Shown one piece after another: positions 1 to 64,000 of a stretch of 64,000 bases of DNA; position 1 is the stretch's first letter, and each line of letters starts with the position of its first letter. Location of the stretch: the IMG/VR virus record IMGVR_UViG_3300032236_001850, positions 124,001 through 188,000 of that record. The stretch is one strand, 5' to 3'. Both the position numbers and the translations under genes were made by a program. The notes below the pieces were generated by a model. It had not been told where the DNA came from and made no database searches. It saw only the letters and a list, made by a program, of their open reading frames with translations.

Positions 1-1
1 C

Positions 2-2062
2 AATTCAGTTGCAAAGAAATCCAATGTATGGGATTCTCATACTACCTACAATATGGGTGACGTTGTTATAGGCCCAGATAATTGGGTCTATGCTTCCTTG
101 GTTGGTGGTAATAATAATGTAAATCCAGCAGGCTATGATATGTTTAATCTTCCATACGGTACAGGTGCATTTGATAATCAAGGTGGAACAGGAGGAATAT
201 TCTCGGTACCACCGTGTAAAGATTGGGGATATCATCCGTATGCTCCTGTTGACACCAGAAGATTCTGGTTGAGATTTTGGCCGGTTATTTACAATTGGTT
301 TGCTCCCTGGGGAAATCTAAATTCAAAATGGAATGACTTAGATAATGCACCAGATTCGGACCCATATTCAGTGTATTTTGTGGGTAATGCAGATTTTGAT
401 TATGTGAGTTCAGGAACATTCTGCCAACCGATATCAATTAGTATGTATCCTGGAGAACCTACAGAAGTACGAACATTTGGAGGGGATAATGATAATGTTA
501 GTGGAGAGGGTGGTGCATTTAATCTTGACTATGTAAGTGATATTGATCTAGGAACACCATCAAACGTTTCGCAGAGTGGTTACGTTCACACTGACGGTTT
601 AGCGAGAGGATGGAATCCTCCATTCAACGATCATCCCGGAGGTGATACGAAATACCCAAGAGAGGATGTTCAGGGTAATTTATATGTTGGTAGTTCATAC
701 GTAAACGATAATAGAATAGTTACATTTCCCTATGTTGCGCTTGCCGTTGCACCAGGATCACCAGTATCACCAAGAGATTCAGCCCTATCGTACCTATTGG
801 GTGATCCTAATGGTGGATTTGTTTCAGGAATATATTTTGGAAGCAATTCAGCTTCCAATACATTCTATGTGTATCCACAAGATAATTCCTCTAGATATAA
901 AATATGGGCAAGTGAGATAAGTGGACCTACAGATCCATATTTCGTTAATTATACCTATGGAGGTCAATATACGTTAGGAGCCTATGATGGAAGCACGCCA
1001 CAAAGTGCAGGAATAGAATGGGTGGAGAATGATCTGGATTATGATGCTTATAACGACGATTGGCCTAATAAGGACAGGATAGCGGAAAGAGATCCTTTCC
1101 CGACCAACACCTTTGGTGATTGCCATTTCGGAGATAATTTCACGGGTAATGTTGCTTTCTGTGCTATAACATGGGAAAATGTTGACGAAAAAACGGTAAG
1201 AAATAATCCAAGTTATCTCCTGGTAGATGATCCTTCACTTACATTCCCTGTTGATGGGGTTTTCCGTGGGGTAACTATGAAAACCAACAACAGATATAAT
1301 ATTTTTCTACATGGAGTAAATGGACTGGATATTAAATCAAGCGATTCCACAATATTTGAAACCATAAGCAACAATAGAGGTGAATTATCGCAATTTAATA
1401 TCTGTAGAAATTTAACCGATGTGGAGCTAGGTAAATCCAGATATAACTCACTTTATGGGTTAATTGGGGTTTACCAATCGGGCACAATGATTCATAATTA
1501 TATCGAGAATGTTCATAATAGTTCAATGAAGGATGGCATGTGGTACAACACTATGACATTTTTCAACCGTGGACCAAAAGGATGGACTATTGTAGCAGAT
1601 AACAGAGATTGGGCTACCTTCTATATAAGCGAGGGAAACACATACTCGGAGGGATTCCAAGAAAATAGATTCAGGGGATCTTCTATAGCTTCCTCGTACG
1701 GTAATTATTTCTTTAAAAATGGGACTCTTTTTCCTTTCGGAAATGAGTCCATATTACCAATAGACGTCAGAACATCCTCATTTGGTCCACATCAAATCGA
1801 TAATAGTATAGGAAAATTTTATAACACCACAGTTGAAACATCAGCAATGAATGGACTCGATGTTAGCAGACCAACCTATCTACAATTGTATTTTAACAAG
1901 AGAATATTAAGACCAACTAGATGGAACGCAGAAGGAGGTAGTTGGACCTATGGGGATTTCCCAATGATACACTTCTATGATAACTCAGGTTACATATTTT
2001 ACCAACAATACGGAAGTACATCGCAATACAATACACCGGATGGACCAAGACCAAATTTCTAA
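2..2062 (+). CDS. Large G/N/D-rich putative virion structural (fibre/spike-like) protein, 5' partial
   Basis: Frame is open from position 2 (ORF track starts at ATG 53); G/N/D/Y-rich, with NxFG-like repeats; no catalytic motif seen. Confidence 0.5.
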   Translation, partial: NSVAKKSNVWDSHTTYNMGDVVIGPDNWVYASLVGGNNNVNPAGYDMFNLPYGTGAFDNQGGTGGIFSVPPCKDWGYHPYAPVDTRRFWLRFWPVIYNWFAPWGNLNSKWNDLDNAPDSDPYSVYFVGNADFDYVSSGTFCQPISISMYPGEPTEVRTFGGDNDNVSGEGGAFNLDYVSDIDLGTPSNVSQSGYVHTDGLARGWNPPFNDHPGGDTKYPREDVQGNLYVGSSYVNDNRIVTFPYVALAVAPGSPVSPRDSALSYLLGDPNGGFVSGIYFGSNSASNTFYVYPQDNSSRYKIWASEISGPTDPYFVNYTYGGQYTLGAYDGSTPQSAGIEWVENDLDYDAYNDDWPNKDRIAERDPFPTNTFGDCHFGDNFTGNVAFCAITWENVDEKTVRNNPSYLLVDDPSLTFPVDGVFRGVTMKTNNRYNIFLHGVNGLDIKSSDSTIFETISNNRGELSQFNICRNLTDVELGKSRYNSLYGLIGVYQSGTMIHNYIENVHNSSMKDGMWYNTMTFFNRGPKGWTIVADNRDWATFYISEGNTYSEGFQENRFRGSSIASSYGNYFFKNGTLFPFGNESILPIDVRTSSFGPHQIDNSIGKFYNTTVETSAMNGLDVSRPTYLQLYFNKRILRPTRWNAEGGSWTYGDFPMIHFYDNSGYIFYQQYGSTSQYNTPDGPRPNF

Positions 2063-2074
2063 TACGTAGGAATT

Positions 2075-2779
2075 TTAAAAACCGAGATCTCCAAGGGTTG
2101 ACATATCACTTAGACCTTCGCCGCCCTCACCCTCGAATCTTTTCCAAATTTCAGGTGCATATTTCTTAAGCAGGCTTAAGATCTCGAATGATTTCTGTGG
2201 ATATTTTTGGAGTGTTGAATTAAGCATCTCCATATCTGAGAAGAGAGTGAGCACTAAGGATTTTATCTTTGGTGTGTTGATTTTTTCTATTTCGTCTATA
2301 ATGCTTGGAATACTAAAATTTCCTTCATCAGTTCCGAAATAGGAGCATTCAAACTTTCCACCAACCTTAACAGGAAACCCTTCAAGAGTAACAAGTGGGT
2401 TGTACCATATATTATAATCTCTACCAACTTCAATAGGTCCGCCTTCTAATGATTTTATGCTGTTATTATTAACTAGGAAACTACCGCCAACTTTTGTAGG
2501 AGAGCCTTCCAAAGATTCCAATCCACAATTTGTAAATTGAAAATCCCCAGTAACTTCACCAAATTGAACTCCTTTAAAATCTCTACAAACAAGTTTTGAT
2601 TTTGTGTCATTCTCTCCGAATTTAACATCACCTTTCACATTAACCAGACCTGTTGATCTATCAAAGTCCCATTTGTCACCTGCAACCTTATTCAGGAAGA
2701 AGAATTGGTCCATTGAAGGACCATTATCATCATCCATATCAGAGGATTCGAAAATTTCGTATGCTTTTATATTTTTCAT
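2075..2779 (-). CDS. 22-aa LRR-type repeat protein with CTS-like leader
   Basis: Starts MKNIKAYEIFES; repeats SLEGSPTKVGGSF / SLEGGPIEVGRDY / TLEGFPVKVGGKF; ends LGDLGF. Confidence 0.8.
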   Translation of the reverse strand: MKNIKAYEIFESSDMDDDNGPSMDQFFFLNKVAGDKWDFDRSTGLVNVKGDVKFGENDTKSKLVCRDFKGVQFGEVTGDFQFTNCGLESLEGSPTKVGGSFLVNNNSIKSLEGGPIEVGRDYNIWYNPLVTLEGFPVKVGGKFECSYFGTDEGNFSIPSIIDEIEKINTPKIKSLVLTLFSDMEMLNSTLQKYPQKSFEILSLLKKYAPEIWKRFEGEGGEGLSDMSTLGDLGF

Positions 2780-2781
2780 AA

Positions 2782-3342
2782 TTATGTAAATTTTGTTGCT
2801 CTTTTAGCTTTTATTAATTTTGTATACAAATCCCTGTTTGGAAGTTTATTTAGAATTTCTTGTAAATCCTCCGAATCCACAAATCTCATTATTCTGGGTG
2901 GGTTTTTTATTAGAGAATCAATAACACATTGATCAAAATCATCAGTTCCGTTATTTTTAAATATCTCATCAACATTACTAAAAACTTTTTTAAATTCCTC
3001 AATTATTTTGTACGGATTTCTTTCAATACACCAGAATGAGTACTTCTCATTATTTCTTGGTTTAAGTCCACTCCAGGCTTCATAGTCCATATTGTCGGCA
3101 TCTTGACTATTCATTAATTCACCAACCTCACTCATAAGCATATAAAGATCAGTCACTGTTGAAGCATCAGCTTCCTCAGCAAACTCTGAAATAACAACCG
3201 CAGCTGCATCAAAGAAATCCTTAGCAACCACGATCAAGTAACCAATCGTTGATACCTCCCTGCCAGTTATTTCCATATAGAAAACAAATCCCATCATATC
3301 AGATTTGTCATTTAGTTCCTCGTATAGTTTAATGTTTCTCAT
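2782..3342 (-). CDS. Hypothetical protein with CTS-like leader
   Basis: Starts MRNIKLYEELND; ATGA overlap with upstream gene. Confidence 0.8.
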   Translation of the reverse strand: MRNIKLYEELNDKSDMMGFVFYMEITGREVSTIGYLIVVAKDFFDAAAVVISEFAEEADASTVTDLYMLMSEVGELMNSQDADNMDYEAWSGLKPRNNEKYSFWCIERNPYKIIEEFKKVFSNVDEIFKNNGTDDFDQCVIDSLIKNPPRIMRFVDSEDLQEILNKLPNRDLYTKLIKAKRATKFT

Positions 3343-3965
3343 AAAAATCCTCTTTTTAATGCCCTTCCTATATGGGAAAAATCCTTTATTCCCGCTTTAT
3401 CCATGATTTTTTTCTTTAAATCCGGACACGGATTCAGAATATAAGTTGATGTTGGTTTGTCCTTAAAGAATTTAATAACCTTCGATTCTGGGATTCTTGT
3501 TATTAAAGATTTTATAAGATCTGGATTTCCACAGTCTATTAGCGGCTCCAAATTTTCGGGATCATCCAGGTATTTTCTATTTGACATATCATAGTCATAA
3601 AGTTCCTTAACTGCAAATTTTTCTATCCCTCTAAATATTGACTCGTAATCGGAAACACTAGACACACTAAATCCCATAATGTATTCCCAATCAAAATCTT
3701 TAAATTCGTAAATACCAATTCTTATCTTATCGTTGGATGTTGGTGTCATCTCTCTCAATTCATACTTCAACACAGTTTCATCCTCACCATGTGGATAAAT
3801 GGTTATCTTAGTTACCTTGCCGTCCTGTTTTTGTTCTGTGTTAATATCCGCCCATTCGGAAATTTTCTTATATGCATCAAGATTTCCCAATGAACCAACA
3901 TAAGGTCTATAAACATTCTCGTTGATTTTTCTTCCGAAAAGATTGAAAGATTTAATTATTCTCAT
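3339..3965 (-). CDS. Hypothetical protein, CTS-like leader plus TGIKD C-terminal module
   Basis: MRIIKSFNLF...; ends KAGIKDFSHIGRALKRGFL; GATATATA at 3970-3977 on minus strand. Confidence 0.85.
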   Translation of the reverse strand: MRIIKSFNLFGRKINENVYRPYVGSLGNLDAYKKISEWADINTEQKQDGKVTKITIYPHGEDETVLKYELREMTPTSNDKIRIGIYEFKDFDWEYIMGFSVSSVSDYESIFRGIEKFAVKELYDYDMSNRKYLDDPENLEPLIDCGNPDLIKSLITRIPESKVIKFFKDKPTSTYILNPCPDLKKKIMDKAGIKDFSHIGRALKRGFL

Positions 3966-3983
3966 CCCTTATATATCCCAAAT

Positions 3984-4069
3984 AAAAAAGGTTGGAGTAG
4001 CGAATTCCAACCTTTACATAGCCGTAACTATTCCGGTCCTAAAATCTGACTTCAGAGAGTCAGCCGGAT
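3984..4069 (-). ncRNA. Candidate structured small RNA (unidentified)
   Basis: AATATATA promoter variant at 4074-4081 (minus); stems UCCGG/CCGGA and CUGACU/AGUCAG, a UACG-loop hairpin, then terminator GGUUGGA/UCCAACC-U6; no ORF. Confidence 0.45.
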
Positions 4070-4137
4070 GTTCTATATATTCTTTGCATCCCAATTTTTA
4101 GGTCGAAATTTGATATATAAACCAAAAACATAATAAA

Positions 4138-4773
4138 ATGAGAAAAGCATGCATCGTGTTATTTCTTTTGGTTTTTGGAGTGATTAATGCTCAAGACACC
4201 ATAAGACTTAAACACACAAACTACACTGCTGTCTACAGCAAGACTTTAAATTACCCAGTACTTGTTGAATGGTGGGAAACCAAAGCAAAGGACGGATGTC
4301 CAAGCCCATTAAAAAGAAAAGATGAATTCAAACCAGATCCGCTTCTACTTAAGGAGACAGATATAGCGAAGGATTATGTTGGATCAGGGTATGACAGGGG
4401 ACATATGTGCCCAGCAGCTTCCAATCTATGTAGTGGTGATAAAGTTCAATCTGAATGCTTCTATTTCAGCAATATGGCACCGCAGCTTCACAGATTAAAT
4501 GCTGGAGATTGGAAAGTATTAGAGATGAAAACAAGAGAGATAGCGATTGCTAATGACAGTGTACATGTTTGGTGTGGTAGCTTGGGAGAGATTAAAAAAG
4601 TTGGTAAGATATCAATACCTAAAACCTGTTGGAAAGTGGTTTACATCAAGAAAACAAAAATCTTTACAGCATACATTTTCAATAATGATGATTCAAAACC
4701 AGACGGAATAGAAAACAATATAGTTCCTCTGGAAGCAGTAGAAAAATTAACAGGATATAAATTTAAAAGGTAA
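4138..4773 (+). CDS. DNA/RNA non-specific endonuclease (NucA/EndA type) with signal peptide
   Basis: YDRGHMCPA motif, FYFSNMAPQ, LNAGDWKVLE; hydrophobic N-terminus ending VINA-QD. Confidence 0.92.
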   Translation: MRKACIVLFLLVFGVINAQDTIRLKHTNYTAVYSKTLNYPVLVEWWETKAKDGCPSPLKRKDEFKPDPLLLKETDIAKDYVGSGYDRGHMCPAASNLCSGDKVQSECFYFSNMAPQLHRLNAGDWKVLEMKTREIAIANDSVHVWCGSLGEIKKVGKISIPKTCWKVVYIKKTKIFTAYIFNNDDSKPDGIENNIVPLEAVEKLTGYKFKR

Positions 4774-4806
4774 AAAAAAGGCTGATATCAATATCAGCCT
4801 TTTTTT
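4773..4806. terminator. Bidirectional intrinsic terminator
   Basis: A7-GGCTGATAT-caa-TATCAGCC-T run between convergent genes. Confidence 0.85.
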
Positions 4807-5569
4807 ATATCATTCCAGATTTTAGTTTTCTACCTATTTTTCCGTAATCTTTTAACCCTGTCCTTTCCAATACTCCAGCCTTAAATTTCTCAAGATTGTC
4901 GATCTTATAGAGTTCCAATGGATTTTTCTTGAAAAAATTATCAATATCCTCAAGAACATCATAATTTATAGGATCGCCGATTTTTAATTTAAGTATGTAC
5001 TCTAGATATTTTCTAATGAAATTGGAATATTCCGGAAGATGTAATTTTTTACTCTCCAAACCAGCATAAGTCATATAAAATCTACCCCCATATTCTCTAA
5101 AAGCTAATAAAATTTGGGATATAATAAGATGAAAAATATAGTTATTATCTCCGCTAACCTCTATTTGTCTCTCCCCAGCTTCATCAGTTCCTATATAATC
5201 AAATTTATTCTCGTCAGATTCGCCAATTACAAATCTTATTTTATAAACATTTGAACCTGATCCAAGACCAGGAGAGCAACTCATTATTTTTTCATTGGGT
5301 TCTGGGTTTAGAGCCTGGGTAAAAGCATAACTTATTGTTCCCCAAAGGAAATATGTATTTAATATAACATCAAGTGTCTTGAGCCCATTTGATTTATAAT
5401 CATAGATATCACCAGCATCATAATTAGGAAAAACATGTAGACCAACAGCTTGAGAGTGATTATTTTTATCCACTCTAAAAGTTATACATTTTTCCAAATA
5501 ATGGTATATTGGAATACGATCAATTGATTCTGATTCAAAAAGTTGATCAAAGGATTTTATTATTTTCAT
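4805..5569 (-). CDS. Hypothetical protein, CTS-like leader plus TGIKD module
   Basis: MKIIKSFDQLFES; ends RTGLKDYGKIGRKLKSGMI. Confidence 0.85.
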   Translation of the reverse strand: MKIIKSFDQLFESESIDRIPIYHYLEKCITFRVDKNNHSQAVGLHVFPNYDAGDIYDYKSNGLKTLDVILNTYFLWGTISYAFTQALNPEPNEKIMSCSPGLGSGSNVYKIRFVIGESDENKFDYIGTDEAGERQIEVSGDNNYIFHLIISQILLAFREYGGRFYMTYAGLESKKLHLPEYSNFIRKYLEYILKLKIGDPINYDVLEDIDNFFKKNPLELYKIDNLEKFKAGVLERTGLKDYGKIGRKLKSGMI

Positions 5570-6684
5570 TATATGAGCCCTCCTCTTAATTTTCTACCGA
5601 TAGCACTAAAATCTTTAATCCCAGTTCTTCTTAAAACACCAGCTTTATATTCTGGATAATCATCAAGTAAATAAAGATCCGTTGGATTTTTTTTCATATG
5701 GTCATCTAGGATTTTTTCAACTTCGGAACTCAAAGATGAACCAAGAAGATAACTTCTAGCAAAATCGGTGAGCAAATTGGATTTTTCATTCATATCTATA
5801 TAGTTTTCACCTATATAAATATTCAAATGTTCGATTTCCGTAGTGATTATCTTCTCTATTTCTTTAACCACCTCATCAATAGTTTTATAACCAAGATAAA
5901 TTTTAATATCTCTCATCTTTTTACTACGACCATGAAGATCAAGGTTTCGATCGACATTTTTGCTTGTTACCTTTTTACCTTCCCCTTTCGGTATAATTCG
6001 GATTTCATTTGCATTGGTACCAATCATGTATTGATTATTGTTTCTTTTTACAGCACCGCTTATTTCCAATATAAAATCAGGGAAAATACGTATGCCAGCT
6101 AAGGCCAAATAACGAAAATTTATCACAATCCCAGCATTTTTACCTTGCATATAAATACCACTAATCGAATTAATATGATCTATCAATTTGGATTTACCCT
6201 TGATTAAAGAGAAATCTGTTATGATGTCGCTTCTTCTTTCTTTTCTGTATACAACATATAAATCGATTGGGAGTTCCCATATCTTGGAAAAGATGAAAGC
6301 ATCATCGTCAACAAGCTCTTTTGCTTCCTTCCTATTGAAATCATTAGGTGCAAACTTATAAACAATATCTCTGATGAAAGTTTGAAGCAGATCCACAAGA
6401 TTCGAAGAGTATTTCATACCGTAATGGCTCCCACTTGAAACAAAGGTAAAGTGCCAATCGCTTCCAGATTTATAAAAGTATGGGCTGCCCGGATTGTTAA
6501 CATAGTCACTGGTGTTTTTGTTTATCAACACATTTATTCTACCGGTTCTTGTTGGGTAAAGTCTATACCATTTTTGAATTTGCTCGAGTTCTCTAGTTCC
6601 TTCGGCTAGTCTGAAGAACTCCTCACAGTCCTCATTCATTTTGGCTGCTTCAAAAAGTTCATTAAAAGTTTTAATTATTCTCAT
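5569..6684 (-). CDS. Hypothetical protein, CTS-like leader plus TGIKD module
   Basis: MRIIKTFNELFEA; ends RTGIKDFSAIGRKLRGGLI; GATATATA at 6689-6696 (minus). Confidence 0.85.
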   Translation of the reverse strand: MRIIKTFNELFEAAKMNEDCEEFFRLAEGTRELEQIQKWYRLYPTRTGRINVLINKNTSDYVNNPGSPYFYKSGSDWHFTFVSSGSHYGMKYSSNLVDLLQTFIRDIVYKFAPNDFNRKEAKELVDDDAFIFSKIWELPIDLYVVYRKERRSDIITDFSLIKGKSKLIDHINSISGIYMQGKNAGIVINFRYLALAGIRIFPDFILEISGAVKRNNNQYMIGTNANEIRIIPKGEGKKVTSKNVDRNLDLHGRSKKMRDIKIYLGYKTIDEVVKEIEKIITTEIEHLNIYIGENYIDMNEKSNLLTDFARSYLLGSSLSSEVEKILDDHMKKNPTDLYLLDDYPEYKAGVLRRTGIKDFSAIGRKLRGGLI

Positions 6685-6694
6685 GAAGTATATA

Positions 6695-6985
6695 TCACTT
6701 CACAGAAATCCAACCCTTACCCAGACAAACCAGATTTATAATGTCACAGTGTTCATCTGGAATATTAACCATTGTGAAGTATGAATGATCATAATCCTTA
6801 TTTGATTCAGCAAAGACACCATATAGATTTCTTCCACTGTAATATCCTGCAAGTTTTCTTCTAATATCCATATCCTCGGAGTTGCCAAAGGAGTATTTCT
6901 GACCACCAATAAATTTGAAGGAGCCCATTATGGAATCATTTAGACAATATTCTTCTCTGTAGATAAAGGATTCACCGGAGCACAT
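6695..6985 (-). CDS. Hypothetical protein, C-terminal WxxVK
   Basis: TAATG coupling to upstream gene; ends GWISVK. Confidence 0.7.
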   Translation of the reverse strand: MCSGESFIYREEYCLNDSIMGSFKFIGGQKYSFGNSEDMDIRRKLAGYYSGRNLYGVFAESNKDYDHSYFTMVNIPDEHCDIINLVCLGKGWISVK

Positions 6986-7245
6986 TATCTGATCTTTATA
7001 AATTCAGGTGCGTTAGCATAAGCCTCCAGAAGTTCATAGATTCTTTGTGACACAATAAGCGAACTCGTTCTCCAAGCATCATCACCGTTGAATCCACCTC
7101 TTATTTTATAAACATGATCCCGACCGTTGCGAACGCGCAACTTCTCAATCTCATAAGTCTCACCATGTTTCATTTCAATTTCACCATCACTGGTTCTGAT
7201 TGGCTTTATATCAAACCAACTCTTATATACAAAACTTTCCATCAT
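6985..7245 (-). CDS. Hypothetical protein, C-terminal FIKIR
   Basis: TAATTTTG promoter at 7250-7257 (minus); ends PEFIKIR. Confidence 0.75.
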   Translation of the reverse strand: MMESFVYKSWFDIKPIRTSDGEIEMKHGETYEIEKLRVRNGRDHVYKIRGGFNGDDAWRTSSLIVSQRIYELLEAYANAPEFIKIR

Positions 7246-7298
7246 GCGACAAAATTAAAAAATGTTTGCGGATAAAAAAAATAATGCACAATAAAAAA

Positions 7299-7322
7299 CA
7301 TACTATGTTACTAACATACTAT
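7299..7322. repeat. Nested palindrome element (CATASTATG-TTASTAA-CATASTAT), copy 1
   Basis: catactatgttactaacatactat in a divergent intergenic region. Confidence 0.9.
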
Positions 7323-7497
7323 CTACGCAGATCCCACCCAGGGCGCATATACGTTCGCGTATATGAACGCGCTATTAAAAACATATGTAGATCCGGTAAA
7401 ATGGTTTTACTTCAGCAGCAAACAAATAAACAAGCAAAAAACAAACTATCGGAACATTTCATAAAAAAATCGATAGAATCTTTGAAAATCCCGCAAA

Positions 7498-7680
7498 ATG
7501 GCAAAATTTATATCTCCTCAGAAAAAGTTGGAGAATGATGAATCACTAAGAAGAATCAAGATTCGTCTGGATATTAGATTTGGTAGATATAGAGATGAAA
7601 TGAAGAACGAGATACCAATCGGGATTAACGGTTCCAAGTACTACAGGGTTAAAAAACTAGAAAACAAAACGGATGAGTAG
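7498..7680 (+). CDS. Small basic hypothetical protein
   Basis: 60-aa ORF overlapping the next start. Confidence 0.6.
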   Translation: MAKFISPQKKLENDESLRRIKIRLDIRFGRYRDEMKNEIPIGINGSKYYRVKKLENKTDE

Positions 7681-7876
7681 AAAAGTTACATTAGCGGAGG
7701 GATTACGAGAAGCTGCAGGAAATCTCACAATAGTTTATATCTGTTACGCATTAATACAGTGGGAACCAAATCCACTGAAATGGAATCCAATAGTACAGTA
7801 CTTTGCCATTTTTATGTCGTGTATTTATTTTCCATATAGGGACAATCAAAGATGGGAGAGGGATAAGGACAAATAA
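7673..7876 (+). CDS. Small two-TM membrane protein
   Basis: Two hydrophobic segments flanking WEPNPLKW. Confidence 0.75.
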   Translation: MSRKVTLAEGLREAAGNLTIVYICYALIQWEPNPLKWNPIVQYFAIFMSCIYFPYRDNQRWERDKDK

Positions 7877-7921
7877 TCCCACGGTGTCCGCACATACACG
7901 ACCGCATTCGATATATAATGT

Positions 7922-8554
7922 ATGAAAATAATAAAGACATTCGAGAGTTTCGAGGAGAAGGAATACACCTTTGATGAACTATCACAAGATGCAAAGAATC
8001 ATGCAATAGAGAACGAGAGAGGTTCATTGTATGACAGTATGGGTGATTGGTGGTACGAAGGAACAATAGAGGATGAAGCACAAAAACTAAGGGATGAGGG
8101 ATTTGAAGATGTTGATATACAATTTTCAGGATTCCACAGTCAAGGTGATGGAGCTTCATTTACTGGCAGAGTATCAGACATTAAACTTTTTGTTAAAGGC
8201 ACTCTCGATATGAAAACCATGAGCGACCAGGTTTTAGATAACATTTACATCTCAGTGGTTAGAACAGACACCAGACACGTTCATGAAAACTCGGTTAGGT
8301 TTGATTGTGAAGTTGACGGTGAGGAAGAAATAGTTTTATTCAGAGCACCAGGTTCAAATCTAGATATAAAAATATCAATTCAGTCTCAGTGTGATAAAAT
8401 AGAAGAAGTCGGAGCACCTTGGGTCAAGAGTAGATGTAAGGAGATATATGAAAAACTCGGTAAGGAGTACGACAGCTACTTTGAAGAGGAACACATAATA
8501 GCAGACATTAAAGCAAACGACTGTAAGTTTGACGAAGACGGAGATTTAATTTAA
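7922..8554 (+). CDS. YTFxELS-family phage protein with CTS-like leader
   Basis: YTFDELSQDAK..., FSGFHSQGDGASF; GATATATA 4 nt upstream; paralogous to 9805..10410. Confidence 0.85.
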   Translation: MKIIKTFESFEEKEYTFDELSQDAKNHAIENERGSLYDSMGDWWYEGTIEDEAQKLRDEGFEDVDIQFSGFHSQGDGASFTGRVSDIKLFVKGTLDMKTMSDQVLDNIYISVVRTDTRHVHENSVRFDCEVDGEEEIVLFRAPGSNLDIKISIQSQCDKIEEVGAPWVKSRCKEIYEKLGKEYDSYFEEEHIIADIKANDCKFDEDGDLI

Positions 8555-8586
8555 AGCACATCAAAAAGATGTGCTTTTATTTTTTT
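8554..8586 (+). terminator. Intrinsic terminator
   Basis: AAGCACATC-aaaaa-GATGTGCTT then T run. Confidence 0.75.
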
Positions 8587-8634
8587 ATTCCGAAATGATT
8601 TCATATATTTGCAATGATAATTATAATTGTAACT

Positions 8635-9159
8635 ATGAAACACTTTCTGGATAACCTAAACATCTTCCAAGATAGAAACGACGGAAAATTAAAATTGCTA
8701 CCAAAATTAGACGGACTATCTGCTTCTTACACACCATATTCTGAATCATATAAAAGCAGATTACCAGAAATGCTTGCTTCAAGAACGGACAGTCAAATTA
8801 AAAGATTCGAAACGGAAGCAAGAGGTAACCTCGGCAAGGGTCTAAGACCGTACACTCTAGGAAAATACGATGAATTAAACGAGATCGCGGAACCAGATGC
8901 GGAAAAACTAATTGCAAAATATGTTGCTTTAAAACTTAGAAACCCAACTCCGGTTATACTTTGGCATTATCCAAGTATGGTTAAATTAGCTACACCACAT
9001 ATGATTTCAAGGATTGAGAAAATTCTTGAGTATGAAAAAACTAAAGCAGATTTATACCAAGCTATAGAGGATCTTGAGCATAGTCACAAAAGATACCTAG
9101 AAGGAAACGAAAAAACTATAGAATCAGTTCTTAAAAAAGGACACAATCTCATGATATAA
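8635..9159 (+). CDS. Hypothetical protein ending KGHNLMI
   Basis: ATG 8635 after promoter 8604; tail shared with next gene. Confidence 0.8.
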   Translation: MKHFLDNLNIFQDRNDGKLKLLPKLDGLSASYTPYSESYKSRLPEMLASRTDSQIKRFETEARGNLGKGLRPYTLGKYDELNEIAEPDAEKLIAKYVALKLRNPTPVILWHYPSMVKLATPHMISRIEKILEYEKTKADLYQAIEDLEHSHKRYLEGNEKTIESVLKKGHNLMI

Positions 9160-9734
9160 TGGAAAACGAAAACGATTACTATTCCTTTGCAGACCAATAT
9201 GGTAGTGTTAGAAATGACGGAATAAGAAGATATGTTACTTATGACGGCGAAACATCAAATGTGATTAGGGATAGAGGAATAGATGCTCTGCAAGCTATGC
9301 GAGAGGAAATTGAAAGATCATCAAGAATAAGTTTAGTCGATGCAGCTGCTTTAGCACAAATACAGGCATATGGAAACGAGCACAGAATGAGGATGGAAGC
9401 GAAAAAACCGGACTGTGTTCTTGACGATGTTTTGATGAATCTAAAAAGAGGACTAAAACCTTATTATCAAGAAAGACTCGATTACTACATAGGTGAAGTT
9501 GATTCCAATAAAGGGTGCTATATAGAATATGAACCAGGAATGGAATTGTTACCGTCACAAAAGGTGGAATGGTTACTGACAAAAACTGTTGAAAAGATAA
9601 ATGCTCTATACGAATCTAAGAAAAAAGCATATCACGATAAAATAAATGCTGAAAAGATATACAAGGATAAAATAGAAAGTTTAGAAAAATCGATAAAAAA
9701 TTATAAAACGAAGGGACACGACCTTATGATATAA
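9159..9734 (+). CDS. Hypothetical protein ending KGHDLMI
   Basis: TAATG coupling; tail shared with previous gene. Confidence 0.8.
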   Translation: MENENDYYSFADQYGSVRNDGIRRYVTYDGETSNVIRDRGIDALQAMREEIERSSRISLVDAAALAQIQAYGNEHRMRMEAKKPDCVLDDVLMNLKRGLKPYYQERLDYYIGEVDSNKGCYIEYEPGMELLPSQKVEWLLTKTVEKINALYESKKKAYHDKINAEKIYKDKIESLEKSIKNYKTKGHDLMI

Positions 9735-9804
9735 AAAAAATATCAAAATAAATTTTTTTAATAAAAAAGAATTTCCTACATTTGCATAACAAATAAAAAA
9801 AATC

Positions 9805-10410
9805 ATGAGAACCCTAAATATTTACACATTTTCAGAATTGTCGGAGGAAGCCAAAAAAAGAGCAATTCAGGACGTTAGAGAGGAGCTAAAAGAGAATACT
9901 CCTCATGAACTTGTGTTCGACTGGGCTATCGATGATTGCTGGTTATTCGAACCAAGCGAGCAAGTTATGAAGGAAACTTTTGGCGATCAATACTTGGAAG
10001 ATCTTGGTGACGATTTCCTTATGAAGAATTTGAGAAAGGGTATTTCTCACAAAAATGGTAATCTTAACGTCACACAGGCACTAAAGATAAACAATCACGA
10101 TATGTTTAAAACGTGGTTGGGTATTCCCAAGATCATTCAGAGATATGTTAACTTTTCAGTGATAGGTTCTGACGAAGATCCATCAACTTTGGATTTTGAA
10201 ATTCTTTTACCTAATTACGATCCCAGATCGTTAGCAATAAAAGGTTGCTCTGAAAATGCAGTTAAGTTATTTGACACCCACATGATTTATGTGGAGGGAA
10301 AAATCATAAACGGTATAAGAGAGTATTTCAATGACGATAATTTAGAGCAAGCCATACTCTCCAGCGATCGTTATGAGTTTTTAGAAAATGGCAGATTATA
10401 CAACAGCTAA
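9805..10410 (+). CDS. YTFxELS-family phage protein (no leader)
   Basis: YTFSELSEEAKKRAI...YEFLENG; own early promoter. Confidence 0.85.
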   Translation: MRTLNIYTFSELSEEAKKRAIQDVREELKENTPHELVFDWAIDDCWLFEPSEQVMKETFGDQYLEDLGDDFLMKNLRKGISHKNGNLNVTQALKINNHDMFKTWLGIPKIIQRYVNFSVIGSDEDPSTLDFEILLPNYDPRSLAIKGCSENAVKLFDTHMIYVEGKIINGIREYFNDDNLEQAILSSDRYEFLENGRLYNS

Positions 10411-10672
10411 CCAATTAAAATTAATAAACATGGAAAGACTAAGAGGTAAAGTAAAAGCGGATGTTCCTACTATCGCAGAGGCTCCTGCTAGAAAAAAGTA
10501 CGAAAAAGCTCCAAAATGCGAGACTAACACGGAAACAAGACCGTTGGATGTTTTGATTAGAGAATTCGAAGCTTCGGCTGGCAATTTTGATGAATTTCAC
10601 ACAACCATGAACGGAAGAGAAAAAATCCTATTCAAAGGGTATATCCATTCAATGAGAGAGGTTAAAGCTTAA
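10388..10672 (+). CDS. Hypothetical protein
   Basis: 94-aa ORF in co-directional run. Confidence 0.7.
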   Translation: MADYTTANQLKLINMERLRGKVKADVPTIAEAPARKKYEKAPKCETNTETRPLDVLIREFEASAGNFDEFHTTMNGREKILFKGYIHSMREVKA

Positions 10673-10741
10673 TTTTTTATTGCTAAACGAAATTTTTGTG
10701 ATTTTTTATACTAGAATAAATATATAAAAAAACCAATCAAT

Positions 10742-10963
10742 ATGGCAGCAATAAGATTTGTATGTAGAACCGATAACAAAGCAAAACACGAGGAGGTTAA
10801 GAATAGAACATACCTTGCTGGTGGTGCTATTGTAAGAGAAAAAATATACAGAGACACAAGTTCTGTATTTGAAGCAGAGATGGAAATAGTTTCCGAGGGA
10901 GGTACGCTTTATAGAGAAGCTAAAGAGTTAGACTTAGTAAATAAAATCAATATCATAGAGTAA
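10742..10963 (+). CDS. Hypothetical protein
   Basis: 73-aa ORF; AATATATA variant upstream. Confidence 0.75.
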   Translation: MAAIRFVCRTDNKAKHEEVKNRTYLAGGAIVREKIYRDTSSVFEAEMEIVSEGGTLYREAKELDLVNKINIIE

Positions 10964-10965
10964 TT

Positions 10966-11322
10966 ATGTACGAGGATGAAGATGATGACCTAGGAGATGA
11001 CATCAACGGGTATTTAAGAGAACAAGCTAGAGAGGTAGCTGAAAGACAGAGAAAAGAAACTCTTAAGAATTTTATAGACGGTTGTTATGTTGCATACGAT
11101 ATGCTTACTCGAGAGGGTGCAAAGGCAATGGAGGGTAGCAACGAGGAATCCATAGGAAGTGCAATCAACAGAATGACTGCTCTATTTCTAGAAAGAGAAG
11201 AGTATGAAAGATGTGGATTTCTAAAAAGATTTGTTAGTGAACACATGCCGGGAAGAGAAGTTGTCCCGGATCCACAGGTTATTAAAGAACTTAAAGAACT
11301 TGAAGCAGATGGCTACTACTAA
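10966..11322 (+). CDS. Hypothetical protein with UvrB/C-like coiled motif
   Basis: FLEREEYERCGFLKR resembles the UVR motif. Confidence 0.65.
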   Translation: MYEDEDDDLGDDINGYLREQAREVAERQRKETLKNFIDGCYVAYDMLTREGAKAMEGSNEESIGSAINRMTALFLEREEYERCGFLKRFVSEHMPGREVVPDPQVIKELKELEADGYY

Positions 11323-11479
11323 AAATTCAGGAGGTTATACTTCCAGTAAAACGAGAATACCAAAAAGCATGCCGTGTAAATTATGCGGAGAAAAAGTCAA
11401 AAACGTTGACGAAAAGGCTACAGCAGTAACTTGTTACAAATGTGTAATCAAGTTATGCAATAAACCAAATTTAAAATAA
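11309..11479 (+). CDS. Small zinc-finger protein
   Basis: CKLC...CYKC; probable ATG 11309. Confidence 0.75.
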   Translation: MATTKNSGGYTSSKTRIPKSMPCKLCGEKVKNVDEKATAVTCYKCVIKLCNKPNLK

Positions 11480-11489
11480 CCCATAAAGA

Positions 11490-11675
11490 ATGGACCCAAA
11501 AACGGAAGCTCTGTTATCAGAATATGACAGCGTGGTTAAGAAAACAGCTAGAAGCGTGTATTTAAAAGCTGAAGCTCTTAAATTAGAATTAGATTCAAGT
11601 ATTATTAATCCGGAGGATAAAAATACCATTATGCTACATTGTATAGCAATGTTAGTAAATAAAGCATCTAAGTAA
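11490..11675 (+). CDS. Hypothetical protein
   Basis: 61-aa ORF, TAATG coupling to next gene. Confidence 0.7.
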   Translation: MDPKTEALLSEYDSVVKKTARSVYLKAEALKLELDSSIINPEDKNTIMLHCIAMLVNKASK

Positions 11676-11878
11676 TGGAAAGAGAAACTAGAAAAGATAT
11701 TATTTTTAATATTATAGAAAAATACTATCAAGCTAACAAAAAGCTCGACAAATCAGGTTTACGTGAGCATCTTATGAGCAATCAAATTGATCTTAGTGAA
11801 GAAGTACTCGATGAAAGAATAAAACATTTTAACAATGAAACTTCTAAAGCTAATAAAGAAAAAATTAAGAACTCTTAG
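11675..11878 (+). CDS. Hypothetical protein
   Basis: 67-aa ORF. Confidence 0.7.
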   Translation: MERETRKDIIFNIIEKYYQANKKLDKSGLREHLMSNQIDLSEEVLDERIKHFNNETSKANKEKIKNS

Positions 11879-12128
11879 AAAAAGATACATCTTAAAAAAG
11901 TGTATAGAGAAGGCTGGAGGTAAGGATTTAAGGGACACCTTAAGAAACGAAAGGCTCCAGAAAATAAGGACTCTCAAAAGAGCAGAAATAAATTCTCTGG
12001 TTAATAGTTGGAAGCTAAAGGAAATAAGTCCACCAACAGAGGAAGAGTATTACAAATTCTTTTTTGAGACCTCACTAACAATTGATTATATTAATTCTGT
12101 TATCAAAAAATACTGGAGAAATCCCTGA
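11835..12128 (+). CDS. Basic hypothetical protein
   Basis: 97-aa K/R-rich ORF. Confidence 0.65.
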   Translation: MKLLKLIKKKLRTLRKRYILKKCIEKAGGKDLRDTLRNERLQKIRTLKRAEINSLVNSWKLKEISPPTEEEYYKFFFETSLTIDYINSVIKKYWRNP

Positions 12129-12151
12129 TATATAGGAGAGCCCAATACCTT

Positions 12152-12190
12152 AAGAGAGGTTATCGGTAAATAAGATGCCTCTCTTTTTTT
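12152..12190 (+). terminator. Intrinsic terminator
   Basis: AGAGAGG...CCTCTCT-T run. Confidence 0.7.
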
Positions 12191-12267
12191 ATAAAAAAAT
12201 AATAAAAATATTTTTTTTATTCGATTTTTATATTTATATTTGCCTAACAATTAAAAAAACATAAAAA

Positions 12268-12609
12268 ATGAAATACTACGGAATAGCAAGCGCAAACGGA
12301 ATCGAATCATTCCTACCAGTTCCATTCAGTGCAAAGACTGATACATTTGCAGCTGATCCAAGAGAGTTATCTCTTATGGCATTAACGGTTAATGCTAATA
12401 GACAAAGACATTCTGTTCTTTTCATGGTTGATGTTGCAACAGACGTAGCAAAAGAAATCAGAGCTCTTGTAGCAGACGGAGACGTTGTAGAAGCATTAAT
12501 CATACTGAAAGAGAAAGCAAAGTCAATAAGCATCATGCAATCTCCAGGAGCGGAAAAAAGTTGGAACCTTATACCTAACAAGGACCTAGATCCTTTTAAC
12601 GGAAAATAA
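12268..12609 (+). CDS. Hypothetical protein
   Basis: 113 aa after early promoter. Confidence 0.85.
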   Translation: MKYYGIASANGIESFLPVPFSAKTDTFAADPRELSLMALTVNANRQRHSVLFMVDVATDVAKEIRALVADGDVVEALIILKEKAKSISIMQSPGAEKSWNLIPNKDLDPFNGK

Positions 12610-12611
12610 AA

Positions 12612-12869
12612 ATGGCGCAAAACATTCACGTTGGTGATGATTTCAGAACAAATCCTCTAAGTTTAAAACCTGGAGGGTATGATGTTACTGTTATCTACCA
12701 AAACGGTAAGTCCTTCACTTACGACAAAATCAAAAACCCAGCAAACTACATTACTAGGATCTCATCAAATTCTAAATACGGTCAGATAGTAGAAATCCTT
12801 ATAGACGGAAATTCAACCTGGTCTATAGAGAGAAGAGGAGAGACTAACGAATTTGGTATAAATCTATAA
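12612..12869 (+). CDS. Hypothetical protein
   Basis: 85 aa, operonic spacing. Confidence 0.8.
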   Translation: MAQNIHVGDDFRTNPLSLKPGGYDVTVIYQNGKSFTYDKIKNPANYITRISSNSKYGQIVEILIDGNSTWSIERRGETNEFGINL

Positions 12870-12872
12870 TCT

Positions 12873-13118
12873 ATGAAAGATATAATTGGACCCATTTTAA
12901 AAAATGGTAAGGATAAAAAGAACATAGGTTTAATCCTACTTGGATTAATTGCAGTATTAGCAGTAGCTATTTGCTTACCTTTATCATTAGTTCTTGGATT
13001 ACAATGTATAGGATTTCCAGTACAACTAAGCTTAAAAAGCTGGTTTGGAGCAGTTCTTATAATTGTATTTCTTAAAGCAGTTTCGGTCAATAATAAGGAA
13101 ACACTAGAAAACAAATAA
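12873..13118 (+). CDS. Membrane protein
   Basis: Two hydrophobic helices. Confidence 0.8.
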   Translation: MKDIIGPILKNGKDKKNIGLILLGLIAVLAVAICLPLSLVLGLQCIGFPVQLSLKSWFGAVLIIVFLKAVSVNNKETLENK

Positions 13119-13207
13119 AAACGAAATTGTGTTGTTGAGTAGTTGGTTTGTAACCAATGATCAGCCTGGGGATTGGGTTTATTCTTGAATCCCCTAATTT
13201 TTTTACT

Positions 13208-13417
13208 ATGGGAAAGAAGAAAAAAGAATCTATTATTATGTGCGGAGGTTGCTATAACGATCTAATCGAGGATCAAATCAAAATAGCCACCATGAACGTT
13301 AATCCAGAAAGTTCAAAAAATGGAGTCTATGCCAGAAATCTTTGTCCAAAATGTTTAGAGTCCGATTACTACAAATCTAGAGTTCTCTCAGTGGAACCAT
13401 ATAGAAAATTTAATTAA
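13208..13417 (+). CDS. Small zinc-finger protein
   Basis: CGGC...CPKC; probable ATG 13208. Confidence 0.75.
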   Translation: MGKKKKESIIMCGGCYNDLIEDQIKIATMNVNPESSKNGVYARNLCPKCLESDYYKSRVLSVEPYRKFN

Positions 13418-13480
13418 TAAATTATTTTTTTATTTGAAAAGGATTTCATATATTTGCAATGTAATTAAAAAACAAATAGA

Positions 13481-14038
13481 ATGGGACTAGATATAATGGC
13501 AATCAGTAATCTTGAAAAGAAAATCAAGATGGACCCAAGGGTAAAAGTTCTTTCCTGGCAAATAAGACCTAAGGTAAAAGAAACTAGGATCAAGATAGAT
13601 GTCACACCCTACGGATCAGAACATGGTGGATTTAACAAGTGCGAGGATATGGAAGGTGGTAAATACGCAGAAACTGATGCAACGGTGGAACATCACTTCA
13701 GAGCAGGTAGCTACGGAGGTTATAACACATTCAGAAAATATCTTTCCAGAGCTTTATGTGGTGTTGAACCAGAAGCTATATGGGCTACACCAGAGGATTT
13801 TAAAGCTGCACCAATGTTTGAGATGATAAATTTCAGCGACTGTGAAGGCATTTTAGGAACGGGGATTTGTAAAAAAATTCACCCACAATTTGTTGAAAAT
13901 AGAGAGAAATTTGAAAACTATCTTAAGGAGCAATTTGGTTATGACGAAAATGAAGTAAGATGGCAAATGTCAACCTATGACGATTTCACAGAGGCATTTA
14001 GATTGGGAGCAGAAAATGGAATAGTAGTTTACACGTAA
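13481..14038 (+). CDS. Conserved-type phage hypothetical (MGLDI... family)
   Basis: MGLDIMA start, FRAGSYGGYN, FSDCEG; early promoter. Confidence 0.85.
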   Translation: MGLDIMAISNLEKKIKMDPRVKVLSWQIRPKVKETRIKIDVTPYGSEHGGFNKCEDMEGGKYAETDATVEHHFRAGSYGGYNTFRKYLSRALCGVEPEAIWATPEDFKAAPMFEMINFSDCEGILGTGICKKIHPQFVENREKFENYLKEQFGYDENEVRWQMSTYDDFTEAFRLGAENGIVVYT

Positions 14039-14280
14039 TGAAACTAATAACAATAAAAATACAAACAGTACTAGGGGAAAATGAAGAGTTTGATGATTTA
14101 TTTTTCCAATATTTGGATGAGTACTCGATAGATCGTAATGTGCTACCAATAGAGGAGGGTGAGGCATACCCAATGGTTGAATACACATCAGGACCAATTG
14201 CTTTAGGTAACATGCTTAGAGAAAGATTTGGCTATGACAGATACGAAATAGAGGAGAAATTTCCAGAACTAATCGAATAA
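14038..14280 (+). CDS. Acidic hypothetical protein
   Basis: TAATG coupling. Confidence 0.8.
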   Translation: MKLITIKIQTVLGENEEFDDLFFQYLDEYSIDRNVLPIEEGEAYPMVEYTSGPIALGNMLRERFGYDRYEIEEKFPELIE

Positions 14281-14324
14281 TACAATTCCGCCAGAATTGC
14301 TATTTGTTTTGATTGATTACAAAG

Positions 14325-14353
14325 AAAAAGGTCTGATTACTCAGACCTTTTTT
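14325..14353. terminator. Bidirectional intrinsic terminator
   Basis: A5-GGTCTGA-ttac-TCAGACC-T run. Confidence 0.85.
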
Positions 14354-14357
14354 GATT

Positions 14358-15179
14358 TTATTTTGTTCCAGTTGAAAGTCCAAATGCTGCCTGAGCGTCC
14401 TTTGCATTAACGTCTCCTCCATCCTCGCCGAAAAATTTTCTAGCCCCACTTACTATTTTACCCAGTAATCCTCCAGGATTTTCCTTTGCATCTTTCTCAT
14501 CATTATTAGAAGTTGCAGAGTCACCTCCGATAATATCATCTCCAGGTAAACGTCTTTCTGCATTATCCTTACTAACATCAATCATATCTTTCTTAACAGC
14601 TTCAGTGAAGCTATTATCAAAATCGCTACTTCTGTCCGGGAAGTAATCTATAAATCCAAGAAGACCGTCAACTAGGACAGATCTATTATATGCACCTACA
14701 CCCTGTCCGTCTTTTAGTCTAACATTACCCTCAATTGTTGTGAATTTCTTACCGTTATAATCAACACTAGTAACTATTCCAGCATGACCACCACCCTCTC
14801 TTTTTGCAATCATTATTTGACCAGGTTTAACTAGAGAAAAATTAGATCTTGCCTGATCTGCAGTTATCTTTTTACCCCCGGTTTTTTCCCATTCCTCCAA
14901 TGCAGAACCAGTTTTATATACTGGATTGGTGATTCCACTTTTTTTACTGAACTCGTCAAAAATATAGTAAATGAAAGCCATACACCAAGGCTGACCGTCA
15001 CTTATTCCTACTGATCTCTGAAATTTATTAACATCGGAACCACTATTGTTACCGACCTCCTTCGCTTTTATATTATTTGATATAACCTTAGCTAGCTCAG
15101 ATCCAGCTCCTGATGGATTATCTAATTTGAATCCGGAGTCTTCATTTATAAATTCATTGAAACTCTTTAATCTTTCCAT
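14358..15179 (-). CDS. CHAP-domain peptidoglycan hydrolase with CTS-like leader
   Basis: GQPWCMAF (Cys), GGHAGIV (His), TIEGN; leader MERLKSFNEFINE. Confidence 0.88.
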   Translation of the reverse strand: MERLKSFNEFINEDSGFKLDNPSGAGSELAKVISNNIKAKEVGNNSGSDVNKFQRSVGISDGQPWCMAFIYYIFDEFSKKSGITNPVYKTGSALEEWEKTGGKKITADQARSNFSLVKPGQIMIAKREGGGHAGIVTSVDYNGKKFTTIEGNVRLKDGQGVGAYNRSVLVDGLLGFIDYFPDRSSDFDNSFTEAVKKDMIDVSKDNAERRLPGDDIIGGDSATSNNDEKDAKENPGGLLGKIVSGARKFFGEDGGDVNAKDAQAAFGLSTGTK

Positions 15180-15287
15180 ATTTATTTGTATTTTGTCTTC
15201 TATATATCAAAAAAATATTCCTTATAATTTTTTTATTTAAAAAGAATTTCATATATTTGCAATGTAAATCAATAAAACAAAATAAAA

Positions 15288-15686
15288 ATGGCAAAAATAC
15301 AAGAAGAGGAGCACATCCTCATAGCAGTAAGAGGTTCACTTAACGAGGAAGTTAGAGTTGAAACAATTAAAATCTCAGAGAAGGATGAGGAATTTGAGGC
15401 CGATGGTTTTGAAGACTTTGGAGAATATGCAGACTATGTTCTAGAGAACTCTGCAGGAGAATACGAACAAGGATTTTGTGCAGTTCTAACAATCAATGCA
15501 AGCCAGAAAGATGAACTTATCAGAAAACTTGGTGGATTTACTAGAGAAGACATGGAGTTCTCATTCAACGCTGGAGGTAACCACAGAGAGGAATCAATAG
15601 AATTTGACATGGATGAAATCGAAGAAATCACTGAACCAAATTTTGTGGATTGGATGGCTCAGGAGTTTTCAGAGGAAACAGAATAA
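15288..15686 (+). CDS. Acidic hypothetical protein
   Basis: 132 aa after early promoter. Confidence 0.85.
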   Translation: MAKIQEEEHILIAVRGSLNEEVRVETIKISEKDEEFEADGFEDFGEYADYVLENSAGEYEQGFCAVLTINASQKDELIRKLGGFTREDMEFSFNAGGNHREESIEFDMDEIEEITEPNFVDWMAQEFSEETE

Positions 15687-15704
15687 TAAAGACTATATAA
15701 AATT

Positions 15705-15735
15705 AAAAAGTCCGATATTGCTATCGGACTTTTTT
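15705..15735. terminator. Bidirectional intrinsic terminator
   Basis: A5-GTCCGATA-ttgc-TATCGGAC-T6. Confidence 0.85.
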
Positions 15736-16414
15736 ATGCGGTTAGTGTTTTGTTTATATTGTTTATTGTTGATGTTAATTTTCTTTCGTAATCTGGAGCT
15801 GAAGCATATCTCTGATTGTTTACATTAACAAACTTTTTTAATAACTCAGGAGCAGTTTTATTCTGGGAAGGAACCACATAACTCTTAGCCATTGTTCTAT
15901 AGTAAGCATCGATACCAGATTGCCAATCATTATGGTTAACAACTGCACCGCTATCAACATTACCAACATTGAATGGATTTTTAGTTCTGATTGGTTTATT
16001 TGATGTGTCTCTACTTAAACCACCCTCCAACGTTAACTGAGCTAAAGCAAGTTGTGGAGGAATATAAGCACCGTGATCCATCACGGCCTTTTTCGCACCG
16101 AGGGCTAGCATTTCACCTTTTATTGGGGATGATGGATTAGTTTTATCAATCCATTTTTGAGCAATATCAGCATAAGCTTTAAATCCTTCAGAAGTTTTAA
16201 GATCCAACGGTGTAAAAATGCTTCCGTCATTAACATTATTTAGACCCAAACTCTTAAGAGCTATTTGATCCGCGGTGTCAGGAATGTCAAGATTCAAAGA
16301 ACCTGTTCCGGTGGTATCGCTATCTGATTTAGCATTAAGTGCATTACTAATTAATAAGGCAGGGTTAAAATCCATCTCATTAATAAAGTCACCAAAAGAT
16401 TTTATGTTGTTCAT
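15734..16414 (-). CDS. GH73 glucosaminidase with CTS-like leader
   Basis: LAQLTLEGG, NPFNVG, YASAPDYERKL; probable start MNNIKSFGDFINE at 16414. Confidence 0.82.
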   Translation of the reverse strand: MNNIKSFGDFINEMDFNPALLISNALNAKSDSDTTGTGSLNLDIPDTADQIALKSLGLNNVNDGSIFTPLDLKTSEGFKAYADIAQKWIDKTNPSSPIKGEMLALGAKKAVMDHGAYIPPQLALAQLTLEGGLSRDTSNKPIRTKNPFNVGNVDSGAVVNHNDWQSGIDAYYRTMAKSYVVPSQNKTAPELLKKFVNVNNQRYASAPDYERKLTSTINNINKTLTA

Positions 16415-16517
16415 ATCTATTTGTATTTTATCATCTATATATCCAAAAAATATATTCAATAATTTTTTTATTTGGAAATGATTTCATATATTTGCAACGT
16501 AATCAATAAACAAAATA

Positions 16518-18221
16518 ATGGAATCAGGTACACTACAATTTTGGACAACTGGCGAGGCCTATATGGGCTTAATGAACGACTTTTTTAGATCTGGAGAATT
16601 TGAAAAATATCATCAGCTGCTTGGGGATGGCAACTTAGACAGAGCACAAAAGATGATGGCATTCAGATATAGAATGGTCCTAAGTGGGGACACTAGAACG
16701 GAGGAGGGTTTAAGCTGTTCTTTTCTACCAGAAGAGCCAAAAGACTTCAATAAAACACTATATTATGCTATTAGAACAGCTATCGTTGCAGCTAATAGAA
16801 AACATGATAGATGGAACGATAAAACTCTGGAAATAAGAGAGATTGCTAAATCCGGCTACCGAGATATTGTTACTCTACTAGAATATTTTCCAGTTGAGGA
16901 AATCTATAAGAGATGCTACAAATACATCATAGAGGAGGAAGGTTATACGTTAACCACTCTCTACGATGCAATAACTAAAAATGACCATACAATCTCGGGT
17001 CTTCTAATGAGAAACGGTGAGTTTGCTCAATGTGGTTACCAGGATCACATCTCACTGTATCCATTTCTTGTTCAACTTGGACTTGTAGAGGGTGAGGACA
17101 GATTGGATTGCGATGCAGTATCAATATCATCTAATATGTTATGTGGTGCTGCTGCTTTTGGGTTGGAATCTCTACATTTTGACCTTAATAAAAGGTATCA
17201 TCTCAGTGATGAGCAGATGACAGAGTTATGGCGACTTAGAGAATATCATCTACAGCACTACACTAGCAATGAGAAAAGATCAGTATCGGAAGGAATTCGT
17301 GAATTTTTCTGCTACAAAGAAGCAATGGGTGCTAAGTATGGCAACATTATGTTTCTAAAAAGATTTTTTCCACATATCAAAACATGCGAGGTTTCCAAAG
17401 ATTTCAGACCAGATTGGAAAGCCAACTTTGTTAGAACCTCACCAAAATATTCAATTCCTGGTCTTCTACATAGTATTAAAGCTAACGACGAGCAAGAAGC
17501 ACATAATGCTGTGCTACAAATCCAGAAAGACTTCGAAAAACATAAGGAAGTTCGGGGAAGAAACAATATACATTGGTTCTATCAGGAGTACTTGGAAGGG
17601 GAGAACGGTGTACTCAATTGCATAAAAACAACGGAGGTTAGCCGTGGATATGCAAGAGAATATGCTAATCTGATGGAATATGACATAAAGATAGCATGTA
17701 GCTCGGTTCAAGGTGACATTGTGGGTGGTAAGAAATCAAGCTTTGAAATAAGTTTAGACGATCAATCAGCACTAAGAAAGATTGCTAGAGAACTTGCAAC
17801 CACTTTCGAGGAAGACATCCAGCTAGAATTTGTAAGAGTTGCTGAGGGTGACATCAGAATAGTTCAATTCAGAACCCTGAAGGGAAGTCCACAGGTAAAC
17901 TTCGAACCACAGAAGGAAGAGTTGGAAAAAGCTATAGTGATTGGTAAAACTTTCTGCAAACCGTACTACACAAATAATGGCGACGAAATAAACACCAACG
18001 ATATTCTGGTTGTTGAAGAGGATTGCGAATCAGAAGCTCTATTGGGTAAGAAAGCACTTATAGTTGAGAATGACACAAACTTCTCGCACATTCTCGCACT
18101 ATCCAAAGCCCTAAATATTCCATCTATATACGGCACAGGTAAGGTTGATCTACCTAAGGACAAACAGGTTTGGTTTAATACAGGATATGGTACGGGGTAT
18201 GTAAAAATAATCACCAAATAA
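16518..18221 (+). CDS. PEP-synthase/PPDK-like ATP-grasp plus phospho-His swivel-domain protein
   Basis: VRTS, QEYLEGENGV, IQLEF...IVQFRTL (ATP-grasp-like) and DILVV...FSHILALSKALNIPSIYG (mobile His domain); no TIM-barrel part. Confidence 0.7.
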   Translation: MESGTLQFWTTGEAYMGLMNDFFRSGEFEKYHQLLGDGNLDRAQKMMAFRYRMVLSGDTRTEEGLSCSFLPEEPKDFNKTLYYAIRTAIVAANRKHDRWNDKTLEIREIAKSGYRDIVTLLEYFPVEEIYKRCYKYIIEEEGYTLTTLYDAITKNDHTISGLLMRNGEFAQCGYQDHISLYPFLVQLGLVEGEDRLDCDAVSISSNMLCGAAAFGLESLHFDLNKRYHLSDEQMTELWRLREYHLQHYTSNEKRSVSEGIREFFCYKEAMGAKYGNIMFLKRFFPHIKTCEVSKDFRPDWKANFVRTSPKYSIPGLLHSIKANDEQEAHNAVLQIQKDFEKHKEVRGRNNIHWFYQEYLEGENGVLNCIKTTEVSRGYAREYANLMEYDIKIACSSVQGDIVGGKKSSFEISLDDQSALRKIARELATTFEEDIQLEFVRVAEGDIRIVQFRTLKGSPQVNFEPQKEELEKAIVIGKTFCKPYYTNNGDEINTNDILVVEEDCESEALLGKKALIVENDTNFSHILALSKALNIPSIYGTGKVDLPKDKQVWFNTGYGTGYVKIITK

Positions 18222-18271
18222 TTTTTTTATTCGAAAAGGATTTCTTATATTTGCATATCGATTTAAAACAA

Positions 18272-18478
18272 ATGGACATGAAAAATTTTGTATATCTAGT
18301 AAAGAGTAAAAACAAGTTAATAGTAACTTCCATGGCTGTTAACAATCCGGACTATATCGTTTTACTCGCATCGGAAGGACCACAATCATTTGAATACTGT
18401 AAAATGTATTGCTTAGGTTCCATGACTGGGAATCAAGTTGGAACTAAATTCAATAATTCAATCTCTGATTTTCAATAG
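18272..18478 (+). CDS. Hypothetical protein
   Basis: ATG 18272 after early promoter. Confidence 0.65.
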   Translation: MDMKNFVYLVKSKNKLIVTSMAVNNPDYIVLLASEGPQSFEYCKMYCLGSMTGNQVGTKFNNSISDFQ

Positions 18479-18482
18479 TCAT

Positions 18483-18872
18483 ATGGAGCTAAATGAAGGC
18501 ATTTTAAAGGCTATTGACTCTTCGGTAATAGTATTGGATCAATACCAACCTAGAGACACGTATGGAGTGTTCTATAAAGGTAAAAGAGTACAAGTTGATG
18601 GAGCTAAGAAAGTATACTACACAAAAAATGCTGCCAAGAAAGCAGTTTACAATTTAGTCTTCATGACTTTCTGGCAAGGTGAGTACTGGCAGTCCTGTAG
18701 TAGACAGATAAAAGAAAGATCCGGGGTTGATGTTGACTTTAGCGCAACCATTGCTATTCTACCACAGTACGGAAAAACTGACAGATTCAAAGATCCGGAG
18801 ACAATCAGAATGTTTAAAGCTCTCAGAGACGAGCTACTGAAAAAAGAAATATTCACAATAGTAAAATTCTAA
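18483..18872 (+). CDS. Hypothetical protein
   Basis: Probable ATG 18483. Confidence 0.8.
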   Translation: MELNEGILKAIDSSVIVLDQYQPRDTYGVFYKGKRVQVDGAKKVYYTKNAAKKAVYNLVFMTFWQGEYWQSCSRQIKERSGVDVDFSATIAILPQYGKTDRFKDPETIRMFKALRDELLKKEIFTIVKF

Positions 18873-18874
18873 TT

Positions 18875-19228
18875 ATGAGAATTACATCTAAAGACCTAGT
18901 AGGTAAAACAAGAGGAAAAGTAAGGGACTGGATTTGTGAGGAGGTATTATCTTCTTTGACAGATGAAACCATCTATTCACCAACCCAAAATGATGAGGAT
19001 GGTCACGTCTACGAAATCAAACTTGTCATTAACGGGATTGAGGTTGAACCTAAACTTCTACAAAGGTTATACGATGGAATAGAAAAAATAGTTGATGACG
19101 AAGCTGCAATTATTGCTGACAATAAATTGAAGGATGCACTAAGCAGCATAGATACACTTCACGAAGTCATCAAAGAAGCAGAGTATAAAATTAGAGACAA
19201 ATTTAACATCGAAGATAAAGAATACTAA
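18875..19228 (+). CDS. Hypothetical protein
   Basis: 117 aa, operonic. Confidence 0.8.
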   Translation: MRITSKDLVGKTRGKVRDWICEEVLSSLTDETIYSPTQNDEDGHVYEIKLVINGIEVEPKLLQRLYDGIEKIVDDEAAIIADNKLKDALSSIDTLHEVIKEAEYKIRDKFNIEDKEY

Positions 19229-19230
19229 TT

Positions 19231-19956
19231 ATGAAGCTATACGTACCTGAAATCGGAGATCGTCTAAGACTAACAAAGGATTGGACATTCACTTTACATT
19301 ACGAGCACAGAAACTCAAGTCTATTGGAGCATTTTGGTAAAAGTTTCCAATACAGAAGCGGGACTACAAATCAGGATATTGTGGTTACCCTGCCAAAAGA
19401 TACAGTACTGAAAGTTGATAGAATCTACATCAGAAAGGGATTGGAGGAATGGTCATCGATAAGCTTCTATGCTGAGGGTATAGGAACGGGAAGTGGTGCT
19501 TTCGGTAGACCTAAGAGTGCTAGATTTTGGGCTAAACTTTCGGATTGCAATAACATAGAGTTTGAAATCGAAGAAACGAAGGATGTTACTAAACCTTCAT
19601 TGAGCTTCTCCAGCGTCCAAGATATAAGAAAAAACACTTCAACCACTTCATTAACTAGAAAAGAACCAGAACCAAAAAGAATTTCATTCAACTCTGTCGT
19701 CTACGCTGGTAAGAATTGGAGAAATCATGTGGAGAAATATAATGTGGTTACTAGCTACACAGAAAGCTACGTTTATAAATCAGAAGGAGTTAACGGAGGT
19801 CTCTTTGGGATGGGTAGAAATACCATCTATTACTTCGACGTCAGAAGACCAGATCTTAAATATAGTTTATCAACCATCGAAGGGGATTTTATCGGAGAGT
19901 ACGGAACTCTTGCTGCACTTAAGAAAGCAGCAAACGAGCACTATAAAAATAATTGA
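19231..19956 (+). CDS. Phage hypothetical protein
   Basis: 241 aa; LKVDRIYIRKG...RFWAKLSD. Confidence 0.85.
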   Translation: MKLYVPEIGDRLRLTKDWTFTLHYEHRNSSLLEHFGKSFQYRSGTTNQDIVVTLPKDTVLKVDRIYIRKGLEEWSSISFYAEGIGTGSGAFGRPKSARFWAKLSDCNNIEFEIEETKDVTKPSLSFSSVQDIRKNTSTTSLTRKEPEPKRISFNSVVYAGKNWRNHVEKYNVVTSYTESYVYKSEGVNGGLFGMGRNTIYYFDVRRPDLKYSLSTIEGDFIGEYGTLAALKKAANEHYKNN

Positions 19957-20022
19957 TAAATAATTTTTTTATTTGGAAATGATTTCATATATTTGCCATA
20001 TAAATCATTAAAAATCAAATAT

Positions 20023-20451
20023 ATGATAACCATTATCAAGGACATTCCAGTACATAAATTAACAGAGCACAAAGACTATGTTAACCATCTTTTCAGAAAT
20101 TCTAGCGGAGTTTATAACATCTGCAGAAATGAAGAGGACGTTATTAAATCAAACCAATGGTTTAGTAATTTACCAAAGAGAGCAATATTGGTTGACGAGG
20201 ATCTAACAATAGAGGCTGGAGACAAATTTGTTGCAAGGGCTACTAATAGATCATTGGATGGTAAGATCTTCAAATTTATAGGACCAACAGAGGGTGGAGA
20301 GGACATCATAGACGTTGAGGACGAGGACGGAAACATTCTCGTTTCAACCATCTACTTATTGGAAAATTCATTAAAGATAGTTAGAGAAGCCACGATGGAG
20401 GATCTTGAAAATGTTGCTAATGCTAAGTGTGCAATCCTTGAGATTGAATAA
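20023..20451 (+). CDS. Hypothetical protein
   Basis: ATG 20023 after early promoter. Confidence 0.8.
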   Translation: MITIIKDIPVHKLTEHKDYVNHLFRNSSGVYNICRNEEDVIKSNQWFSNLPKRAILVDEDLTIEAGDKFVARATNRSLDGKIFKFIGPTEGGEDIIDVEDEDGNILVSTIYLLENSLKIVREATMEDLENVANAKCAILEIE

Positions 20452-20482
20452 TTATTAGATTTTAAAAACAAAATATTACAAA

Positions 20483-20746
20483 ATGAAAAAAGTATTTAGT
20501 TTAATGCTATTAGTATTAATGATTGCTGTAACGGGATGTTCCAGCAATAACGATTTCAACAAGGGTAAAAAACTTCTTGAGGATCAAGGTTACACGGACG
20601 TGGTAAACACAGGACACACGTTCTTCTGCTGTGACGAGAAAGACACATACTCAACCGGTTTCAAATGCAAAGACAAGCAAGGGAATGAAGTTAAAGGGTG
20701 TTTTTGTTCAAGTCTAACTAAAGGGGTAACTATCAGATACGAATAG
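20483..20746 (+). CDS. Lipoprotein
   Basis: Signal peptide with lipobox VTG-C; Cys-rich body. Confidence 0.85.
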   Translation: MKKVFSLMLLVLMIAVTGCSSNNDFNKGKKLLEDQGYTDVVNTGHTFFCCDEKDTYSTGFKCKDKQGNEVKGCFCSSLTKGVTIRYE

Positions 20747-20748
20747 TT

Positions 20749-21021
20749 ATGAAAGTTAAGGCATCCATAGATGCAGGCTTAGAAACCACAAAATCCATAA
20801 TGGAGCACGTCATACCAAATCACAAGTTTGACGGTGATCCTAAGCAACTTCAGATCAGCATCCATCCACAGATTGCAAATGCTATGTTTGCAAGGGATAA
20901 AGAAGTTCTTGAGCTGGAAAGGTTGACAACTCTAATAACTCTAGCGAGAACATTGGATGACGAGAATCTACACAAGGCATACGATGCACTAAATTATCAA
21001 ATAATTAAAAGAGTAGAATAG
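20749..21021 (+). CDS. Hypothetical protein
   Basis: 90 aa, operonic. Confidence 0.75.
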   Translation: MKVKASIDAGLETTKSIMEHVIPNHKFDGDPKQLQISIHPQIANAMFARDKEVLELERLTTLITLARTLDDENLHKAYDALNYQIIKRVE

Positions 21022-21024
21022 CAC

Positions 21025-21846
21025 ATGGACGATCAATTAAGAGAGCTACTCAATGAGCTTAACAAGCACAAGAAAGAACAGGATGAGCTATCATCCAAAG
21101 TTCTAGAAATACTCAAAGGAGCTGACAGAGTTAGCGTTATGCCCGAGGTGCTGTGCTCCATATTCGAATCACTGGAACATGAAGGTGACATGAATTTTCA
21201 GAATCTAATAATGTATTGGGGATTGGAAAGATACGTTTCCAAGAAAGTTACTGCTCAGATTGAAAATATAGGAAAGCTTTATGACCACTGTGTGAAAGAA
21301 AACTACACACAGGATAACACCTGGCATTGGGGATCTGGAGACAGAACAGTCTGCTTCATACCATCAGAAACTAAGAAAATACTTCTCTTCGAGAACCAGA
21401 ACATCCAGTTTGTTTGTGTGGTTGATCTAGGAAGACTTGGAGATCTACATATTAGAAAGGTTTATCCCGATTTATTCAACGAGTACTCGGGATATGGTTT
21501 CTATAGCCTCGGAAGCTTTGGTGATGTTGATCATCTAAGAGAAGGTTTAAAGGGAGAAAATGGTTTAGAAATAGCTGTTGCAAATCTAACTGGGAAATAT
21601 AAGGAATGGTCAAATTCAATTTCTGGTGTTAAATATCCATGCAGAATAAGTCTCAAAAGTATGATTGAAGACGACTTCTCCGCACCAAATAGAGCATTTG
21701 ACTATGGCGATAACAGGGACGAGGGCTACATTCTTTCAGTAAAGTTTATGGATAGATGCGAAGTTAGTGACTATTACCAAGCAGCATATGTTTTCTATGA
21801 TGTTATTGGAGCTATAAAAGAAATGGAAGAAAATAATCATGAGTAA
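21025..21846 (+). CDS. Hypothetical protein
   Basis: 273-aa ORF. Confidence 0.85.
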   Translation: MDDQLRELLNELNKHKKEQDELSSKVLEILKGADRVSVMPEVLCSIFESLEHEGDMNFQNLIMYWGLERYVSKKVTAQIENIGKLYDHCVKENYTQDNTWHWGSGDRTVCFIPSETKKILLFENQNIQFVCVVDLGRLGDLHIRKVYPDLFNEYSGYGFYSLGSFGDVDHLREGLKGENGLEIAVANLTGKYKEWSNSISGVKYPCRISLKSMIEDDFSAPNRAFDYGDNRDEGYILSVKFMDRCEVSDYYQAAYVFYDVIGAIKEMEENNHE

Positions 21847-22150
21847 AATAACATTTGACGAGTTCTGTAATATGATATGCGATGGAATGTACGATCCAAA
21901 ATTTCCATTGGAAGTTCAGTGTTCAGGATACAAGAACCTCAGAAAAATGGTAATTGAAAATATTAGACCAGCATCACTGGAGGAGATGAAGAGATGGGAA
22001 ACCAATCCAACACCAGAGGAACTCTGGGCAGTTCCTGATATTAAATATCTAAGATTTCTACATTTTAAGCTAAGAGAATACATCGTGGAAAATTGGGACG
22101 ATATAATGAAGCTACACTTTTGTAGATTTGAATTTACTAAAATTAAATAG
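21839..22150 (+). CDS. Hypothetical protein, C-terminal FTKIK
   Basis: Ends RFEFTKIK. Confidence 0.8.
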   Translation: MSKITFDEFCNMICDGMYDPKFPLEVQCSGYKNLRKMVIENIRPASLEEMKRWETNPTPEELWAVPDIKYLRFLHFKLREYIVENWDDIMKLHFCRFEFTKIK

Positions 22151-22152
22151 GT

Positions 22153-22575
22153 ATGAGAAAGTATATAAATCTGGAGAACGTTAATAAGCCAAAATACTTT
22201 GTTGCTGGTGAAGTACCTATAGATGATTTTGTTTCCATTATGGACACACTATTTGCTGCAGAACCTAAGGACATAAGAAGATCCAAGGTGATGAAAGGGA
22301 GAAAGGCTCACTGGTATAAACTAGTAATAGATGGAAATCTTACTTGTCCGGTTACTGGTCTTAAAGCAGAGTATTGCAGACTAGATATTCAAAAACATCC
22401 AAATCCAAAGGTCGAGGACACATATCACTTTAACTTCTATAGTGCGGACGGAGACCTATTTACCATAGATCATAAAACTCCACTTTCACAAGGAGGTAGA
22501 GACATTTACGAAAACGTTCAGCCCATGATTGCAGAATTCAATTGGGAGAAAGGAAGCGAACTAATATACACATAG
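22153..22575 (+). CDS. HNH endonuclease-like protein
   Basis: FTIDHKTPLSQGG...NVQPMIAEFNWEKG. Confidence 0.8.
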   Translation: MRKYINLENVNKPKYFVAGEVPIDDFVSIMDTLFAAEPKDIRRSKVMKGRKAHWYKLVIDGNLTCPVTGLKAEYCRLDIQKHPNPKVEDTYHFNFYSADGDLFTIDHKTPLSQGGRDIYENVQPMIAEFNWEKGSELIYT

Positions 22576-22577
22576 TC

Positions 22578-22877
22578 ATGATACTATCTCAAAGAGAAGC
22601 TAAGCATTTCATAGACATTAGGGTTCTCAAGAACTCACATCGTCCAGACTACATCATAGGAAAACTGGAGAACAAGATTGAGGAATGGAAGGCTGAAAAG
22701 TTTATTCTTGGGATGACTAACATCTTCGATATGACCTCAGAGGAAACCGCAAAGCACAGGGAACTTACCTGGCTTATAGAGCACGGTGAAAGCGTTGTTA
22801 CCAGACATCAGATTTCCAAATGGACTCGTAAAAGACCCACACCTAAACCTAAGGTTTGTGGGTGTTGCGGAAAATAA
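22578..22877 (+). CDS. Hypothetical protein
   Basis: Probable ATG 22578; ends CGCCGK. Confidence 0.75.
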   Translation: MILSQREAKHFIDIRVLKNSHRPDYIIGKLENKIEEWKAEKFILGMTNIFDMTSEETAKHRELTWLIEHGESVVTRHQISKWTRKRPTPKPKVCGCCGK

Positions 22878-22945
22878 TCCTCCAAATATTTTTTTATTTA
22901 AAAAGGATTTCATATATTTGCCTTGTAATTAAAAATCAAAACACA

Positions 22946-23131
22946 ATGGCAACAAACAGAACCCACGCTTACGATCTACTTCAGAAGCTAACTAACGACA
23001 TGGACTACTCACACGAGGAGATCCTTGATTACCTTATCAGCAATCATCTTAGCGGAGACCAAGCTCTTGATGCAATGAGAGGATTCTTAGAAGACAAATC
23101 ACTGGATGAAAATTTAATGCCGACGGACTAA
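22946..23131 (+). CDS. Hypothetical protein
   Basis: ATG 22946 after early promoter. Confidence 0.8.
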   Translation: MATNRTHAYDLLQKLTNDMDYSHEEILDYLISNHLSGDQALDAMRGFLEDKSLDENLMPTD

Positions 23132-23241
23132 TGAGAAAGTTAACACCCTTCGGAGCTATGGTTATATCGATGATATTTACCATAATATGTGTGATAGTTG
23201 TTCTAATACACATTCATCAAAATTTTCCAACTTGTAAATAA
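23131..23241 (+). CDS. 36-aa single-TM peptide (not in ORF track)
   Basis: TAATG coupling; MRKLTPFGAMVISMIFTIICVIVVLIHIHQNFPTCK. Confidence 0.6.
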   Translation: MRKLTPFGAMVISMIFTIICVIVVLIHIHQNFPTCK

Positions 23242-23247
23242 TTAGTC

Positions 23248-23571
23248 ATGAAAAAGATACTATTAGGAATCAAAACAAACTCAGCTTCTTATTCATCAAC
23301 CTCAAGTGAGGGATACAGCTGCGGCACAATGGAAGCTAGTCAAGTTGACATCGTCATGAGTGGAACTGAAGAGGAAATAAGAGAAGCAGTTTCTAAAAAG
23401 AGAGAAGCACGTAAGCAATTAGAAAAACTATCAGACAGAATAGAATTTCTAGAAGACTCTGAACGCTGGGAGGAAATAGACGAGGTTCGTGAGGAATTTG
23501 ATAGAATTTCGCTAGAAACAAGAGAGGTCAACTACCCAAAATTAATCATGGTTGACGGAATAGAATTATAA
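23248..23571 (+). CDS. Hypothetical coiled-coil protein
   Basis: 107 aa. Confidence 0.8.
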   Translation: MKKILLGIKTNSASYSSTSSEGYSCGTMEASQVDIVMSGTEEEIREAVSKKREARKQLEKLSDRIEFLEDSERWEEIDEVREEFDRISLETREVNYPKLIMVDGIEL

Positions 23572-23573
23572 AA

Positions 23574-23714
23574 ATGAAAACAATAGTAGTTTCCTTACAG
23601 GAAAGATGGGCAGCCACGAGAGGGGTTGCTCATAAGAACAAAAAGAAGTACAGCAGAAAGGGAAGGGATCATTCCAGAACCCTATCTGCGAGAAAACTTC
23701 AACTTGAAGATTAG
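23574..23714 (+). CDS. 46-aa basic peptide, ArfA-like motif (not in ORF track)
   Basis: MKTIVVSLQERWAATRGVAHKNKKKYSRKGRDHSRTLSARKLQLED; operonic spacing. Confidence 0.6.
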   Translation: MKTIVVSLQERWAATRGVAHKNKKKYSRKGRDHSRTLSARKLQLED

Positions 23715-23743
23715 AAAATGATTACTAACCAAATCAGAAGCTT

Positions 23744-24304
23744 ATGTATTACAAGTATAACAAAGAGATACTCGACTTCGAGAAATCTACAGCCCACAGA
23801 AAGCTAATCCTAGCATTAGTGTTTAGTGTTACATTATCCTTAATATTAGGATTTTTTGCATCGAAAAGAACAGACATCAGAAATCTAACCCCCGAAGAGA
23901 AGCTTATAGTTTTACGAGATAATAACAACTTTTCGGAGGACAGATTACTAGAGAAAATAAAGGCACTAAACTTTAAATTTCCAGACATAGTATTTGCACA
24001 AGCAAAACTGGAATCTGGAAACTTCAACTCAGCAATATTTCTAGAAAACCATAACATGTTTGGGATGCGGGAGGCCAAATTAAGGGCAAACCTTGCAAAG
24101 GGAACAAACAGAGGTCATGCCTTCTATGATTCGTGGGAAGACTCCGTTTTAGATTATGCACTGTACTATTCAACCTATCTCTGCAGAATTGACACAAAGG
24201 AGGAATATTTTGATTACTTACAGCAGAGCTATGCTGAGGACCCAACCTATGTCAAAAGACTAAAAACAATTTTATCAAAAGAAAAAAATAAAATTTCAAA
24301 ATAA
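23744..24304 (+). CDS. Membrane-anchored GH73 glucosaminidase
   Basis: N-terminal TM; AQAKLESG, HNMFGMR, YAEDPTYVKRL. Confidence 0.88.
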   Translation: MYYKYNKEILDFEKSTAHRKLILALVFSVTLSLILGFFASKRTDIRNLTPEEKLIVLRDNNNFSEDRLLEKIKALNFKFPDIVFAQAKLESGNFNSAIFLENHNMFGMREAKLRANLAKGTNRGHAFYDSWEDSVLDYALYYSTYLCRIDTKEEYFDYLQQSYAEDPTYVKRLKTILSKEKNKISK

Positions 24305-24364
24305 TTTTTTTATTCAAAATCAATTTCATATATTTGCAAAGTAAATCAATAAAACAAAATAATT

Positions 24365-25378
24365 ATGGCGCACACACCACCATCAGGGCTTAAGAAACCC
24401 ATGAGCGAAGAAGCAAGACAAAGAATAGCAGATGCTGTAAGAGCAACAGCAGCCCGTAAAAGAGCAGAGGCTGGATTACCACCAATCGGTGAACCTAATG
24501 CTCCAGCTCCAGACTACATCGAAAGACCTCTGGAGTTGGTAAAGATGAGAGATCAGAATTTCTCTCCAGATCTATTCATTCCAATGAAAACCAGCAAGCC
24601 TGTCGATTTTCTATTTACCGACGACGGGGGATTACCAAAGGCATGTAATTTCATGGTTGTTGGGGATCCAGGTGTAGGTAAGACCACAGTCACCTTAGAT
24701 ATCCTGGCGGATCTAAATCTGGCTGGTTATAAAACACTATTCATCTCTGCGGAAATGTCACGTATCGACTTATATGGATACGTACAGAGATTTCCTAAAT
24801 TCGGAGAGGTTGATATTCTTTTCACTGGGGAATACTGCGACAGCAACCCAAGAACCATTTTGGAACAAGCACTCAAGCCAGGTTATGATGTTGTACTTAT
24901 CGACTCACTAGTGGAGCTACAGGAAGACATCAAAGAGGTTCTTCGTATGACAACTATAGGTTCAGAAAAATTAGTTATTGACATGATGCTGTCACACAAC
25001 ATGGCGGAGAATGATTCAAAGACACACACAACTTTTCTTGCCATTCAACAAGTAGGAAAAAATGGAATTTTCGTGGGGTCAAACAAGATAAAACACGCTG
25101 TTACGGGTATGCTTGAAATTAGAAGAGACCAGAAAGGTGGGGGTTCTTATCTTATGTTTGATAAAAATCGTAGAGGTTCAGTAAACAAGAGAATGTTTTA
25201 TAATCTATCAGTCGATGGGGATGTTGAATATGATCTTAGACGTTTTAATAATGACGAAGATGCAAGGGATGCATTGGCACAGGAGAGAGCCATATTGGAG
25301 GGTGAGGATAAAAGTTTTGATGATATGTTCGGTACCAATAGACATCCTACCGATGACGATACAGATAACGCAATCTAA
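24365..25378 (+). CDS. RecA-superfamily (RadA/Sms-like) ATPase
   Basis: Walker A GDPGVGKTT, FISAEM, Walker B VLIDS, GSNKIKH, KNRRG. Confidence 0.85.
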   Translation: MAHTPPSGLKKPMSEEARQRIADAVRATAARKRAEAGLPPIGEPNAPAPDYIERPLELVKMRDQNFSPDLFIPMKTSKPVDFLFTDDGGLPKACNFMVVGDPGVGKTTVTLDILADLNLAGYKTLFISAEMSRIDLYGYVQRFPKFGEVDILFTGEYCDSNPRTILEQALKPGYDVVLIDSLVELQEDIKEVLRMTTIGSEKLVIDMMLSHNMAENDSKTHTTFLAIQQVGKNGIFVGSNKIKHAVTGMLEIRRDQKGGGSYLMFDKNRRGSVNKRMFYNLSVDGDVEYDLRRFNNDEDARDALAQERAILEGEDKSFDDMFGTNRHPTDDDTDNAI

Positions 25379-25412
25379 AGAAACAAAGGGATCGGGATAA
25401 AGTATAATTCAT

Positions 25413-26177
25413 ATGAATATCATATACGAAATATACGATCCAATAACTGGTAAAAAATACATAGGATCAAAGACCAACTGGAAAGGTCCAGGTACATATT
25501 ACGGTTCGTCAAAAAATCAGGAAATGTTAGATATTATAAAGGAACGCAAATCGACTCTAATATTTAAAATATTAGAGGAGGTTGATTCCATAAGTAATAT
25601 ACTTGAAAGAGAGGAATATTGGCAGAGACTGTATGGAGTTGCAGAATCGGAAATGTATTGGAATCAAAGATACGCATATGCTTGGGGATTTTACATGACA
25701 GGAAAAACCCACACGCAGGAGTCAATAGATAAAATAAAAAAGAGCCACAATGATCCAAAGATGGTCAATCACCTTAGAGAAAAAGCAAAAGAAAAATGGG
25801 ACGAAAAGAGGGAGAATGGCGAAGATTATTTTAGTCAGGAAGGAATGGATAATTTAAGAAAAGAGGGTGCTAAGGTTGGAAAATTTCCAAGAAATGAGGA
25901 ATGGTCAAGAAAACATAGAGAGAGAAAATTAGGTTCCTCCAATACACCAGAAAGTAAAATTAAAGCATCTAAGTCACTAAAGTTAAAATATCTAAATGGT
26001 GAAATAGAAAATGCTTATGCTAAAAAAGTTATAGCAACATCAGAAACCGATGGAACAGAAACGGAACACAAGTCTATAACACAAGGAGCTATCTCAATAG
26101 GTTATAAAGCACACAACATAAGACAAGCCATTAAAACAGGAAAGCCATTAGGTGGGTTTTACTGGAAATTAAAGTAG
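25413..26177 (+). CDS. Free-standing GIY-YIG (Seg-like) homing endonuclease
   Basis: IIYEIY...KYIGSK, YYGSS, REEYW; NUMOD3-like GKTHTQESIDKIKKS; NUMOD1-like C-terminus. Confidence 0.9.
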   Translation: MNIIYEIYDPITGKKYIGSKTNWKGPGTYYGSSKNQEMLDIIKERKSTLIFKILEEVDSISNILEREEYWQRLYGVAESEMYWNQRYAYAWGFYMTGKTHTQESIDKIKKSHNDPKMVNHLREKAKEKWDEKRENGEDYFSQEGMDNLRKEGAKVGKFPRNEEWSRKHRERKLGSSNTPESKIKASKSLKLKYLNGEIENAYAKKVIATSETDGTETEHKSITQGAISIGYKAHNIRQAIKTGKPLGGFYWKLK

Positions 26178-26278
26178 CAACACCAAAAAGATATATAAAA
26201 CATCCTAAATTATTTTTTTTATTCGAGGGAATTTGATATATTTGTAGGGTAATTAAAAAAACAAATTAAAAGAAAATT

Positions 26279-27418
26279 ATGAGTAGATTTGAGACATTAT
26301 CGCAATCTGTATTTGATTCAAAAGTTAAGGAAGCAATTGCAGTATCTCCTCTTCGTAAAGAGGTAAGTTTAAAAGAAGTTGAAATCGTAAAGAGCAACGT
26401 TCTTAGATACCAAGACAGAAACATTCCAATGGAGGAGGCTGCTTTCAAAGGTATCTGTAAAATCATAGGACTTCCTACTGGTTTTGACAAAACATTCTCT
26501 GAGGCTTTCGGGGACAAGGCAAGACAATCTCTAGTTAACAGACTAAAGGTTGCAGTTCAAGCCAAAGGTAAAACTACGGTTTCTTTGGTTATCAATCCTG
26601 AAACAAAAAGAGTTGTTAGTGTTCAACCAGATCCTAAGAACTTGGTGAGCAACCAAACATTCATCGATACCACATCTCGTATTATTGATAAATATGGTTT
26701 GGAAGTAAACAACTTCTCAATCGGAAACAACGGCGGAGTTATTGTTAACGCTTCTTCACCTAAGAATGCTTGGGGATTAGCTGGTTTAACCAATGAGGAT
26801 CACTACGGTGGTGTATCATTTACAAATAGTCCAGACGCTGGATTTAAGGTTTCTCCATTCATGTACAGATTAATTTGTGCAAATGGTATGATTGGGACAG
26901 CTTTCAACGAGAGTATTTCTCTTGGTCAAATGGATGCTAAGACAATGGAAAGCTTTTGGGCACTGTTGAATGATATGGCAACCAGATCTTTCAGACCAAC
27001 TCTCTTCGACGAAAAAGCTAGATTGGCTATGAACACTAATGCTTCACTTTGGGAGCTTCAAAATGCACATGATGTACTTAAAAGATACTCAAATGCAGAA
27101 TACAAAGAATTGGAAGCTTGGGTTCCTCTAGTAACAACTAAAGAGGCATTCCACAATGCAAGAATTGACACATTCACTATGGGCAAAGATCAAATGAAAA
27201 ATGCTAGAACTGGAGTTTCAGTTTGGGACGTTATCAATGGCTTAACTCATTTTGGATCATCCGATAATGGATTTAAGATTTCTGATTACGATTCTAGAAA
27301 AATCCAATACGAAGCTGGTGCATTACTTGCTAAGAAAAGCTTTGATATGGCTAATCAAGTTAGATCGCCATTCAATGAAATTGAAACTAAATTCGGAGCC
27401 ACCTGGCAAAAGAATTAA
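26279..27418 (+). CDS. DUF932-family protein
   Basis: YRLICANGM and VWDVINGLT motifs. Confidence 0.75.
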   Translation: MSRFETLSQSVFDSKVKEAIAVSPLRKEVSLKEVEIVKSNVLRYQDRNIPMEEAAFKGICKIIGLPTGFDKTFSEAFGDKARQSLVNRLKVAVQAKGKTTVSLVINPETKRVVSVQPDPKNLVSNQTFIDTTSRIIDKYGLEVNNFSIGNNGGVIVNASSPKNAWGLAGLTNEDHYGGVSFTNSPDAGFKVSPFMYRLICANGMIGTAFNESISLGQMDAKTMESFWALLNDMATRSFRPTLFDEKARLAMNTNASLWELQNAHDVLKRYSNAEYKELEAWVPLVTTKEAFHNARIDTFTMGKDQMKNARTGVSVWDVINGLTHFGSSDNGFKISDYDSRKIQYEAGALLAKKSFDMANQVRSPFNEIETKFGATWQKN

Positions 27419-27444
27419 TATTTGGTCAACATAACGTTAAGTTT

Positions 27445-27475
27445 AAACCTGCTGTTCTCACCAGCAGGTTTTTTT
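27445..27475 (+). terminator. Intrinsic terminator
   Basis: AAACCTGCTG-ttctcac-CAGCAGGTTT-T run. Confidence 0.9.
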
Positions 27476-27501
27476 GTGGGTTTTTGCTTCCTTGATTCCT
27501 C

Positions 27502-27520
27502 ACACCGTTGCCGACGGTGT
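27502..27520. repeat. CACCG-N7-CGGTG element, copy 1
   Basis: acaccg-ttgccga-cggtgt, downstream of terminator and upstream of promoter. Confidence 0.9.
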
Positions 27521-27597
27521 TCAGGATGTGGAAAATATATCGGGAAATATTTTTTTATTCGGAAAGAATTTCTTATATTTGTAAAAAGATTTATTGA

Positions 27598-28038
27598 ATG
27601 TTAAAAGAATCAAAACTATACAAAACCTACATCAGATTTAATAAGGACGAGAAGGTCTTTGAGGAGATAGTTCTAGACAGAACACATCAGGAAAGATTCG
27701 AACGTTTTAAATCTCGACTCGAATTTTGTGTCTCTGTTGGGGATTTAGTTAGGGTTAGAGATGGTAGTGGAAATTTAGATTTTGATGATGGAAAGAAACG
27801 ATTCGGCATTGACGAGCTATTCAAACAGAATCCAGCATTAGTCATCGAGACTGGTCTTTCTTTTATAACAGAACCCATGGTGGGAATAGGTGAGAGCTCC
27901 AGATACGTCCTGGATCTACTTCTTCTTTTTCCAGAAGGGGAAAGAGTTTACACGTCGACCACCTTTGTGGAACCGACTAATGATGATGAATGGAGATATT
28001 ACGGAACAACATGGCCAAAATGGGACAGAATCAGATAG
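27598..28038 (+). CDS. Hypothetical SH3/KOW-like protein, C-terminal WDRIR
   Basis: VGDLVRV motif; ends KWDRIR. Confidence 0.8.
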   Translation: MLKESKLYKTYIRFNKDEKVFEEIVLDRTHQERFERFKSRLEFCVSVGDLVRVRDGSGNLDFDDGKKRFGIDELFKQNPALVIETGLSFITEPMVGIGESSRYVLDLLLLFPEGERVYTSTTFVEPTNDDEWRYYGTTWPKWDRIR

Positions 28039-28274
28039 GGGTCATCAAAAATGATATTGAGTTCGATTACAGACTCGATGATCCCTATGCTGGGATTATA
28101 TTTGCTACCCTACGCAAGGGTGAATTTGTTAAACTCAGTAATCCAAGAATTGGTAACTTTGATACTGTTTACTATGATGGTCTAATAACGGAAGGAGAGC
28201 ACAGTGGGGTGGTTTTAAATATAGCAGATTATGATGTTGACATAATAGACACAACATGGAAAAAGATCAGATAG
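28020..28274 (+). CDS. Small beta-barrel-like protein, C-terminal WKKIR
   Basis: Start within 19-nt overlap; ends TWKKIR. Confidence 0.8.
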   Translation: MGQNQIGVIKNDIEFDYRLDDPYAGIIFATLRKGEFVKLSNPRIGNFDTVYYDGLITEGEHSGVVLNIADYDVDIIDTTWKKIR

Positions 28275-28477
28275 CAATATTAAAAAACTCTAGACTTATT
28301 AGATCAAGTAATGGATATGTGCTATGGAAATCAGGAACTGGATTGATAGCAACCAAGACAAATTTTGAGGATTTGTACATCGTAAACACACTAGAGAATA
28401 ACGTTTTACATTGTTCAATATCATCAGCGGAGATAATAATATTAGAATGGGTAAATAAATGGAAAAGACTAAGATAG
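28256..28477 (+). CDS. Small protein, C-terminal WKRLR
   Basis: 19-nt overlap start; ends KWKRLR. Confidence 0.8.
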   Translation: MEKDQIAILKNSRLIRSSNGYVLWKSGTGLIATKTNFEDLYIVNTLENNVLHCSISSAEIIILEWVNKWKRLR

Positions 28478-28740
28478 GTGTTTTAACACAGAAACTGGTC
28501 TTCCAAGAAAAATGTGGGGAAACTTTCAAAGAGATCACGTGGCATAAAGGAACCATAGTGGAGATATACGAATGTGGAGAAAATATTTACCATAAGACCA
28601 AAAGACTTCAGTATCAAGAAAGTGATAAGGTAAAAGTTTACTACTGTAACGAATGGAAGTTTACCATGATAGCTAAACACCGGATAGATGTTATGGAGGT
28701 GGATGATATTAGATGGGAAAAAATATTAAGCAAAGATTAA
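28459..28740 (+). CDS. Small protein, C-terminal WEKIL
   Basis: 19-nt overlap start. Confidence 0.8.
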   Translation: MEKTKIGVLTQKLVFQEKCGETFKEITWHKGTIVEIYECGENIYHKTKRLQYQESDKVKVYYCNEWKFTMIAKHRIDVMEVDDIRWEKILSKD

Positions 28741-28750
28741 AGATTTTAAA

Positions 28751-29026
28751 GTGATACAAGCAAATGACGTGCATATAGCGGTTCTTAAGGAGACATTTAG
28801 GACAACCAATTATCAATCAGGTGGATTTATAACATGGAACGAAAATGAAGCAGTACAGGTCAAGCATAATGGAGTTGACGGATCACCGCTATGGTACTGT
28901 TTAAAATTGGATGAGTCTACGGATGTTGACATTGATGAATTCATATATAATGGTCTTGTAGCTGCTTCGAGCCAGTTGGATTTTATAGAAGTTAATTGGG
29001 TAAATGTAAATGGGATCAACAGATAA
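28751..29026 (+). CDS. Small protein, paralog A1
   Basis: GTG start; first ~108 nt nearly identical to 29173 onward. Confidence 0.8.
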   Translation: MIQANDVHIAVLKETFRTTNYQSGGFITWNENEAVQVKHNGVDGSPLWYCLKLDESTDVDIDEFIYNGLVAASSQLDFIEVNWVNVNGINR

Positions 29027-29159
29027 ATTAGGAGTAGTTAAAAAAATTCGATGCATCCATATACAGAAAAGATCTTATATGGGAGGAAGGAGAGATTGTT
29101 TGGATTGGTGGCGAAGATTAATAGATGGAATCCAAATAGAATTTAAACGAATAAGGTGA
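29010..29159 (+). CDS. 49-aa ORF B1, doubly frameshifted paralog of 29442..29660 (not in ORF track)
   Basis: MGSTDKLGVVKK...IQIEFKRIR; middle DNA aligns to B2 in another frame. Confidence 0.55.
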   Translation: MGSTDKLGVVKKIRCIHIQKRSYMGGRRDCLDWWRRLIDGIQIEFKRIR

Positions 29160-29455
29160 TTGATATGGATGAAATACAGGCAAATGACGTGCGTATAGCG
29201 GTCCTTAATAAGGCATTTAAGACAACCAATTATCAATCAGGTGGATTTATATCATGGAACGAAAATGAAGCAGTACAGGTCATAAAACACGGTGGAAGGA
29301 TGAGTATGCACCTATGGTGCTGTATAAAAATGGAAGATCCAGTAATTGGACTACATAGAAATAATCTACCAAAAAATCTTATTGTTTCTAGGAGTCATTT
29401 GGAGTTTATAAATATGGAGTTTATAAATATAAAAAACGAAGGTGGAACCAACTGA
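29156..29455 (+). CDS. Small protein, paralog A2
   Basis: TTNYQSGGFISWNENEAVQV shared with A1. Confidence 0.8.
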   Translation: MIDMDEIQANDVRIAVLNKAFKTTNYQSGGFISWNENEAVQVIKHGGRMSMHLWCCIKMEDPVIGLHRNNLPKNLIVSRSHLEFINMEFINIKNEGGTN

Positions 29456-29660
29456 TAGATTAGCAATTATAAAGACAGAATTCGAGACATCCATATATGG
29501 GAATGAACTTATATGGAAAGGTGGAGAGATTGTTTGGATTGGCGGGGAAGATGCTATAACTGGTATGGTAACTATTTGCAAATTTGACAAGCCATTTGCA
29601 ACATACGTTCCGAAAGATTCGGTTGATGAATTCATAATAGAATGGCAAAATATTGGATGA
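29442..29660 (+). CDS. Small protein B2, C-terminal WQNIG
   Basis: IWKGGEIVWIGGED; ends IEWQNIG. Confidence 0.8.
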   Translation: MEPTDRLAIIKTEFETSIYGNELIWKGGEIVWIGGEDAITGMVTICKFDKPFATYVPKDSVDEFIIEWQNIG

Positions 29661-29884
29661 TGGAAACTACCAAATATTTAGGTACATTAACAAGATCACT
29701 GGTATCGCAGGATTTAGGAAAGGATAAGATTCTATGGGGTGAGGGTGAAACAGTTATAGTAAAAGAAATTGACGGTAATCCAGAATATTTCAGGATAATC
29801 AAACTACAAAACACATTAGGAAATATGGTAGTGCCACACTCAGCATTCATATACTACAGACCAGACTGGGTCAAATTAAGGTAA
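29642..29884 (+). CDS. Small protein, C-terminal WVKLR
   Basis: 19-nt overlap start; ILWGEGETV resembles B2. Confidence 0.8.
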   Translation: MAKYWMMETTKYLGTLTRSLVSQDLGKDKILWGEGETVIVKEIDGNPEYFRIIKLQNTLGNMVVPHSAFIYYRPDWVKLR

Positions 29885-29939
29885 AAATATTTTTTTATTC
29901 AAAAAGAATTTCTTATATTTGCATATCAAATCAATCAAA

Positions 29940-30140
29940 ATGCAAACAGCAACACTTAGAAGATCGGTTTATACAAAATTTGGAGGTTATTACCCTAAGG
30001 GAGCAAAGGTGGAGGTTGATACAATTGATATGGCTAATGACAGGGTATCAATAAAAAAACTAAACTATGAAGGTCCGATAAGGGTTTCACTTAAACCTAA
30101 GGATTTAATTTTCAATATAAAATGGAAACAACTGACATGA
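29940..30140 (+). CDS. Small protein, C-terminal WKQLT
   Basis: ATG 29940 after early promoter. Confidence 0.8.
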   Translation: MQTATLRRSVYTKFGGYYPKGAKVEVDTIDMANDRVSIKKLNYEGPIRVSLKPKDLIFNIKWKQLT

Positions 30141-30583
30141 TATTTAGCAATTCCTTTTATGGAGCATTTCCTGACATGAAAGGGGAATTGATGCGCAGAA
30201 AAGAGCTTGAAGAAAAATTAGACAGAAAAAGAGGAGAAAATTTTATTAATAAGGGTGATTCGATTTCACATTTTCTAATGAAGGATTTCATTATAAACGA
30301 TGATGGAACGGAAAGACCTATAAAACTCAAAGATATATGCTTCGGAAAACCATTTCAGGGTTTAATTCCATCAAGACCCAGCATTTATGCTGTAACTTCA
30401 GTTCATTATGTAGCTGGTTACAAAATAGTTATAAAAAGATTTCAGGACACTTCAGACGACATCATTTGGTATGAAACACCAATAGACCATTACTACTGCA
30501 AAATATCAGAACTGGAGGGAGTAATACACGAACATCTACTCGAAGCAATACAAAGGGATTCAACATGGAACAGAGTAAAATAG
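30122..30583 (+). CDS. Hypothetical protein, C-terminal WNRVK
   Basis: 19-nt overlap start. Confidence 0.8.
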   Translation: METTDMIFSNSFYGAFPDMKGELMRRKELEEKLDRKRGENFINKGDSISHFLMKDFIINDDGTERPIKLKDICFGKPFQGLIPSRPSIYAVTSVHYVAGYKIVIKRFQDTSDDIIWYETPIDHYYCKISELEGVIHEHLLEAIQRDSTWNRVK

Positions 30584-30912
30584 GATTCTTTATAATCAGA
30601 ACGTTCGACGATCTTGTGTTTACTAGAGACGATTTTAGTGGATATCCTGATCAGTACACTGTGGAGATGCTAGAAAGAATAACCCCATTCAGAGCAAGAA
30701 TGAAATTCGAAAAGGAGTTTGGAGGAGATGACACGGAAGCTAGTGTGATCTATGGGGCATCAACATACTCAACCAAAGGAAGGGATGGGGAATATGACAC
30801 ATTTGAGGTTTGGTATTCGGATGAGGATGAACCTAGAGGTTACGAAACCAAGGAACAAATAAATGCAGAATTTCTAAGAAGGAGTTTAAATAAAACATCA
30901 CTGGAGTTATGA
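30565..30912 (+). CDS. Hypothetical protein
   Basis: 19-nt overlap start; ATGA coupling to next gene. Confidence 0.8.
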   Translation: MEQSKIGFFIIRTFDDLVFTRDDFSGYPDQYTVEMLERITPFRARMKFEKEFGGDDTEASVIYGASTYSTKGRDGEYDTFEVWYSDEDEPRGYETKEQINAEFLRRSLNKTSLEL

Positions 30913-31097
30913 AAGTAAAAATATTTAAAAGTTGGATGATTGAGGAACAGCAGAACGAGATCAATCAATGGTTTTCTGAAAATAATGTTATAGTACATAA
31001 CATCACGCAGTCAACCGGGGGAGAGACCACACAATGGACAATCATATCTATATTCTACACAGAAGTTAAACAATTGGAATTTGAAAAAGTTAAGTAA
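30909..31097 (+). CDS. Cse60-like small protein, C-terminal FEKVK
   Basis: KVKIF...EINQWFSEN...ISIFY; paralog of 58060 and 60875. Confidence 0.75.
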   Translation: MKVKIFKSWMIEEQQNEINQWFSENNVIVHNITQSTGGETTQWTIISIFYTEVKQLEFEKVK

Positions 31098-31381
31098 TGG
31101 AGGATTCTACATATCATGCTACACTACTGGGGAAGATAAATGCGATGAAATTTTATGAATTTGTATATGACGACAAGTTTCCTAATCCGTTAGTCAATAG
31201 AAATCTATTAAATGGCCAAAGATATACGATATTCATCAATTCACACACAACCGGAACACATAACAGATTTCTGATGAATGGTAAATTTAACACCGGGTAC
31301 GGCAGCATAAGCTTCGGTGGGGAAATACTTGGAAATATACTAACAATAGGAAATCCTCCACAATTTCAAAAAATTCTTTAA
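31097..31381 (+). CDS. Hypothetical protein, C-terminal FQKIL
   Basis: TAATG coupling. Confidence 0.75.
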   Translation: MEDSTYHATLLGKINAMKFYEFVYDDKFPNPLVNRNLLNGQRYTIFINSHTTGTHNRFLMNGKFNTGYGSISFGGEILGNILTIGNPPQFQKIL

Positions 31382-31441
31382 ATAATTTTTTTATTCAAAA
31401 AGGATTTTATATATTTGCCATGTAATCAAAATGAAAACACA

Positions 31442-31819
31442 ATGGCATACAACGTAACTACATGGAAAATGAAGAGCATGGATAATCTAGTTATCCCACT
31501 TGCAGCTCTTTACGAATCACCAAGAAAAGACTGGCATCCTAAGGAGCCAAAAATCAAAGACGCAGTCACTATGGAGGTTTCTCTACAATGCGGATGTGAG
31601 CAGGAAATTGTTGGGATTCTGAAAGAAGGAAACCTACACGTCACCAAACTCTCAATGTCGGGTGAAGGATCAGGGGGATTTATTGGCGGAGTGCTTAGAC
31701 CAGCATTAGAAAAAAGCACAGGATCATTCTCAGCTTTAGCTGTTTGGGAGGGAGGAGATTCCATAACTAATATTGGATTCCAAGATGGATTCTACAAAGA
31801 GGAGGACGTAGAGCTATGA
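31442..31819 (+). CDS. Hypothetical protein
   Basis: ATG 31442 after early promoter; AVWEGGDSI. Confidence 0.8.
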   Translation: MAYNVTTWKMKSMDNLVIPLAALYESPRKDWHPKEPKIKDAVTMEVSLQCGCEQEIVGILKEGNLHVTKLSMSGEGSGGFIGGVLRPALEKSTGSFSALAVWEGGDSITNIGFQDGFYKEEDVEL

Positions 31820-32250
31820 AATATCCAAACCCAATAGACACACTGTTTAGTGAGCACCTTCATGGCAAAGAAGCCTATATCAGGGCAGCAGGTTTAGTAT
31901 CAGAAGGAAACATAGACTCCAAATGTATAATGGAATACCGTAAGTACAGCGGTGTGGTATGCAAATCAGAGCTCAAGTGGAACGCAGTTGAAATCAAGGA
32001 TGAATTTCTAAAGAAGTTAAACTCAATTAGGGAGGAAGCTGGACTGACTTATGATATGCGTGATGCTGTACACAAGGGAGCAAACGAATTGTTTGACACA
32101 CTCCACGTTAAAGTTGGTATGATTTACTATCACTCGGTAGTTAAACACGAGGTACTAACAGATAAGGATGGCGTGATAACAAGAGTTGATTTAACTTACG
32201 AAAACGGTACAACCGTAGAGATTAGAAACATAACTAACATAAGAAAATAA
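31816..32250 (+). CDS. Hypothetical protein
   Basis: ATGA coupling. Confidence 0.8.
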   Translation: MKYPNPIDTLFSEHLHGKEAYIRAAGLVSEGNIDSKCIMEYRKYSGVVCKSELKWNAVEIKDEFLKKLNSIREEAGLTYDMRDAVHKGANELFDTLHVKVGMIYYHSVVKHEVLTDKDGVITRVDLTYENGTTVEIRNITNIRK

Positions 32251-32254
32251 AACC

Positions 32255-32644
32255 ATGGACACAAAAATATATTTTGACGTTGAGAAAATAAGCGTCATAG
32301 AAGTTAGACCAGAAACCCTATCAGACTATGTTTTCTATCCAGAAAAACCGGCCTACCAGAGGCACATCTTTGGTTTCATCCCATCAGGTAAGAACCCATA
32401 TCTTCCGCCAAGATGGAGTTCCGACGAAGGATGGTTTTATAAAACCGACGAGGATCTAAGATCTTATAACCACTATCGAATAGACGACGTTGAGAAAAAG
32501 ATATATCACAGAGCACGTGTGGTGATTCATCTTGGCTACAAGGAGAGTGTTAATAGAGTATTTGACTCAACGGATGAAGCAATGGAATGGGCGGATCATA
32601 TAATTAGAACATCAGGAAAAAACTTAGAATTATTAATCAAATAA
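32255..32644 (+). CDS. Hypothetical protein
   Basis: 129 aa. Confidence 0.8.
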   Translation: MDTKIYFDVEKISVIEVRPETLSDYVFYPEKPAYQRHIFGFIPSGKNPYLPPRWSSDEGWFYKTDEDLRSYNHYRIDDVEKKIYHRARVVIHLGYKESVNRVFDSTDEAMEWADHIIRTSGKNLELLIK

Positions 32645-32652
32645 AATTAGAA

Positions 32653-33060
32653 ATGGCAACAAGATCAAGAATTGGAATTGAGAGAGAAAACGGACATATA
32701 GAATCCATCTATTGTCACTGGGATGGCTATCCTAGCCACAATGGTAAAATCTTAGCGGAACATTACACGGACCCGGAAAAAATTAAAGCATTAATAGCAC
32801 TGGGTGACATCAGCTCATTAAACGAAAACGTTAGTCCTGCCGACGGTGTTGAACATTCATTCGATAAACCAGCAGAGAATGTAACAGTAGCATATCACAG
32901 AGACAGAGGTGAGGATTTAACCAAAGCAAGAGTAAGCTACTCAATGAAAGGTTTCGAACAAAGCGACTACGAGGAATATGGATACATATTTACAAAAGAC
33001 AACCAATGGAAAGTGGTTGGAGTTAAAAAATGCTTCGTTCCGCTAGCTGACGTTATATAA
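32653..33060 (+). CDS. Conserved-type phage hypothetical (TRSRIG...YCHWDGYP family)
   Basis: MATRSRIGI...IYCHWDGYPSHNG...YHRDRGE. Confidence 0.88.
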   Translation: MATRSRIGIERENGHIESIYCHWDGYPSHNGKILAEHYTDPEKIKALIALGDISSLNENVSPADGVEHSFDKPAENVTVAYHRDRGEDLTKARVSYSMKGFEQSDYEEYGYIFTKDNQWKVVGVKKCFVPLADVI

Positions 33061-33081
33061 TAGAAACCAATACAAGTTAAT

Positions 33082-33118
33082 AAAATCCGAATAAATATTT
33101 TTTTATTCGGATTTTTTT
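33082..33118 (+). terminator. Terminator overlapping next promoter
   Basis: AATCCGAATAAA-tattt-TTTATTCGGATT-T run. Confidence 0.75.
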
Positions 33119-33146
33119 ATTATATTTGCTTATTAAATCCAATTAA

Positions 33147-33452
33147 ATGAGGGTAATAGAAATAAAGAAACACGTTACTAATGGATTCAGACTTGGACAT
33201 CTGATACTTGACGATTACTACAGCAACGACGATGTTGAATACGAGGTTGAGGATTGGTGTCACAAAGACGGAAGTGGACATAGTAGAGGATGGAGGAGTG
33301 AATGGAGAGAGATTACCGACGTCACGGAGAGAGGAGTAATCATGATGGAGGAACATAGAAAACTAGGAAAATCCATAGAGAGAATTGAAAAAAGAAGAAA
33401 AGACATTCTTGATAATCTAATAGTACCATTCGTAGAAATACATAGAAAATGA
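33147..33452 (+). CDS. Hypothetical protein
   Basis: 101 aa after early promoter. Confidence 0.8.
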   Translation: MRVIEIKKHVTNGFRLGHLILDDYYSNDDVEYEVEDWCHKDGSGHSRGWRSEWREITDVTERGVIMMEEHRKLGKSIERIEKRRKDILDNLIVPFVEIHRK

Positions 33453-33652
33453 TAATAGACACAATATACATACCAGCATTGAGCTTTTTAGTTCTATGTT
33501 TTCTCACTTTAATAGCCAATGGTTTTAAAGCAGACGTACCTGAAAATCGTCTGGCCTTGGTTTTTATGGTTTTAGCAGTAATCAATCTTTACTATGATGT
33601 TATATTCTACTTTGTTAAACTCGTAGAATGGATGCTATCATCAGTTGTTTAG
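33449..33652 (+). CDS. Small membrane protein
   Basis: Two hydrophobic helices; ATGA coupling. Confidence 0.75.
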   Translation: MIIDTIYIPALSFLVLCFLTLIANGFKADVPENRLALVFMVLAVINLYYDVIFYFVKLVEWMLSSVV

Positions 33653-33861
33653 TTACTTTTTAATAACATCCACAAGAACTGCAAAGAAGCAAATTCCTAG
33701 GAAAACGCCAATCACATAAAGTGGGCATGTAGGGTCAGGGTTCATTATAGGGTACATATTTCTGCTATATATCGGTTTATGGTATCAAATTGTAACATTT
33801 TTATCCCAAAATATTTTTTTATTTCATTATTTTTTCATATATTTGCATAAAGTAATATCAT

Positions 33862-34215
33862 ATGTTGGTTTCTGAACTGTGTCCTAGCAAATATCTGATA
33901 ACAGATGCCCATTTTGAAGAGATCCAGTGGGTAATTTCAAAGGAGGTTCCATTAACACACTTTGCAAGTATAGCAGGTGGTCTTGTATTGGTAACAAACG
34001 AAAGACAAATGTGGTATGAAGATACAGATGGCCATGATACTTCCCTATGGATGACCAGGTTTTATGTAAGAGGAGACGAAAATCCTTTCTTCTGGTTTAG
34101 TAAAGGAAACAACAGAATTGGCAATCTGGAAATACAACATCTCAACGAAAATCTCATCAAGAGAATCGGAGAGATAAAATGGAAAAAGATAGAATGGACC
34201 ACATTAGAAAAGTAA
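33862..34215 (+). CDS. Hypothetical protein, near-terminal WKKIE
   Basis: After early promoter. Confidence 0.8.
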   Translation: MLVSELCPSKYLITDAHFEEIQWVISKEVPLTHFASIAGGLVLVTNERQMWYEDTDGHDTSLWMTRFYVRGDENPFFWFSKGNNRIGNLEIQHLNENLIKRIGEIKWKKIEWTTLEK

Positions 34216-34481
34216 TACTTAGCACTATTCCGGATGGCGTTCTAAGAGTACTGGCTGAGTCTAGTCTTGTCTTGGTACCGCCAAACTTTGAAGATAATGT
34301 CTTCAATAGGGCAGGTATTGATATAGAACTACCAAATTTATCAATGAATATAGAAAGGTTTGTTGATACCGATCATTGGTGGATAGAAGACGAATATTAC
34401 AGCTACTATACACCAGAAGAGATGGATAGGAAGCTAGCGGAAGAAATATCAAAATCGGTTACATGGATAAAAATTCAATAG
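34179..34481 (+). CDS. Hypothetical protein, C-terminal WIKIQ
   Basis: Start formed by A+TGG of the upstream Trp. Confidence 0.8.
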   Translation: MEKDRMDHIRKVILSTIPDGVLRVLAESSLVLVPPNFEDNVFNRAGIDIELPNLSMNIERFVDTDHWWIEDEYYSYYTPEEMDRKLAEEISKSVTWIKIQ

Positions 34482-34744
34482 TTTATATAAAGGAAATATT
34501 CACTGACGCTATGTTCGAATCCGGATATCGGAGGGATAACGACGAGTGCGACGTGTTTCCAATAGTAAGACCTGACGAGAGAATAAATCCAATAGTTATA
34601 GAAAGATTAAAATTAGCTACAAGAGGTAATAAACGTCTATATTGGATAACGGGATTCAATCTACCCAGCATGGATGCAGAAGAGGTGGAAAGAGAAGTAA
34701 TAAAAGATATAATGGAATGTTTAGTATGGGAAAATATAAAATAG
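34463..34744 (+). CDS. Hypothetical protein, C-terminal WENIK
   Basis: 19-nt overlap start. Confidence 0.8.
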   Translation: MDKNSIVYIKEIFTDAMFESGYRRDNDECDVFPIVRPDERINPIVIERLKLATRGNKRLYWITGFNLPSMDAEEVEREVIKDIMECLVWENIK

Positions 34745-35115
34745 AAAATAGTAAATTTACATTCGATGTCGACGATCTGTTTACAGATTACTCACAAATT
34801 AAAAAATTTCCAATAAGACCTAGTAAGATTGCAGGATTACAGGAAATACTATTTCAGATAACAGAGACCAGAGACGAGTTACCGGAACTATGTGCATTGG
34901 TTGTATACGAAACACAAGGTTATCAATATGTAGTAGAGAATAGGAAAAGAAGTTATTCTAATGATGTCTATCTGAAGATATACAAAATCCACAGCAACGA
35001 TTTTAGAGAAGTTGTTAGTGACTCTACCATTAATCCAGATTACATCGAGGAGTTTATAATTCAACACATATCAAGTCACCTTGAATGGGCAAAAATACCG
35101 TGGGTTGGGGTATAA
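34726..35115 (+). CDS. Hypothetical protein, near-terminal WAKIP
   Basis: 19-nt overlap start at ATG 34726. Confidence 0.8.
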   Translation: MGKYKIENSKFTFDVDDLFTDYSQIKKFPIRPSKIAGLQEILFQITETRDELPELCALVVYETQGYQYVVENRKRSYSNDVYLKIYKIHSNDFREVVSDSTINPDYIEEFIIQHISSHLEWAKIPWVGV

Positions 35116-35179
35116 AAAGATTGAATATTATTTTTATATTAAAAGATAATTTCATATATTTGCATATTAAACAGAGAAA

Positions 35180-35494
35180 ATGAAAAAAATAAAGCTACCA
35201 AAAATCAATCTTAAGTCAATCTGGGAAACCGTAGAGTTTCCTTTTGTTTGTTTGTTTTTACTCATCCTATTTTTTGGCTGTATTGTTATAGCTGCAAATG
35301 GTTATAAGGAGGAGAAGGGGGAATATCCAAAACCAATTAAGCTTGGACTTGGTGACAATATAAAAGCTAGCTTGGTTGTAACCGGATCACATGAGTACAT
35401 AGTAACAACATACACAACCAAAACTGGAGCAGGAATTTCAACTATACATAATCAAAGTTGCAAATTTTGTGCAGCTAAAAAATCAAAAAAATGA
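35180..35494 (+). CDS. Single-TM membrane protein
   Basis: TM at residues ~20-40; after early promoter. Confidence 0.8.
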   Translation: MKKIKLPKINLKSIWETVEFPFVCLFLLILFFGCIVIAANGYKEEKGEYPKPIKLGLGDNIKASLVVTGSHEYIVTTYTTKTGAGISTIHNQSCKFCAAKKSKK

Positions 35495-35742
35495 GATTAA
35501 TAGCATTCCTGTATCGATTACCAATACTTCCTATATTAATAGGGTATGAGCTCTATGTTATCAATAGAATAGTAAAGGAGTCCGATATGAACGACCTAAT
35601 GGAGATACAATCCAGTGGAGACCTTCAAAAGATTACTCATCCCTACTTGGAAACATTTAGAAAAAAATACTCAGGACCTTTACATCTATTTTCGATCCTA
35701 TCATGGATAACCTTCATAAGAATAGCTATAATGCATCACTAA
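35491..35742 (+). CDS. Membrane protein
   Basis: Hydrophobic N- and C-terminal segments. Confidence 0.75.
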   Translation: MRLIAFLYRLPILPILIGYELYVINRIVKESDMNDLMEIQSSGDLQKITHPYLETFRKKYSGPLHLFSILSWITFIRIAIMHH

Positions 35743-35743
35743 T

Positions 35744-36148
35744 ATGAAATTCAAATTTATAAATTTCCAGTACCCCTTTACTAAGGATGAACTCTTGGAA
35801 GACTTCAAGGAGGTTGAGTGCCCGCTACCGTACAATAACCTTCCCGATGGTGAATATCTTATTAGAGGGAATAAGGCACAGCACAGAAAGAAGTATTGGA
35901 AGTCTGGAGATTCTTGGTTTTTTGTTGATGAAAGCACTAGGGATAATGGACACTTCATGTGTGAAGCAACAACTTATAAATTATATCCACAGTTATCAGA
36001 AAAGGAATGGGCAGCTCTATCAGCAGTACCGTTTAAGTGTCTCAATCGTTATTGGCAAAGAGCTCTTTGCGGATATAGGTTCGATATGGAACTGAGAGAG
36101 ATGAGTAGAAATATTGCAAAGGATTTTTTAAGTTTAGATAAAGAATGA
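35744..36148 (+). CDS. Hypothetical protein
   Basis: 134 aa. Confidence 0.8.
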   Translation: MKFKFINFQYPFTKDELLEDFKEVECPLPYNNLPDGEYLIRGNKAQHRKKYWKSGDSWFFVDESTRDNGHFMCEATTYKLYPQLSEKEWAALSAVPFKCLNRYWQRALCGYRFDMELREMSRNIAKDFLSLDKE

Positions 36149-36771
36149 AAAGTACCAAATTACTTAGAGTTGTAAGAACTGGTGAAATAGTAAAGATCTT
36201 ATGGAAAAATGATCTTATGACAGCATATAATAAAGCTGCTTGTGATAGTAATGGCTATTCATATTACAATATACTATCGGCAACACAGATTCCTGGTGTT
36301 TTCATACCCAGAGAAACACCAATAAAGGTTAAATACCTAGGACCACATCCAAATGGACAGGGCTCTTTGCATGAATGGATTCCAGTAAGGACAGACGAAT
36401 ACGAAAACATAGAATTATCAGAAGAAGAGGAAAAGAGAGAGCTGGAAAGATTTGAATGGGAAAAATTTAGATTCTCTATGACTGACGATCTAATATCAAT
36501 AACGAAATCCATAGTTAATGAATTTCCAATGCTCCGAGGTCATACATGTATGGTTCACGACGAGGACATAGATAGAACAAACAAGTATGATGGAATATAC
36601 ATTTACCCAGACGGTAACAAATATGAGATTCTCAGAGTATATCGGAATGTAAGGGTTACTATACCAAGAGGTGGGGGACTAGCAATATGTAATTTCAACA
36701 TGGAGGAAGAGTTTGATAGAAAAATATTAACAGGTAACAAAAAAATAGAATGGCAGAAGATAGAAGACTAG
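36145..36771 (+). CDS. Hypothetical protein, C-terminal WQKIED
   Basis: ATGA coupling. Confidence 0.8.
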   Translation: MKSTKLLRVVRTGEIVKILWKNDLMTAYNKAACDSNGYSYYNILSATQIPGVFIPRETPIKVKYLGPHPNGQGSLHEWIPVRTDEYENIELSEEEEKRELERFEWEKFRFSMTDDLISITKSIVNEFPMLRGHTCMVHDEDIDRTNKYDGIYIYPDGNKYEILRVYRNVRVTIPRGGGLAICNFNMEEEFDRKILTGNKKIEWQKIED

Positions 36772-37475
36772 ACAGCATCCTAGACAAGATCAGTAAAAGT
36801 GGAATTGATTCACTATCCAAGGATGAGAGATCGTATCTCAGAAAGATCTCGGGAGAACCAGAACCGAAATTAGATACAAAATTAGTATCCAATCCAAATG
36901 GTTTTAGAATGGCTAACATCAGTTCCGATGTGGAATCGACTGCTGATTGTGTTGCAGCTCTTAATGAATATAAGAACTCAAAATGGAAAAGAAAAACCAA
37001 GTTCAATATCAAGATAACCCCAGAGGAAAGCAGCACGGTTAGAGTATTTACCGACGGTGTGGAAACATTGTCAATTCTGCAATCGCCTAATGATGGAGCA
37101 TTCCTTATCAATTATGATCTTGATACTCTAAGACCACTTATAGAAAAATTACAAAAAACAGCAAAGAAATGCTACACTCATGATTATGGCCAGGTTTATC
37201 TAAATCCGTGGAGCATGAGCGTATGGGTTGTTGGTGGTGATGGTGGAATTGTTCAAACTGATGATAAACCGTCCGATGTAGTAAAAAGATTAGATGAGGG
37301 TGATTGGGGTGACTGTGAATTTGATATTGATTTCAGTGTGGATGCACACGAAATAAAAGACACCATATTGGAAGCTGAATATTTCCCTGCAATGGACGAG
37401 GATTCAGAATACGACGACAACAAAATGGAGTGGATAGAGGTTGCTAGAACAATAGATATATGTAACTTTGAATAA
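36750..37475 (+). CDS. Hypothetical protein
   Basis: LDSILDKISKSGIDSLSKDERSYL helix motif; 22-nt overlap start. Confidence 0.82.
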   Translation: MAEDRRLDSILDKISKSGIDSLSKDERSYLRKISGEPEPKLDTKLVSNPNGFRMANISSDVESTADCVAALNEYKNSKWKRKTKFNIKITPEESSTVRVFTDGVETLSILQSPNDGAFLINYDLDTLRPLIEKLQKTAKKCYTHDYGQVYLNPWSMSVWVVGGDGGIVQTDDKPSDVVKRLDEGDWGDCEFDIDFSVDAHEIKDTILEAEYFPAMDEDSEYDDNKMEWIEVARTIDICNFE

Positions 37476-37868
37476 ATGAAATATCTAGTTCCATTTATTA
37501 TTTTCTCCTCGCTCTGTTACCCGCAAAAAACAGAATATTACAGATATGGGTATGAAGGAATAGAGATGTTTGCTAAATTCAAGGATAGCACAATCATATA
37601 CACCCAACACCTTGCAAAGGCAACAATAAGGAAAGATGTGGCACTCGTAGTTTTAAATTTATATCCAAAAAGAAAACTAAATAATGGACATCTTGTGGTT
37701 GAGTTACCAAATGCCATAGTTACAGGTGAGATAAAAATAGAAAGAGCGGAGAAACTTGTGGTTATTAACTATTACTACGAAAAAGTGGAGTGGTGTGATA
37801 AGAATCTAATAGAAATACCAGAGGAACTTAAAAAATCAAAAATCGATGTACACACCAATAAAAGATGA
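37476..37868 (+). CDS. Secreted hypothetical protein
   Basis: N-terminal signal-like peptide. Confidence 0.75.
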   Translation: MKYLVPFIIFSSLCYPQKTEYYRYGYEGIEMFAKFKDSTIIYTQHLAKATIRKDVALVVLNLYPKRKLNNGHLVVELPNAIVTGEIKIERAEKLVVINYYYEKVEWCDKNLIEIPEELKKSKIDVHTNKR

Positions 37869-38208
37869 TGATGTTGCTTTAGTCAAATGGAAAGAGACAT
37901 CATATAAGGGCACACCTGTCTATATAGGTTTGATTAACGATTTTGTAGCTGCTGTGTGTACAAATAACTCCGGTATAGAATATGATGTTGTAGCAATCAG
38001 GTTCAGATTGAAATATTACGGAACTAAAATTGTTAATGAGGTTTATAAAACAGAATCAATAGGTGTGATAGCTGTCTATAGACACGGATGGACTCTATGT
38101 GATCTGAAGGAGGGTTTATGGTTATCATCAGCTGAGTTGGATAGAATTAACACAGCTATAGAAAAAGCATTGGATGAGAAAAAATTAGATTTTGTTGCAG
38201 TAAAATAG
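37846..38208 (+). CDS. Hypothetical protein, C-terminal FVAVK
   Basis: 120 aa. Confidence 0.75.
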   Translation: MYTPIKDDDVALVKWKETSYKGTPVYIGLINDFVAAVCTNNSGIEYDVVAIRFRLKYYGTKIVNEVYKTESIGVIAVYRHGWTLCDLKEGLWLSSAELDRINTAIEKALDEKKLDFVAVK

Positions 38209-38216
38209 AATATGTT

Positions 38217-38561
38217 ATGGATAAAACAACTACAGAAAATATTCTAATAGACTATATCAGCCATGATGTATTCAAAAAAAATATGAGACTGGATCACAGT
38301 TCGGGTATAGCCACAACCGTGGAATATATGATTTTAGATATCAGAAACATCCATTGTCATATAGAGGAAATAAAGATAGGTAAATCAAATTTACCAACAT
38401 TGGATAACCGATTTTTTGCTTACATAAAAATTAGAGGTGTGGAAAAAGCTATAATGTCACACTTTTATCCAATGTTCAATGTTTCTAATTTTGTAGCTGA
38501 ACATATAGGCAGGAACTTAATTTGGGTTGATATATACACTACAAATAAACAAATCAAATGA
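38217..38561 (+). CDS. Hypothetical protein
   Basis: 114 aa; LIWVDI near C-terminus. Confidence 0.75.
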   Translation: MDKTTTENILIDYISHDVFKKNMRLDHSSGIATTVEYMILDIRNIHCHIEEIKIGKSNLPTLDNRFFAYIKIRGVEKAIMSHFYPMFNVSNFVAEHIGRNLIWVDIYTTNKQIK

Positions 38562-38878
38562 ACATAATCAAAACCTTCGAAAGCTTCCATGCATTCGATA
38601 TGAACAACGAAAAGCTAGGGGTGGAAGGTCTAAGCAAATTCATAGGTAAACCACTTCTTGGTGGATATATCACAAACCCATTTGTTAATAATGCAGCTTC
38701 AGTTGGAGTGATGATTAGCGACACTCCAGACTCAGAACCAAATGATACGGATAACAAAATTCTATTTTGGATTAACGATTACTTTTGGCAATTGGATGGT
38801 CTTAGAGATAAGAAAACACCAAAGGATGAACAACTTCTTTCAGAGATGGCCAAAGTAATAGATGCAAGTGTACAGTAA
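38558..38878 (+). CDS. Hypothetical protein with CTS-like leader
   Basis: MNIIKTFESF; GATATATA at 38529. Confidence 0.8.
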   Translation: MNIIKTFESFHAFDMNNEKLGVEGLSKFIGKPLLGGYITNPFVNNAASVGVMISDTPDSEPNDTDNKILFWINDYFWQLDGLRDKKTPKDEQLLSEMAKVIDASVQ

Positions 38879-39009
38879 TGTGGTTATTAGATTTAATATT
38901 TGGCAGAAGAATAGATCCTAAGGCTGAGGTCGAAAAGGAACTAACATCAAAATACGGAAAGGATTGGCACAGATACGACGGAATCATTCACTGGGTCAGA
39001 CTAAGATGA
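38878..39009 (+). CDS. 43-aa peptide ending IHWVRLR (not in ORF track)
   Basis: TAATG coupling; carries the C-terminal tag. Confidence 0.65.
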   Translation: MWLLDLIFGRRIDPKAEVEKELTSKYGKDWHRYDGIIHWVRLR

Positions 39010-39026
39010 GCCAAGATATATAGTTT

Positions 39027-39512
39027 ATGAAACACATACTCTCCATAGACGAGGCATATAGACACGTACCAAAACAGATAACAAAATTTTATTTTACTTT
39101 CGAAAGTACAAATCCAATAAACAGAAGGGACGCAAGCTCCAATGTTCCTTTGTATGGTTCCACACTTATAGGTGATGCCTTATCACTATACAAGGAAGAA
39201 AAAGATCAATCAGAACAGCCAGAAAATGTACGTTTTTACGAGGGTATTTGTAAGCTTTCCATAGCTTATATGAAAGACCTAGAAGAACTAGCAAATCAGA
39301 GATCAGTCAGCATACAATCAATATTAGATGCATTGGAACAAAATCCACCAGTTAGAGAGTTGCATAATATTCTAAGGGATAACACAGAATGGGATTTTTA
39401 CTATATGTACGATGCTATTTCATTTCAGGATGAGGAAGAAAGGGAGAGATTAGTAGTTATCAGACCTTATCTCGATATACTCACTGAACTTAATCCAAAT
39501 AAACTAAGATAA
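39027..39512 (+). CDS. Hypothetical protein with CTS-like leader
   Basis: MKHILSIDEA; GATATATA 4 nt upstream. Confidence 0.8.
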   Translation: MKHILSIDEAYRHVPKQITKFYFTFESTNPINRRDASSNVPLYGSTLIGDALSLYKEEKDQSEQPENVRFYEGICKLSIAYMKDLEELANQRSVSIQSILDALEQNPPVRELHNILRDNTEWDFYYMYDAISFQDEEERERLVVIRPYLDILTELNPNKLR

Positions 39513-39516
39513 AGAA

Positions 39517-39885
39517 ATGATTAAGAAATACGACGATTTTATTAATGAATCAATAGGTTCCACATTCACACCTGAACAGCAGGAAATCATAAAAAATTTT
39601 GCTAAGGATCTGGAAAAGGTTTCATTGTATAAAATAAGTACAGAAACAGATAGTTCAAAATTTGAAATAAAGATGAATAAGTATTCTAATTTGTATGAAT
39701 ATGTCTATTCATGCTACATCAGCAATCGTATTTTATATCTAAGAAATTATAAAAGAAGAACATCGGGTTCATTAAGAGGTGTTATCTCTAATTTTCATGA
39801 GGAGTCACCAGAATCTCTAGAGGATGCATTGGGTATTATTGCAAAGAATACAGTTAAACAATACGAATTTAAAAGAATAAAATAA
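39517..39885 (+). CDS. Hypothetical protein, CTS-like leader plus FKRIK tail
   Basis: MIKKYDDFINES...YEFKRIK. Confidence 0.8.
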   Translation: MIKKYDDFINESIGSTFTPEQQEIIKNFAKDLEKVSLYKISTETDSSKFEIKMNKYSNLYEYVYSCYISNRILYLRNYKRRTSGSLRGVISNFHEESPESLEDALGIIAKNTVKQYEFKRIK

Positions 39886-39892
39886 TAGAATC

Positions 39893-40039
39893 TTATTTTT
39901 TCTTTCTTTTTTTCTTACGTTTAATTCTAACACAATTAGGAACTATCCTACCATCCAGTTCTTTAGTGCCTATCTGCTTAAATCCTACCCAGCATGGATC
40001 ATTCTTTTCGGCTAAAAATTCATCAAATTTTAGTATCAT
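39893..40039 (-). CDS. 48-aa CTS-leader peptide with CW...NCV motif and basic tail (not in ORF track)
   Basis: MILKFDEFLAEKNDPCWVGFKQIGTKELDGRIVPNCVRIKRKKKRKKK; TAATG coupling to 40039..40620. Confidence 0.8.
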   Translation of the reverse strand: MILKFDEFLAEKNDPCWVGFKQIGTKELDGRIVPNCVRIKRKKKRKKK

Positions 40040-40620
40040 TAGTCTTCTATTTTTTTAAATTCTCTAATCGAATTTTCATCAAAAATTGCAACATTCTTGC
40101 TTCCTCTTTCAACCAAACAGAATCCATCATAGCCCGATTTTTTAATTGCTTCTAATATAGGAGCACATTCTATGATTCTCCATGCTCCGTGTTTGATTCT
40201 CCAAAGGTAGTGATAAACACTATCACCTGGGTCATCAACATCAAATTCTCTGTCAGTGTCGTAATCATATCCCTTCATACCAGAAGCACTAACAGGTTTA
40301 AATTTGGTACCGTTAGTTTCATCCTCATATCCGCTAACAATCATCTTCTCTATCACACCCTTCAGGTCAAGCTTCTTGGCAATCTTAGGGTCCATAGGGT
40401 CACAAAGGTTAACTCCAGGTTTTAGCCACACTTCCCAAACTGCTCCATCCGGAAATTTTGATCTCTCATCAGCACCAGAAAAATCCTTAGCAAATGCAAG
40501 ATTACTAGTCAGAAATATACAACCACCAAATCTTTTCATTTTAGGTGGGAAATCTCCTTTTCTATTTCCGTGGTACAATCTCTCACCAACGAAAGATTCA
40601 AATAAAGCTATGTGTCTCAT
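40039..40620 (-). CDS. ADP-ribosyltransferase-fold protein with CTS-like leader
   Basis: RLYHG, IFLTSNLAFAKDF, GYDGF...VAIFDENSI. Confidence 0.7.
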   Translation of the reverse strand: MRHIALFESFVGERLYHGNRKGDFPPKMKRFGGCIFLTSNLAFAKDFSGADERSKFPDGAVWEVWLKPGVNLCDPMDPKIAKKLDLKGVIEKMIVSGYEDETNGTKFKPVSASGMKGYDYDTDREFDVDDPGDSVYHYLWRIKHGAWRIIECAPILEAIKKSGYDGFCLVERGSKNVAIFDENSIREFKKIED

Positions 40621-40635
40621 TAATGTATGTTAAGA

Positions 40636-41208
40636 TTAGTATCTATCATCATCATATTTTTCCTCAATCATGAAATCAAAAATATCTTCGTATCCTGAGG
40701 TGTAATCAAGTTTTTTGGCTATATCCTTAATCTCACTATCAGTTTTTCGGTGATTATCGAAAGCTTCAGCAAATTCTTCATTAAATTCTAATTTTGGCTT
40801 CCAATCCATTTTTCTTGCTAAATTGATTGCCTCTATCTCTTTTTGATTAACCGGAGGTGCATCAAAAATTCCAACCTCAACATCCACCGTATCTCTATCG
40901 TAAAGGTACCATCCACACGAATCCAGCCAATCATGTAGTAATTCTTCAAGTTTTTCAGATGTTGCATTTTCTGGAACCTGAAAGTTCCATGGTTCTAAAG
41001 GATTTTCGTCATCAACACCAATCCAATTCGAAAGAACAACAAGAAGCTCGTTGAAATCCTTTTGTAGATTCATACCCTTAGAAACCCCAATTGTTGTAGT
41101 TTCTTCCTCCTCCGGACAATAAAAAAATATTTTTGCCACTATAATTTTACCTCCACCTGAACCCGAGGATTCAGATTCGAATAGTTCATATTTTCTAATG
41201 TGTTTCAT
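40636..41208 (-). CDS. Acidic hypothetical protein with CTS-like leader
   Basis: MKHIRKYELFES; GATATATA at 41226 (minus). Confidence 0.82.
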   Translation of the reverse strand: MKHIRKYELFESESSGSGGGKIIVAKIFFYCPEEEETTTIGVSKGMNLQKDFNELLVVLSNWIGVDDENPLEPWNFQVPENATSEKLEELLHDWLDSCGWYLYDRDTVDVEVGIFDAPPVNQKEIEAINLARKMDWKPKLEFNEEFAEAFDNHRKTDSEIKDIAKKLDYTSGYEDIFDFMIEEKYDDDRY

Positions 41209-41300
41209 CGATTAACTTTTTTGTATATATATCGGTTAAACAAATCCTCATTTTTATTTTTTTATTTGGAAAGGATTTCTTATATTTGCATATCAAATCA

Positions 41301-41516
41301 ATGGAAATGGACAGATACCCAAAGGACGAGCAACTAACAGGAATTTACGTTAAGAGATGTAAGTGTGGTGCCAGACCTTATATGGACAGAGTTATGTCAG
41401 GTGGCACACCCAAGTGGATCAAGTGCGACAACTGTGGGAGAACTGGTGAGAGTGATCGAGATAAGCAGACAGCAATAGATAATTGGAATCAAAATAAAAT
41501 AGTTTACGAATCATGA
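41301..41516 (+). CDS. Lar-like (restriction alleviation) zinc-ribbon protein
   Basis: KRCKCG...IKCDNCG...AIDNWN pattern. Confidence 0.6.
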   Translation: MEMDRYPKDEQLTGIYVKRCKCGARPYMDRVMSGGTPKWIKCDNCGRTGESDRDKQTAIDNWNQNKIVYES

Positions 41517-41749
41517 GCGACACTAAAACAAAATCGGAACAAATAGTAGAAATAGAGGAAAGAATTAAGCACTTATTTGCAGAAAGTTCATTAACTAAGG
41601 AACAGTTAAAGACGTCCAATTCCCTGATAGAGGAATGGAAAGTATTAACAGGATGGAAAACTGATGAGACGCCATTCCTGAAAGGATCTCACGACCGGAT
41701 TCTTGATGACAAGCCTGTGTGGTACTATAAATTAAGTCAAAAATACTAA
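41513..41749 (+). CDS. Hypothetical protein
   Basis: ATGA coupling. Confidence 0.75.
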   Translation: MSDTKTKSEQIVEIEERIKHLFAESSLTKEQLKTSNSLIEEWKVLTGWKTDETPFLKGSHDRILDDKPVWYYKLSQKY

Positions 41750-41774
41750 GATGATAAATTTAAAATAAACCACG

Positions 41775-42125
41775 ATGAAAACAATTAAATTTACATTTAT
41801 TCTTTTAATAACAGCATTTGTTGCAGTATCTTGTGAGAAGCAAAGCAAACCAGTGCAGGAAATATTAAAAACTGACGATCGTAGCGATCTCATTGTTTAT
41901 GGAGATTATGATGACTACGGAGTACATCATGACGACGGTACTGCATTCTATATGCTAAGAACGTGTTATAGAGATTGCAGAATCACTGACTGTGGCACAT
42001 CAGAGTATATTGATAAACTAATCAAGCAAAGAAGAAATGATGTGGTTGCTCTCCAAAAAGAGTATGACTCGCTGGTTCATAAAACTGAAACAGATTACGA
42101 TAAACTAAAAGAAAAAACCGAATAA
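41775..42125 (+). CDS. Lipoprotein
   Basis: Lipobox AVS-C. Confidence 0.82.
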   Translation: MKTIKFTFILLITAFVAVSCEKQSKPVQEILKTDDRSDLIVYGDYDDYGVHHDDGTAFYMLRTCYRDCRITDCGTSEYIDKLIKQRRNDVVALQKEYDSLVHKTETDYDKLKEKTE

Positions 42126-42134
42126 AAATATAAT

Positions 42135-42224
42135 ATGGGATATTATCACGCTTTTATGATGCTCTGCGCATTTGTTATCATCATAATACTAGGTGGAATC
42201 TACGAGAACACAAAAAGAAAGTAA
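42135..42224 (+). CDS. 29-aa TM peptide (not in ORF track)
   Basis: MGYYHAFMMLCAFVIIIILGGIYENTKRK; TAATG coupling. Confidence 0.5.
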   Translation: MGYYHAFMMLCAFVIIIILGGIYENTKRK

Positions 42225-42298
42225 TGAAACAACGGATCATCACCTGGATATTAACACGAACCACGTGTATCTGGCTTAGATGGATAAAAAGAAAATAG
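42224..42298 (+). CDS. 24-aa peptide ending RWIKRK (not in ORF track)
   Basis: MKQRIITWILTRTTCIWLRWIKRK. Confidence 0.45.
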   Translation: MKQRIITWILTRTTCIWLRWIKRK

Positions 42299-42299
42299 C

Positions 42300-42494
42300 A
42301 TGGCAACAACCTGGAAATCAGAAAAACAGTCACTGGCAGAGTTAAATGACAAGGTGAAAGAACAAGCTAAGCTAATCAAAACCCTTAAGAGCGAGGAGGA
42401 GATTAGAAAGATGTTCGATAGGTATAATGAGTTCATAGCACACCACGACATCGAGGAGTGGCAACCGTGGATAGACAAACAATTTAAAAAATAA
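42300..42494 (+). CDS. Hypothetical protein
   Basis: 64 aa. Confidence 0.75.
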   Translation: MATTWKSEKQSLAELNDKVKEQAKLIKTLKSEEEIRKMFDRYNEFIAHHDIEEWQPWIDKQFKK

Positions 42495-42499
42495 AAATC

Positions 42500-42832
42500 A
42501 TGTCAGTAAGAGTAGAACAGTATTTAATTTATGGCTATAAGTTCGGGGAAGAATTTACAGAGGAGTATTGGGAAAAGGATTTTAGAGATGATATGGAATG
42601 GGATAAGAGAAAACCTAAGGACCAACCATTCTTTATCACTGATGGAATGAGCGGAGATTACACGTTCTTTGGTTTGATCTGTCAACTATCAAATGGCTGG
42701 GACGAAGATTACGATGCAAAGGAAATCGATTTCCCGTACAACAAAGGGATTATTATTGAAAAATTCTCGGAGTTATATCCAGATATGGAAATTCCAGGAA
42801 TTAAATTATATTATTTACCACACTATGTTTAA
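42500..42832 (+). CDS. Hypothetical protein
   Basis: 110 aa; DGMSGDYTFFG. Confidence 0.8.
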   Translation: MSVRVEQYLIYGYKFGEEFTEEYWEKDFRDDMEWDKRKPKDQPFFITDGMSGDYTFFGLICQLSNGWDEDYDAKEIDFPYNKGIIIEKFSELYPDMEIPGIKLYYLPHYV

Positions 42833-42843
42833 AAGATAAACAA

Positions 42844-43134
42844 ATGAAAAAGATAATCTTATTCTTAGCAATCATCACCCTAGTATCATGCGATGATGGT
42901 ACAAAACCAAAATTTATAGGTCAGGACATCATAGACGGTAAGGTTTCTGCAATAAAACCAGGAACAGCGGGAGGATATGGACATCCAGCGGATCTTCCAG
43001 TCATCTGGGTACAGACACCCACTGAAACAAGAAAGGTTGAAATTCCATTTGAGTATGAAGGAAAATGGAAAGTTGGCGATACCTGTTTACTAATCATAGA
43101 GAGATACGTGGAACCAACAGAGACAACCAAATAA
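42844..43134 (+). CDS. Lipoprotein
   Basis: Lipobox LVS-C. Confidence 0.82.
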   Translation: MKKIILFLAIITLVSCDDGTKPKFIGQDIIDGKVSAIKPGTAGGYGHPADLPVIWVQTPTETRKVEIPFEYEGKWKVGDTCLLIIERYVEPTETTK

Positions 43135-43586
43135 TGAACAAAGTATTCCAGCGTAACGTGAACAAAGGGAATGGTGATTGCGTCAGAGCTGCACTGTCAA
43201 CTCTATTTGGTATTCAGTACGAGGATTGTGAACCGCTTGCTCCGGATGAACACCAAGCATACAACATGCTGCTCTTCTATAGAAAAATGGGATACGATGA
43301 ATTCTCATTCTATAGAACCAATATACAGTCAGAAGAGAGAGGATTTCCATCACTTGCAGAGGTATTGGAATTCGACGGAGGAATCAATGGGCTCTTCTAT
43401 GCATCGGTTAAGTCTAGAACATTCGACGATGGTACTCATGCAGTTCTTATAGACAAGAGCGGAACTGTTGTACATGATCCGAATCCAAACCAAAAATGTT
43501 TGGGTCTAGGTATAGAAGAGGTCATAGATGTCGTGGTGACGGGGAATTGGCACATTTCAACGGAAGGTAAACTAATAAGAGAATAA
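43134..43586 (+). CDS. Papain-fold (C39-like) peptidase candidate
   Basis: GDCVRA (Cys), THAV (His), VHDP (Asp); TAATG start 43134. Confidence 0.6.
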   Translation: MNKVFQRNVNKGNGDCVRAALSTLFGIQYEDCEPLAPDEHQAYNMLLFYRKMGYDEFSFYRTNIQSEERGFPSLAEVLEFDGGINGLFYASVKSRTFDDGTHAVLIDKSGTVVHDPNPNQKCLGLGIEEVIDVVVTGNWHISTEGKLIRE

Positions 43587-43587
43587 A

Positions 43588-43803
43588 ATGAAAGTAAAAA
43601 TAGAATACATGCTCATCACTGATCTACTAGGAGATAGACCCAACGGTAGATGTCCAGAGATCTTCAAGAGCGTAGAGGAGGCAACCCAGCATTGGAGAAT
43701 CCATTATCAAAATAGAAGCAAGGGTGATGGTTACGATGAGTACTGGAGAAAAACCCCTCTAAGAATACAGCAGATCATCACAACCAATCTTTGGGAAATT
43801 TAA
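43588..43803 (+). CDS. Hypothetical protein
   Basis: 71 aa. Confidence 0.75.
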   Translation: MKVKIEYMLITDLLGDRPNGRCPEIFKSVEEATQHWRIHYQNRSKGDGYDEYWRKTPLRIQQIITTNLWEI

Positions 43804-43815
43804 AACACAAACGCC

Positions 43816-44016
43816 ATGCCTGAACAATTTAAAGACTACATCAAAGGGAAATACCCAAACCTTGACACAGATAGAATCCTGTCTCTGATAGATCAGAACG
43901 TCAAACAGATACAACCAAATCTAAACAATCCAACCAGAGGATGTGTGGTGCCAATCGGCTGTGATCTGAACAAGAACCTCATCATTAAAATCATTTCAGA
44001 GTATCTAAATCCATAA
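43816..44016 (+). CDS. Hypothetical protein
   Basis: 66 aa. Confidence 0.7.
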   Translation: MPEQFKDYIKGKYPNLDTDRILSLIDQNVKQIQPNLNNPTRGCVVPIGCDLNKNLIIKIISEYLNP

Positions 44017-44018
44017 AC

Positions 44019-44225
44019 ATGAGACTAGTTAAGTGGAAGACGTTGATCCAGAATCAGCATGCCTTCGAATACGACGAATTCACTATGAAGGGCACAGTCA
44101 TGATAGAGGATGACTCGCTGTCAGACGAAGGGATCAGTAAGAGGATAGAGGAGAGGCTGCTCACTCAAGAACAGAGAGACAACAGGGTTTCAAAAATCTC
44201 CATCACCCACATTCCCATCATCTAA
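44019..44225 (+). CDS. Hypothetical protein
   Basis: 68 aa. Confidence 0.7.
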   Translation: MRLVKWKTLIQNQHAFEYDEFTMKGTVMIEDDSLSDEGISKRIEERLLTQEQRDNRVSKISITHIPII

Positions 44226-44268
44226 GAACCCGATTTTGCTAAGATATATAGAGAAAATAAGCAACAAA

Positions 44269-44568
44269 ATGGAAAATATTAAACCTTACGAGTCATTCAA
44301 TTTGGAACCAGAAGAAGTAAACGAAAACTTCTGGACTAAAATGTTTGGCAGACCCACAGTCGATGATGCTGCACATGACTCACTAAGAGGAAAAGGCTTC
44401 AGTCACAGAGGCAAGGACAGCGAGAGATCGGAAGACAACTACATCATGTTTGATGGTAACAAATTCTATCCAGATCAGATTGAGTATGATGATTATCATT
44501 CAACCAAGGAACTTCCAAGAGTAGAGAATGGCAAACTCATCATAGCCAACCCAGCCTGGAGTATGTAA
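44269..44568 (+). CDS. Hypothetical protein with CTS-like leader
   Basis: MENIKPYESFNLE; GATATATA at 44243. Confidence 0.8.
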   Translation: MENIKPYESFNLEPEEVNENFWTKMFGRPTVDDAAHDSLRGKGFSHRGKDSERSEDNYIMFDGNKFYPDQIEYDDYHSTKELPRVENGKLIIANPAWSM

Positions 44569-44581
44569 TCATATCACACAT

Positions 44582-44610
44582 AAAAAATCCACCTTCACGG
44601 TGGATTTTTT
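44582..44610. terminator. Bidirectional intrinsic terminator
   Basis: AAAAATCCACC-ttcac-GGTGGATTTTT. Confidence 0.88.
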
Positions 44611-44677
44611 ATGACATTATCTCTAGGAACTCGGCCAATCCGAGCATATTACTAGGTGATATACGGATGGATTAAAA

Positions 44678-46609
44678 TTAGATAAATCCTCTTTTTAATA
44701 ATTTACCAATCTTTCCGGCGTCCGTTATTCCAGTTCTTTTTATAACACCAGCTTTTACATCAGGATGCGAGTCTAGCATATAAATATCCAATGGCATCTT
44801 TTTAAAATAATCATCCAAAGCAGAGTCACCTATAATCGAATCAAGAAGCGTAAATGTTTCCGGATGTTCCTTAAAAAACTCTATAAATCTACCCACATCC
44901 CATCGACCCTCATTCTGCATAATATATTTTTTACCATTTATATCAAATGAAAAATACTCACCAATCTCATCAGGTAACCCCTTAAGTGATTTCAAATTGT
45001 TACCTGTACAAATAAAATATCCTCCGACCTCCCCCGGTGCTCCTTCTAAGGATTCAAGATTGTTATCATAACATTGGAAGCTTCTACCAACGATTTCAGG
45101 TGCTCCCTCCAGAGTCTTTAATTTGTTTTTTGCACACACAAATGAATTCTGGATTTCCCTAGGTGCTCCCTTCAATGACACAAGTTTGTTATCATTACAA
45201 AAGAAGCCAAAGGAAAATTGAGGTGCTCCCTCCAATGAGGTTAACTCGTTACTGGTACAACTGTATTCACCCTCAACTATCTCCGGACCTCCTTTTAATG
45301 ACTTCAGCTTGTTTTCTTGACACTCAAACCTACCGGCCACCGTTCTAGGTCCTCCCTCCAGTGATTCTAGTTTATTCTTATTGCAAGTGAAATTACCATT
45401 AACAATTTGAGGTGCACCTTCAAGGGTTTTCAAATTGTTGTCTGAACAATCGAAACCATCCACCGTTTGTGGTGAACCTATTAACGATTCTAGATTACTA
45501 TTATTACAAGCTAAACTTTTCACTTTCTCTGGTGCTCCCATCAGGTTTTTTAAATTGTTGTATGAACAATTGAAACCACCATCCACCGTTTGTGGTGCTC
45601 CTTTTAGTGATGTTATATTATTTCTAGAACAGTTGAAATCTCCAGTAACGTGACCAAATTCAATGCCTTGGAAATTTCTTATTCCCCAGTCATTACATCT
45701 AAAAGTTCCTTTTATGTCCACAAGTCCAGTCTCCTCATTTATTTTCCATTCCCCACTAGTGCACTCGTTCAACCATTTAACTTTATTCGATTCCCTTCCA
45801 GTTCCACTAAGATCTTTAATTCCGGTTCTTTTTAGCACACCACTCTTTAAATCGGGAAGGTCGTCTAGTAGATATAAGTCCTCAGGATTCTCAGTGAAAT
45901 GATTGTCAAGTATATTCTCAATTTTTTTACCGTTTACTATTCCAAGATCGGAAAGACATGTCATCACATCCATATCATCTAATTTAATAGCGATACGAAC
46001 AAGGTCAGCAGCAAGATCAGATTTTATCTTAGAATTAAGAACAACCCCAGCTTTAATACCAGGAATTGACAGCAGAAATTCAAGTTGTTTGAATTGTCTA
46101 TAAATTTTGTAAATACCAGAATTTCCAGTAGGAAATCCTCTACTGTCACTGTTTGATGATGTTCTTAATTCTTCCTTAGATAGCTTATCTAGGATTCTTT
46201 TGATCGAAAGATTTAGTCCATAGAATTGTCCATTAAAAACAGCTTCCTTCAATGTAGAATATGAGATCTTTGAAACATATGTCATTTGTGCAATACTATA
46301 CAATATCAACTTTGTCATTGCATCGTTCATCTCCTCTTGTGTGGAGAAAGGCATATCTTTCTCAATTGTAAAACTTCCATAAATCAGGTTGACCTTTCCA
46401 TCACCGGAAGGCTTTAATGAACATGAGTAGGAGGTTCCAAAATTATATTCTCTCACCCCCAGGGAACTACTCTTGGCACCATCTCCCAAAAATTTCCTAG
46501 CCTTCTTATAAATAGGAAGTTTACTCAATGTTTCAAAAGACGGAAACTCCTCCTTGTCCTTTTTGGTTGCGCCTTCAAACAACTCATTAAATGTTTTTAT
46601 TCTTCTCAT
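44678..46609 (-). CDS. Chimeric LRR protein: CTS leader, domain, TGIKD module, 22-aa LRRs, second TGIKD module
   Basis: About 11 repeats of CxxNxLxSLxGAPxxVxGxF; module at ILDNHF...RTGIKD and at the C-terminus. Confidence 0.88.
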   Translation of the reverse strand: MRRIKTFNELFEGATKKDKEEFPSFETLSKLPIYKKARKFLGDGAKSSSLGVREYNFGTSYSCSLKPSGDGKVNLIYGSFTIEKDMPFSTQEEMNDAMTKLILYSIAQMTYVSKISYSTLKEAVFNGQFYGLNLSIKRILDKLSKEELRTSSNSDSRGFPTGNSGIYKIYRQFKQLEFLLSIPGIKAGVVLNSKIKSDLAADLVRIAIKLDDMDVMTCLSDLGIVNGKKIENILDNHFTENPEDLYLLDDLPDLKSGVLKRTGIKDLSGTGRESNKVKWLNECTSGEWKINEETGLVDIKGTFRCNDWGIRNFQGIEFGHVTGDFNCSRNNITSLKGAPQTVDGGFNCSYNNLKNLMGAPEKVKSLACNNSNLESLIGSPQTVDGFDCSDNNLKTLEGAPQIVNGNFTCNKNKLESLEGGPRTVAGRFECQENKLKSLKGGPEIVEGEYSCTSNELTSLEGAPQFSFGFFCNDNKLVSLKGAPREIQNSFVCAKNKLKTLEGAPEIVGRSFQCYDNNLESLEGAPGEVGGYFICTGNNLKSLKGLPDEIGEYFSFDINGKKYIMQNEGRWDVGRFIEFFKEHPETFTLLDSIIGDSALDDYFKKMPLDIYMLDSHPDVKAGVIKRTGITDAGKIGKLLKRGFI

Positions 46610-46744
46610 CCGTTATATATCCAAATTAAATGAAACTACATATACCCATGTGGCAATCACAGACTGAAATACATAGATAAAATAGAATCAAAAGAACCTC
46701 ATTCGAAGTGAACCTGTCTAAAATCCGATACCGATATATACAAA

Positions 46745-47152
46745 ATGAAACACATCAACACATTCTACCAACACATTAACGAATCAAAATCTCAAATAGC
46801 GGAAGCCATAGAGGTTAACGCAGATGAATTTGAATCAGCCGGTTCAAAAGAAGGAAATTTCATGGTTAATTTTCCAAAGGAAGATGTTGAAATTTTGAAG
46901 GATTTGAGTGAATTGATTGGATTTGAATGCGTTTCACAAGTTGGCATATTTCTAATGGTTACTAGAGATCCAAGCACTAGAGAAAAACCATTGGCATATT
47001 TTTCTAAAACCGCTAAATTATACAGAATGGAAATATACCCGAAGGAGCTTACCTGAGATAAATTATACTACTTGGGTGATTCACCAGAATCATTGATGGC
47101 TGTTTTCCTCAGCTATGTTGGATGGAGACCAGAGTGGATTAAAATAAGATAA
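46745..47152 (+). pseudogene. CTS-leader/WIKIR gene interrupted by in-frame TGA (47054-47056)
   Basis: Frame continues after TGA as DKLYYLGDSPESL...PEWIKIR-TAA. Confidence 0.75.
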
Positions 47153-47156
47153 TCAA

Positions 47157-47584
47157 ATGAAACACATACATACATTCTACCAACACATCAACGAATCTCA
47201 ACTCGAAATAGAATCGACCAATCTACCGGATGGGGTAAAAGAGATTGATGAAGAGGAACTTAAAAAATGGGGAAAAAAGCCACACAAATTCTTACCATCG
47301 GGGATGATGAAGCATTTAAACAGTTTAAAAATTGGACTGGAGTGACCAAATCTGAGGATCCCCGGGATTTGCTAGTCCTTAAATCATCATCCACCTCAGA
47401 GGAATATCAATGGTGCTTTGTTCTTTGGACCAAGGAAGAAGATGAGGAGAAAGCAAGACGATTTCTTTCAAGAACACTAGAGGGTGTTTTTGTAACATAC
47501 ATTATCACCTCACCGTCACAAAAAGTTAGAGAGCAGCTAATGCACTACATCAACGATTATGTTAAATGGATCAAAATCAGATAG
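47157..47584 (+). pseudogene. CTS-leader/WIKIR gene split by -1 frameshift at A-AAA-AAG (47273-47279)
   Basis: Leader in frame of 47157; WIKIR in the -1 frame (47267..47584). Confidence 0.75.
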
Positions 47585-47605
47585 ACAAATAAAACATAGA
47601 CAATA

Positions 47606-48046
47606 ATGAAAAACTTAATGATTTTTACTGATTTTTTAAAAGAATCAATTAATTCAGGTGGAATGCCACATCGAAGATATGAAGAAATAACTAAAGATCA
47701 ATGGCGAGAGAAAAAAGAAACACTCCAATGTGTTAGCTTGACAAATGATGAGATAGAGTCAATAGATGAAATATATGAATTTATAAGGGATGTTATATAC
47801 CCAAAAGCAGAAAGAATAAAGTTTTGGGAGTTTTCTCAGAAAGACACTCAATATCTCATCGAAATACGTGATTTAAACATTATGATTACTAAATATTCAC
47901 CATCAATGTGGTTAATTTTTACTAATAGGAATGAGGATGTAGAAGATGAACATTTTTATATTGCAACTTCATTAAAGGAAACAATCGATCTTACAGCATA
48001 TCTTGCGGGTGAATTATTTCATATCGAATGGATCAAAATAAGATAG
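47606..48046 (+). CDS. CTS-leader/WIKIR protein
   Basis: MKNLMIFTDFLKES...IEWIKIR. Confidence 0.85.
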   Translation: MKNLMIFTDFLKESINSGGMPHRRYEEITKDQWREKKETLQCVSLTNDEIESIDEIYEFIRDVIYPKAERIKFWEFSQKDTQYLIEIRDLNIMITKYSPSMWLIFTNRNEDVEDEHFYIATSLKETIDLTAYLAGELFHIEWIKIR

Positions 48047-48050
48047 AAGA

Positions 48051-48683
48051 ATGAAACACATCCATACATTCTCACAACACATCAACGAGAGCTCCTCTCA
48101 GGAGATCATGGACTTCTGCAAGAAGTACAAGATTTCAATTGAACAGTTTAGAGGACAGGAGGAAATCCCAGGTGATTTTAGAAAACTTTCAAATCTAAAA
48201 TCCATTCCTTCAGGTTTCAACCCAAAGGTTGAAGGGAATCTGACTCTTTCCTCGATTTACAGCTTACCTGATGGGTTTTCACCCGTTGTTGGTGGAGATC
48301 TGGAACTGCATGAACTGAATCATTTGCCAGAGGGATTCTCACCCACTGTGGGAAGAGATCTACATCTGAACTATCTAAATCGTATTCCATATGAATTCAC
48401 TGTTAATGTGGGAGACAATCTGATTTTAGATAATGTGTATGAGGTTGGGAAGGGATTCTCACCCACTGTGGGCGGCAATCTGGATCTAGGATCACTCAGA
48501 ATTTATGCGGAAGGATTCTCACCCATCGTGGGCGGGAATCTAATCTTAAATAAAATGGAAAGCATTCCGCTAAAAGGTGTTTCGCTAAAAGGAGTTAAAG
48601 GAAAGATAGAACTTTTTCACAATTACAATCGTGTAAATCTAGAAACCATAGCGGGTGATATAAAATGGATCAAAATAAGATAG
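48051..48683 (+). CDS. CTS-leader/WIKIR protein with 22-aa LRR-like repeats
   Basis: Repeats LxxLPEGFSPxVGGDLxL; DNA repeat ggattctcaccca about every 66 bp. Confidence 0.85.
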   Translation: MKHIHTFSQHINESSSQEIMDFCKKYKISIEQFRGQEEIPGDFRKLSNLKSIPSGFNPKVEGNLTLSSIYSLPDGFSPVVGGDLELHELNHLPEGFSPTVGRDLHLNYLNRIPYEFTVNVGDNLILDNVYEVGKGFSPTVGGNLDLGSLRIYAEGFSPIVGGNLILNKMESIPLKGVSLKGVKGKIELFHNYNRVNLETIAGDIKWIKIR

Positions 48684-48695
48684 GGTATATAGCAC

Positions 48696-49517
48696 ATGAA
48701 AAGAATACTAACATTCCACCAGCTATTTGAAGCAGCCAAACCAAAGGACACATCTTGGATGCCAACCCCCGCGGAGATAAGTCAATTGGAAATTTTTCAA
48801 AATCTGAGAGATGATCATCTTATACGTTTATCCGAACCATACCTCTTAACACAGGGTCAGATAGAAAGGAATGTGAGATCAATAAGTTTTTCAACAGACA
48901 CCAATAACCTTTATAGACTGGAGCCAAATTCAGATGGCACAATCAACATCAAATTTGGAAGAAGCTACATAGCCAAAAATAAGCCTTTCAAAAACCAGGA
49001 GGAAATGACGGATGTTATTATTTACTTAATGATCGTAACAATAGCAATTTATGATCCTGTATGGAGTCGTAAGCCACACAATCCACCCAAAAGAACTCCT
49101 TTCAATGACGATCACGTGAAACTAAATGGGGAATTGGAGAGAGGTGATCTCGAAGGCTTGCTAAACGGCATCACAGAGCTTATGAAATCCAAATTTGGAT
49201 TCTGTGAGGAAAGACTGGTCCAGATTGCGATCATTCTGATGTGGTACATGAAGTCAGCCACACAGGAGGCAAAAAACAACTTCATAAAGCAACTGATCGT
49301 CAATGTGACAGCAGAGAGAATGTTCTTGCATTGGTGCCATCTGCCTAAAATTTTATCTCATCGCCAACCCTTCGTGTCGATGCCTGCAGTTACGGAAGGT
49401 CTCTCCATGGCATTCTCAGATTTTCTTAATAACAATGGGGATGCTCCAATGCCACCAGCTCTGGGGGAGTTCCTTTCCAAGATAACCGATGGGTTCAGAT
49501 GGATTAAAATCAGATAA
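48696..49517 (+). CDS. CTS-leader/WIKIR protein
   Basis: MKRILTFHQLFEA...FRWIKIR; N-terminal part resembles that of 44678..46609. Confidence 0.85.
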   Translation: MKRILTFHQLFEAAKPKDTSWMPTPAEISQLEIFQNLRDDHLIRLSEPYLLTQGQIERNVRSISFSTDTNNLYRLEPNSDGTINIKFGRSYIAKNKPFKNQEEMTDVIIYLMIVTIAIYDPVWSRKPHNPPKRTPFNDDHVKLNGELERGDLEGLLNGITELMKSKFGFCEERLVQIAIILMWYMKSATQEAKNNFIKQLIVNVTAERMFLHWCHLPKILSHRQPFVSMPAVTEGLSMAFSDFLNNNGDAPMPPALGEFLSKITDGFRWIKIR

Positions 49518-49576
49518 CCAGATAAATAAATCATCACTGATTAAAGTGGGATATATAAATAAAATAAAACCAAAAA

Positions 49577-50062
49577 ATGAAACACCTAATCGCCTTTGAG
49601 ATTTTTGAAAATGAGAATATGGAATCTCTAATTCCTAAAATTGCTATTTTTAGCGAGGGTGACTACTATAAACTAAAGGAATATATAAAATCCAATAACA
49701 TAAAGACTGATCTCATTCCCCACCATTTCCCATACGAGGAATATTACAGAGATAATATTAAACGTGGTCAGAGGGGCAATAATTTTTTCTATATCATCAA
49801 CGATAAGGTTATGTTGTACCCAAGTCCAGGATACGATAAAAAATTGAAAAAACTAACAGATAGGGATCTAAATTTTCCTAAATCCCACAGAGCTGCATAC
49901 ATTAAAGATTTCAGAAACATCCCACTAGAGGAACTTTACAACAACTCGGAAGAAATACTTGGGTACTCAATATTCCTACTGGACAAACTTATAACAAAGG
50001 CGAAGCAAATGACAAGAAGCAAATTAACACCATTTGAGGTGACTCTATTCGATAGAGATTAG
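49577..50062 (+). CDS. Hypothetical protein with CTS-like leader
   Basis: MKHLIAFEIFEN; GATATATA at 49550. Confidence 0.82.
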   Translation: MKHLIAFEIFENENMESLIPKIAIFSEGDYYKLKEYIKSNNIKTDLIPHHFPYEEYYRDNIKRGQRGNNFFYIINDKVMLYPSPGYDKKLKKLTDRDLNFPKSHRAAYIKDFRNIPLEELYNNSEEILGYSIFLLDKLITKAKQMTRSKLTPFEVTLFDRD

Positions 50063-50065
50063 CAC

Positions 50066-50521
50066 ATGAAACACATACACACATTTCACCAACACGTCAA
50101 CGAATCCCAATCTCTACCTTCAGGGGTAAGCAAGGTGACAGCCGATGAGTATACAAAACAAAAATGTGTTCCTCTATCCCAGGAGGAAACTGAAAACATC
50201 TTATTCTTAACTAATATAGTGGAACTTGCTTCTTCGACAGATCCACAGAGGAAAAACGCGGATAGCGAGGACAATCAGATCTATCTTTGCGCTGGTTTTT
50301 ATCCTTATGGAGCTATTCCGCCATGGGCATTCTTCGGAAAGTCAAAGTCAGGAATTTACTATCTATCAGCTAATCCCACACGATTAACGGACACAGAAGG
50401 CCAGGAAAGCAACTATTACGCTGCAAACTCATTGCAACCTCTAATTTCAATTGCTCTTGATATGTTCATTAAACTTGGAATGGTTGATACCTCCGGAATC
50501 AGCTGGATCGAAATCAAGTAA
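50066..50521 (+). CDS. CTS-leader protein ending WIEIK
   Basis: MKHIHTFHQHVNES...ISWIEIK. Confidence 0.85.
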   Translation: MKHIHTFHQHVNESQSLPSGVSKVTADEYTKQKCVPLSQEETENILFLTNIVELASSTDPQRKNADSEDNQIYLCAGFYPYGAIPPWAFFGKSKSGIYYLSANPTRLTDTEGQESNYYAANSLQPLISIALDMFIKLGMVDTSGISWIEIK

Positions 50522-50665
50522 ACCTCTAAGGGGCCGGCCACCGGAGATCTAACATCCAACATCATTATAGCACGTTTAAGGGACAATAATCTACAAACCC
50601 ATATCTACATCTTATTAGAGAGATATAAACAAGCTACACTCAAATAAACAACCGCATATAAGCAT

Positions 50666-51028
50666 ATGAAACACATCCTACATATAGACACGTATCAACA
50701 CATGAACGAGTCAATAACAAACCCATCATGGGAGAGAGAAGGCACAAGAGTCACACTGGCAGATATAGAGCCACACCTAGAAGAGGAGTTGCTAATCCAA
50801 CCGGACTCCATAGCACATCTACTCATACCCACAGAGAGGGATCCTAGAAGAGTGGCACAAGCCAATCTGGATCACCCAATCATACTCACAAGAGACAAGG
50901 GCCAGCTCACAAGCATACTAGATGGACAACACAGAGTCACAAAAGCCATAGAGCAAGGCAAGTGGGTAAAGGCAAGACAACTCGATCTAGACACAGTCCC
51001 AGAACACATAGCCAAGGTGCTCAGATAA
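50666..51028 (+). CDS. ParB/Srx N-terminal-like protein with CTS-like leader
   Basis: RVAQANLDHPIIL...ILDGQHRVTKA. Confidence 0.75.
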   Translation: MKHILHIDTYQHMNESITNPSWEREGTRVTLADIEPHLEEELLIQPDSIAHLLIPTERDPRRVAQANLDHPIILTRDKGQLTSILDGQHRVTKAIEQGKWVKARQLDLDTVPEHIAKVLR

Positions 51029-51543
51029 CCCAACTCTCATAGAGGCATTCTAAAGGGACTTAGGAAGCAAACCATATAGAGAGATAGTCAGAATAATATA
51101 ACACAGACACGGCCAGGTAATCGCGTTTAACGACCCCCTTCGGAAGCCCCTCTGCATGTGTGAGTTACCACCCAGGGCTGTCCCAACAAGATTTCCTCGT
51201 CGCCCCGATTTCCCATTTCATTCCACTTCTCTCCACTTTGTTCCACTGGGCAAGAGTTTCCACACAGAAACCCACGTTTTCTTTAGGAAAAACCAAATCT
51301 TTTATATATCCGTGATTTTGGGACGAGGTTCCCTGAACACCCATCACTATCTCGCCCCGAACCATGCCTCTTCCCTACATCTCTCTATGTGGAATGGATC
51401 TCCTGCCTCTCTATTAGAGACGGAACATTCTATGTGGCATTATCTCTCTATGCTCTCTCTATAGGAATGACTACCGGGTTGGCCGGCCCTCACCCCTATC
51501 TTGGCCCCAAATTCCCCCATTGCCGGCAGAGGATATATAGTGT
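51029..51543. other. GC-richer non-coding locus with skew flip and CTCTCTAT repeats (candidate origin/terminus)
   Basis: CTCTCTAT at 51381, 51407, 51444, 51455, inverted copy at 51076; TGGCCGGCCC at 51480 inverted to 50530. Confidence 0.45.
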
Positions 51544-52185
51544 ATGAGACACCTTAAGATTTTTGAAATGAACCCAGCCTTCTACGAGGATCCACCGGAA
51601 CCAAAACGTGAGGGAGCGGATGTGGAGTACCCAGAGCATGAGCAGCTCTTCTCCCCTGTGTTCTGCCATGAGGGGTATCCAGAAGAAGATAAAGTCAGAG
51701 GAGAGAAAGGTTACCCTGACTTTGCCATAGTGATGGACAAGACACCTCAGAAAGCCATATGGGTTGTGAGAGATATTGACGATGTCATTCCCGAGAGCTA
51801 CCTGACCTATTGGGAAACGTCCGAAGGAGGCGAGCATGTCCAAGACACCAACTCCATCCTGAACTTTGCCACTGACGAATTCAAAGCCGGTAGATGGGTG
51901 GATGGCTTTGATGCTTGGGACGAGGATGAATGGGCAGTGGATCTTGTGAAGATCACCACTGTGGAAGATGTGGATTCCCTTATCCAAGATCTCTCCAACT
52001 TCATTAACCCGAGCCACGCCTCCTACTATGGCAAGGTGAGAAATCCCAAGATCAAAGATCACTACAGAATTAGTCACGTTCCAGGTGAGGGCGAGATCTC
52101 TTTGGCGAAGAGAGCAATCAGAGCGCTAGAGATATACAAGAGAAGGATTGAATCAAACACCGTCGGCGGGTCCACACCGGCTTAA
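51544..52185 (+). CDS. Acidic hypothetical protein with CTS-like leader
   Basis: MRHLKIFEM; GATATATA 4 nt upstream. Confidence 0.82.
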   Translation: MRHLKIFEMNPAFYEDPPEPKREGADVEYPEHEQLFSPVFCHEGYPEEDKVRGEKGYPDFAIVMDKTPQKAIWVVRDIDDVIPESYLTYWETSEGGEHVQDTNSILNFATDEFKAGRWVDGFDAWDEDEWAVDLVKITTVEDVDSLIQDLSNFINPSHASYYGKVRNPKIKDHYRISHVPGEGEISLAKRAIRALEIYKRRIESNTVGGSTPA

Positions 52186-52274
52186 TCCCAGCCCACTATG
52201 GAGTCCACTCTCCCAAGTCCAGTCCGGAACCCGGCCTCATGAATGGCCTTTCATTTTTCAAAAACAAAAGTAAT

Positions 52275-52315
52275 AAAAATCCTCGAGATAAAAAAATATT
52301 TCGAGGATTTTTTTT
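52275..52315 (+). terminator. Terminator overlapping next promoter
   Basis: AAAAATCCTCGA...TCGAGGATTTTT-T run. Confidence 0.8.
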
Positions 52316-52365
52316 ATTCGAAAGGATTTTGTATATTTGCAATGTAAACAATAAGGCCCCAGGTA

Positions 52366-52390
52366 CATACTATGTTACTAACATACTATG
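52366..52390. repeat. Nested palindrome element, copy 2
   Basis: catactatgttactaacatactatg. Confidence 0.9.
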
Positions 52391-52415
52391 TCTGAGACCA
52401 CGGCAAACACGAACT

Positions 52416-52619
52416 ATGCGCAGACTTAAGAACGGATGGGAGATCGCGGGAGCGACATCAATATGTATTGCTCTCGCGAGCATCTTTATATACATCATGT
52501 GGGAACTCGGCTTATATGGGATGCCTAGTACTACCGATGTGGTTGTCTCAGTAGTACTCACAGCTGTCACACTCTTTCTCTTTATCTGGAGCCCACCCGA
52601 CGAGAACTCTAATACATAG
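52416..52619 (+). CDS. 67-aa two-TM protein flanked by palindrome repeats
   Basis: MRRLKNGWEIAG...; stop codon lies inside repeat copy 3. Confidence 0.7.
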   Translation: MRRLKNGWEIAGATSICIALASIFIYIMWELGLYGMPSTTDVVVSVVLTAVTLFLFIWSPPDENSNT

Positions 52620-52640
52620 TATGTTACTAACATACTATGT
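52614..52640. repeat. Nested palindrome element, copy 3 (perfect 13-bp arms)
   Basis: ACATAGTATGTTA-C-TAACATACTATGT. Confidence 0.92.
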
Positions 52641-52683
52641 CTGGGACTGACCACGAACACGTACACGAACTAATTAATAGAAA

Positions 52684-52989
52684 ATGAAAACATATCAACT
52701 TAAAACACCTTACTCAGAGTACACCGTTATATTATCGGGCGGCACGTATGCGAACGGACGTCAAGCTATTCGCATACTAGACGCGGAGGATGGGTTACCA
52801 GTTATGACTGCCACTGTGAATGTCCCTGAGGTGGATCTGGAACCAGGTGAGATCATCATCAAGAACTACTCAGAGAACGAAGGGTGCTTGCCCTTTCTCA
52901 TCACCAACGGTGTTGTCTCCTCTGTCGAGAGATGGGTTGGCCACGGTATGGCTGTTGTGAAACTCCTGATAGACATAGACGATATATAG
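52684..52989 (+). CDS. DUF4313-like protein
   Basis: YANGRQAI...ATVNVP...IIKNYSENEG. Confidence 0.65.
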   Translation: MKTYQLKTPYSEYTVILSGGTYANGRQAIRILDAEDGLPVMTATVNVPEVDLEPGEIIIKNYSENEGCLPFLITNGVVSSVERWVGHGMAVVKLLIDIDDI

Positions 52990-53005
52990 AGGAAAACTCT
53001 ATAGA

Positions 53006-53380
53006 ATGAAACACCTAATGCTTTTTGAAAGCTTCTTTCGCCGCGGTGCGATGGATCCGACCGCCTTGCAATTGGTCAAAATCGGCGGTGCGGTTAATCC
53101 GGCTTTAGGCTTCCTTAAAAAACACGACATAGATACCCTTACCGAAGCTGGTATAGAGACCGAAGTGGTTGGAGAAATCACAGGGAAAGACGACTACGCT
53201 TTCTGGGATATCAACGGTGTTTTATCGGATCCCTATTATGTTGCTTTCACTCATCCTGGCAAGGAGAATTCCCTTATGACAAAGGAGAAGAATTTCGAGA
53301 TACATCCTGGTAAAATATACTTCCGAAGAAAGGGTGGTTGGGCGAAAGAAAACGTCAGTGATTTCATCCAATCAAGATAA
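53006..53380 (+). CDS. Hypothetical protein with CTS-like leader
   Basis: MKHLMLFESFF; GATATATA at 52981. Confidence 0.8.
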   Translation: MKHLMLFESFFRRGAMDPTALQLVKIGGAVNPALGFLKKHDIDTLTEAGIETEVVGEITGKDDYAFWDINGVLSDPYYVAFTHPGKENSLMTKEKNFEIHPGKIYFRRKGGWAKENVSDFIQSR

Positions 53381-53397
53381 TTTGACAATCGTTAAAG

Positions 53398-53425
53398 AAA
53401 AGCCTGATTTTAGTCAGGTTTTTTT
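53398..53425 (+). terminator. Intrinsic terminator
   Basis: AGCCTGA-ttttag-TCAGGTT-T run. Confidence 0.8.
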
Positions 53426-53563
53426 GTGCGTGCAGGTAGCGCTCGCTTCCTGTAATCTACCGTGGGAAATTTGAGGTTAAAATCAGGGGGGTAAAAATAA
53501 TTTGAAATTTTTTATTTTTATATGAAAAAATGTCATATATTTGCAAAACAAAATCACATCAAC

Positions 53564-53791
53564 ATGGAACTTTACATCTTCAAAATCATGGACGAACCCA
53601 ACACCTATGTGAAGGTGAGCACCAAAACATTTAAGTGTCGCCGTACGAAGAATATAAATGATTCAAGTTGGTGGTTTACAAAGAGGAATGCAAAGTCTTG
53701 GGAATTCTCGATTAAAACGAAATTCCCAAGTGCCACAATGATCCCCGTGGATATGTCATTAACCGAGGTTAAATTCCAATCTATCAAATGA
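53564..53791 (+). CDS. Hypothetical protein, C-terminal FQSIK
   Basis: ATG 53564 after early promoter. Confidence 0.78.
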   Translation: MELYIFKIMDEPNTYVKVSTKTFKCRRTKNINDSSWWFTKRNAKSWEFSIKTKFPSATMIPVDMSLTEVKFQSIK

Positions 53792-54060
53792 TGAAGGATT
53801 TGATAAACATAGGTCTTCACAATCACATGTCAGCGGTGCTCAAGGCAGACCTCCTGGTTATCGACGACAAGGTCTATAAAGACCGGTCCGGTAAATATGA
53901 TGGGGCAGGAGAGAACCCAAGGGTTCTAATCCCGGAAGAAGAGCTAGACAAGGTTAGAGTGGAAGTCAATGAGGCAGGAACAATATTATCCTATGATGGG
54001 TCCCAAGGAAATATTATTCTTATATCAACAGCACCAATTAAATTTCAACAAATAAAATGA
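53788..54060 (+). CDS. Hypothetical protein, C-terminal FQQIK
   Basis: ATGA coupling. Confidence 0.78.
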   Translation: MMKDLINIGLHNHMSAVLKADLLVIDDKVYKDRSGKYDGAGENPRVLIPEEELDKVRVEVNEAGTILSYDGSQGNIILISTAPIKFQQIK

Positions 54061-54392
54061 GAGCATACCACGCAACATCCGCAAGCAACGTGCCATCCAT
54101 ACAAAAGGATGGTCTGATTATCAAATGGGATTATGTTTACCTTACAGATTCAATCGATTCGGCTCTCCGTTGGATTGGCTTCAGATTACAAGCCGTCGGT
54201 GAGAAGACAATTGCCGTGATTGAGGTTGAGGTTGATGAGACAAAGCTTGAGGAAGGCATGGACCATTCACCGATGATGGTTTCTCTATTCGGTGTTGGTA
54301 AATCATGGACCTCATCGGAACCAATCCCTGCTGCTTCGATAAAAGAAGTGCATCTATATATGATTAACGATAAAAAGGAACAACATGCCTAG
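54057..54392 (+). CDS. ART-fold (KptA/Tpt1-like) protein
   Basis: AYHATSASNVPSIQKDGL, VYLTDS, VIEV. Confidence 0.7.
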   Translation: MRAYHATSASNVPSIQKDGLIIKWDYVYLTDSIDSALRWIGFRLQAVGEKTIAVIEVEVDETKLEEGMDHSPMMVSLFGVGKSWTSSEPIPAASIKEVHLYMINDKKEQHA

Positions 54393-54912
54393 TACAATTA
54401 AAAAAAGAACCTGGTGCACAACATGCCAGGAATTCGAACTGTTTGAATCACACCTAACATCACATGAAACTATCATCATAGATTCAGAAGGCAGTGAGAT
54501 AAAGAAAACATCAAAGACCACATGCGATACATGCGGTAATGAATATGTGCCATACAGCCTGTCCGAGGTGCCTGAGGAGAAGATCCTCGAGCAAAGAGAA
54601 AGATACAGACAGATGAAGAAGACCGAATTCATCAAGATGTTAAGCGCCTATCAGGATATGAGCAGATCAAATATCCTTGCCGACATGATGAGAGAGGTCT
54701 CGGATAAACCTGTTGGATACACTGTGAGAGAGGATGATGCTGGTCAGGAAGCAATTGACACTGCGGAAAGAGCAGCAAGGGATGCTCAGAGATTGGCAAA
54801 CATAGAATTCAAAGAGCAATTCCGAGGTGCACAACGTAATGACAAATGCCGATGCGGATCAGGCAACAAGTATAAAAAGTGTTGTCTACCTAAGGTTAAT
54901 GCCATACGTTAA
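54385..54912 (+). CDS. Zinc-ribbon plus SEC-C motif protein
   Basis: CTTC/CDTC at N-terminus; RNDKCRCGSGNKYKKCC at C-terminus. Confidence 0.85.
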   Translation: MPSTIKKRTWCTTCQEFELFESHLTSHETIIIDSEGSEIKKTSKTTCDTCGNEYVPYSLSEVPEEKILEQRERYRQMKKTEFIKMLSAYQDMSRSNILADMMREVSDKPVGYTVREDDAGQEAIDTAERAARDAQRLANIEFKEQFRGAQRNDKCRCGSGNKYKKCCLPKVNAIR

Positions 54913-54914
54913 CA

Positions 54915-54938
54915 CATACTATGTTACTAACATACTAT
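54915..54938. repeat. Nested palindrome element, copy 4
   Basis: catactatgttactaacatactat, 2 nt after a stop codon. Confidence 0.9.
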
Positions 54939-54957
54939 CCACACGCGTACATTTAAA

Positions 54958-55095
54958 ATGAAAAATCCAATAAAATCCTGGTGGAATGATTTGTATCCCT
55001 ATCAGAAGAGAGACGTAATCAACGGTATAATCAACACGGTAAAATATATTTTGATAATAATATTTATAATCTATTTAATAAAGAGGTACTTATGA
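54958..55095 (+). CDS. 45-aa TM peptide (not in ORF track)
   Basis: MKNPIKSWWNDL...YILIIIFIIYLIKRYL; ATGA coupling to next gene. Confidence 0.65.
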   Translation: MKNPIKSWWNDLYPYQKRDVINGIINTVKYILIIIFIIYLIKRYL

Positions 55096-55262
55096 TACAA
55101 ATAGGACTTTGGTTTGCAGGATTCATGCTGGGACTCGGCATCGGTGGAAGGATAGGACAATACATTGAAAGAAAAGATTGGGACCAGCTCATCAGGGACG
55201 GGAAGCTTCCAAAACCTGACCAACGGTGGGAAGCGGTCGATCAGGAAAAATCCTATAAATAA
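55092..55262 (+). CDS. 56-aa TM peptide (not in ORF track)
   Basis: MIQIGLWFAGFMLGLGIGG... Confidence 0.65.
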   Translation: MIQIGLWFAGFMLGLGIGGRIGQYIERKDWDQLIRDGKLPKPDQRWEAVDQEKSYK

Positions 55263-55317
55263 TTTTTTTATTTGGGAATGATTCCATATATTTGTCATGT
55301 AATTAAAAACACTTATT

Positions 55318-55539
55318 ATGGCACATGTAATAAAAGACATTGAGATAGACGGAGACTTATACAATATAAGATACTTCTTCGACGCGGACCAATCGGAAGA
55401 CGGGATAGACATCTATAGAGCAGACGACGGTGCACACATTGGAGAGATCCTCGGAAAAAGATTTCCAGATGAGGATGATGAAGATGATATGGATTACATC
55501 AAAAAGGTATTAAAGGATTGGTTGGACAACAACATATAA
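55318..55539 (+). CDS. Acidic hypothetical protein
   Basis: After early promoter. Confidence 0.8.
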   Translation: MAHVIKDIEIDGDLYNIRYFFDADQSEDGIDIYRADDGAHIGEILGKRFPDEDDEDDMDYIKKVLKDWLDNNI

Positions 55540-55552
55540 TGTACGCGTAGAC

Positions 55553-55792
55553 ATGGCAAAGAGAAAAACCATCGGTGTTTTGGAGATGATCGATTATGCA
55601 AACACCCAACTGGCAAGAAAGGACACAGATGCCACAAAGGAATTCAAGGAAGGGATTTGTGTCATGGTCGAGAAGATAATGTTTCTTACCGATTCATATT
55701 CGGGATTTCAATTTCTGGATAATAATGATTGTGAGATTCACGCATTGGGTCACGTCTCCAGAAAATATTACAAACCTGTCTTTAAAAAATAA
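55553..55792 (+). CDS. Hypothetical protein
   Basis: 79 aa. Confidence 0.8.
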   Translation: MAKRKTIGVLEMIDYANTQLARKDTDATKEFKEGICVMVEKIMFLTDSYSGFQFLDNNDCEIHALGHVSRKYYKPVFKK

Positions 55793-55859
55793 TTCCAAAA
55801 TAATTTTTTTATTTGAAAAAGGTTTTCTATATTTGCTCAGTAATTAAAATCAAACCAAA

Positions 55860-56177
55860 ATGGCAGAATTAACCAGAGATCAAAAAATGGAAAAGATAAG
55901 AACCAATGTGGAAGTTTATCTTATCAAAAATGCAGAATCATGTAATGTTCCATTCACATCATTAATCAATGACGAATCTAAGGACCACATTGTAAATATA
56001 GGAACATCAATCATGGCGAACAGATTGGGTATCGAAACATATCCAGGATCCTTCGTTAAAGCCATATTGGAAAATGACCTTTATGAAGCAATCAACAGAG
56101 CAGACTCAGTCAACCGCGGTGCTATTCCATTCTATGTCACAATGATTCACAACCTTGGAATCAATTTAGCAGAATAA
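55860..56177 (+). CDS. Phage hypothetical protein
   Basis: PGSFVKAILENDLYEAINRAD motif. Confidence 0.82.
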   Translation: MAELTRDQKMEKIRTNVEVYLIKNAESCNVPFTSLINDESKDHIVNIGTSIMANRLGIETYPGSFVKAILENDLYEAINRADSVNRGAIPFYVTMIHNLGINLAE

Positions 56178-56215
56178 GCTTTCTTTGGTAGCTTATAAAC
56201 CAGACACACAACTAT

Positions 56216-56239
56216 AAGAGGCTTCGGCCTCTTTTTTTT
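56216..56239 (+). terminator. Intrinsic terminator (identical family copy 1)
   Basis: AAGAGGC-TTCG-GCCTCTT-T run. Confidence 0.92.
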
Positions 56240-56265
56240 GTGGTGTGCATTGTGCTTGCACAGAC

Positions 56266-56284
56266 ACACCGTTGTCGACGGTGT
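56266..56284. repeat. CACCG-N7-CGGTG element, copy 2
   Basis: acaccg-ttgtcga-cggtgt. Confidence 0.9.
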
Positions 56285-56428
56285 TTTGGATGTTGCCATG
56301 AACATGCCGATTTAACATATGGATTTTTATGGATGTCCTATGGTAAACACCGTGGTAGAAACTTTAACGTTTTTAATCGTTTGTATGTAAAACCTTTCTC
56401 TTATATTTGCCTCGTAATTAAAACCAAA

Positions 56429-56923
56429 ATGAAAACAGAAACACACAGAATCGGAGACAAGGACAAGGTATACAAAGTATCCGAGTCGGGTACCTATTAT
56501 TCTAATGAAACACCAGATGAGGTGATAAGAGTATTAGAATCGCTAAGAGGTACACACCAAAGAGTTAAAATCTATCTTGGAGATAGAGAGACAGGCAGAG
56601 ATTGGATGGAGGAAGATGGCAAGGTTGGTAAGATAGGCAGAAGCACTGGTCCAATTAAAATTCCAATACTTCTTAGAACTATGAACAGCCACGGTGGCGG
56701 AGCACTGCTAGATGATTGCATCGTTAAGATAGTAACCTCGCCAACATCATCGACAAGAACACTATACCAGCACCCGAGGTATTACCAACCTGCCATGGAA
56801 ATCACAAATGAAGGTCTGGAAGGTAAGCCAGAGTACACTCACACATTAAGAATCGGCGGTGAGGTCTATAGCAGACACACTTCAATGAGATCAGCCCAAA
56901 GATTGGTCGCATTATTAAAATAA
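56429..56923 (+). CDS. Phage hypothetical protein
   Basis: ATG 56429; GRDWMEE...IGRSTGPIKIP...GGALLDDCIVKI. Confidence 0.85.
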   Translation: MKTETHRIGDKDKVYKVSESGTYYSNETPDEVIRVLESLRGTHQRVKIYLGDRETGRDWMEEDGKVGKIGRSTGPIKIPILLRTMNSHGGGALLDDCIVKIVTSPTSSTRTLYQHPRYYQPAMEITNEGLEGKPEYTHTLRIGGEVYSRHTSMRSAQRLVALLK

Positions 56924-57019
56924 AAACTTTAACGAAAAAAACCTTAAAATAATTTTTTTATCTAAATAGAATTTTTTACATTTACGGAGTAATTAATTAA
57001 ACACTTAAATACATTCACC

Positions 57020-57523
57020 ATGAACAAAAATGAAAAAAAAGCTGGAAACAGCGCAGTAGCAGCTTCGGCTGGGAAAGTTGAAAAAATGGCAAAAGCAGTT
57101 GTCAAAAAAGAAACTGCTAAAGTAGATGCTCCTGAGGCAGCAGTGGCTGAGGTGCCTGCACCGCTAGTACCGCACATCAACGGTGCCTTCGAAGTGGGGT
57201 CAAGAATCGAAACTTCATTGGTTTCTCCATTGAAAGTTTTCGGTAAAAAAGAAGCAACTGGTACTCCGGCTCAAATGAAGCCATGTGCTGCAATCATCTT
57301 AGAAAAGTTGGCCATCGCTGGTCCTACTGGAACTAACTTGATTAGAGTTAAAAAACCAGGTTCAACACGTATTTTCTACACAACTGAGGAAAACCTAATC
57401 GTAGGAGAGGGTGCACCAGCAGCGGTGGTAACGGCTCCAGTCGTTAAGGAGGAAAAACCTGCACCTGCACCAAAGGCTGCAAAAGCTCCAAAAGCTGAAA
57501 CAGTTGCAGAGACTGCTGAGTAA
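57020..57523 (+). CDS. Ala/Lys/Pro-rich protein with central small domain
   Basis: KPAPAPKAAKAPKAE tail. Confidence 0.8.
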   Translation: MNKNEKKAGNSAVAASAGKVEKMAKAVVKKETAKVDAPEAAVAEVPAPLVPHINGAFEVGSRIETSLVSPLKVFGKKEATGTPAQMKPCAAIILEKLAIAGPTGTNLIRVKKPGSTRIFYTTEENLIVGEGAPAAVVTAPVVKEEKPAPAPKAAKAPKAETVAETAE

Positions 57524-57541
57524 TCAGTAACCCACGGTATT

Positions 57542-57566
57542 AAAAGAGGCTTCGGCCTCTTTTTTT
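57542..57566 (+). terminator. Intrinsic terminator (identical family copy 2)
   Basis: AAGAGGC-TTCG-GCCTCTT-T run. Confidence 0.92.
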
Positions 57567-57601
57567 GTGGGCAAAGAATTCCTATGTCGGACCATGTGAT
57601 C

Positions 57602-57618
57602 CACCGTTGTCGACGGTG
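57602..57618. repeat. CACCG-N7-CGGTG element, copy 3
   Basis: caccg-ttgtcga-cggtg. Confidence 0.9.
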
Positions 57619-57722
57619 TTGGGGTTTGTCCCGCCTGAAACATGTCAAAAAAATAATTGATAAATTATCGTTGTGTTTGCTAAGGATTTATTATATTTGC
57701 TTTGTAATTAAACTATAACAAT

Positions 57723-58076
57723 ATGGATGAACTTGATGACGTATTGGAAAGGCTCAATGTCTTGGCAGAGAGGGTAAGAGCAATCAGAGAAACTCTGGAG
57801 GAAGTTGAAACAAAGGTTGGAGAGATCAAAGGACTTGAAGCCCGTATGGATTTTATAAAGAGAGCCAGAAGATTCACCAGCCACGACGAAGCTCTTGTAT
57901 GGAAAAATATAGAGGATGGTATCATCCGAAAAATAGACACGGCTTCGCCCGAACAGATGCAGATGCTTTTGGATAAGAAGGGATTTGCATTTAGATACTA
58001 TCCCGAGATATACGACGGTGTGGATAAGCTGGGCATGTTAACAATCAAAGAAAAACGATATGACACTACGATGTAA
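57723..58076 (+). CDS. Coiled-coil hypothetical protein
   Basis: After promoter 57692. Confidence 0.8.
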   Translation: MDELDDVLERLNVLAERVRAIRETLEEVETKVGEIKGLEARMDFIKRARRFTSHDEALVWKNIEDGIIRKIDTASPEQMQMLLDKKGFAFRYYPEIYDGVDKLGMLTIKEKRYDTTM

Positions 58077-58242
58077 AATATTCAGAAAGGTCAAGGTAAG
58101 TGATCTTGAAACGGAGATCAACAACTGGCTGGAATCCAATGATGATGTTGTGATTTCACAAGTAACACACAGCGAAGACGACCAATGGGGTACAGTTATT
58201 ATTTTCTATTCTAGAAAATTGGAATACGTAAAAGTGAAATAA
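58060..58242 (+). CDS. Cse60-like small protein, C-terminal YVKVK
   Basis: KIF...LETEINNWLESN...VIIFY. Confidence 0.75.
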   Translation: MTLRCKIFRKVKVSDLETEINNWLESNDDVVISQVTHSEDDQWGTVIIFYSRKLEYVKVK

Positions 58243-58314
58243 ACTTTAACGGTTTTTATCGTGGTTATGTAAAATATATAGCTTATATTTACATGTAATT
58301 AAAACAATAACATT

Positions 58315-58869
58315 ATGAACAAACCAAAATTATTTCCGGGATTTCCACAGGGAGACTTCGGAGCACTTAGAGAAGGCGTAATAAGAACAGCAAGCATTTT
58401 CGCAGAGGAAGGTGGAGAAAAAAACAGAAAAATAGCATCGGTGCTTAGCGTGCTTGGTGACGCAATGGCAGACCAGAAGCTATATGAAAACATCTACAAA
58501 GGAGTAGAAAAGGATTATAACATGTACCACAATTGGTGGAACAGAGAGATGTACCAGAAGGTAGGTGGGGAAATGGGTTCAGGTAAACTTGTAGCACTAG
58601 CCCAGGATGAAATGCCAAAACACATTTCTGATGCTGTTGAAGGCGTATCATACCAAGGAATGTATCTTCTACAAATGCAAATCCAGGCATCTAAAGATGG
58701 TGGACAACTATCAAGAATTGGCACACATCCAGACTTTAAGGAACAACTACATGTTTTCCATCAAATAATTTGGTTTATTTATATGGCAATACTTTACCCT
58801 AATGGTCTAAATATGATTTCCAAAATCTTCATATCCAACAGTGGCAAATCAGGAAAGAATTGGGCATAA
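58315..58869 (+). CDS. Hypothetical protein
   Basis: 184 aa with own promoter and terminator. Confidence 0.82.
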   Translation: MNKPKLFPGFPQGDFGALREGVIRTASIFAEEGGEKNRKIASVLSVLGDAMADQKLYENIYKGVEKDYNMYHNWWNREMYQKVGGEMGSGKLVALAQDEMPKHISDAVEGVSYQGMYLLQMQIQASKDGGQLSRIGTHPDFKEQLHVFHQIIWFIYMAILYPNGLNMISKIFISNSGKSGKNWA

Positions 58870-58887
58870 GAAATCCCACACACAATT

Positions 58888-58911
58888 AAAGAGGCTTCGG
58901 CCTCTTTTTTT
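58888..58911 (+). terminator. Intrinsic terminator (identical family copy 3)
   Basis: AAGAGGC-TTCG-GCCTCTT-T run. Confidence 0.92.
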
Positions 58912-58937
58912 ATGACATCAGGCTGTGCCTATGAGAT

Positions 58938-58956
58938 ACACCGAGGCCGACGGTGT
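58938..58956. repeat. CACCG-N7-CGGTG element, copy 4
   Basis: acaccg-aggccga-cggtgt. Confidence 0.9.
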
Positions 58957-59086
58957 TAGGAATCGATGAATCCGCCATGTCAAAAATAAAAAATCAAAAT
59001 TAAATTTTAACGAAAACTTTAACGTTTGACATCGTTGTGTCTACTAAGAATTTCTTACATTTACATGTAATTAAAATCAAAACATC

Positions 59087-59875
59087 ATGTCAGAAGAAAC
59101 AAAAACACCAGAAGTAAAGGAAGTAGATTTCATCCTTGAATTGAATGAGGAGCTTAAGAAATTAGAGGACATCAGAGAATTATTCATTTGCCAATCCTAT
59201 GCTGAGGAATTCAATGAAAGGGATGAGAGAATTCTCAAGGAGGTTAAAATACCGATTCATCAGGGAGGACAGGAATGTGGTAAAGTTGATATCGGTGAAT
59301 ACATCAGCTTATATCTGGATGACATCAAGCACCAAGGGAAACCCGAGAGAGTGTTCTCCAACGGTAGAAACCCATTCAGAGGACCAAAAGAAATTCCTGT
59401 ATTCTCGGGAGATAAATCTGGACCAAGAGAAATGTTGAAGTGTGAGATAACTCCAGAGGAGGAAGCGAAGATTGCACAATTCGAGAAGACACACATTAAA
59501 CCATCTGGACCAAGTGATACCATCATCGGTGAATTGTTCCGAGCATTCCAAAGAATCGAATACAGAGCAGGTAACGACGGTGACAACTTCATGTGCATCG
59601 GAACACCAAGCTTCGAATCTTTTCTTTACATCATGTCCACATTGGATATCATCAATTGGGGTTGGTTGTATGATAAGGAAATCCAATTAAAAAATCCACT
59701 TCTCCAAGTTTGGGTATACAGTAACAGAATCACATGGGAAGGTGAACTATTCGAAATCAAGTTTGTCCAATTGATTCTTATCGAATTATTGGAAACCGGG
59801 GTGATTAAGGACAGACCTAATGATATGGATTCACGAGATTTTATGAAAATAAAATCTGATAATGATCGTTGGTGA
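59087..59875 (+). CDS. Hypothetical protein
   Basis: 262 aa; SGPSDTIIGELFRAFQRIEYRAGNDGD. Confidence 0.85.
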   Translation: MSEETKTPEVKEVDFILELNEELKKLEDIRELFICQSYAEEFNERDERILKEVKIPIHQGGQECGKVDIGEYISLYLDDIKHQGKPERVFSNGRNPFRGPKEIPVFSGDKSGPREMLKCEITPEEEAKIAQFEKTHIKPSGPSDTIIGELFRAFQRIEYRAGNDGDNFMCIGTPSFESFLYIMSTLDIINWGWLYDKEIQLKNPLLQVWVYSNRITWEGELFEIKFVQLILIELLETGVIKDRPNDMDSRDFMKIKSDNDRW

Positions 59876-59921
59876 TTGAAAAGGATTTATTATATTTGTC
59901 ATGTAATTAAAATCAAAACAA

Positions 59922-60155
59922 ATGGAAAAAAAATTATTTTGTGTGATGTTCACCAGTCGGGATGACTGGGACTCACCAACTGTTGTCTTCGTTAATGCAA
60001 CGGACAGGGACAAAGCTTACTTTGCCGCTCTAAAGAAAATTGGATTTACTGAAGAGGAAGATGAGGAGATGAGAGAGCGAGGAGACCATGATAACGTCAT
60101 CATCGAAGTGGATGACACCATAGACGAAGATTACGAACCAACTGAAGATGAATAA
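59922..60155 (+). CDS. Acidic hypothetical protein
   Basis: After promoter 59891. Confidence 0.8.
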   Translation: MEKKLFCVMFTSRDDWDSPTVVFVNATDRDKAYFAALKKIGFTEEEDEEMRERGDHDNVIIEVDDTIDEDYEPTEDE

Positions 60156-60157
60156 TT

Positions 60158-60352
60158 ATGGCAAAGAAAACTGTATTGGATTTTCTCTTATCCATAGCTA
60201 TCACGGTCTTGGTGTATTCTATTCTTACCGCACCACATCTATGTTTAATCCTTTTTGGATTCGGGTTTGCTTACTCTCAGGGTTGGTGTATTACATGTGG
60301 TGTGGCTTCGGCTATTATCGGTCATATTATATCAGACAAGTTGAAAATTTAA
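60158..60352 (+). CDS. Small membrane protein
   Basis: Two to three hydrophobic segments. Confidence 0.75.
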   Translation: MAKKTVLDFLLSIAITVLVYSILTAPHLCLILFGFGFAYSQGWCITCGVASAIIGHIISDKLKI

Positions 60353-60419
60353 CGTTTTAAATCATTGCCACGTAAAAAAGATTTCTTATATTAGCCACGT
60401 AATTAAAATCAATCACATC

Positions 60420-60641
60420 ATGAGCACATTAAGACCAGGTGATCCAGTAAGAGTCACACAAGAACCAAAATCAAGATTCAATCAACACCCAACCAAAGTT
60501 GGCATAGGTCATGTCTATGTACGTAGCGGACAAAGTGGAAATTCACTCTATGTGGCAGTGGCTTGGGAAGATGGAAATTGTTGCAATGGTTTATTAAGTT
60601 CCTTTACAACTGTAGAAAAAATAAATATTTCTAAAATATAG
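60420..60641 (+). CDS. SH3/KOW-like small protein
   Basis: LRPGDPVRV...VAWEDG; paralog of 63154..63504. Confidence 0.78.
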   Translation: MSTLRPGDPVRVTQEPKSRFNQHPTKVGIGHVYVRSGQSGNSLYVAVAWEDGNCCNGLLSSFTTVEKINISKI

Positions 60642-60732
60642 GGAATAAAAATGAAACATTAGGTATTATTACTACTATAATATCTGTTAAATCGGATTTA
60701 ACAATTCAATTTGATATTCATGTTATGTTTTT

Positions 60733-60760
60733 AAAGGAGCTTACCCGGCTCCTTTTTTTT
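60733..60760 (+). terminator. Intrinsic terminator
   Basis: AAGGAGC-ttacccg-GCTCCTT-T run. Confidence 0.88.
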
Positions 60761-60770
60761 ATGTATAAAA

Positions 60771-60795
60771 CATACTATGTTAGTAACATACTATG
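60771..60795. repeat. Nested palindrome element, copy 5
   Basis: catactatgttagtaacatactatg between terminator and promoter. Confidence 0.9.
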
Positions 60796-60874
60796 TCCAC
60801 GCGAGAACTTTAACGTTTGGCCTCGTGCGTATATGAAAAAGATTTCTTATATTTGCTTTATAATTAAATGGAAC

Positions 60875-61090
60875 ATGAAGTTTTTTCTTGTCACATCAGA
60901 CGAAATGCAAACCCTAAGGGATAAGGTTAACCAATTCTTGGATGAGCATCCTGGCATCATCCTACATAGTCATCAATTCGCAACATGTGGGACAACTGGT
61001 AAGAACAAATATGTTTCCATATTTTATGACGATGCACCAGAATATTTAAAAATAAAAAACAATGACAAAGGAACAGAAAGAACTTTATAA
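60875..61090 (+). CDS. Cse60-like small protein
   Basis: ATG 60875; LRDKVNQFLDEH...VSIFY. Confidence 0.75.
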   Translation: MKFFLVTSDEMQTLRDKVNQFLDEHPGIILHSHQFATCGTTGKNKYVSIFYDDAPEYLKIKNNDKGTERTL

Positions 61091-61235
61091 AAGGATCAAA
61101 GCAAAAGCAAAGGACAGAGGGGTAAAAACCGTGGACGAGTTACACGACCTAATCGCAGACGAGTTTTACGACGACGGTGTAACTGGAGCGGACTTTGAAT
61201 TCATCAAAGACTCACTTAGACTCAAGAGGTTTTAA
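61062..61235 (+). CDS. 57-aa hypothetical protein (not in ORF track)
   Basis: MTKEQKELYKRIKAKAKDRGV... Confidence 0.7.
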   Translation: MTKEQKELYKRIKAKAKDRGVKTVDELHDLIADEFYDDGVTGADFEFIKDSLRLKRF

Positions 61236-61259
61236 TTACACATACTTCTTTTTGAAAGG

Positions 61260-61286
61260 GGCTTTCTTTATAAGAAAGCCTTTTTT
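61260..61286 (+). terminator. Intrinsic terminator
   Basis: GGCTTTCTT-tat-AAGAAAGCC-T6. Confidence 0.88.
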
Positions 61287-61324
61287 GTTGGCATTGACAT
61301 GGAAAATGCATGTACATGCATATT

Positions 61325-61341
61325 CACCGGCGGCGACGGTG
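61325..61341. repeat. CACCG-N7-CGGTG element, copy 5
   Basis: caccg-gcggcga-cggtg. Confidence 0.9.
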
Positions 61342-61440
61342 TGGAGGATGTAGGCGGATTAATTCGGAAAATAATTCGGATTTATCGTTGGTATATAAAA
61401 AAGGTTACTTATATTTGCATGTAATTAAAATCAAAACATT

Positions 61441-61632
61441 ATGGACGAGACATTAAAAGGTAAGAGAATCACATTAATAAAAATGGGTGATGACCCAAAT
61501 CCAATAAAGGCAGGAGAAATGGGAACCATCCAAGGTGTGGATGGCATCGGCCAGATCCACGTCAATTGGGACAACGGTAGAAGTCTAGCGCTAATACCAG
61601 GTACCGATGTATATCAAATTATAAGAGAATAA
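61441..61632 (+). CDS. DUF4314 protein
   Basis: GKRITLIKMGDDPNPIKAGEMGTIQGVDGIGQIHVNWDNGRSLALIPGTD. Confidence 0.88.
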   Translation: MDETLKGKRITLIKMGDDPNPIKAGEMGTIQGVDGIGQIHVNWDNGRSLALIPGTDVYQIIRE

Positions 61633-61811
61633 TGTACAAGTTTGGAAAATTCCCAACCCATACGGGTGGTCTAAAAAAAGGCCAATATGCGGATAAAAGG
61701 ATGGATCCTAGAAGAATACAGATTGTCAGAAGAGCAGAGAAGATTCAACACACATTTCCAAATAGAAGTTTATTCTCAGCTATAAGATATATTTTGAAAT
61801 ACGGTAATTAA
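61632..61811 (+). CDS. 59-aa basic protein (not in ORF track)
   Basis: TAATG coupling; MYKFGKFPTHTGG... Confidence 0.65.
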   Translation: MYKFGKFPTHTGGLKKGQYADKRMDPRRIQIVRRAEKIQHTFPNRSLFSAIRYILKYGN

Positions 61812-61840
61812 TAATTGGTTAGGTTTTTTAATTCAGAATC

Positions 61841-61866
61841 AGGCTTTCTTAAAGAAAGCCTTTTTT
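61841..61866 (+). terminator. Intrinsic terminator
   Basis: GGCTTTCTT-a-AAGAAAGCC-T6, near copy of 61260. Confidence 0.8.
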
Positions 61867-61900
61867 GTGACCAAAGGATTTTATAGGCAAGACCATAAAA

Positions 61901-61917
61901 CACCGGCGGCAACGGTG
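61901..61917. repeat. CACCG-N7-CGGTG element, copy 6
   Basis: caccg-gcggcaa-cggtg. Confidence 0.88.
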
Positions 61918-62009
61918 GAAAAGATGTTGAAAGATGTCAAAAAGGATGAAGAAGAAATGAAGATGATGTATAAAGATGTACAAAGAGATGTATCCTTCAC
62001 ACCGCGGTT

Positions 62010-62031
62010 CATACTATGTTAGTAACATACT
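62010..62031. repeat. Nested palindrome element, copy 6
   Basis: catactatgttagtaacatact. Confidence 0.88.
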
Positions 62032-62117
62032 CTCCACGCGTATTGAATTTTAACGGTGGTTTGCATGGTAATTATGAAGTATTCATTATATTTGCTATGT
62101 AATTAAAACAATTAAAC

Positions 62118-62312
62118 ATGGAAGAACAAGTTAAAGAAGCCAGAGAACACTTCAGAAATCACAAATCACATATACACATTTATCAGATAGAAGATGATGT
62201 CATAGCCGAACTCCTCGGGCGAGAGCATATTCAAAGATTATCTTTCGAGATGAAGATGGATTGCCTTTATGACCATTTGCTTTCCCAAGGTCTTTGTGAT
62301 GTGACCGAATAA
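62118..62312 (+). CDS. Hypothetical protein
   Basis: After class II promoter. Confidence 0.75.
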   Translation: MEEQVKEAREHFRNHKSHIHIYQIEDDVIAELLGREHIQRLSFEMKMDCLYDHLLSQGLCDVTE

Positions 62313-62332
62313 TTCACATGTAAACACATATT

Positions 62333-62349
62333 CACCGCCGGCCGAGGTG
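62333..62349. repeat. CACCG-N7-CGGTG element, copy 7 (imperfect)
   Basis: caccg-ccggccg-aggtg. Confidence 0.7.
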
Positions 62350-62470
62350 GTCTAGCGGGATCCCTGACAGGATAAAAAAATTCCGATGGATACTTGAAAT
62401 TTTAACGTTTTATATCGTGGTTTATCAATAGGAATGCCTTATATTTGCCATGTAATTAAAACCAATCAAT

Positions 62471-62713
62471 ATGAATCAAATCACACACGAACAATTAAGA
62501 AATCGGCTTAGAGAAGGTTCAACCCGATTCTTTTTCAGAAAGACCAACGGTGAACTAAGACCTGCCTATGGCACAACAGATTTAACAAGAATTCCAAACC
62601 ATTCCCATCCAAAGGGAGGTGACGCCCCGGTGGGTACCACTTGCTACTTTGACCTCGATAAGAATGCTTGGCGCTCAGTTTCACACACCCAAGAAATTTG
62701 GTCCAATGAATAA
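62471..62713 (+). CDS. WYL_2/DUF2693-like SH3 beta-barrel protein
   Basis: FFFRKTNGELRPAYGT...YFDLDKNAWRSV. Confidence 0.82.
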   Translation: MNQITHEQLRNRLREGSTRFFFRKTNGELRPAYGTTDLTRIPNHSHPKGGDAPVGTTCYFDLDKNAWRSVSHTQEIWSNE

Positions 62714-62885
62714 ACATGAAATCATAAGCAAGACCAGAAGACTGCTAAACTCCGCGGGCTTCGATGATATGGAATACACAATCAGCTTGCAAGGTCCAAC
62801 GGTGATAATGGGAGAGGGCATGGAGGAAAAATTAACACCAGAATTACGAAAAGAAATCCTGGAAACAGGAATGAAGTTTCTATAA
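62706..62885 (+). CDS. Hypothetical protein
   Basis: ATG 62706 overlapping upstream stop. Confidence 0.7.
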   Translation: MNKHEIISKTRRLLNSAGFDDMEYTISLQGPTVIMGEGMEEKLTPELRKEILETGMKFL

Positions 62886-62917
62886 CCAGGACTTCCTGCT
62901 TTGGTCAGGTTATAGCT

Positions 62918-62950
62918 AAAGGGTGACATTTGAGAGTCACCCTTTTTTTT
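62918..62950 (+). terminator. Intrinsic terminator
   Basis: AAGGGTGAC-atttgaga-GTCACCCTT-T run. Confidence 0.88.
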
Positions 62951-62979
62951 GTGGCATGAATTAGGCCTGGATACTTGCC

Positions 62980-62996
62980 CACCGAGGTCGACGGTG
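62980..62996. repeat. CACCG-N7-CGGTG element, copy 8
   Basis: caccg-aggtcga-cggtg. Confidence 0.9.
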
Positions 62997-63153
62997 TGAC
63001 CGGATTCACATGCATTTTGATTCATGATGAAGCAAGCAATTGTTTTTCCGAATCGGATGATGCTTAACACCGAGGAAAAAACTTTAACGTTTAATATCGT
63101 TGTGAATTAACTATTATGTCTTATATTTGCTTTGCAATTAAAAAATCAAAATT

Positions 63154-63504
63154 ATGGGAACATTAAAAGCAGGAGACATGGTGATGGTAACCACACAGAA
63201 CGCAAACGGTGTGGGATTCATCTATAACACATATCCAGACAAACCAGAGGAAGGAGTCCTAAGAGCATCCATAGCCTGGAGCGACGGTGGATGTAGCGAC
63301 GGCCTTGTTATTTCGGAATTCAAAACCATAGAGAAAACCGGGGTGCTTACAGAAGAGAAAGGAAAAGAAATAATCAAGGAATTAGATGAATTTGCATCGG
63401 GTCTGGATAAGTATTCATTAGGCTTGCCTGGTGGAGTTGACCACACAGGAGAAATGGTTCATATAATCCGAATGGGTCTAATCAACGAGACCGTGGAAGC
63501 TTAG
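63154..63504 (+). CDS. SH3/KOW-like protein with C-terminal extension
   Basis: LKAGDMVMV...IAWSDG; paralog of 60420. Confidence 0.8.
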   Translation: MGTLKAGDMVMVTTQNANGVGFIYNTYPDKPEEGVLRASIAWSDGGCSDGLVISEFKTIEKTGVLTEEKGKEIIKELDEFASGLDKYSLGLPGGVDHTGEMVHIIRMGLINETVEA

Positions 63505-63506
63505 TT

Positions 63507-63779
63507 ATGAGTGTTTCGATCAACGGTGAAGGCGCGAAGCTCTGGGGATTAGTCAGAGTTGATAGGGATCGCTACAGAGACACTTCACTGGAAATGTGGC
63601 TGGCCAACGATGAGGAACATCTTAAAGAGCAGATAAAGGAGGAATATCTACAGGATTACAATGACGGTGATTGGTTTAGAAAGGAGGTCGAGAAGGATTT
63701 TGAAGCGGATTGGGAATACACCATATTACCATTTGAAATAGACCTGAGCGGACTAGTAAAACCGTGGACCAAACTTTAA
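63507..63779 (+). CDS. Acidic hypothetical protein
   Basis: 90 aa. Confidence 0.78.
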   Translation: MSVSINGEGAKLWGLVRVDRDRYRDTSLEMWLANDEEHLKEQIKEEYLQDYNDGDWFRKEVEKDFEADWEYTILPFEIDLSGLVKPWTKL

Positions 63780-63844
63780 CGGTTTTTATCGTTGTGATTA
63801 CAAATAATTTCTTACTTTTACTCTGTAATTAAAATCAACCCATT

Positions 63845-64000
63845 ATGACAAAAGCAACATTAAGACAACAATTAGAAGCCTTCGATAGAGGCATTTACCT
63901 CGATTCCGACGGTAAGGAAAGTTGGTGCTACACTTTCTACGATTGGTTCTGTCAGGACTCATCACTGAAGAGAAAATCTGATAAATTATTCAAACAGGTT
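63845..64000 (+). CDS. Hypothetical protein, 3' partial
   Basis: ATG 63845 after class II promoter; FYDWFCQDSSL; runs off the window. Confidence 0.75.
   Translation, partial: MTKATLRQQLEAFDRGIYLDSDGKESWCYTFYDWFCQDSSLKRKSDKLFKQV

What the first reader, a model, noticed from the sequence alone, without database searches (positions are those of the whole stretch)
14358..16414. Two peptidoglycan hydrolases of different chemistry carry the CTS-like leader
Seen: CHAP amidase (14358..15179) and GH73 glucosaminidase (15734..16414), each a solitary minus-strand gene with GATATATA, near-identical upstream spacers (tttgtatttt...tctatatatc) and a flexible low-complexity segment. Inference: head-packaged, ejected wall-opening enzymes rather than endolysins, inserted as mobile late cassettes among early genes.
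Basis: partly seen in the sequence, partly recalled or inferred. Interest (0 to 1): 0.6.

Follow-up and report, generated by a model that had tools for sequence, protein, structure and literature searches.

The report
Capsid-tagged wall-cutting enzymes of a megaphage
Two small cell-wall-cutting enzymes of a 434-kb phage of Bacteroidota start with a short tag that closely resembles the signal phage T4 uses to load proteins into its head, so they are probably carried in the virus particle and not used only to burst the cell; this still needs proteomics.

Summary
Window 14358-15179(-) encodes a CHAP peptidoglycan hydrolase and 15734-16414(-) a GH73 glucosaminidase. Each is a one-gene minus-strand unit with GATATATA 21 nt before the ATG, a hairpin terminator after the stop, a shared 13-residue N-terminal leader (M..[LI]KSF..FINE) and a disordered segment.

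The window lies in a complete 434.5-kb T4-superfamily megaphage with a gp23-type capsid protein and a gp21-type S77 protease fused to LAE-rich scaffold repeats. GATATATA also precedes the portal, the protease and a lysin, so it behaves as a late promoter. About 62 genes carry the leader. The leader matches the T4 capsid targeting sequence at the four residues that matter there and ends in I-x-E, the gp21 cleavage motif. Among orthologues it is as conserved as the catalytic domains. Other huge-phage clades attach different [LI]-x-E leaders to the same GH73 domain.

A leaderless PG_binding_1+GH19 lysin next to membrane proteins is the likelier endolysin. "Head-packaged, not the endolysin" is therefore plausible but unproven. 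"Ejected to open the wall" is an inference. "Mobile cassettes" is not supported: both genes keep their place and antisense layout in relatives down to 43-45% identity. This is a new variant of a known kind (CTS cargo).

The parts
14358..15179 (-). CHAP peptidoglycan hydrolase gene (273 aa). Residues 1-13 are the leader, about 15-220 the folded enzyme, 221-273 a disordered tail.
   Evidence: Pfam CHAP 5.2e-9. C66, H132, E150 and N152 are invariant in 32 homologues. AF2 mean pLDDT 80.8. Foldseek finds the LysGH15/LysK CHAP domains, MepS and Tse1.
15141..15179 (-). Leader codons of CHAP (MERLKSFNEFINE); predicted cut after E13 (I-N-E).
   Evidence: Leader HMM score 24.5 bits. Mean conservation among orthologues is 0.75 for the leader, 0.63 for the next segment and 0.79 for the domain. 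T4 CTS rules are from PMC9026906.
14361..14519 (-). C-terminal low-confidence tail of CHAP (residues 221-273), with conserved LPGD.IIGG and GG.LGKI.SGA.KF motifs.
   Evidence: pLDDT 36-54; consensus.
15201..15208 (-). GATATATA box of the CHAP unit, 21 nt before the ATG (late-type promoter motif).
   Evidence: The same motif precedes the portal, prohead protease, an Hc2-like gene and the GH19 lysin.
14325..14352 (.). Hairpin terminator after the CHAP stop; palindromic, so it probably also ends the convergent + gene 14038-14280.
   Evidence: 12-13 bp stem, T-run on both strands.
15734..16414 (-). GH73 (FlgJ/LytB-type) glucosaminidase gene (226 aa). Residues 1-13 are the leader, 14-48 a disordered linker, 50-226 the folded enzyme.
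   Evidence: Pfam Glucosaminidase 8.4e-8. E130 is invariant in 40 homologues. AF2 mean pLDDT 80.5. Foldseek finds LytB, FlgJ and Auto.
16376..16414 (-). Leader codons of GH73 (MNNIKSFGDFINE); predicted cut after E13.
   Evidence: Leader HMM score 23.8 bits. Mean conservation is 0.86 for the leader, 0.62 for the linker and 0.87 for the domain.
16271..16375 (-). Low-complexity Ser/Asp/Thr/Gly linker of GH73 (residues 14-48).
   Evidence: pLDDT 35-44; least conserved segment.
16436..16443 (-). GATATATA box of the GH73 unit, 21 nt before the ATG.
15705..15734 (-). Hairpin terminator that begins at the GH73 stop codon.
   Evidence: 13 pairs.
15246..15262 (+). Host-type promoter core (ATTTCATATATTTGCAA, containing TAnnTTTG) for the divergent + gene 15288-15686. 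It forms the other half of the shared spacer.
   Evidence: 22 copies in the window (21 plus-oriented) against 1.1 expected; genome-wide consensus ATTATTTTTTTATTT..TTTC.TATATTTGCA lies 10-30 nt before 41 starts.
16481..16497 (+). The same host-type promoter core for the divergent + gene 16518-18221.

Best explanation
The two genes encode stand-alone peptidoglycan hydrolases: a CHAP amidase/endopeptidase and a GH73 N-acetylglucosaminidase. They belong to a complete 434.5-kb T4-superfamily megaphage of a Bacteroidota host.

Proposed mechanism, with the status of each step:
1. Each gene is its own transcription unit. It is read antisense to the surrounding host-promoter (probably early) genes from a GATATATA late-type promoter and closed by a hairpin terminator. 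The sequence layout is shown; the timing is inferred.
2. Each protein starts with a 13-residue amphipathic propeptide, M-x-x-[LI]-K-S-F-x-[DE]-F-I-N-E. This is this lineage's version of the T4 capsid targeting sequence.
3. The propeptide docks the protein onto the scaffolding core of the assembling prohead (inferred).
4. The phage's gp21-type S77 protease then cuts after I-N-E and frees the mature enzyme inside the head (inferred from motif identity).
5. The enzyme travels in the virion and leaves with the DNA at the next infection. In the periplasm it would help open or remodel the wall for a very wide, long-lasting entry. This is the least certain step.
6. Host lysis is more likely done by a separate leaderless PG_binding_1+GH19 lysin that sits beside small membrane proteins.

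The two enzymes are part of a set of about 62 leader-tagged proteins. The set includes two further wall-active enzymes (an SLT transglycosylase and a YkuD/Tlde1-like L,D-transpeptidase), so the cargo resembles the peptidoglycan effector sets of type VI secretion systems.
For: Phage type: Gp23 capsid protein 7e-42 and a Peptidase_S77 domain 1.8e-8. The protease is fused to 13 tandem 14-residue repeats, each holding L-A-E (or V/I-A-E, L-G-E). That is the L/I-x-E motif cut by T4 gp21 (PMC9026906).

Leader against the T4 CTS MKTYQEFIAE: T4 Y4, F7, I8 and E10 correspond to F7, F10, I11 and E13 here. In T4, residues 4 and 7 target and residues 8 and 10 govern processing.

Leader family: 62 N-termini score at least 8 bits, against 4 of 1812 internal-Met controls. 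The association with GATATATA has odds ratio 17.6, p = 6e-20. [FLYW][ILV]NE occurs 15 times in the first 20 residues against 3.8 expected.

Selection acts on the peptide: the leader is as conserved as the catalytic domains in orthologues down to about 40% identity, with synonymous and AGT/TCT serine codon differences.

Leader swapping: in 66 IMG/VR loci the same GH73 domain carries other short leaders, many ending [LI]-T-E. All 5 large genomes of that kind that were tested encode an S77 protease.

Cultured relative: in Chryseobacterium phage MA9V-1 the small ORF between 'capsid assembly protein' and the prohead protease starts MKTFTCFINE, and its capsid protein N-terminus holds WSEFINEA.

Late motif: GATATATA precedes the portal (phrog_213, 3.5e-55), the protease, an Hc2-like gene and the GH19 lysin.

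Alternative endolysin: a leaderless PG_binding_1+GH19 protein at genome 4319-5140. In the same minus-strand cluster are a 154-aa protein with two hydrophobic segments, a 110-aa glycine-rich hydrophobic protein that falls below the TM threshold used, and signal-peptide proteins.

Other points: neither hydrolase has a signal peptide, a TM segment or a wall-binding domain. No Phage_lysozyme or M23 domain was found, and the genome's only SLT and CHAP domains are in leader-tagged small proteins.
Against: There is no direct evidence of packaging, cleavage or ejection; everything rests on sequence analogy.

Leader-tagged proteins include enzymes one would expect in the cytoplasm: adenylate kinase, an RNase T-like exonuclease, a RimK-type ATP-grasp enzyme and, with a weak leader, a DNA ligase. 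Either a very broad cargo is injected or the tag means something other than head targeting.

Sixty-two cargo species is several times more than is known for T4.

Proteins ejected through a contractile tail are usually thought to reach the cytoplasm, so how they would reach the periplasm is unexplained.

The timing of GATATATA transcription is inferred from which genes it precedes, not measured.
Confidence: 0.55

Rival explanations
1. They are lysis-phase enzymes: auxiliary or main endolysins that attack several bonds of the wall at the end of infection. The N-terminal peptide would then be a general late-protein tag, for example a regulatory or inhibitory propeptide or a handle for release, and not a head address.
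For: Late-type promoter. CHAP and GH73 domains are common in endolysins, and the best fold matches are endolysins and autolysins. Large phages can carry several lysins.
Against: There is no holin, spanin or membrane-protein gene in either one-gene unit. The proteins have no signal or SAR sequence and no wall-binding domain. The same tag sits on ATP-dependent cytoplasmic enzymes and a MoxR-type chaperone. A leaderless PG_binding_1+GH19 lysin with hydrophobic-protein neighbours exists, and the same leaderless lysin also occurs in another clade beside a leader-tagged GH73.
Confidence: 0.17
2. They are virion-associated hydrolases mounted on the tail or baseplate and not stored in the head. The leader would be an assembly handle for the tail tip.
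For: Most known virion-associated peptidoglycan hydrolases are tail parts. No lysozyme domain was found in any large structural protein, so the tail may borrow free enzymes. One Foldseek match is the CHAP domain of the phi812 hub protein.
Against: The genes are far from the structural region (about 240-400 kb). The proteins are small and stand-alone. The leader matches a head-targeting and head-protease motif, and the same motif occurs in the capsid protein N-terminus and in the head-core ORF of a cultured relative.
Confidence: 0.1
3. The leader sends proteins somewhere else, for example to the membrane through its amphipathic helix, to a replication or assembly compartment, or to a phage chaperone. 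The resemblance to the T4 CTS would be convergent.
For: The cargo is very heterogeneous and includes nucleotide and DNA enzymes. The peptide is a generic amphipathic helix.
Against: The match to T4 covers exactly the four functionally mapped CTS residues and ends in the gp21 motif. Scaffold repeats and capsid protein N-termini carry the same [LI]-x-E or F-I-N-E motifs. The leader co-occurs with S77 proteases in every clade checked.
Confidence: 0.13
4. The shared leader and spacer are only the footprint of a duplicated promoter-plus-start-codon cassette spread by recombination, as in mobile regulatory cassettes. The peptide would have no function of its own.
For: The two upstream regions are 74% identical over 143 nt, and the 5' UTR is shared by only three genes.
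Against: Residues are conserved while codons differ: 64% nucleotide identity against 9 of 13 residues, with AGT against TCT for serine. The strongest-scoring leaders (40 genes) average only 51% nucleotide identity to each other. The leader is retained at 43-45% protein identity in a relative with 47% GC. In the upstream alignment 14 sites group by gene and 3 by genome, so the two copies pre-date the split of the two genomes. The positions are syntenic.
Confidence: 0.04

Closest known systems
[quoted passage not shown]
   Same: A short N-terminal propeptide with aromatic residues three apart followed by I-x-E. A gp21-type S77 protease and a gp23-type capsid protein are encoded by the phage. The tag sits on unrelated cargo proteins. 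Expression goes with the head genes.
   Different: The leader is 13 residues, not 10. There are about 62 tagged genes instead of a handful. The cargo includes peptidoglycan hydrolases, which are not known CTS cargo in T4, where the wall-opening enzyme is the gp5 lysozyme of the baseplate. Nothing has been shown experimentally here.
T7 gp16 (internal core / ejection protein with a lytic transglycosylase domain)
   Same: A wall-cutting activity stored inside the head and ejected at infection to help DNA entry.
   Different: gp16 is a large structural core protein of a podovirus and forms the ejection channel. Here the enzymes are small, free and propeptide-tagged, in a T4-type phage.
Ejection and inner-body proteins of phiKZ, 201phi2-1 and SPN3US
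   Same: Giant phages that package dozens of proteins after cleavage C-terminal to Glu by a gp21-related protease.
   Different: Those propeptides are long and varied, with an S/A-x-E motif and no shared short N-terminal address. They belong to a different phage lineage.
Type VI secretion peptidoglycan effectors (Tae/Tse1 amidases, Tge glycoside hydrolases, Tlde1 L,D-transpeptidase-like)
   Same: The same combination of chemistries (NlpC/P60-CHAP amidase, glycoside hydrolase, YkuD/Tlde1) delivered by a contractile machine. Tse1 and a T6SS effector appear among the fold matches. The YkuD/Tlde1-like protein gives a below-cut-off Tlde1_dom match.
   Different: T6SS effectors ride on Hcp, VgrG or PAAR and come with immunity proteins. 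Here loading would be through a capsid propeptide, and no immunity genes are adjacent.
Canonical Gram-negative phage endolysins (holin-endolysin-spanin cassettes)
   Same: The same catalytic families and late expression.
   Different: There are no lysis partners in the unit and no wall-binding or SAR domain. The N-terminal address tag is shared with non-lytic proteins. A better endolysin candidate exists elsewhere in the genome.

Membership tests
T4-type capsid targeting sequence (CTS) propeptide | Short (about 10 aa) peptide at the extreme N-terminus of otherwise unrelated proteins | tested here: met
   A 13-aa leader on 62 genes of unrelated families. Orthologues all start with it.
T4-type capsid targeting sequence (CTS) propeptide | Targeting residues: aromatic or hydrophobic at T4 positions 4 and 7 | tested here: met
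   F7 and F10 align with T4 Y4 and F7. F10 is conserved in at least 95% of orthologues of both families; F7 in at least 80% of CHAP and at least 95% of GH73 orthologues (rule from PMC9026906).
T4-type capsid targeting sequence (CTS) propeptide | Processing site L/I-x-E at the end of the peptide | tested here: met
   I11-N12-E13 in both proteins; E13 is nearly invariant. The following residue is mostly A, D, S, V or T in orthologues.
T4-type capsid targeting sequence (CTS) propeptide | Phage encodes a gp21-type (S77) prohead protease and a scaffold cut at the same motif | tested here: met
   Peptidase_S77 36.3 bits, fused to 13 repeats of an L-A-E-type motif.
T4-type capsid targeting sequence (CTS) propeptide | Physical incorporation into proheads, removal of the peptide, presence in virions | not testable with these tools
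   The phage is uncultured. The complex prediction gave no answer.
CHAP domain (PF05257) peptidoglycan amidase/endopeptidase | Profile match above the curated cut-off and an intact Cys-His(-Glu/Asn) catalytic set | tested here: met
   36.9 against 26 bits. C66, H132, E150 and N152 are invariant. The fold resembles LysK/LysGH15 CHAP domains and MepS. Bond specificity was not determined.
GH73 N-acetylglucosaminidase (PF01832) | Profile match above the cut-off, a catalytic Glu and a FlgJ/LytB-like fold | tested here: met
   33.4 against 30.2 bits. E130 is invariant. Foldseek probability 1.0 to LytB and FlgJ, although E-values are only 4e-3 to 3e-2.
Canonical endolysin of a holin-endolysin cassette | Sits beside holin, spanin or membrane-protein genes, or has a signal/SAR or wall-binding domain | tested here: not met
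   Each gene is a one-gene unit between unrelated + strand genes. There is no TM segment and no binding domain. The leaderless GH19 lysin shows these features only in part: it has a PG_binding_1 domain and hydrophobic-protein genes in its cluster.
Tail-borne virion-associated peptidoglycan hydrolase | Hydrolase domain embedded in a large tail, baseplate or tape-measure protein within the structural module | tested here: not met
   The proteins are 226 and 273 aa and stand alone, about 100 kb from the structural genes.
Mobile (regulatory) gene cassette | Variable presence or position among related genomes; paralogous copies more alike within a genome than orthologues are between genomes | tested here: not met
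   The place and orientation are the same in G001 and in the distant locus L035. Fourteen sites group by gene against 3 by genome.

The most novel reading that the evidence does not exclude
T4-superfamily megaphages of Bacteroidota may use a short, clade-specific N-terminal address ending in [LI]-x-E. With it they would load more than a tenth of their gene products into the capsid. That cargo would include a T6SS-like set of four peptidoglycan-active enzymes, a MoxR chaperone, nucleases and nucleotide enzymes, all co-injected with the DNA. The tag is exchangeable: the same GH73 domain carries different tags in different clades. It would therefore amount to a natural, portable protein-packaging code, and the head of these phages would be an effector-delivery compartment on a scale not described before.
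Probability: 0.4. Interest if true: 0.82.

Novelty: new variant of a known kind. Interest (0 to 1): 0.64.

Why it matters
If correct, capsid targeting by a short propeptide, so far studied essentially in T4, is a widespread and greatly expanded system in the largest known phages. It would also show that wall-degrading enzymes can be delivered as head cargo.

It would give an immediate way to predict the virion proteome and the injected proteins of uncultured megaphages from sequence alone, by reading the tag. It would explain how a phage with no detectable T4-type lysozyme, M23 or tail-embedded SLT/CHAP domain could breach the wall. It would also offer a compact tag for packaging foreign proteins in phages of Bacteroidota.

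Cultured relatives that carry the same motif (Chryseobacterium phage MA9V-1) make the idea directly testable.

Tried and rejected
1. Complex prediction of the CHAP N-terminus (residues 1-45) with the S77 protease domain (residues 1-240), using my own alignments. The verdict was 'no answer' (score 0.00), which is no evidence either way.
No read or RNA evidence could be obtained, and read laying was not used.
3. Megablast of the locus and tblastn of GH73 against GenBank phages found nothing. CHAP gave only weak cyanophage hits.
IMG/VR contigs were used instead.
5. Concerted evolution or gene conversion between the two upstream regions was considered because both UTRs read CAAATA in G000 and CAACTA in G001. 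It was rejected as the main signal: only 3 sites group by genome against 14 by gene.
6. The TTG start at 16459 for GH73 was rejected.
8. Literature searches found no description of this leader in Lak, huge or jumbo phages.
9. The large representative protein search was not used, because the word search and family scans settled the protein identities.
Full report
WHAT IS THERE

The window is bases 124001-188000 of a complete virus record: 434,509 bp with direct terminal repeats, 35% GC and about 93% coding, with nearly all genes on the + strand. Window 14358-15179(-) encodes a 273-aa protein with a CHAP domain (5.2e-9). Window 15734-16414(-) encodes a 226-aa protein with a GH73 glucosaminidase domain (8.4e-8). 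Both matches are above Pfam's cut-offs.

The catalytic residues are intact and invariant among homologues: C66, H132, E150 and N152 in CHAP, and E130 in GH73. AlphaFold2 models (mean pLDDT 80.8 and 80.5) show a well-folded enzyme core in each. The first 13 residues are modelled with low confidence. CHAP has a disordered C-terminal tail (221-273) and GH73 a disordered linker (14-48). Foldseek places the cores with LysK/LysGH15 CHAP domains, MepS and Tse1, and with LytB, FlgJ and Auto. Probabilities are near 1 but E-values are modest.

Each gene is a solitary minus-strand gene among + strand genes. Each has GATATATA 21 nt before its ATG and a strong hairpin terminator at its stop. The ATG at 16414, not the TTG at 16459, is the GH73 start.

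THE SHARED SPACER

The intergenic regions of about 108 bp align well, and they resolve into two recurring signals.

On the + strand lies ATTTCATATATTTGCAA, which contains TAnnTTTG. From my own knowledge, this is the -7 box of Bacteroidota promoters. It has 22 copies in the window, 21 of them plus-oriented, against 1.1 expected. Its genome-wide consensus, ATTATTTTTTTATTT..TTTC.TATATTTGCA, lies 10-30 nt before 41 gene starts.

On the - strand lies GATATATA. It occurs 92 times in the genome against about 36 expected. Of the 80 copies outside called genes, 76 lie within 150 nt, and most 4-29 nt, upstream of a same-strand start. It precedes the portal gene (phrog_213, 3.5e-55), the prohead protease (the capsid gene follows directly behind it), an Hc2-like connector gene and a GH19 lysin. 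It therefore behaves as the late promoter; the timing itself is inferred.

Only the 5' UTR (..AAAATACAAATA..) is special to these two genes and one AAA+ gene. Twenty of the 36 minus-strand units begin with GATATATA. The two hydrolase genes are thus instances of a genome-wide layout.

THE LEADER

The two proteins begin MERLKSFNEFINE and MNNIKSFGDFINE. A profile was built from N-termini chosen by rule from this genome. It finds 62 genes at 8 bits or more, against 4 of 1812 internal-Met controls. Thirty-four of the 62 have GATATATA within 45 nt (odds ratio 17.6, p = 6e-20), and most of the rest are downstream genes of such units.

The peptide, not the DNA, is conserved. The two leaders share 9 of 13 residues but only 64% of nucleotides, with AGT against TCT for Ser6, and the strongest-scoring leaders (40 genes) average 51% nucleotide identity to each other. 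Among orthologues down to about 40% identity the leader is as conserved as the catalytic domain and more conserved than the adjoining segment: CHAP 0.75, 0.63 and 0.79; GH73 0.86, 0.62 and 0.87.

WHY IT LOOKS LIKE A CAPSID TARGETING SEQUENCE

The phage has a T4-type capsid protein (Gp23, 7e-42) and a T4 gp21-type protease domain (Peptidase_S77). Its nearest capsid relatives are an uncultured 462-kb phage and the Lak megaphages (44-45% identity). Next come jumbo phages of Flavobacterium, Chryseobacterium and Tenacibaculum. A phage-encoded protein with a T9SS sorting domain also points to a Bacteroidota host.

In T4 the internal proteins are loaded into the prohead by the 10-residue CTS MKTYQEFIAE. 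Residues 4 and 7 direct targeting and residues 8 and 10 direct processing, and gp21 cuts after L/I-x-E (PMC9026906). Here F7, F10, I11 and E13 correspond to T4's Y4, F7, I8 and E10.

The protease is fused to 13 tandem 14-residue repeats of the form YS(E/K)YLAENLDKxIx. This is a scaffold-like region with an L-A-E-type site in every repeat, as expected if the enzyme has T4-like specificity. The motif [FLYW][ILV]NE is concentrated in the first 20 residues of proteins, 15 sites against 3.8 expected, and the capsid protein itself starts MKLINE.

In the cultured Chryseobacterium phage MA9V-1, the small ORF between 'capsid assembly protein' and the prohead protease starts MKTFTCFINE. Its capsid protein N-terminus contains WSEFINEA, and its protease/scaffold protein holds several F-[IV]-N-E sites.

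The GH73 catalytic domain also occurs in 66 IMG/VR loci, many of them from phage genomes of 100-335 kb. There it carries quite different short leaders, such as MGKKxKVRLTEQEL.., MKKxLKEELERIH.. and MGKFTEILKSFSLQETLNP. Many of these end in [LI]-T-E. Neighbouring genes of the same genome share them, and they sit behind a TATTTATA-like motif. All five large genomes of that kind that I tested encode an S77 protease. A catalytic domain that keeps changing its N-terminal tag to match the genome it lives in is what an address label would look like.

ENDOLYSIN OR CARGO

Neither hydrolase has a signal peptide, a TM segment or a wall-binding domain, and neither shares its unit with any other gene.

Elsewhere, at genome 4319-5140(-), there is a leaderless PG_binding_1+GH19 protein with its own GATATATA. 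The same minus-strand cluster encodes a 154-aa protein with two hydrophobic segments, a 110-aa glycine-rich hydrophobic protein below the TM threshold I used, and signal-peptide proteins. The same leaderless lysin occurs in another clade close to a leader-tagged GH73. That is the better endolysin candidate.

I found no Phage_lysozyme or M23 domain. The only SLT and CHAP domains in the genome are in small leader-tagged proteins. Two further wall-active enzymes carry the leader: an SLT protein with a weak leader (10 bits) and a YkuD/Tlde1-like protein with a strong one (22 bits). The set recalls the peptidoglycan effectors of type VI secretion.

CAUTION

The tag also sits on a MoxR-type AAA+ ATPase, which is plausible as a head-assembly chaperone (see PMC7824862). 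It further sits on an RNase T-like exonuclease, a RimK-type ATP-grasp enzyme, an adenylate kinase and, weakly, a DNA ligase. Either the injected cargo is very broad or the tag has another meaning.

No proteomic, transcript or structural evidence could be obtained.

MOBILITY

In the 430-kb relative IMGVR_UViG_3300034116_002156 both genes (73% identity) lie at the same positions. The difference between the two genomes there is six extra small + strand genes between the hydrolases in the relative. In a distant relative with 47% GC, CHAP (43% identity) and GH73 (45%) are again solitary antisense genes with leaders in the syntenic region. In the upstream 143 nt, 14 informative sites group by gene and 3 by genome. 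The cassettes are old, fixed parts of the genome and not recent insertions.

VERDICT

'CTS-like leader, late, probably head-packaged and not the lysis enzyme' is the best reading; I put about 0.55 on the whole chain, with about 0.65 for head targeting and about 0.45 for a role in wall opening at entry. 'Mobile cassettes' is not supported.

CTS-mediated packaging is known from T4. Peptidoglycan hydrolases as CTS cargo, the size of the tagged set, and clade-specific tag swapping in megaphages appear to be undescribed. I rate this a new variant of a known kind.

Noticed in passing
G000 296799-298763 (outside the window; locus L027:8799-10760): The prohead protease is a 654-aa fusion: an S77 domain (aa 37-147) followed by 13 tandem 14-residue repeats YS(E/K)YLAENLDKxIx. 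This looks like a built-in scaffold with a cleavage motif in every repeat. The N-terminal 240 aa have more than 4700 metagenomic homologues (E <= 1e-5), with the 120 listed at 73-99% identity, so this wider phage group is very common.
   Followed up: partly
whole genome; in the window e.g. 2078-6684(-), 7922-8551(+), 38558-53377: About 62 genes (around 10% of all genes) start with the same M..[IL]K.F..F..E leader. The window alone holds 23 of them. Most have no Pfam match.
   Followed up: partly
G000 29892-30623(+) and 229735-230541(+): Two more wall-active enzymes carry the leader: an SLT lytic transglycosylase (weak leader) and a YkuD/Tlde1-like L,D-transpeptidase (strong leader, conserved in the 430-kb relative).
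   Followed up: partly
G000 1-5140(-) (locus L015): A leaderless PG_binding_1+GH19 lysin lies in a minus-strand cluster with a T9SS-sorted (Por_Secre_tail) cohesin/dockerin protein, two small hydrophobic proteins and two signal-peptide proteins. This is a probable lysis module and a clue to a Bacteroidota host.
   Followed up: partly
genome-wide: The distance from GATATATA to the ATG falls into two classes: exactly 4 nt (about 17 genes, which suggests leaderless mRNAs) or 13-29 nt.
   Followed up: no
window 16518-18221(+): A 567-aa protein divergent from GH73 has weak, below-cut-off matches to the PEP-utilising mobile domain and to PPDK_N. It is 89% identical in the relative genome.
   Followed up: no
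loci L036/L037 and L041-L106 (other huge-phage contigs): Other clades have their own N-terminal leader families (e.g. x[LI]TE[SQ][DE]L) on many neighbouring genes, and a TGTATTTATAA-like motif directly upstream. This parallels the GATATATA-plus-leader system here.
   Followed up: partly
window 15100-15140(-) and 16350-16375(-); orthologues: Just after the predicted cut, both hydrolases keep a conserved F-x-[LI]-x-N-P or LNPAL motif. The same motif follows the ILKSFSLQE-type leaders of another clade. Its role is unexplained.
   Followed up: no
G000 384632-385300(+): An adenylate kinase carries a 30-residue N-terminal extension that contains KKFDEFLNE, i.e. the leader motif displaced from the first residue.
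   Followed up: no
G000 87289-88182(+): A second, short (297 aa) Gp23-like ORF lies far from the head module.
   Followed up: no
window 14361-14519(-): The CHAP C-terminal tail is disordered in the model but keeps conserved LPGD.IIGG and GG.LGKI.SGA.KF motifs among orthologues. It may be a second interaction or processing element.
   Followed up: no

What the first reader, a model, noticed from the sequence alone, without database searches (positions are those of the whole stretch)
27502..62996. GC-rich CACCG-N7-CGGTG element at a fixed slot between terminator and next promoter (8 copies): a cassette architecture
Seen: copies at 27502, 56266, 57602, 58938, 61325, 61901, 62333 (imperfect) and 62980. 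Seven lie about 25-40 nt after a terminator U-tract; all lie upstream of a promoter. Spacer consensus is NNGNCGA, usually followed by TGT..GGA, and the flanks are rich in CATG. From 55.8 to 64 kb the layout repeats: promoter, 1-2 genes, terminator, element. Known: PeSL cassettes of T4-type phages and the SPO1 host-takeover region show one-promoter-per-gene modules shuffled by recombination. Inference: operator array for a phage regulator, recombination/shuffling site, or structured RNA/DNA hairpin; the motif itself is unfamiliar to me.
Basis: partly seen in the sequence, partly recalled or inferred. Interest (0 to 1): 0.8.

Follow-up and report, generated by a model that had tools for sequence, protein, structure and literature searches.

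The report
Palindromic protein-binding sites after megaphage terminators
A 17-base GC-rich palindrome sits just after the terminator of nearly every small early-type gene unit in one block of a 434-kb uncultivated phage and its relatives. It looks like the docking site of an unidentified paired DNA-binding protein, not a hairpin or a recombination site.

Summary
The window holds 7 exact and 1 near copies of CACCG-N7-CGGTG (0.01 and 0.24 expected). All 8 fit a refined consensus, CACC-N3-G-N-C-N3-GGTG (0.00 expected).

The window comes from a 434.5-kb phage contig with Bacteroidota-type promoters. The array runs past the window end to position 69,626, with 16 copies in 13.4 kb plus the solo copy at 27,503. 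The same element, in the same slot after a terminator T-run, occurs in about a dozen other huge-phage contigs and in no bacterial genome.

Conservation is base-specific and two-fold symmetric, including the central G and C. Those two bases lie one base apart and cannot pair. There is no covariation: 0.089 observed against 0.085 in shuffles. Half-sites vary independently, and information is confined to the 17-mer.

A single CACCG half-site also sits at a fixed position in 17 of 43 promoters of one class, usually 69-93 bp downstream of a full palindrome.

Best reading: an operator array for a dimeric, probably phage-encoded, DNA-binding protein placed at boundaries between co-directional transcription units. 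No binder was found. The cassette architecture and shuffling are real, but they are explained by repeated terminators and promoters. This is a new variant of a known kind.

The parts
27503..27519 (.). Solo copy of the 17-bp palindrome (CACCGTTGCCGACGGTG). It lies between the gene at 26279-27418 and the promoter of 27598-28038.
   Evidence: Terminator 27448-27475 ends 27 nt upstream. The -7 box is at 27574-27581. Orthologous copies exist in the 430-kb relative.
56267..56283 (.). Palindrome copy, first of the array.
   Evidence: Terminator 56218-56239 ends 27 nt upstream. An orthologous copy in relative L002 at 8522 keeps the arms and central G/C while the other spacer bases change.
57602..57618 (.). 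Palindrome copy.
   Evidence: Terminator 57546-57566 ends 35 nt upstream. The -7 box is at 57692.
58939..58955 (.). Palindrome copy.
   Evidence: Terminator 58891-58911 ends 27 nt upstream. The -7 box is at 59056. Its ortholog is L002 9866.
61325..61341 (.). Palindrome copy in a compact module. Its centre lies 77 nt before the -7 box at 61410.
   Evidence: Terminator 61260-61286 ends 38 nt upstream. Orthologs exist in two relatives.
61901..61917 (.). Palindrome copy.
   Evidence: Terminator 61842-61866 ends 34 nt upstream. The -7 box is at 62087.
62333..62349 (.). Palindrome copy with one common half-site (CACCGCCG) and one variant half-site (CACCTCGG, read on the other strand). It has no canonical terminator upstream.
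   Evidence: The sequence is identical in both close relatives. The -7 box is at 62440.
62980..62996 (.). Palindrome copy.
   Evidence: Terminator 62921-62950 ends 29 nt upstream. The half-site is at 63068 and the -7 box at 63122.
56218..56239 (+). Intrinsic terminator (GAGGCTTCGGCCTC plus T-run). It is one of three identical copies, the others at 57546-57566 and 58891-58911. These form the upstream half of the terminator-element module.
   Evidence: The segment from about 57570 to 59050, bounded by two of these identical terminators, is absent in relative L002.
56347..56369 (+). Single CACCG half-site, 14 nt before the CTTTAACG box of a class-B promoter and 73 bp downstream of the centre of palindrome 56267.
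   Evidence: The same arrangement is seen at 63068 and, beyond the window, at 67184 and 68310.
63068..63089 (+). Single CACCG half-site, 14 nt before the CTTTAACG box, 80 bp downstream of the centre of palindrome 62980.
56402..56421 (+). Example of the cassette promoter core: a Bacteroidota-type -7 box (TATATTTG) followed by GTAATTAAAA. There are 15 such cores in the window, 12 of them between 55287 and 62440.

Best explanation
The element is a double-stranded DNA binding site (operator) for a homodimeric, sequence-specific protein, most likely encoded by the phage.

Each monomer reads an 8-bp half-site. The common form is CACCG-N-N-G and the variant is CACCTCGG. The two conserved CACC blocks are centred 13 bp apart, a little over one helical turn.

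Sites sit in the short non-transcribed gap between the terminator of one early-type unit and the promoter of the next co-directional unit. This holds across a block of about 14 kb with roughly 25 small genes.

From these sites the protein co-ordinately controls the block. The mechanism I commit to is as follows. The bound dimer communicates with the downstream promoter, in class-B promoters by looping to a single promoter-proximal CACCG half-site 69-93 bp away. This would switch the cassette promoters as a group, most plausibly shutting them off after the early phase. The same bound protein would also block polymerases that leak or slide past the terminator.

Shown here: the anatomy, the symmetry, the absence of covariation, conservation across a clade, and the positional rules. 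Inferred: that a protein binds, that it is phage-encoded, and the direction of regulation.
For: 1. Far above chance: 8 copies against 0.00-0.24 expected. L001 has 16 copies and L002 has 13.

2. Two-fold symmetry of the conserved positions. The arms, spacer position 3 (G) and spacer position 5 (C) are invariant in all 29 copies of the unbiased N7 searches and in 82 distinct copies. Information is confined to the 17-mer, with a weak A before and T after it.

3. Half-sites vary independently. The variant CACCTCGG recurs in several clades and is usually partnered with a common half-site.

4. No covariation. Score 0.089 against 0.085 in shuffles (196 of 500 reach it). Paired cells 81.7% against 81.6%. 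Arm pair 5/13 is unpaired in 14 copies and compensated in 1. Symmetric spacer positions show no excess of Watson-Crick pairs: 35 against 30 expected, and 17 against 25.6.

5. At orthologous intergenic sites in relatives with about 80% protein identity, the arms and central G/C are kept while flanks and other spacer bases diverge.

6. The terminator-plus-element composite occurs in 26 stretches from about 12 huge-phage contigs. Among bacterial genomes there are only chance singles and one mis-binned phage.

7. Position. In the window plus L001, 12 of 19 predicted + strand terminators carry the element 27-39 nt after the T-run. Four of those without it pair with a − strand terminator between convergent genes, and two lie inside genes. 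Across the family, 52 of 114 terminators carry it, with a bimodal mismatch distribution. The spacing is rarely under about 24 nt, which fits a bound protein kept clear of the downstream footprint of a terminating polymerase (inference).

8. Link to promoters. 17 of 43 distinct class-B promoters carry a lone CACCG at -13/-14 from the CTTTAACG box. Twelve of these have a palindrome 69-93 bp upstream, clustering near 70, 81 and 92. In compact class-A modules the palindrome centre lies 73-77 nt before the -7 box in three clades.

9. One relative has three copies in tandem, 66 and 76 bp apart, after one terminator. This is typical of co-operative operators.
Against: No binding protein was identified. 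Pfam scans of 147 ORFs of the window region and 119 ORFs of three relatives gave no helix-turn-helix, ribbon-helix-helix or ParB-type hit. Only 76 kb of the 434-kb genome could be read, and short phage regulators often escape Pfam.

Distances to the -7 box range from 63 to 277 nt without clear helical phasing (Rayleigh p of 0.07 or higher). That is unusual for a classical repressor or class-I activator.

Promoters not preceded by a terminator lack the element. The element therefore tracks unit boundaries, not promoters as such.

The phasing hint for half-site loops rests on 12 cases that are partly orthologous.

No expression or binding data exist.
Confidence: 0.45

Rival explanations
1. Terminator-coupled roadblock or insulator. 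A protein bound at the palindrome has no dialogue with the promoter. Its job is to stop polymerases that read through or slide on after the intrinsic terminator, so that each cassette is an independent unit. This would be a symmetric, terminator-proximal analogue of mycobacteriophage stoperators.
For: The element tracks terminators more tightly than promoters: 27-39 nt after the T-run in the window, against 63-277 nt to the -7 box. It is present only where a terminator is followed by a co-directional unit. Promoters without an upstream terminator have none. Repressor-bound intergenic sites that block elongation are known in phage L5 (PMC5712189). Post-termination sliding of RNA polymerase, and its block by a bound repressor, has been observed in vitro (bioRxiv 10.1101/2023.11.02.565415).
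Against: The terminators already look strong, with GC-rich stems and T-runs of 5-8 bases. Several copies have no terminator upstream: 62333, 64801, 68029 and 69176, and tandem extras in relatives. The lone half-site built into class-B promoters points to promoter involvement.
Confidence: 0.25
2. Loading or nucleation sites for a ParB/KorB-like or chromatin-type protein. The protein would spread, slide or bridge from the sites to silence or organise the whole block, or serve as a centromere-like cluster.
For: The array is a cluster of 16 palindromes of 17 bp in 13.4 kb, plus a solo copy. Their variable distance from promoters resembles distal KorB operators and chromosomal parS clusters (my recollection, not tested). 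All but one of the 17 copies lie outside predicted coding sequence. The most widely conserved array gene (57020-57523) models as an SH3-like beta core with disordered Lys/Ala/Pro-rich tails, a chromatin-protein look.
Against: No ParB, Srx or ParA partner was found in the 76 kb read. CbiA/ParA-type hits in relatives are weak and overlap a KaiC/RecA-like ATPase. The fold match of the 57020 protein to Cren7 is not significant (E 0.46). One site per transcription-unit boundary is not how parS clusters are laid out.
Confidence: 0.1
3. Site for recombination or cassette mobility. This would be an attC-like or tyrosine-recombinase core site, or a REP-like selfish palindrome, that moves promoter-gene-terminator cassettes.
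For: Inverted arms around a 7-bp spacer resemble recombinase core sites. The block is a hyperplastic region. Whole cassettes are present, absent or replaced between relatives with about 80% identity, and gene order is shuffled between clades. Composite terminator/promoter repeats are tied to such plasticity in T4-type phages (PMC2839356, PMC4122927).
Against: Only 5-bp arms plus two central bases are conserved, and spacers differ between copies, which would prevent strand exchange between them. The one indel resolved to the base (about 57570-59050) is bounded by identical 21-22 nt terminators, not by the element. The roughly 80-nt promoters cross-match everywhere and give ample homology. No integrase or transposase was found nearby. 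There is no REP-type hairpin covariation.
Confidence: 0.07
4. Functional hairpin in single-stranded nucleic acid. This could be an RNA stem-loop on read-through transcripts (stability, processing, a boxB-like antitermination signal) or an extruded DNA hairpin such as the early promoters read by the phage N4 virion polymerase.
For: All copies can form a 5-7 bp GC-rich stem. They lie in an AT-rich early-type region, upstream of genes.
Against: There is no covariation beyond shuffles, and 14 copies break pair 5/13 against 1 that compensates. None of the 9 variant copies after terminators is compensatory. Energies of -4.3 to -9.2 kcal/mol are mostly within 2 sd of shuffles. The invariant central G and C are one base apart and cannot pair. 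The position after strong terminators means little transcription. There is no Rfam match. The loop is 5-7 nt, not the 3 nt of N4 promoters (my recollection).
Confidence: 0.06

Closest known systems
PeSL (promoter-early stem-loop) cassettes of T4-type phages (PMC2839356, PMC4122927)
   Same: Repeated composite terminator and early-promoter modules flank small, mostly unknown genes in a hyperplastic region. Indels and replacements of whole cassettes occur between close relatives.
   Different: A third, strongly conserved part, the 17-bp GC-rich palindrome, lies between terminator and promoter. The promoters are Bacteroidota type (TAnnTTTG). The phage is a roughly 434-kb megaphage unrelated to T4 as far as tested.
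Stoperators of mycobacteriophage L5 and Cluster A phages (PMC5712189)
   Same: Two dozen or so copies of one short site lie in intergenic regions and are bound by a single phage protein that affects transcription units genome-wide. Deletions arise between copies.
   Different: Stoperators are asymmetric 13-mers oriented with transcription, lie inside transcribed regions, and belong to a temperate repressor. Here the sites are symmetric 17-mers, sit after terminators, and are concentrated in one block. No repressor is known.
Classical dimeric phage operators (lambda, 434 and P22 CI/Cro) and looping operators such as lac O1-O3 (my recollection)
   Same: They are 14-18 bp dyads read as two half-sites. 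Lambda half-sites even contain CACCG. Auxiliary sites tens of bp away act through loops.
   Different: Those operators overlap the promoters they control and number three to six per genome. Here the sites lie 63-277 bp upstream, number about 17, and follow terminators. The spacing of the CACCG blocks differs from lambda (7 against 3 intervening bases).
KorB operators of IncP plasmids and parS clusters (my recollection)
   Same: Multiple copies of one 13-16 bp palindrome lie at variable distances from the promoters they influence.
   Different: No ParB-family gene was found in the region read. There is one site per unit boundary.
REP/BIME elements of enterobacteria (my recollection)
   Same: GC-rich palindromes in extragenic DNA at the 3' ends of genes.
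   Different: REPs are longer, imperfect, structure-conserved hairpins with a GTAG head and a RAYT transposase. Here conservation is base-specific, with no covariation.

Membership tests
Palindromic operator of a dimeric DNA-binding protein | Dyad-symmetric, base-specific conservation with half-sites about one helical turn apart | tested here: met
   Arms, central G and central C are invariant or nearly so in 82 distinct copies, and information is limited to the 17-mer. The conserved CACC blocks are centred 13 bp apart.
Palindromic operator of a dimeric DNA-binding protein | Half-sites vary independently, with no selection for pairing | tested here: met
   Mixed sites combine a common and a variant half-site. 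Covariation equals shuffles.
Palindromic operator of a dimeric DNA-binding protein | A cognate binding protein exists | tested here: inconclusive
   No DNA-binding domain was found among 147 + 119 ORFs. Only about 17% of the genome was readable.
PeSL-type regulatory cassettes | Repeated terminator stem-loop plus early promoter at boundaries of variable small ORFs | tested here: met
PeSL-type regulatory cassettes | Indels between close relatives bounded by the repeated modules | tested here: met
   The segment at about 57570-59050 lies between identical terminators and is absent in L002. Other cassette gains and replacements are also seen.
PeSL-type regulatory cassettes | T4-type phage with a sigma-70 early promoter consensus | tested here: not met
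   The promoters have TAnnTTTG -7 boxes. The sigma-70 scan is at shuffle level, 38 against 32.9. The nearest cultured relatives by protein are jumbo phages of Chryseobacterium and Tenacibaculum.
Stoperators (L5-like) | Asymmetric site, one orientation relative to transcription, inside transcribed regions | tested here: not met
   The site is symmetric and lies after terminators.
Structured RNA or DNA hairpin (REP-like, boxB-like, N4 promoter-like) | Stem kept by compensatory change | tested here: not met
   score 0.089 against 0.085 in shuffles, and pair 5/13 has 14 unpaired against 1 compensated; 0 of 9 variants are compensatory.
Structured RNA families in Rfam; tRNA-like elements | Match to a curated covariance model, or a tRNA fold | tested here: not met
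   No Rfam match at gathering score. No tRNA or tmRNA.
Integron attC or tyrosine-recombinase core site | Arms of 9 bp or more, identical overlap region between partner sites, recombinase gene nearby | tested here: not met
   The arms are 5 bp. Spacers differ among copies. No integrase was found in the ORFs scanned.
ParB-parS or KorB-operator systems | ParB-family protein encoded by the replicon | tested here: inconclusive
   None was found in 76 kb of the source or 60 kb of relatives. The rest of the genome was not read.

The most novel reading that the evidence does not exclude
A clade of 300-430 kb phages has evolved a dedicated boundary element. A phage protein docks on a fixed palindrome a set distance behind intrinsic terminators. 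There it either enforces termination and insulates tandem early units from leaking or sliding host polymerase, or loads a mobile or looping regulator that switches the whole block. In either case terminator, protein site and promoter would work as one three-part module. That arrangement has not been described in phages or bacteria.
Probability: 0.2. Interest if true: 0.75.

Novelty: new variant of a known kind. Interest (0 to 1): 0.55.

Why it matters
Huge phages are known almost only from metagenomes, and nothing is known about how they time the expression of hundreds of genes.

This element gives a concrete, conserved cis-regulatory handle. It is one 17-mer, about 17 copies per genome, in a defined slot, shared by about a dozen independent huge-phage assemblies. 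It can be used to fish for its binding protein, to delimit the early host-takeover block, and to recognise members of this clade.

If the site proves to work with the terminator, it would add a protein-assisted layer to intrinsic termination and unit insulation. If it works with the promoter, it defines a regulon and a new operator-regulator pair for Bacteroidota systems, where few genetic parts exist.

The cassette block also extends the PeSL idea of regulatory-module-driven gene shuffling to an unrelated phage lineage.

Tried and rejected
Adding the terminator T-run to the pattern solved this.
- Megablast of 9 kb of the array against GenBank phages found nothing. tblastn of the 57020 protein found nothing. 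The 26279 protein matched only a 484-kb uncultured phage at 25% identity. No cultured system is therefore available.
- Rfam and tRNA scans found nothing.
- Pfam or PHROGs on cassette proteins found no DNA-binding family.
- The 57020-57523 protein was tried as a binder candidate. The model has a confident beta core only, and there is no significant PDB match (best is Cren7 at E 0.46). The Atlas lead to MotB and SH3-like families scores 0.70-0.71, below the tool's lead threshold. Two further Atlas queries were uninformative.
- Helical phasing between the palindrome and the -7 box was not significant.
- A sigma-54 type reading of the promoter (GG/GC spacing) was rejected by inspection. The spacing is 13 nt, not 10.
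- A restriction-site reading was rejected. Such sites would be avoided, not placed in one intergenic slot.
- A tRNA arm-like reading of the 5-bp stem and 7-nt loop was rejected. The loop lacks the conserved positions, and ARAGORN finds nothing.

Full report
**What is there**

The pattern CACCG-N7-CGGTG occurs 7 times exactly in the 64-kb window (0.01 expected) and 8 times with one mismatch allowed (0.24 expected). Starts are 27503, 56267, 57602, 58939, 61325, 61901, 62333 and 62980. A refined consensus derived below, CACC-N3-G-N-C-N3-GGTG, fits all eight exactly, with 0.00 expected.

**Source and setting**

- A gene next to the array placed the window in IMG/VR contig UViG_3300032236_001850, which is 434,509 bp. 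The window is about 124,001-188,000 of that contig.
- An independent ENA assembly of the same phage is 434,721 bp with a different start point.
- The DNA is about 36% G+C.
- Promoters carry the Bacteroidota -7 box TAnnTTTG, followed by a conserved GTAATTAAAA leader. An E. coli-type promoter scan is at shuffle level.
- The nearest cultured relatives by protein are jumbo phages of Chryseobacterium and Tenacibaculum, at about 30% identity.
- The array genes are small and unknown to Pfam and PHROGs. One has Lar-like restriction-alleviation matches. This fits an early, host-takeover type block, which is an inference.

**Extent of the array**

The array does not stop at the window end. L001 and L147 extend the sequence to window-equivalent 75,922. 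Copies continue to 69,626 and then stop. That gives 16 copies (at most one mismatch) in 13.4 kb, plus the solo copy at 27,503. A scan of the viral collection returned only these stretches of the 434-kb contig.

**Positional rules**

- In the 69.9 kb analysed, 12 of 19 predicted + strand intrinsic terminators are followed by the element 27-39 nt after the T-run. Of the seven without it, four pair with a − strand terminator between convergent genes and two lie inside genes (independent scan).
- Promoters that follow a gene directly, without a terminator, have no element. The element therefore marks boundaries between co-directional transcription units.
- Across all family sequences, 43 of 114 distinct predicted terminators have an exact copy within 70 nt downstream, 8 have a one-mismatch copy and 1 a two-mismatch copy. 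The rest have four or more mismatches, a clean bimodal split.
- Distance to the T-run is 16-55 nt over the family, mostly 24-45.
- Distance from the palindrome centre to the -7 box is 63-277 nt. A compact class at 73-77 nt recurs in three clades.

**Relatives**

A pattern joining the T-run to the element found 26 stretches in the viral collection. They come from about a dozen contigs of 56-434 kb, mostly over 200 kb. The same scan of 185,579 species genomes gave only scattered singles and one 'MAG' with nine matches on four contigs. That MAG is evidently a binned phage. The element is a hallmark of one clade of huge phages, not of a host.

**Anatomy**

In 82 distinct copies the arms are nearly invariant, and spacer positions 3 (G) and 5 (C) are invariant. 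They are also invariant in the 29 copies found without constraining the spacer.

The conserved positions are two-fold symmetric about the central base. The site reads as two 8-bp half-sites: CACCG-N-N-G, usually CACCGTCG or CACCGTTG. A second half-site type, CACCTCGG, recurs in several clades and is usually combined with a common half-site. Window copy 62333 is one example.

Information content is confined to the 17-mer, with a weak A before it and T after it. The flanks are enriched in ACATG, GCATG and GGATG, but not at fixed positions.

**Protein site or hairpin**

- Counting pairs for a 7-bp stem on the 82 copies gives 81.7% paired cells against 81.6% in shuffles. The covariation score is 0.089 against 0.085, reached by 196 of 500 shuffles.
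- Arm pair 5/13 is unpaired in 14 copies and compensated in one.
- None of nine variant copies behind terminators is compensatory.
- Symmetric spacer positions show no excess of Watson-Crick pairs.
- Single-strand folding gives -4.3 to -9.2 kcal/mol, mostly within two standard deviations of shuffles.
- The invariant central G and C are separated by one base and cannot pair.
- The element follows strong terminators, so it is rarely transcribed.
- There is no Rfam or tRNA match.

Conservation is thus of sequence, not of structure. That is the signature of a dimeric protein reading double-stranded DNA.

**Purifying selection**

In orthologous intergenic regions of two relatives (about 70-90% protein identity), the arms and central G/C are retained. 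The other spacer bases and the flanks change freely.

**Link to promoters**

Two promoter classes share the -7 box. Class A has a T-rich upstream block. Class B has CTTTAACG about 40 nt before the -7 box.

- Of 43 distinct class-B promoters in the family, 17 carry a lone CACCG exactly 13-14 nt before CTTTAACG.
- Twelve of those 17 have a full palindrome 69-93 bp upstream, with distances grouped near 70, 81 and 92. Rayleigh p is about 0.03 for an 11-bp period, but n = 12 and the cases are partly orthologous, so this is only a hint.
- A half-site of the same sequence built into a promoter suggests that the protein also acts at promoters, possibly by looping.
- One relative carries three palindromes in tandem behind one terminator.

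**Cassettes and shuffling**

The block is collinear in the two close relatives, but with whole cassettes missing, added or replaced. In more distant clades the shared genes appear in a different order.

The one indel resolved to the base (about 57,570-59,050, absent in L002) lies between two copies of an identical terminator. The roughly 80-nt promoters cross-match throughout.

The region therefore behaves like the PeSL hyperplastic regions of T4-type phages (PMC2839356, PMC4122927). The repeated terminators and promoters suffice to explain the shuffling. The palindrome, with 5-bp arms and non-identical spacers, is a poor recombination substrate.

**Who binds**

This remains unknown. Pfam on 147 ORFs of the source region and 119 ORFs of three relatives shows no recognisable DNA-binding regulator or ParB.

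The most widely shared array gene is 57020-57523. It is found only in the same nine contigs. Its model has a confident all-beta, SH3-like core and disordered Lys/Ala/Pro-rich tails. It has no significant structural match. It is a lead for a general DNA-binding protein, not a demonstrated partner.

**Mechanism**

About 0.8 of my belief goes to 'a protein-binding site on duplex DNA'. Within that, I favour a co-ordinating regulator of the cassette promoters that also acts as a barrier behind the terminator (0.45). A pure roadblock or insulator gets 0.25, and a ParB/KorB-like loading or nucleation site gets 0.10. Recombination site (0.07) and functional hairpin (0.06) are minor.

The minimum spacing of about 24 nt from the T-run fits the need to keep a bound protein clear of the downstream footprint of a terminating polymerase. 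This is an inference from general knowledge of elongation complexes.

**Comparison with known systems**

It works most like dispersed phage operator sets, such as L5 stoperators (PMC5712189). It sits in a PeSL-like cassette architecture. It fails defining features of both: stoperators are asymmetric and lie in transcribed DNA, and PeSLs are two-part modules in T4-type phages. I therefore rate it a new variant of a known kind.

**Limits**

There are no expression or binding data. Only about 17% of the genome was read, and there is no cultured host.

Noticed in passing
window 7299-7323, 52366-52390, 52615-52639, 54915-54939, 60771-60795, 62010-62031: A second, unrelated palindrome of about 22 bp, CATACTATGTTA[G/C]TAACATACT, occurs at six sites (0.00 expected). 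In the array it sits just upstream of class-B promoters whose CACCG half-site is replaced by CACGCGAG. It is probably the operator of another regulator.
   Followed up: partly
window 13449-62440 (15 promoter cores); class-B boxes at 56362, 56927, 58244, 59017, 60808, 63082, 63774: There are two promoter classes. Both have a Bacteroidota-type -7 box (TAnnTTTG) followed by a conserved GTAATTAAAA leader. Class A has an ATAATTTTTTTATTTGAAAA upstream block. Class B has AACTTTAACGTTTnnATCG about 40 nt upstream. They may be temporal classes.
   Followed up: partly
window 57020-57523: This 167-aa protein has a conserved core of about 70 aa that models as an all-beta, SH3-like fold (pLDDT about 85), flanked by disordered Lys/Ala/Pro-rich tails reminiscent of linker histones. 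Homologues in distant clades keep only the core. The family was found only in the nine element-bearing huge-phage contigs.
   Followed up: partly
window 56218-56239, 57546-57566, 58891-58911: There are three identical terminators (GAGGCTTCGGCCTC plus T-run). The segment between the second and third, carrying three genes, is missing in the 66-kb relative. This is consistent with homologous recombination between terminators.
   Followed up: yes
window 61918-62000: A run of six short GATG repeats lies between palindrome 61901 and its promoter. More generally, GGATG tends to follow the palindrome by 4-5 nt, and ATCC tends to precede it in some copies.
   Followed up: no
window 25413-26177: A 254-aa ORF has sub-threshold GIY-YIG (E 0.022) and NUMOD-like matches and a GIY..YIG-type N-terminus. 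It is possibly a Seg-like homing endonuclease, and it lies next to a KaiC/RecA-like ATPase (24365-25378).
   Followed up: partly
L215 18778-18936 (430-kb relative, contig 3300034116_002156): Three copies of the palindrome lie in tandem, 66 and 76 bp apart, behind a single terminator. The window's genome has one copy at this place (67106).
   Followed up: partly
L001 15665-15961 (window-equivalent 64751-65047): A 98-aa Cys-rich basic ORF has Lar-like restriction-alleviation matches. It contains a one-mismatch copy of the palindrome (64801) inside its coding sequence, the only intragenic copy.
   Followed up: no
whole window: The window belongs to a roughly 434.5-kb phage genome that was assembled twice independently (JGI 434,509 bp; ENA 434,721 bp, different start point). 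This suggests a complete, circularly permuted or circular genome.
   Followed up: partly

What the first reader, a model, noticed from the sequence alone, without database searches (positions are those of the whole stretch)
28020..34744. Eight gene junctions use an identical 19-nt dual-coding overlap: A-TGG-NNN-NNN-NNN-NNN-stop
Seen: the next gene's ATG is formed by A plus the TG of the upstream Trp codon, exactly 19 nt before the end of the upstream stop, at 28020/28038, 28256/28274, 28459/28477, 29642/29660, 30122/30140, 30565/30583, 34463/34481 and 34726/34744 (longer variants at 34179 and 36750). The same DNA reads W-x-K-I-R-stop in one frame and M-E/G/D/A-K/Q-x-K/Q-I-G/A in the -1 frame. 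Inference: a standard connector supplying the C-terminal tag, start codon and translational coupling at once, allowing plug-in growth of the array by recombination at the connector.
Basis: partly seen in the sequence, partly recalled or inferred. Interest (0 to 1): 0.8.

Follow-up and report, generated by a model that had tools for sequence, protein, structure and literature searches.

The report
Start codons hidden in a tail motif
In a roughly 434-kb phage of Bacteroidota, about a quarter of the small genes end in the same five-residue tail, and several neighbouring genes start at an ATG built on that tail's tryptophan codon, so this region has an unusual 19-base overlap as its standard gene junction.

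Summary
The sequence pattern is real at all eight coordinates: A-TGG, four codons, then a stop, 19 nt in all. It is not chance. The 19-nt overlap is as common here as the canonical 1- and 4-nt overlaps.

It is not a free-standing device. It follows from a lineage-specific C-terminal pentapeptide, aromatic-x-x-[I/V/L]-[K/R]-stop. This tail ends 23 of 146 genes in the window (0.4 expected), including unrelated proteins and F/Y versions that cannot make an ATG.

Where the aromatic residue is Trp and the preceding base is A, an ATG arises. Three related phage genomes help decide which of these ATGs are used:
- **Only possible start (four of the eight, plus a variant):** 28256, 28459, 30565 and 34463, and the 22-nt variant at 36750.
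- **Probable:** 30122, 34726 and 28020.
- **False:** 29642.
- **Displaced:** 34179, where the real start is probably 34194.

The junctions lie inside Shine-Dalgarno-less operons, in A-rich, unstructured contexts, which fits translational coupling. That is inferred, not shown.

Eight of the genes are divergent SH3-like paralogues in a hyperplastic array. The four genomes order them differently. Some crossovers lie exactly at the connector and others lie inside genes.

This is a new variant of known overlap and coupling architecture.

The parts
27570..27581 (+). -7 box (TAnnTTTG type) of a Bacteroidota-type promoter that opens the operon 27598-29884. A terminator-like hairpin lies at 27445-27471 just upstream.
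27598..28038 (+). Gene X (146 aa), the first gene of the operon. It ends in the tail W-D-R-I-R-stop.
28020..28038 (+). Connector 1 (A-TGG ... TAG). It is a possible start of a1, but in-frame ATGs also lie at 27990 and 28011. In three relatives the same ATG opens only a 9-13 codon relic.
28020..28274 (+). a1, a member of the SH3-like small-protein family. Its tail is W-K-K-I-R. In L004 and L012 its orthologue starts without any overlap (MLLGV...).
28256..28274 (+). Connector 2. Its ATG is the only ATG/GTG/TTG in the a2 ORF before +63 nt.
28256..28477 (+). a2, a member of the SH3-like family. Its tail is W-K-R-L-R.
28459..28477 (+). Connector 3. The a3 ORF opens exactly at this ATG. The L004 orthologue stands alone, 31 nt after the previous stop, and uses the same ATG.
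28459..28740 (+). a3, a member of the SH3-like family, with an extended tail W-E-K-I-L-S-K-D.
28751..29660 (+). A (28751-29026); a chimeric remnant made of a B head and an a7 tail (29010-29159); A' (29165-29455); and B (29442-29660). A and the remnant's B-like head are a partial duplicate copy of the A'-B pair (29165-29660); the remnant's last stretch is instead the tail of gene a7, as L012 shows. Junctions here are 17-, 4- and 14-nt overlaps, not connectors.
29642..29660 (+). Pseudo-connector. The A-TGG frame is open only in this genome, where AGA changed to GGA in the tail and so TAG became TGG in the other frame. The true start of gene C is probably 29657 or 29660 (ATGATG on the TGA stop).
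29657..29884 (+). C, a member of the SH3-like family and the last gene of its operon. It still carries the tail W-V-K-L-R, here preceded by C rather than A.
29910..29921 (+). -7 box of the promoter for the operon 29940-31381.
29940..30140 (+). D, a member of the SH3-like family. Its tail is W-K-Q-L-T.
30122..30140 (+). Connector D>E. A second in-frame ATG lies at 30137 (ATGA on the stop). In L004 the stop is TAA and that second ATG is absent.
30122..30583 (+). E (153 aa), unrelated to the SH3-like family. Its tail is W-N-R-V-K.
30565..30583 (+). Connector E>F. Its ATG is the only start codon before +51 nt and is conserved in four genomes.
30565..30912 (+). F (115 aa), with no tail. It is followed by a 4-nt ATGA overlap.
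33834..33845 (+). -7 box of the promoter for the operon 33862-35115.
33862..34215 (+). Gene with a doubled tail, W-K-K-I-E-W-T-T-L-E-K. It carries two A-TGG ATGs, at 34179 and 34194.
34194..34481 (+). The L004 orthologue starts at the position equivalent to 34194, giving a 22-nt overlap. Its tail is W-I-K-I-Q.
34463..34481 (+). Connector. It is 19/19 nt identical in L002. In L004 the tail is one codon shorter, giving a 16-nt overlap, but the A-TGG ATG is kept. It is the only start before +48 nt.
34463..34744 (+). 93-aa gene, not SH3-like by HMM. Its tail is W-E-N-I-K.
34726..34744 (+). Connector. A second conserved in-frame ATG lies at 34717.
34726..35115 (+). 129-aa gene at the end of its operon, with an extended tail W-A-K-I-P-W-V-G-V.
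36145..36771 (+). 208-aa gene with the tail W-Q-K-I-E-D.
36750..36771 (+). 22-nt connector variant. Its ATG is the only start codon found in the ORF of 36750-37475 (searched to +90 nt).
47267..49517 (+). Four consecutive genes that end W-I-K-I-R, each with A before TGG, whose downstream genes start elsewhere with their own N-terminal motif. They serve as natural controls in which the ATG is a by-product.

Best explanation
**Source.** The window is part of a roughly 434-kb phage contig from a metagenome. The host is very probably a member of Bacteroidota.

**The tail.** Many of its small, early-type proteins end in a lineage-specific five-residue tail, aromatic-x-x-[I/V/L]-[K/R], followed directly by the stop. 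The tail sits on unrelated proteins. In the one confident structure model it hangs beyond the folded domain, so it is most likely a short docking or sorting peptide whose partner is unknown (inferred).

**How the connector arises.** When the aromatic residue is Trp and the codon before it ends in A, the sequence A-TGG makes an ATG 16 nt before the first base of the stop. In these tightly packed operons without Shine-Dalgarno sequences, several downstream genes have adopted that ATG as their start. The overlap is always 19 nt because the tail always has the same length.

**Translation.** A ribosome that finishes the upstream gene is released within one footprint of the next start, in an A-rich, unstructured stretch. 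The downstream gene is therefore probably translated by termination-reinitiation or by easy local initiation (inferred, not shown).

**The array.** The run of genes at 28020-30140 is a hyperplastic array of very divergent SH3-like paralogues. Related genomes carry different sets and orders of these cassettes. Because the first 19 nt of a cassette also encode, in the other frame, a tail and a stop for whatever gene lies upstream, cassettes can be joined in register. At least one observed crossover lies exactly at that point. Other rearrangements were ordinary illegitimate events inside genes.
For: **Source and host**
- The window is identical to part of IMGVR_UViG_3300032236_001850, a 434,509-bp contig.
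- Its only named relatives are jumbo phages of Chryseobacterium and Tenacibaculum, at 29-33% amino-acid identity.
- The TTTG / TAnnTTTG promoter motif is enriched: 64 matches against 22 expected.
- Only 8 of 146 genes have a Shine-Dalgarno core upstream.

**The tail is general**
- 23 of 146 genes end in the strict motif, against 0.43 expected from composition.
- Ten of these are F or Y versions.
- 10 of 43 independently called genes in L004 carry it.
- An HMM of the SH3-like family finds only its 8 members in the window, so the other tailed proteins are unrelated.
- In the AF2 model (pLDDT 89.5), the SH3-like fold (TM 0.6-0.75 to SH3 domains) is complete at residue 63, and the tail is coil with lower confidence.

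**The ATG is the start**
- It is the only ATG/GTG/TTG before at least +48 nt for 28256, 28459, 30565, 34463 and 36750.
- The a3 orthologue in L004 is free-standing and uses the same ATG, one codon after an in-frame stop.
- L004 lacks the alternative ATGA start of gene E.
- The base before TGG stays A while the residue it encodes changes: T/A/L before 34463 and V/T before 34726.
- TAG is favoured and TAA avoided at the junctions.

**The context looks like a start site**
- The A fraction upstream is 0.45. It is 0.47 at other starts and 0.36 at internal A-TGG sites.
- Predicted folding energy is -2.05 kcal/mol, against -3.14 at other starts and -6.18 at internal A-TGG sites (p = 1.4e-7).

**Position and plasticity**
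- All connectors lie inside promoter-delimited operons.
- The four genomes have four different cassette orders.
- The a1|a3 crossover in L012 is at the 5' edge of the connector.
- Gene X is plugged in behind a connector in L004 but behind a promoter in the window.
- The extra gene a5 in L002 is an indel that runs from tail to tail.
Against: - There are no expression data of any kind. Start sites and coupling are inferred from ORF logic and comparison.
- The four genomes are related, so orthologous junctions are not independent observations.
- The number of amino-acid changes across orthologous connectors is the same in both frames (37 against 40 for 59 nt differences). Selection on the downstream N-terminal residues cannot be shown.
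- A precedes Trp codons in 35% of cases anyway, and at least eight tails in the window and relatives have an A-TGG that opens nothing.
- Termination-reinitiation in model organisms works best at overlaps of 1-8 nt. Longer overlaps are rare, and their coupling is debated (PMC10666635).
- The function of the tail is unknown. The second structure model, of a non-SH3 tailed protein, failed (pLDDT 43).
- Breakpoints at gene borders are what selection would leave behind in any case. Two rearrangements have breakpoints inside genes.
Confidence: 0.65

Rival explanations
1. **By-product only.** The ATGs are accidents of A-ending codons before a conserved Trp. The real starts lie at or after the upstream stops, and the 19-nt overlaps are annotation artefacts.
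For: - This is true for 29642. The frame is closed in L002 and L012, and database calls start at MMET.
- It is probably true for 34179.
- It is possible for 30122, which has an ATGA at +15.
- A precedes 35% of internal Trp codons.
- The four W-I-K-I-R genes at 47267-49517, and several tails in the relatives, have dead A-TGG ATGs.
Against: - For 28256, 28459, 30565, 34463 and 36750 there is no other ATG/GTG/TTG for at least 48 nt. The conserved first strand of the SH3-like proteins starts at the codon that spans the stop.
- The free-standing a3 in L004 uses the homologous ATG.
- The A is kept while the encoded residue changes.
- The sites have start-like composition and low predicted structure.
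Confidence: 0.12
2. **Dedicated recombination adaptor.** The 19-mer, together with the next ~12 nt that encode the first strand, is a module-shuffling site in the manner of the PeSL cassettes of T4-type phages. Recombination between connectors is the main way the array grows and reshuffles, and the element is kept for that purpose.
For: - Four genomes have four different cassette orders, all joined in register.
- The L012 a1|a3 crossover is exactly at the ATGG.
- Window-L002 homology ends 14 nt after connector 1.
- The a5 indel runs from tail to tail.
- The a3 cassette keeps its connector when it stands alone, with the stop decayed.
- The PeSL precedent is described in PMC2839356 and PMC4122927.
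Against: - Connectors are only about 70% alike over 19 nt, which is poor substrate for homologous recombination.
- There is no promoter or stem-loop in them.
- The tandem duplication in L012 and the B/a7 chimera in the window have breakpoints inside gene bodies.
- Selection alone would enrich surviving breakpoints at gene borders.
- The tail exists far from any array.
Confidence: 0.2
3. **Read-through or fusion.** The adjacent ORFs are pieces of one longer product, joined by programmed -1 frameshifting, by stop-codon reassignment (TAG or TGA read as sense) or by sequencing frameshift errors.
For: - Every junction shifts the frame by -1.
- TAG is over-represented at the junctions.
- Some huge phages of Bacteroidota are known to recode stops (from my own knowledge).
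Against: - Recoding any stop does not lengthen the long ORFs.
- Orthologous junctions use TAA, TAG and TGA interchangeably.
- There is no X-XXY-YYZ slippery heptamer, and most connectors have no homopolymer.
- Four independent assemblies agree on the frames.
- The same genes occur free-standing or in another order.
Confidence: 0.03

Closest known systems
Translational coupling at overlapping stop/start codons (ATGA, TAATG; termination-reinitiation)
   Same: The genes are co-directional and lie in one operon. The start of the downstream gene lies within a ribosome footprint of the upstream stop. The window also uses the 1- and 4-nt forms freely.
   Different: The overlap is 19 nt, a length class that is rare in surveyed genomes (PMC10666635). 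It is fixed by a conserved peptide motif rather than by the stop codon itself. Coupling was not tested.
Coat-lysis gene overlap of RNA phage fr (reinitiation after backward scanning), as summarised in PMC10666635
   Same: The start lies tens of nucleotides upstream of the stop of the preceding gene. That gene is proposed to deliver the ribosome.
   Different: That case is a single regulatory pair. Here it is a repeated junction type shared by many gene pairs and genomes.
PeSL promoter/stem-loop cassettes that mediate modular shuffling in T4-type phages (PMC2839356, PMC4122927)
   Same: A short repeated motif borders small ORFan genes in a hyperplastic region. Indels between close relatives end at or near the motif.
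   Different: PeSLs are non-coding promoter-terminator elements. The connector is coding in two frames, lacks a promoter and a hairpin, and lies inside operons. The window does have separate terminator-plus-promoter elements between operons.
Capsid targeting sequence of T4 internal proteins (PMC3012670)
   Same: A short conserved terminal peptide is shared by otherwise diverse, fast-evolving phage proteins.
   Different: The T4 signal is N-terminal and has a known role. The tail here is C-terminal and its role is unknown. The window also has a separate N-terminal motif.
SH3 / SH3-like small beta-barrel domains
   Same: The predicted fold of the array proteins matches SH3 domains, with TM 0.6-0.75.
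   Different: There is no sequence-level match to any Pfam or PHROG family. The family has only 14 representatives among 1.84 billion proteins.

Membership tests
Translationally coupled overlapping gene pair (termination-reinitiation) | The two genes are co-directional and on one transcript | tested here: met
   All connectors lie between Bacteroidota-type promoter boxes at 27570, 29910, 33834 and 35151, with no promoter box or terminator hairpin inside the runs. This rests on motifs only, not on transcript data.
Translationally coupled overlapping gene pair (termination-reinitiation) | The start codon lies at or within a few nucleotides of the upstream stop (-1, -4, -8) | tested here: not met
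   The overlap is 19 nt (16 or 22 nt in variants). It still lies within one ribosome footprint.
Translationally coupled overlapping gene pair (termination-reinitiation) | Downstream translation depends on upstream translation | not testable with these tools
   This needs reporters or ribosome profiling.
PeSL-type mobile regulatory cassette | The repeated element contains an early promoter and a stem-loop terminator | tested here: not met
   The connectors contain no hairpin or promoter box. Such elements exist separately between the operons.
PeSL-type mobile regulatory cassette | Insertions, deletions and replacements between close relatives are bounded by the element | tested here: inconclusive
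   Some are bounded by it and others are not.
Programmed -1 ribosomal frameshift site | A slippery heptamer X-XXY-YYZ followed by a stimulatory structure | tested here: not met
   The eight 19-mers share no slippery heptamer. The surrounding 50 nt are among the least structured in the window.
Stop-codon-recoded phage | Genes become long and contiguous only when one stop codon is read as sense | tested here: not met
   The longest ORFs do not change under any recoding. Orthologous junctions swap TAG, TAA and TGA.
SH3 domain superfamily | A five-stranded small barrel with a 3-10 turn before the last strand | tested here: met
   The AF2 model has pLDDT 89.5. The top 50 Foldseek hits are nearly all SH3 domains, with TM 0.57-0.75 and E about 0.02.
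SH3 domain superfamily | A sequence match to a curated SH3 family | tested here: not met
   There is no Pfam or PHROG hit.

The most novel reading that the evidence does not exclude
The pentapeptide is a true signal, for docking, sorting or timed degradation, read by one phage or host receptor. Each cassette carries at its 5' end a bifunctional 19-nt adaptor. This adaptor starts the cassette and also donates the signal and a stop codon to whatever gene lies upstream. It would be a coding-sequence counterpart of the PeSL elements, letting a huge phage plug early genes in and out in register without needing ribosome-binding sites.
Probability: 0.22. Interest if true: 0.85.

Novelty: new variant of a known kind. 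Interest (0 to 1): 0.58.

Why it matters
Huge phages carry hundreds of small genes of unknown function, and little is known about how those genes are expressed, sorted or exchanged.
- **A handle on the small proteins.** A shared C-terminal peptide on about a quarter of them would give a way to find their common partner, by peptide pull-down or by screening co-folding predictions.
- **Start-site choice.** A start codon routinely embedded in that peptide's Trp codon shows how a phage of hosts that ignore Shine-Dalgarno sequences can chain many cistrons together. It also gives a testable case of reinitiation at a 19-nt overlap, a distance over which coupling is disputed.
- **Annotation.** In this lineage the 19-nt overlaps should not be trimmed away by gene callers. 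Nor should every A-TGG be taken as a start.

Tried and rejected
- **Nucleotide search against deposited phages:** no match for the array.
- **Pfam and PHROGs on 20 array and neighbouring proteins:** nothing, apart from a DUF6576 hit at the N-terminus of 36750-37475.
- **Profile search of 1.84 billion representative proteins:** only 14 hits, all from this lineage.
- **Contigs for the more distant hits:** too short, or no DNA available.
- **Relative of the W-I-K-I-R gene cluster in IMG/VR:** only the window's own contig was found.
- **Exact scan of IMG/VR for the 18-mer coding W-I-K-I-R plus TAG:** single chance matches elsewhere, and three copies in the window's own contig.
- **Tail motif in Chryseobacterium phage MA9V-2:** 0 of 55 CDS, so no cultured phage with the motif was found.
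- **AF2 model of the 34463 family from 5 sequences:** pLDDT 43, unusable.
- **Rfam and tRNA scans:** nothing.
- **E. coli-type promoter scan:** below expectation.
- **Test of which frame is more constrained:** no difference between the two.
- **Stop-codon recoding, frameshifting and assembly error:** considered and rejected.
- **Tail as merely the last strand of one shared domain:** rejected.

Full report
**1. What the window is**

The window is 35% G+C and mostly coded on the + strand. It holds about 146 small genes under the standard genetic code. It has no tRNA genes and no Rfam match.

It is identical to positions 124001-188000 of IMGVR_UViG_3300032236_001850, a 434,509-bp viral contig. 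A 567-aa protein finds only jumbo phages of Chryseobacterium and Tenacibaculum, at 29-33% identity.

Two features point to a host in Bacteroidota:
- The intergenic regions carry a repeated element with a T-rich -33 region and a TAnnTTTG -7 box. The box matches 64 times, against 22 expected.
- Only 8 of 146 genes have a Shine-Dalgarno core upstream. Ribosomes of this phylum ignore Shine-Dalgarno sequences. They rely instead on unstructured, A-rich leaders with A at -3, -6, -12 and -13 (PMC6847099).

The promoter boxes at 27570, 29910, 31406, 33117, 33834 and 35151 end 17-25 nt before the first ATG of each gene run. Terminator-like hairpins precede two of them. Every junction in the finding lies inside one of these operons.

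**2. The observation**

All eight 19-mers and both longer variants are present as described.

The 19-nt class is not chance:
- It accounts for 8 same-strand gene pairs in my gene model, against 9 at 1 nt and 10 at 4 nt.
- It is the commonest overlap in independent database gene calls for a related contig.
- In surveyed bacteria and archaea, overlaps longer than 8 nt are rare (PMC10666635).
- Stop-codon usage at the junctions (TAG 6, TGA 2, TAA 0) differs sharply from the rest of the window, where 94 of 138 stops are TAA.

**3. The tail is the primary feature**

Reading the C-termini of all genes showed that the five residues are not special to the array. The strict pattern [W/F/Y]-x-x-[I/V/L]-[R/K]-stop ends 23 of 146 genes, against 0.43 expected from composition.

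Examples elsewhere in the window include:
- four consecutive W-I-K-I-R genes at 47267-49517;
- W-I-E-I-K (ends at 50521), W-V-R-L-R (39009), F-I-K-I-R (start at 6985, minus strand) and F-T-K-I-K (22150);
- F-E-K-V-K (31097), F-K-R-I-K (39885), F-Q-S-I-K (53791), F-Q-Q-I-K (54060) and Y-V-K-V-K (58242).

Looser forms add about ten more. Genes at the ends of operons also carry the tail, for example those ending at 29884 and 39885.

The substitutions are conservative at the protein level: W/F/Y, I/V/L and K/R, with varied codons. Selection therefore acts on the peptide.

The tail also sits on unrelated proteins:
- An HMM of the small-protein family finds only its eight members in the window.
- In a confident AF2 model of one member (pLDDT 89.5), the SH3-like barrel is complete at residue 63. 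The last eight residues, tail included, are coil with lower confidence.

The motif is absent from 55 CDS of Chryseobacterium phage MA9V-2. The fixed 19 nt is simply one base, five codons and a stop.

**4. Is the ATG used?**

A precedes 35% of internal Trp codons, so many Trp tails will contain an ATG by accident, and several do:
- The four W-I-K-I-R genes all have A-TGG, yet their neighbours start elsewhere with their own N-terminal motif.
- In relative L002, four tails have an A-TGG that opens only 2-13 codons.

Three related genomes were then used as natural experiments: L002 (IMG/VR, 430 kb), L004 (ENA, 83 kb) and L012 (JGI, 45 kb). The results, junction by junction:
- **28256, 28459, 30565, 34463 and 36750.** The A-TGG ATG is the only ATG, GTG or TTG in the ORF until at least 48 nt downstream. 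That is beyond the conserved first strand, which begins at the codon spanning the stop.
- **28459.** The orthologue of a3 in L004 stands alone, 31 nt after the previous stop. Its ORF opens one codon before the homologous ATG, and its N-terminus is MENTRVGVL, against MEKTKIGVL in the window. The old tail frame survives there as a relic with its stop lost.
- **30122.** The window and L002 have a second ATG on the TGA stop, but L004 has TAA there and no second ATG.
- **34463 and 34726.** The residue before Trp changes (T, A or L; V or T) while its third base stays A. In L004 the tail before the 34463 orthologue is one codon shorter, giving a 16-nt overlap with the ATG kept.
- **34726 and 28020.** Both have further in-frame ATGs 9 nt upstream, and 28020 has another 30 nt upstream. 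They remain ambiguous.
- **34179.** The L004 orthologue starts at the second ATG. The window gene therefore probably starts at 34194, with a 22-nt overlap.
- **29642.** This is a false junction. L002 reads MGEN-stop and L012 reads MAKY-stop in that frame, and both start at ATGATG on the stop. The window frame is open only because AGA became GGA in the tail, which also explains its odd ending, W-Q-N-I-G.

The live connectors also look like start sites. Over the 20 nt upstream and the surrounding 50 nt:

| Site class | A fraction | G+C | Folding energy (kcal/mol) |
|---|---|---|---|
| Live connectors | 0.45 | 0.29 | -2.05 |
| Other starts | 0.47 | 0.26 | -3.14 |
| Internal A-TGG sites | 0.36 | 0.41 | -6.18 |

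The difference in folding energy between live connectors and internal A-TGG sites has p = 1.4e-7. These samples include orthologues, so they are not independent.

**5. What is and is not dual-coded**

Across orthologous connectors, the two frames accumulate the same number of amino-acid changes: 37 and 40 for 59 nucleotide differences. The invariant parts are ATGG, the hydrophobic codon at tail position 4, and the stop.

Residues 2-5 of the downstream protein are free riders. Family members that start after the stop simply have other leaders, such as MLLGV, MDEIQANDV and MKDTDEIQAKD.

The preference for TAG fits the downstream frame. A-TAG-G gives Ile followed by Gly, Ala or Val, which is the first strand of the barrel. 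Relatives do tolerate TAA.

**6. The array and its rearrangements**

The eight genes at 28020-30140 form a very divergent family with 15-25% identity. The common pattern is I-[A/G]-[V/I]-[L/I]-K, then W-x-x-G-E-x-V, then K-L-D, then the tail. Only 14 representatives exist among 1.84 billion proteins.

Gene orders differ in all four genomes, where 'c' is a live connector and '|' is a promoter:
- **Window:** X-c-a1-c-a2-c-a3-A-remnant-A'-B-C | D-c-E-c-F
- **L002:** X-(dead c)-Y-a4-A-a5-B-C | D-c-E-c-F
- **L004:** Y-a1-c-X-(dead c)-a3-c-a6-c-a7-A-B | D-c-E-c-F
- **L012:** X-(dead c)-Y-a1-c-a3-c-a6-c-a7-A'-B-C | D-c-E-c-F

Events at or next to connectors:
- In L012 the a1 body is joined to an a3-type connector, with the switch at the ATGG itself. 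The connector travelled with the downstream cassette and supplied the last five residues and stop of a1.
- In L004 the body of X follows an a1-type connector (MEKDQIA...). In the window X has its own ATG behind a promoter.
- Window-L002 homology ends 14 nt after connector 1.
- The extra gene a5 of L002 is an indel from tail to tail.
- L002 15617/15622 looks like an overlap resolved by duplication of the first 9 nt of the connector.

Events not at connectors:
- Window 29010-29159 is a chimera of a B head and an a7 tail.
- The tandem duplicate of the 34463-like gene in L012 has both breakpoints inside neighbouring genes and leaves two remnant ORFs.

The connector therefore permits in-register joining and was the crossover point at least once. 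The data do not show that it drives recombination. Selection would keep border breakpoints in any case.

**7. Mechanism proposed**

Shown:
- the motif, its enrichment and its presence on unrelated proteins;
- the ORF logic for the starts;
- the operon context;
- the start-like composition of the sites;
- the plasticity of the array.

Inferred:
- The tail is a docking or sorting peptide.
- Ribosomes ending the upstream gene reinitiate at, or clear the way for, the ATG 16 nt before the stop.
- The arrangement persists because any indel inside it would damage two genes at once. It can be undone only by duplication or by moving the gene.

**8. Comparison with known systems**

- It works like ordinary overlap coupling, but at a distance that is unusual and disputed (PMC10666635, PMC6728339).
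- It resembles PeSL-mediated shuffling in outcome, though not in the nature of the element (PMC2839356, PMC4122927).
- The tail recalls the shared targeting peptide of the T4 internal proteins (PMC3012670), but at the other end of the protein.
- I found no description of a conserved C-terminal motif that doubles as the standard start site of the next gene. The literature searches were limited.

**9. Verdict**

The primary object is the tail motif, and the connector is its exaptation as a start site. It is a new variant of a known kind. Interest is moderate to high, mainly because the tail points to an unknown system acting on a large share of a huge phage's small proteins.

Noticed in passing
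window, N-termini of 17 genes, e.g. 2779(-), 3965(-), 5569(-), 6684(-), 7922(+), 40620(-), 41208(-), 46609(-), 46745(+), 47606(+), 48051(+), 48696(+), 49577(+), 51544(+): There is a second pervasive terminal motif. Seventeen of 146 proteins begin M-[K/R]-x-[I/L]-x-x-[F/Y], often continuing with x-x-[F/L]-x-E, against 0.3 expected. They are mostly larger proteins (100-640 aa), and three also carry the W-I-K-I-R tail. From memory, the motif recalls the N-terminal capsid targeting sequence of the T4 internal proteins. That resemblance was not tested.
   Followed up: partly
window 13425-13456, 15248, 16463-16494, 18242, 19964-19995, 22909, 24325, 27570, 29910, 31406, 33117, 33834, 35151, 41257-41288, 55263-55294, 55804-55835 and others (+ strand): A repeated intergenic element of about 55-85 nt has a T-rich -33 region and a TTC[A/T]TATATTTG -7 box, which is the Bacteroidota-type promoter consensus. 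The box ends only 17-25 nt before the first ATG, so leaders are very short. Two copies are preceded by strong hairpin-plus-T-run terminators (27445-27471 and 33082-33115). This gives a promoter-terminator composite like the PeSL elements.
   Followed up: partly
window 28713-28754, 48028-48054, 35085-35183: Three 'dead' A-TGG ATGs open mini-ORFs of 13, 8 and 32 codons. Each ends in a TGA that overlaps the start codon of the next gene: GTGA at 28751, ATGA at 48051 and ATGA at 35180. This could be a relay for coupling or a coincidence. The relics in L002 and L004 do not end this way.
   Followed up: partly
window 25413-26177; L002 11226-12131: Homing-endonuclease-like genes are present in one genome and absent from the other, on either side of the conserved 379-aa gene. 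The window has one upstream (PHROG 314) that L002 lacks. L002 has a different 301-aa gene downstream, next to other inserted genes that the window also lacks.
   Followed up: no
window 2075-6684(-), 44678-46609(-), 48696-49517(+): A six-member paralogue family of 208-643 aa has the N-terminal motif above. Five members share the C-terminus I-G-[R/K]-x-L-[K/R]-x-G-x-[I/L]. The sixth instead ends in the W-I-K-I-R tail.
   Followed up: no
window 50001-54000: G+C rises to 0.43-0.46, against about 0.35 elsewhere. Overlapping ORFs lie on both strands at 51496-52185. There is no Rfam or tRNA hit. The cause is unknown.
   Followed up: no
window 36750-37475: The N-terminal 35 residues of this 241-aa protein match Pfam DUF6576 (E = 2e-7). 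This is the only Pfam hit among the 20 array and neighbouring proteins scanned (27598-37475).
   Followed up: no
tailed genes across the window: TAG stops are enriched among all tailed genes: 11 of 23, against 16 of 123 untailed genes (p = 4e-4). This includes tailed genes with no overlapping neighbour (21839-22150, 37846-38208, 47267-48683). The downstream-frame argument explains only part of it.
   Followed up: partly
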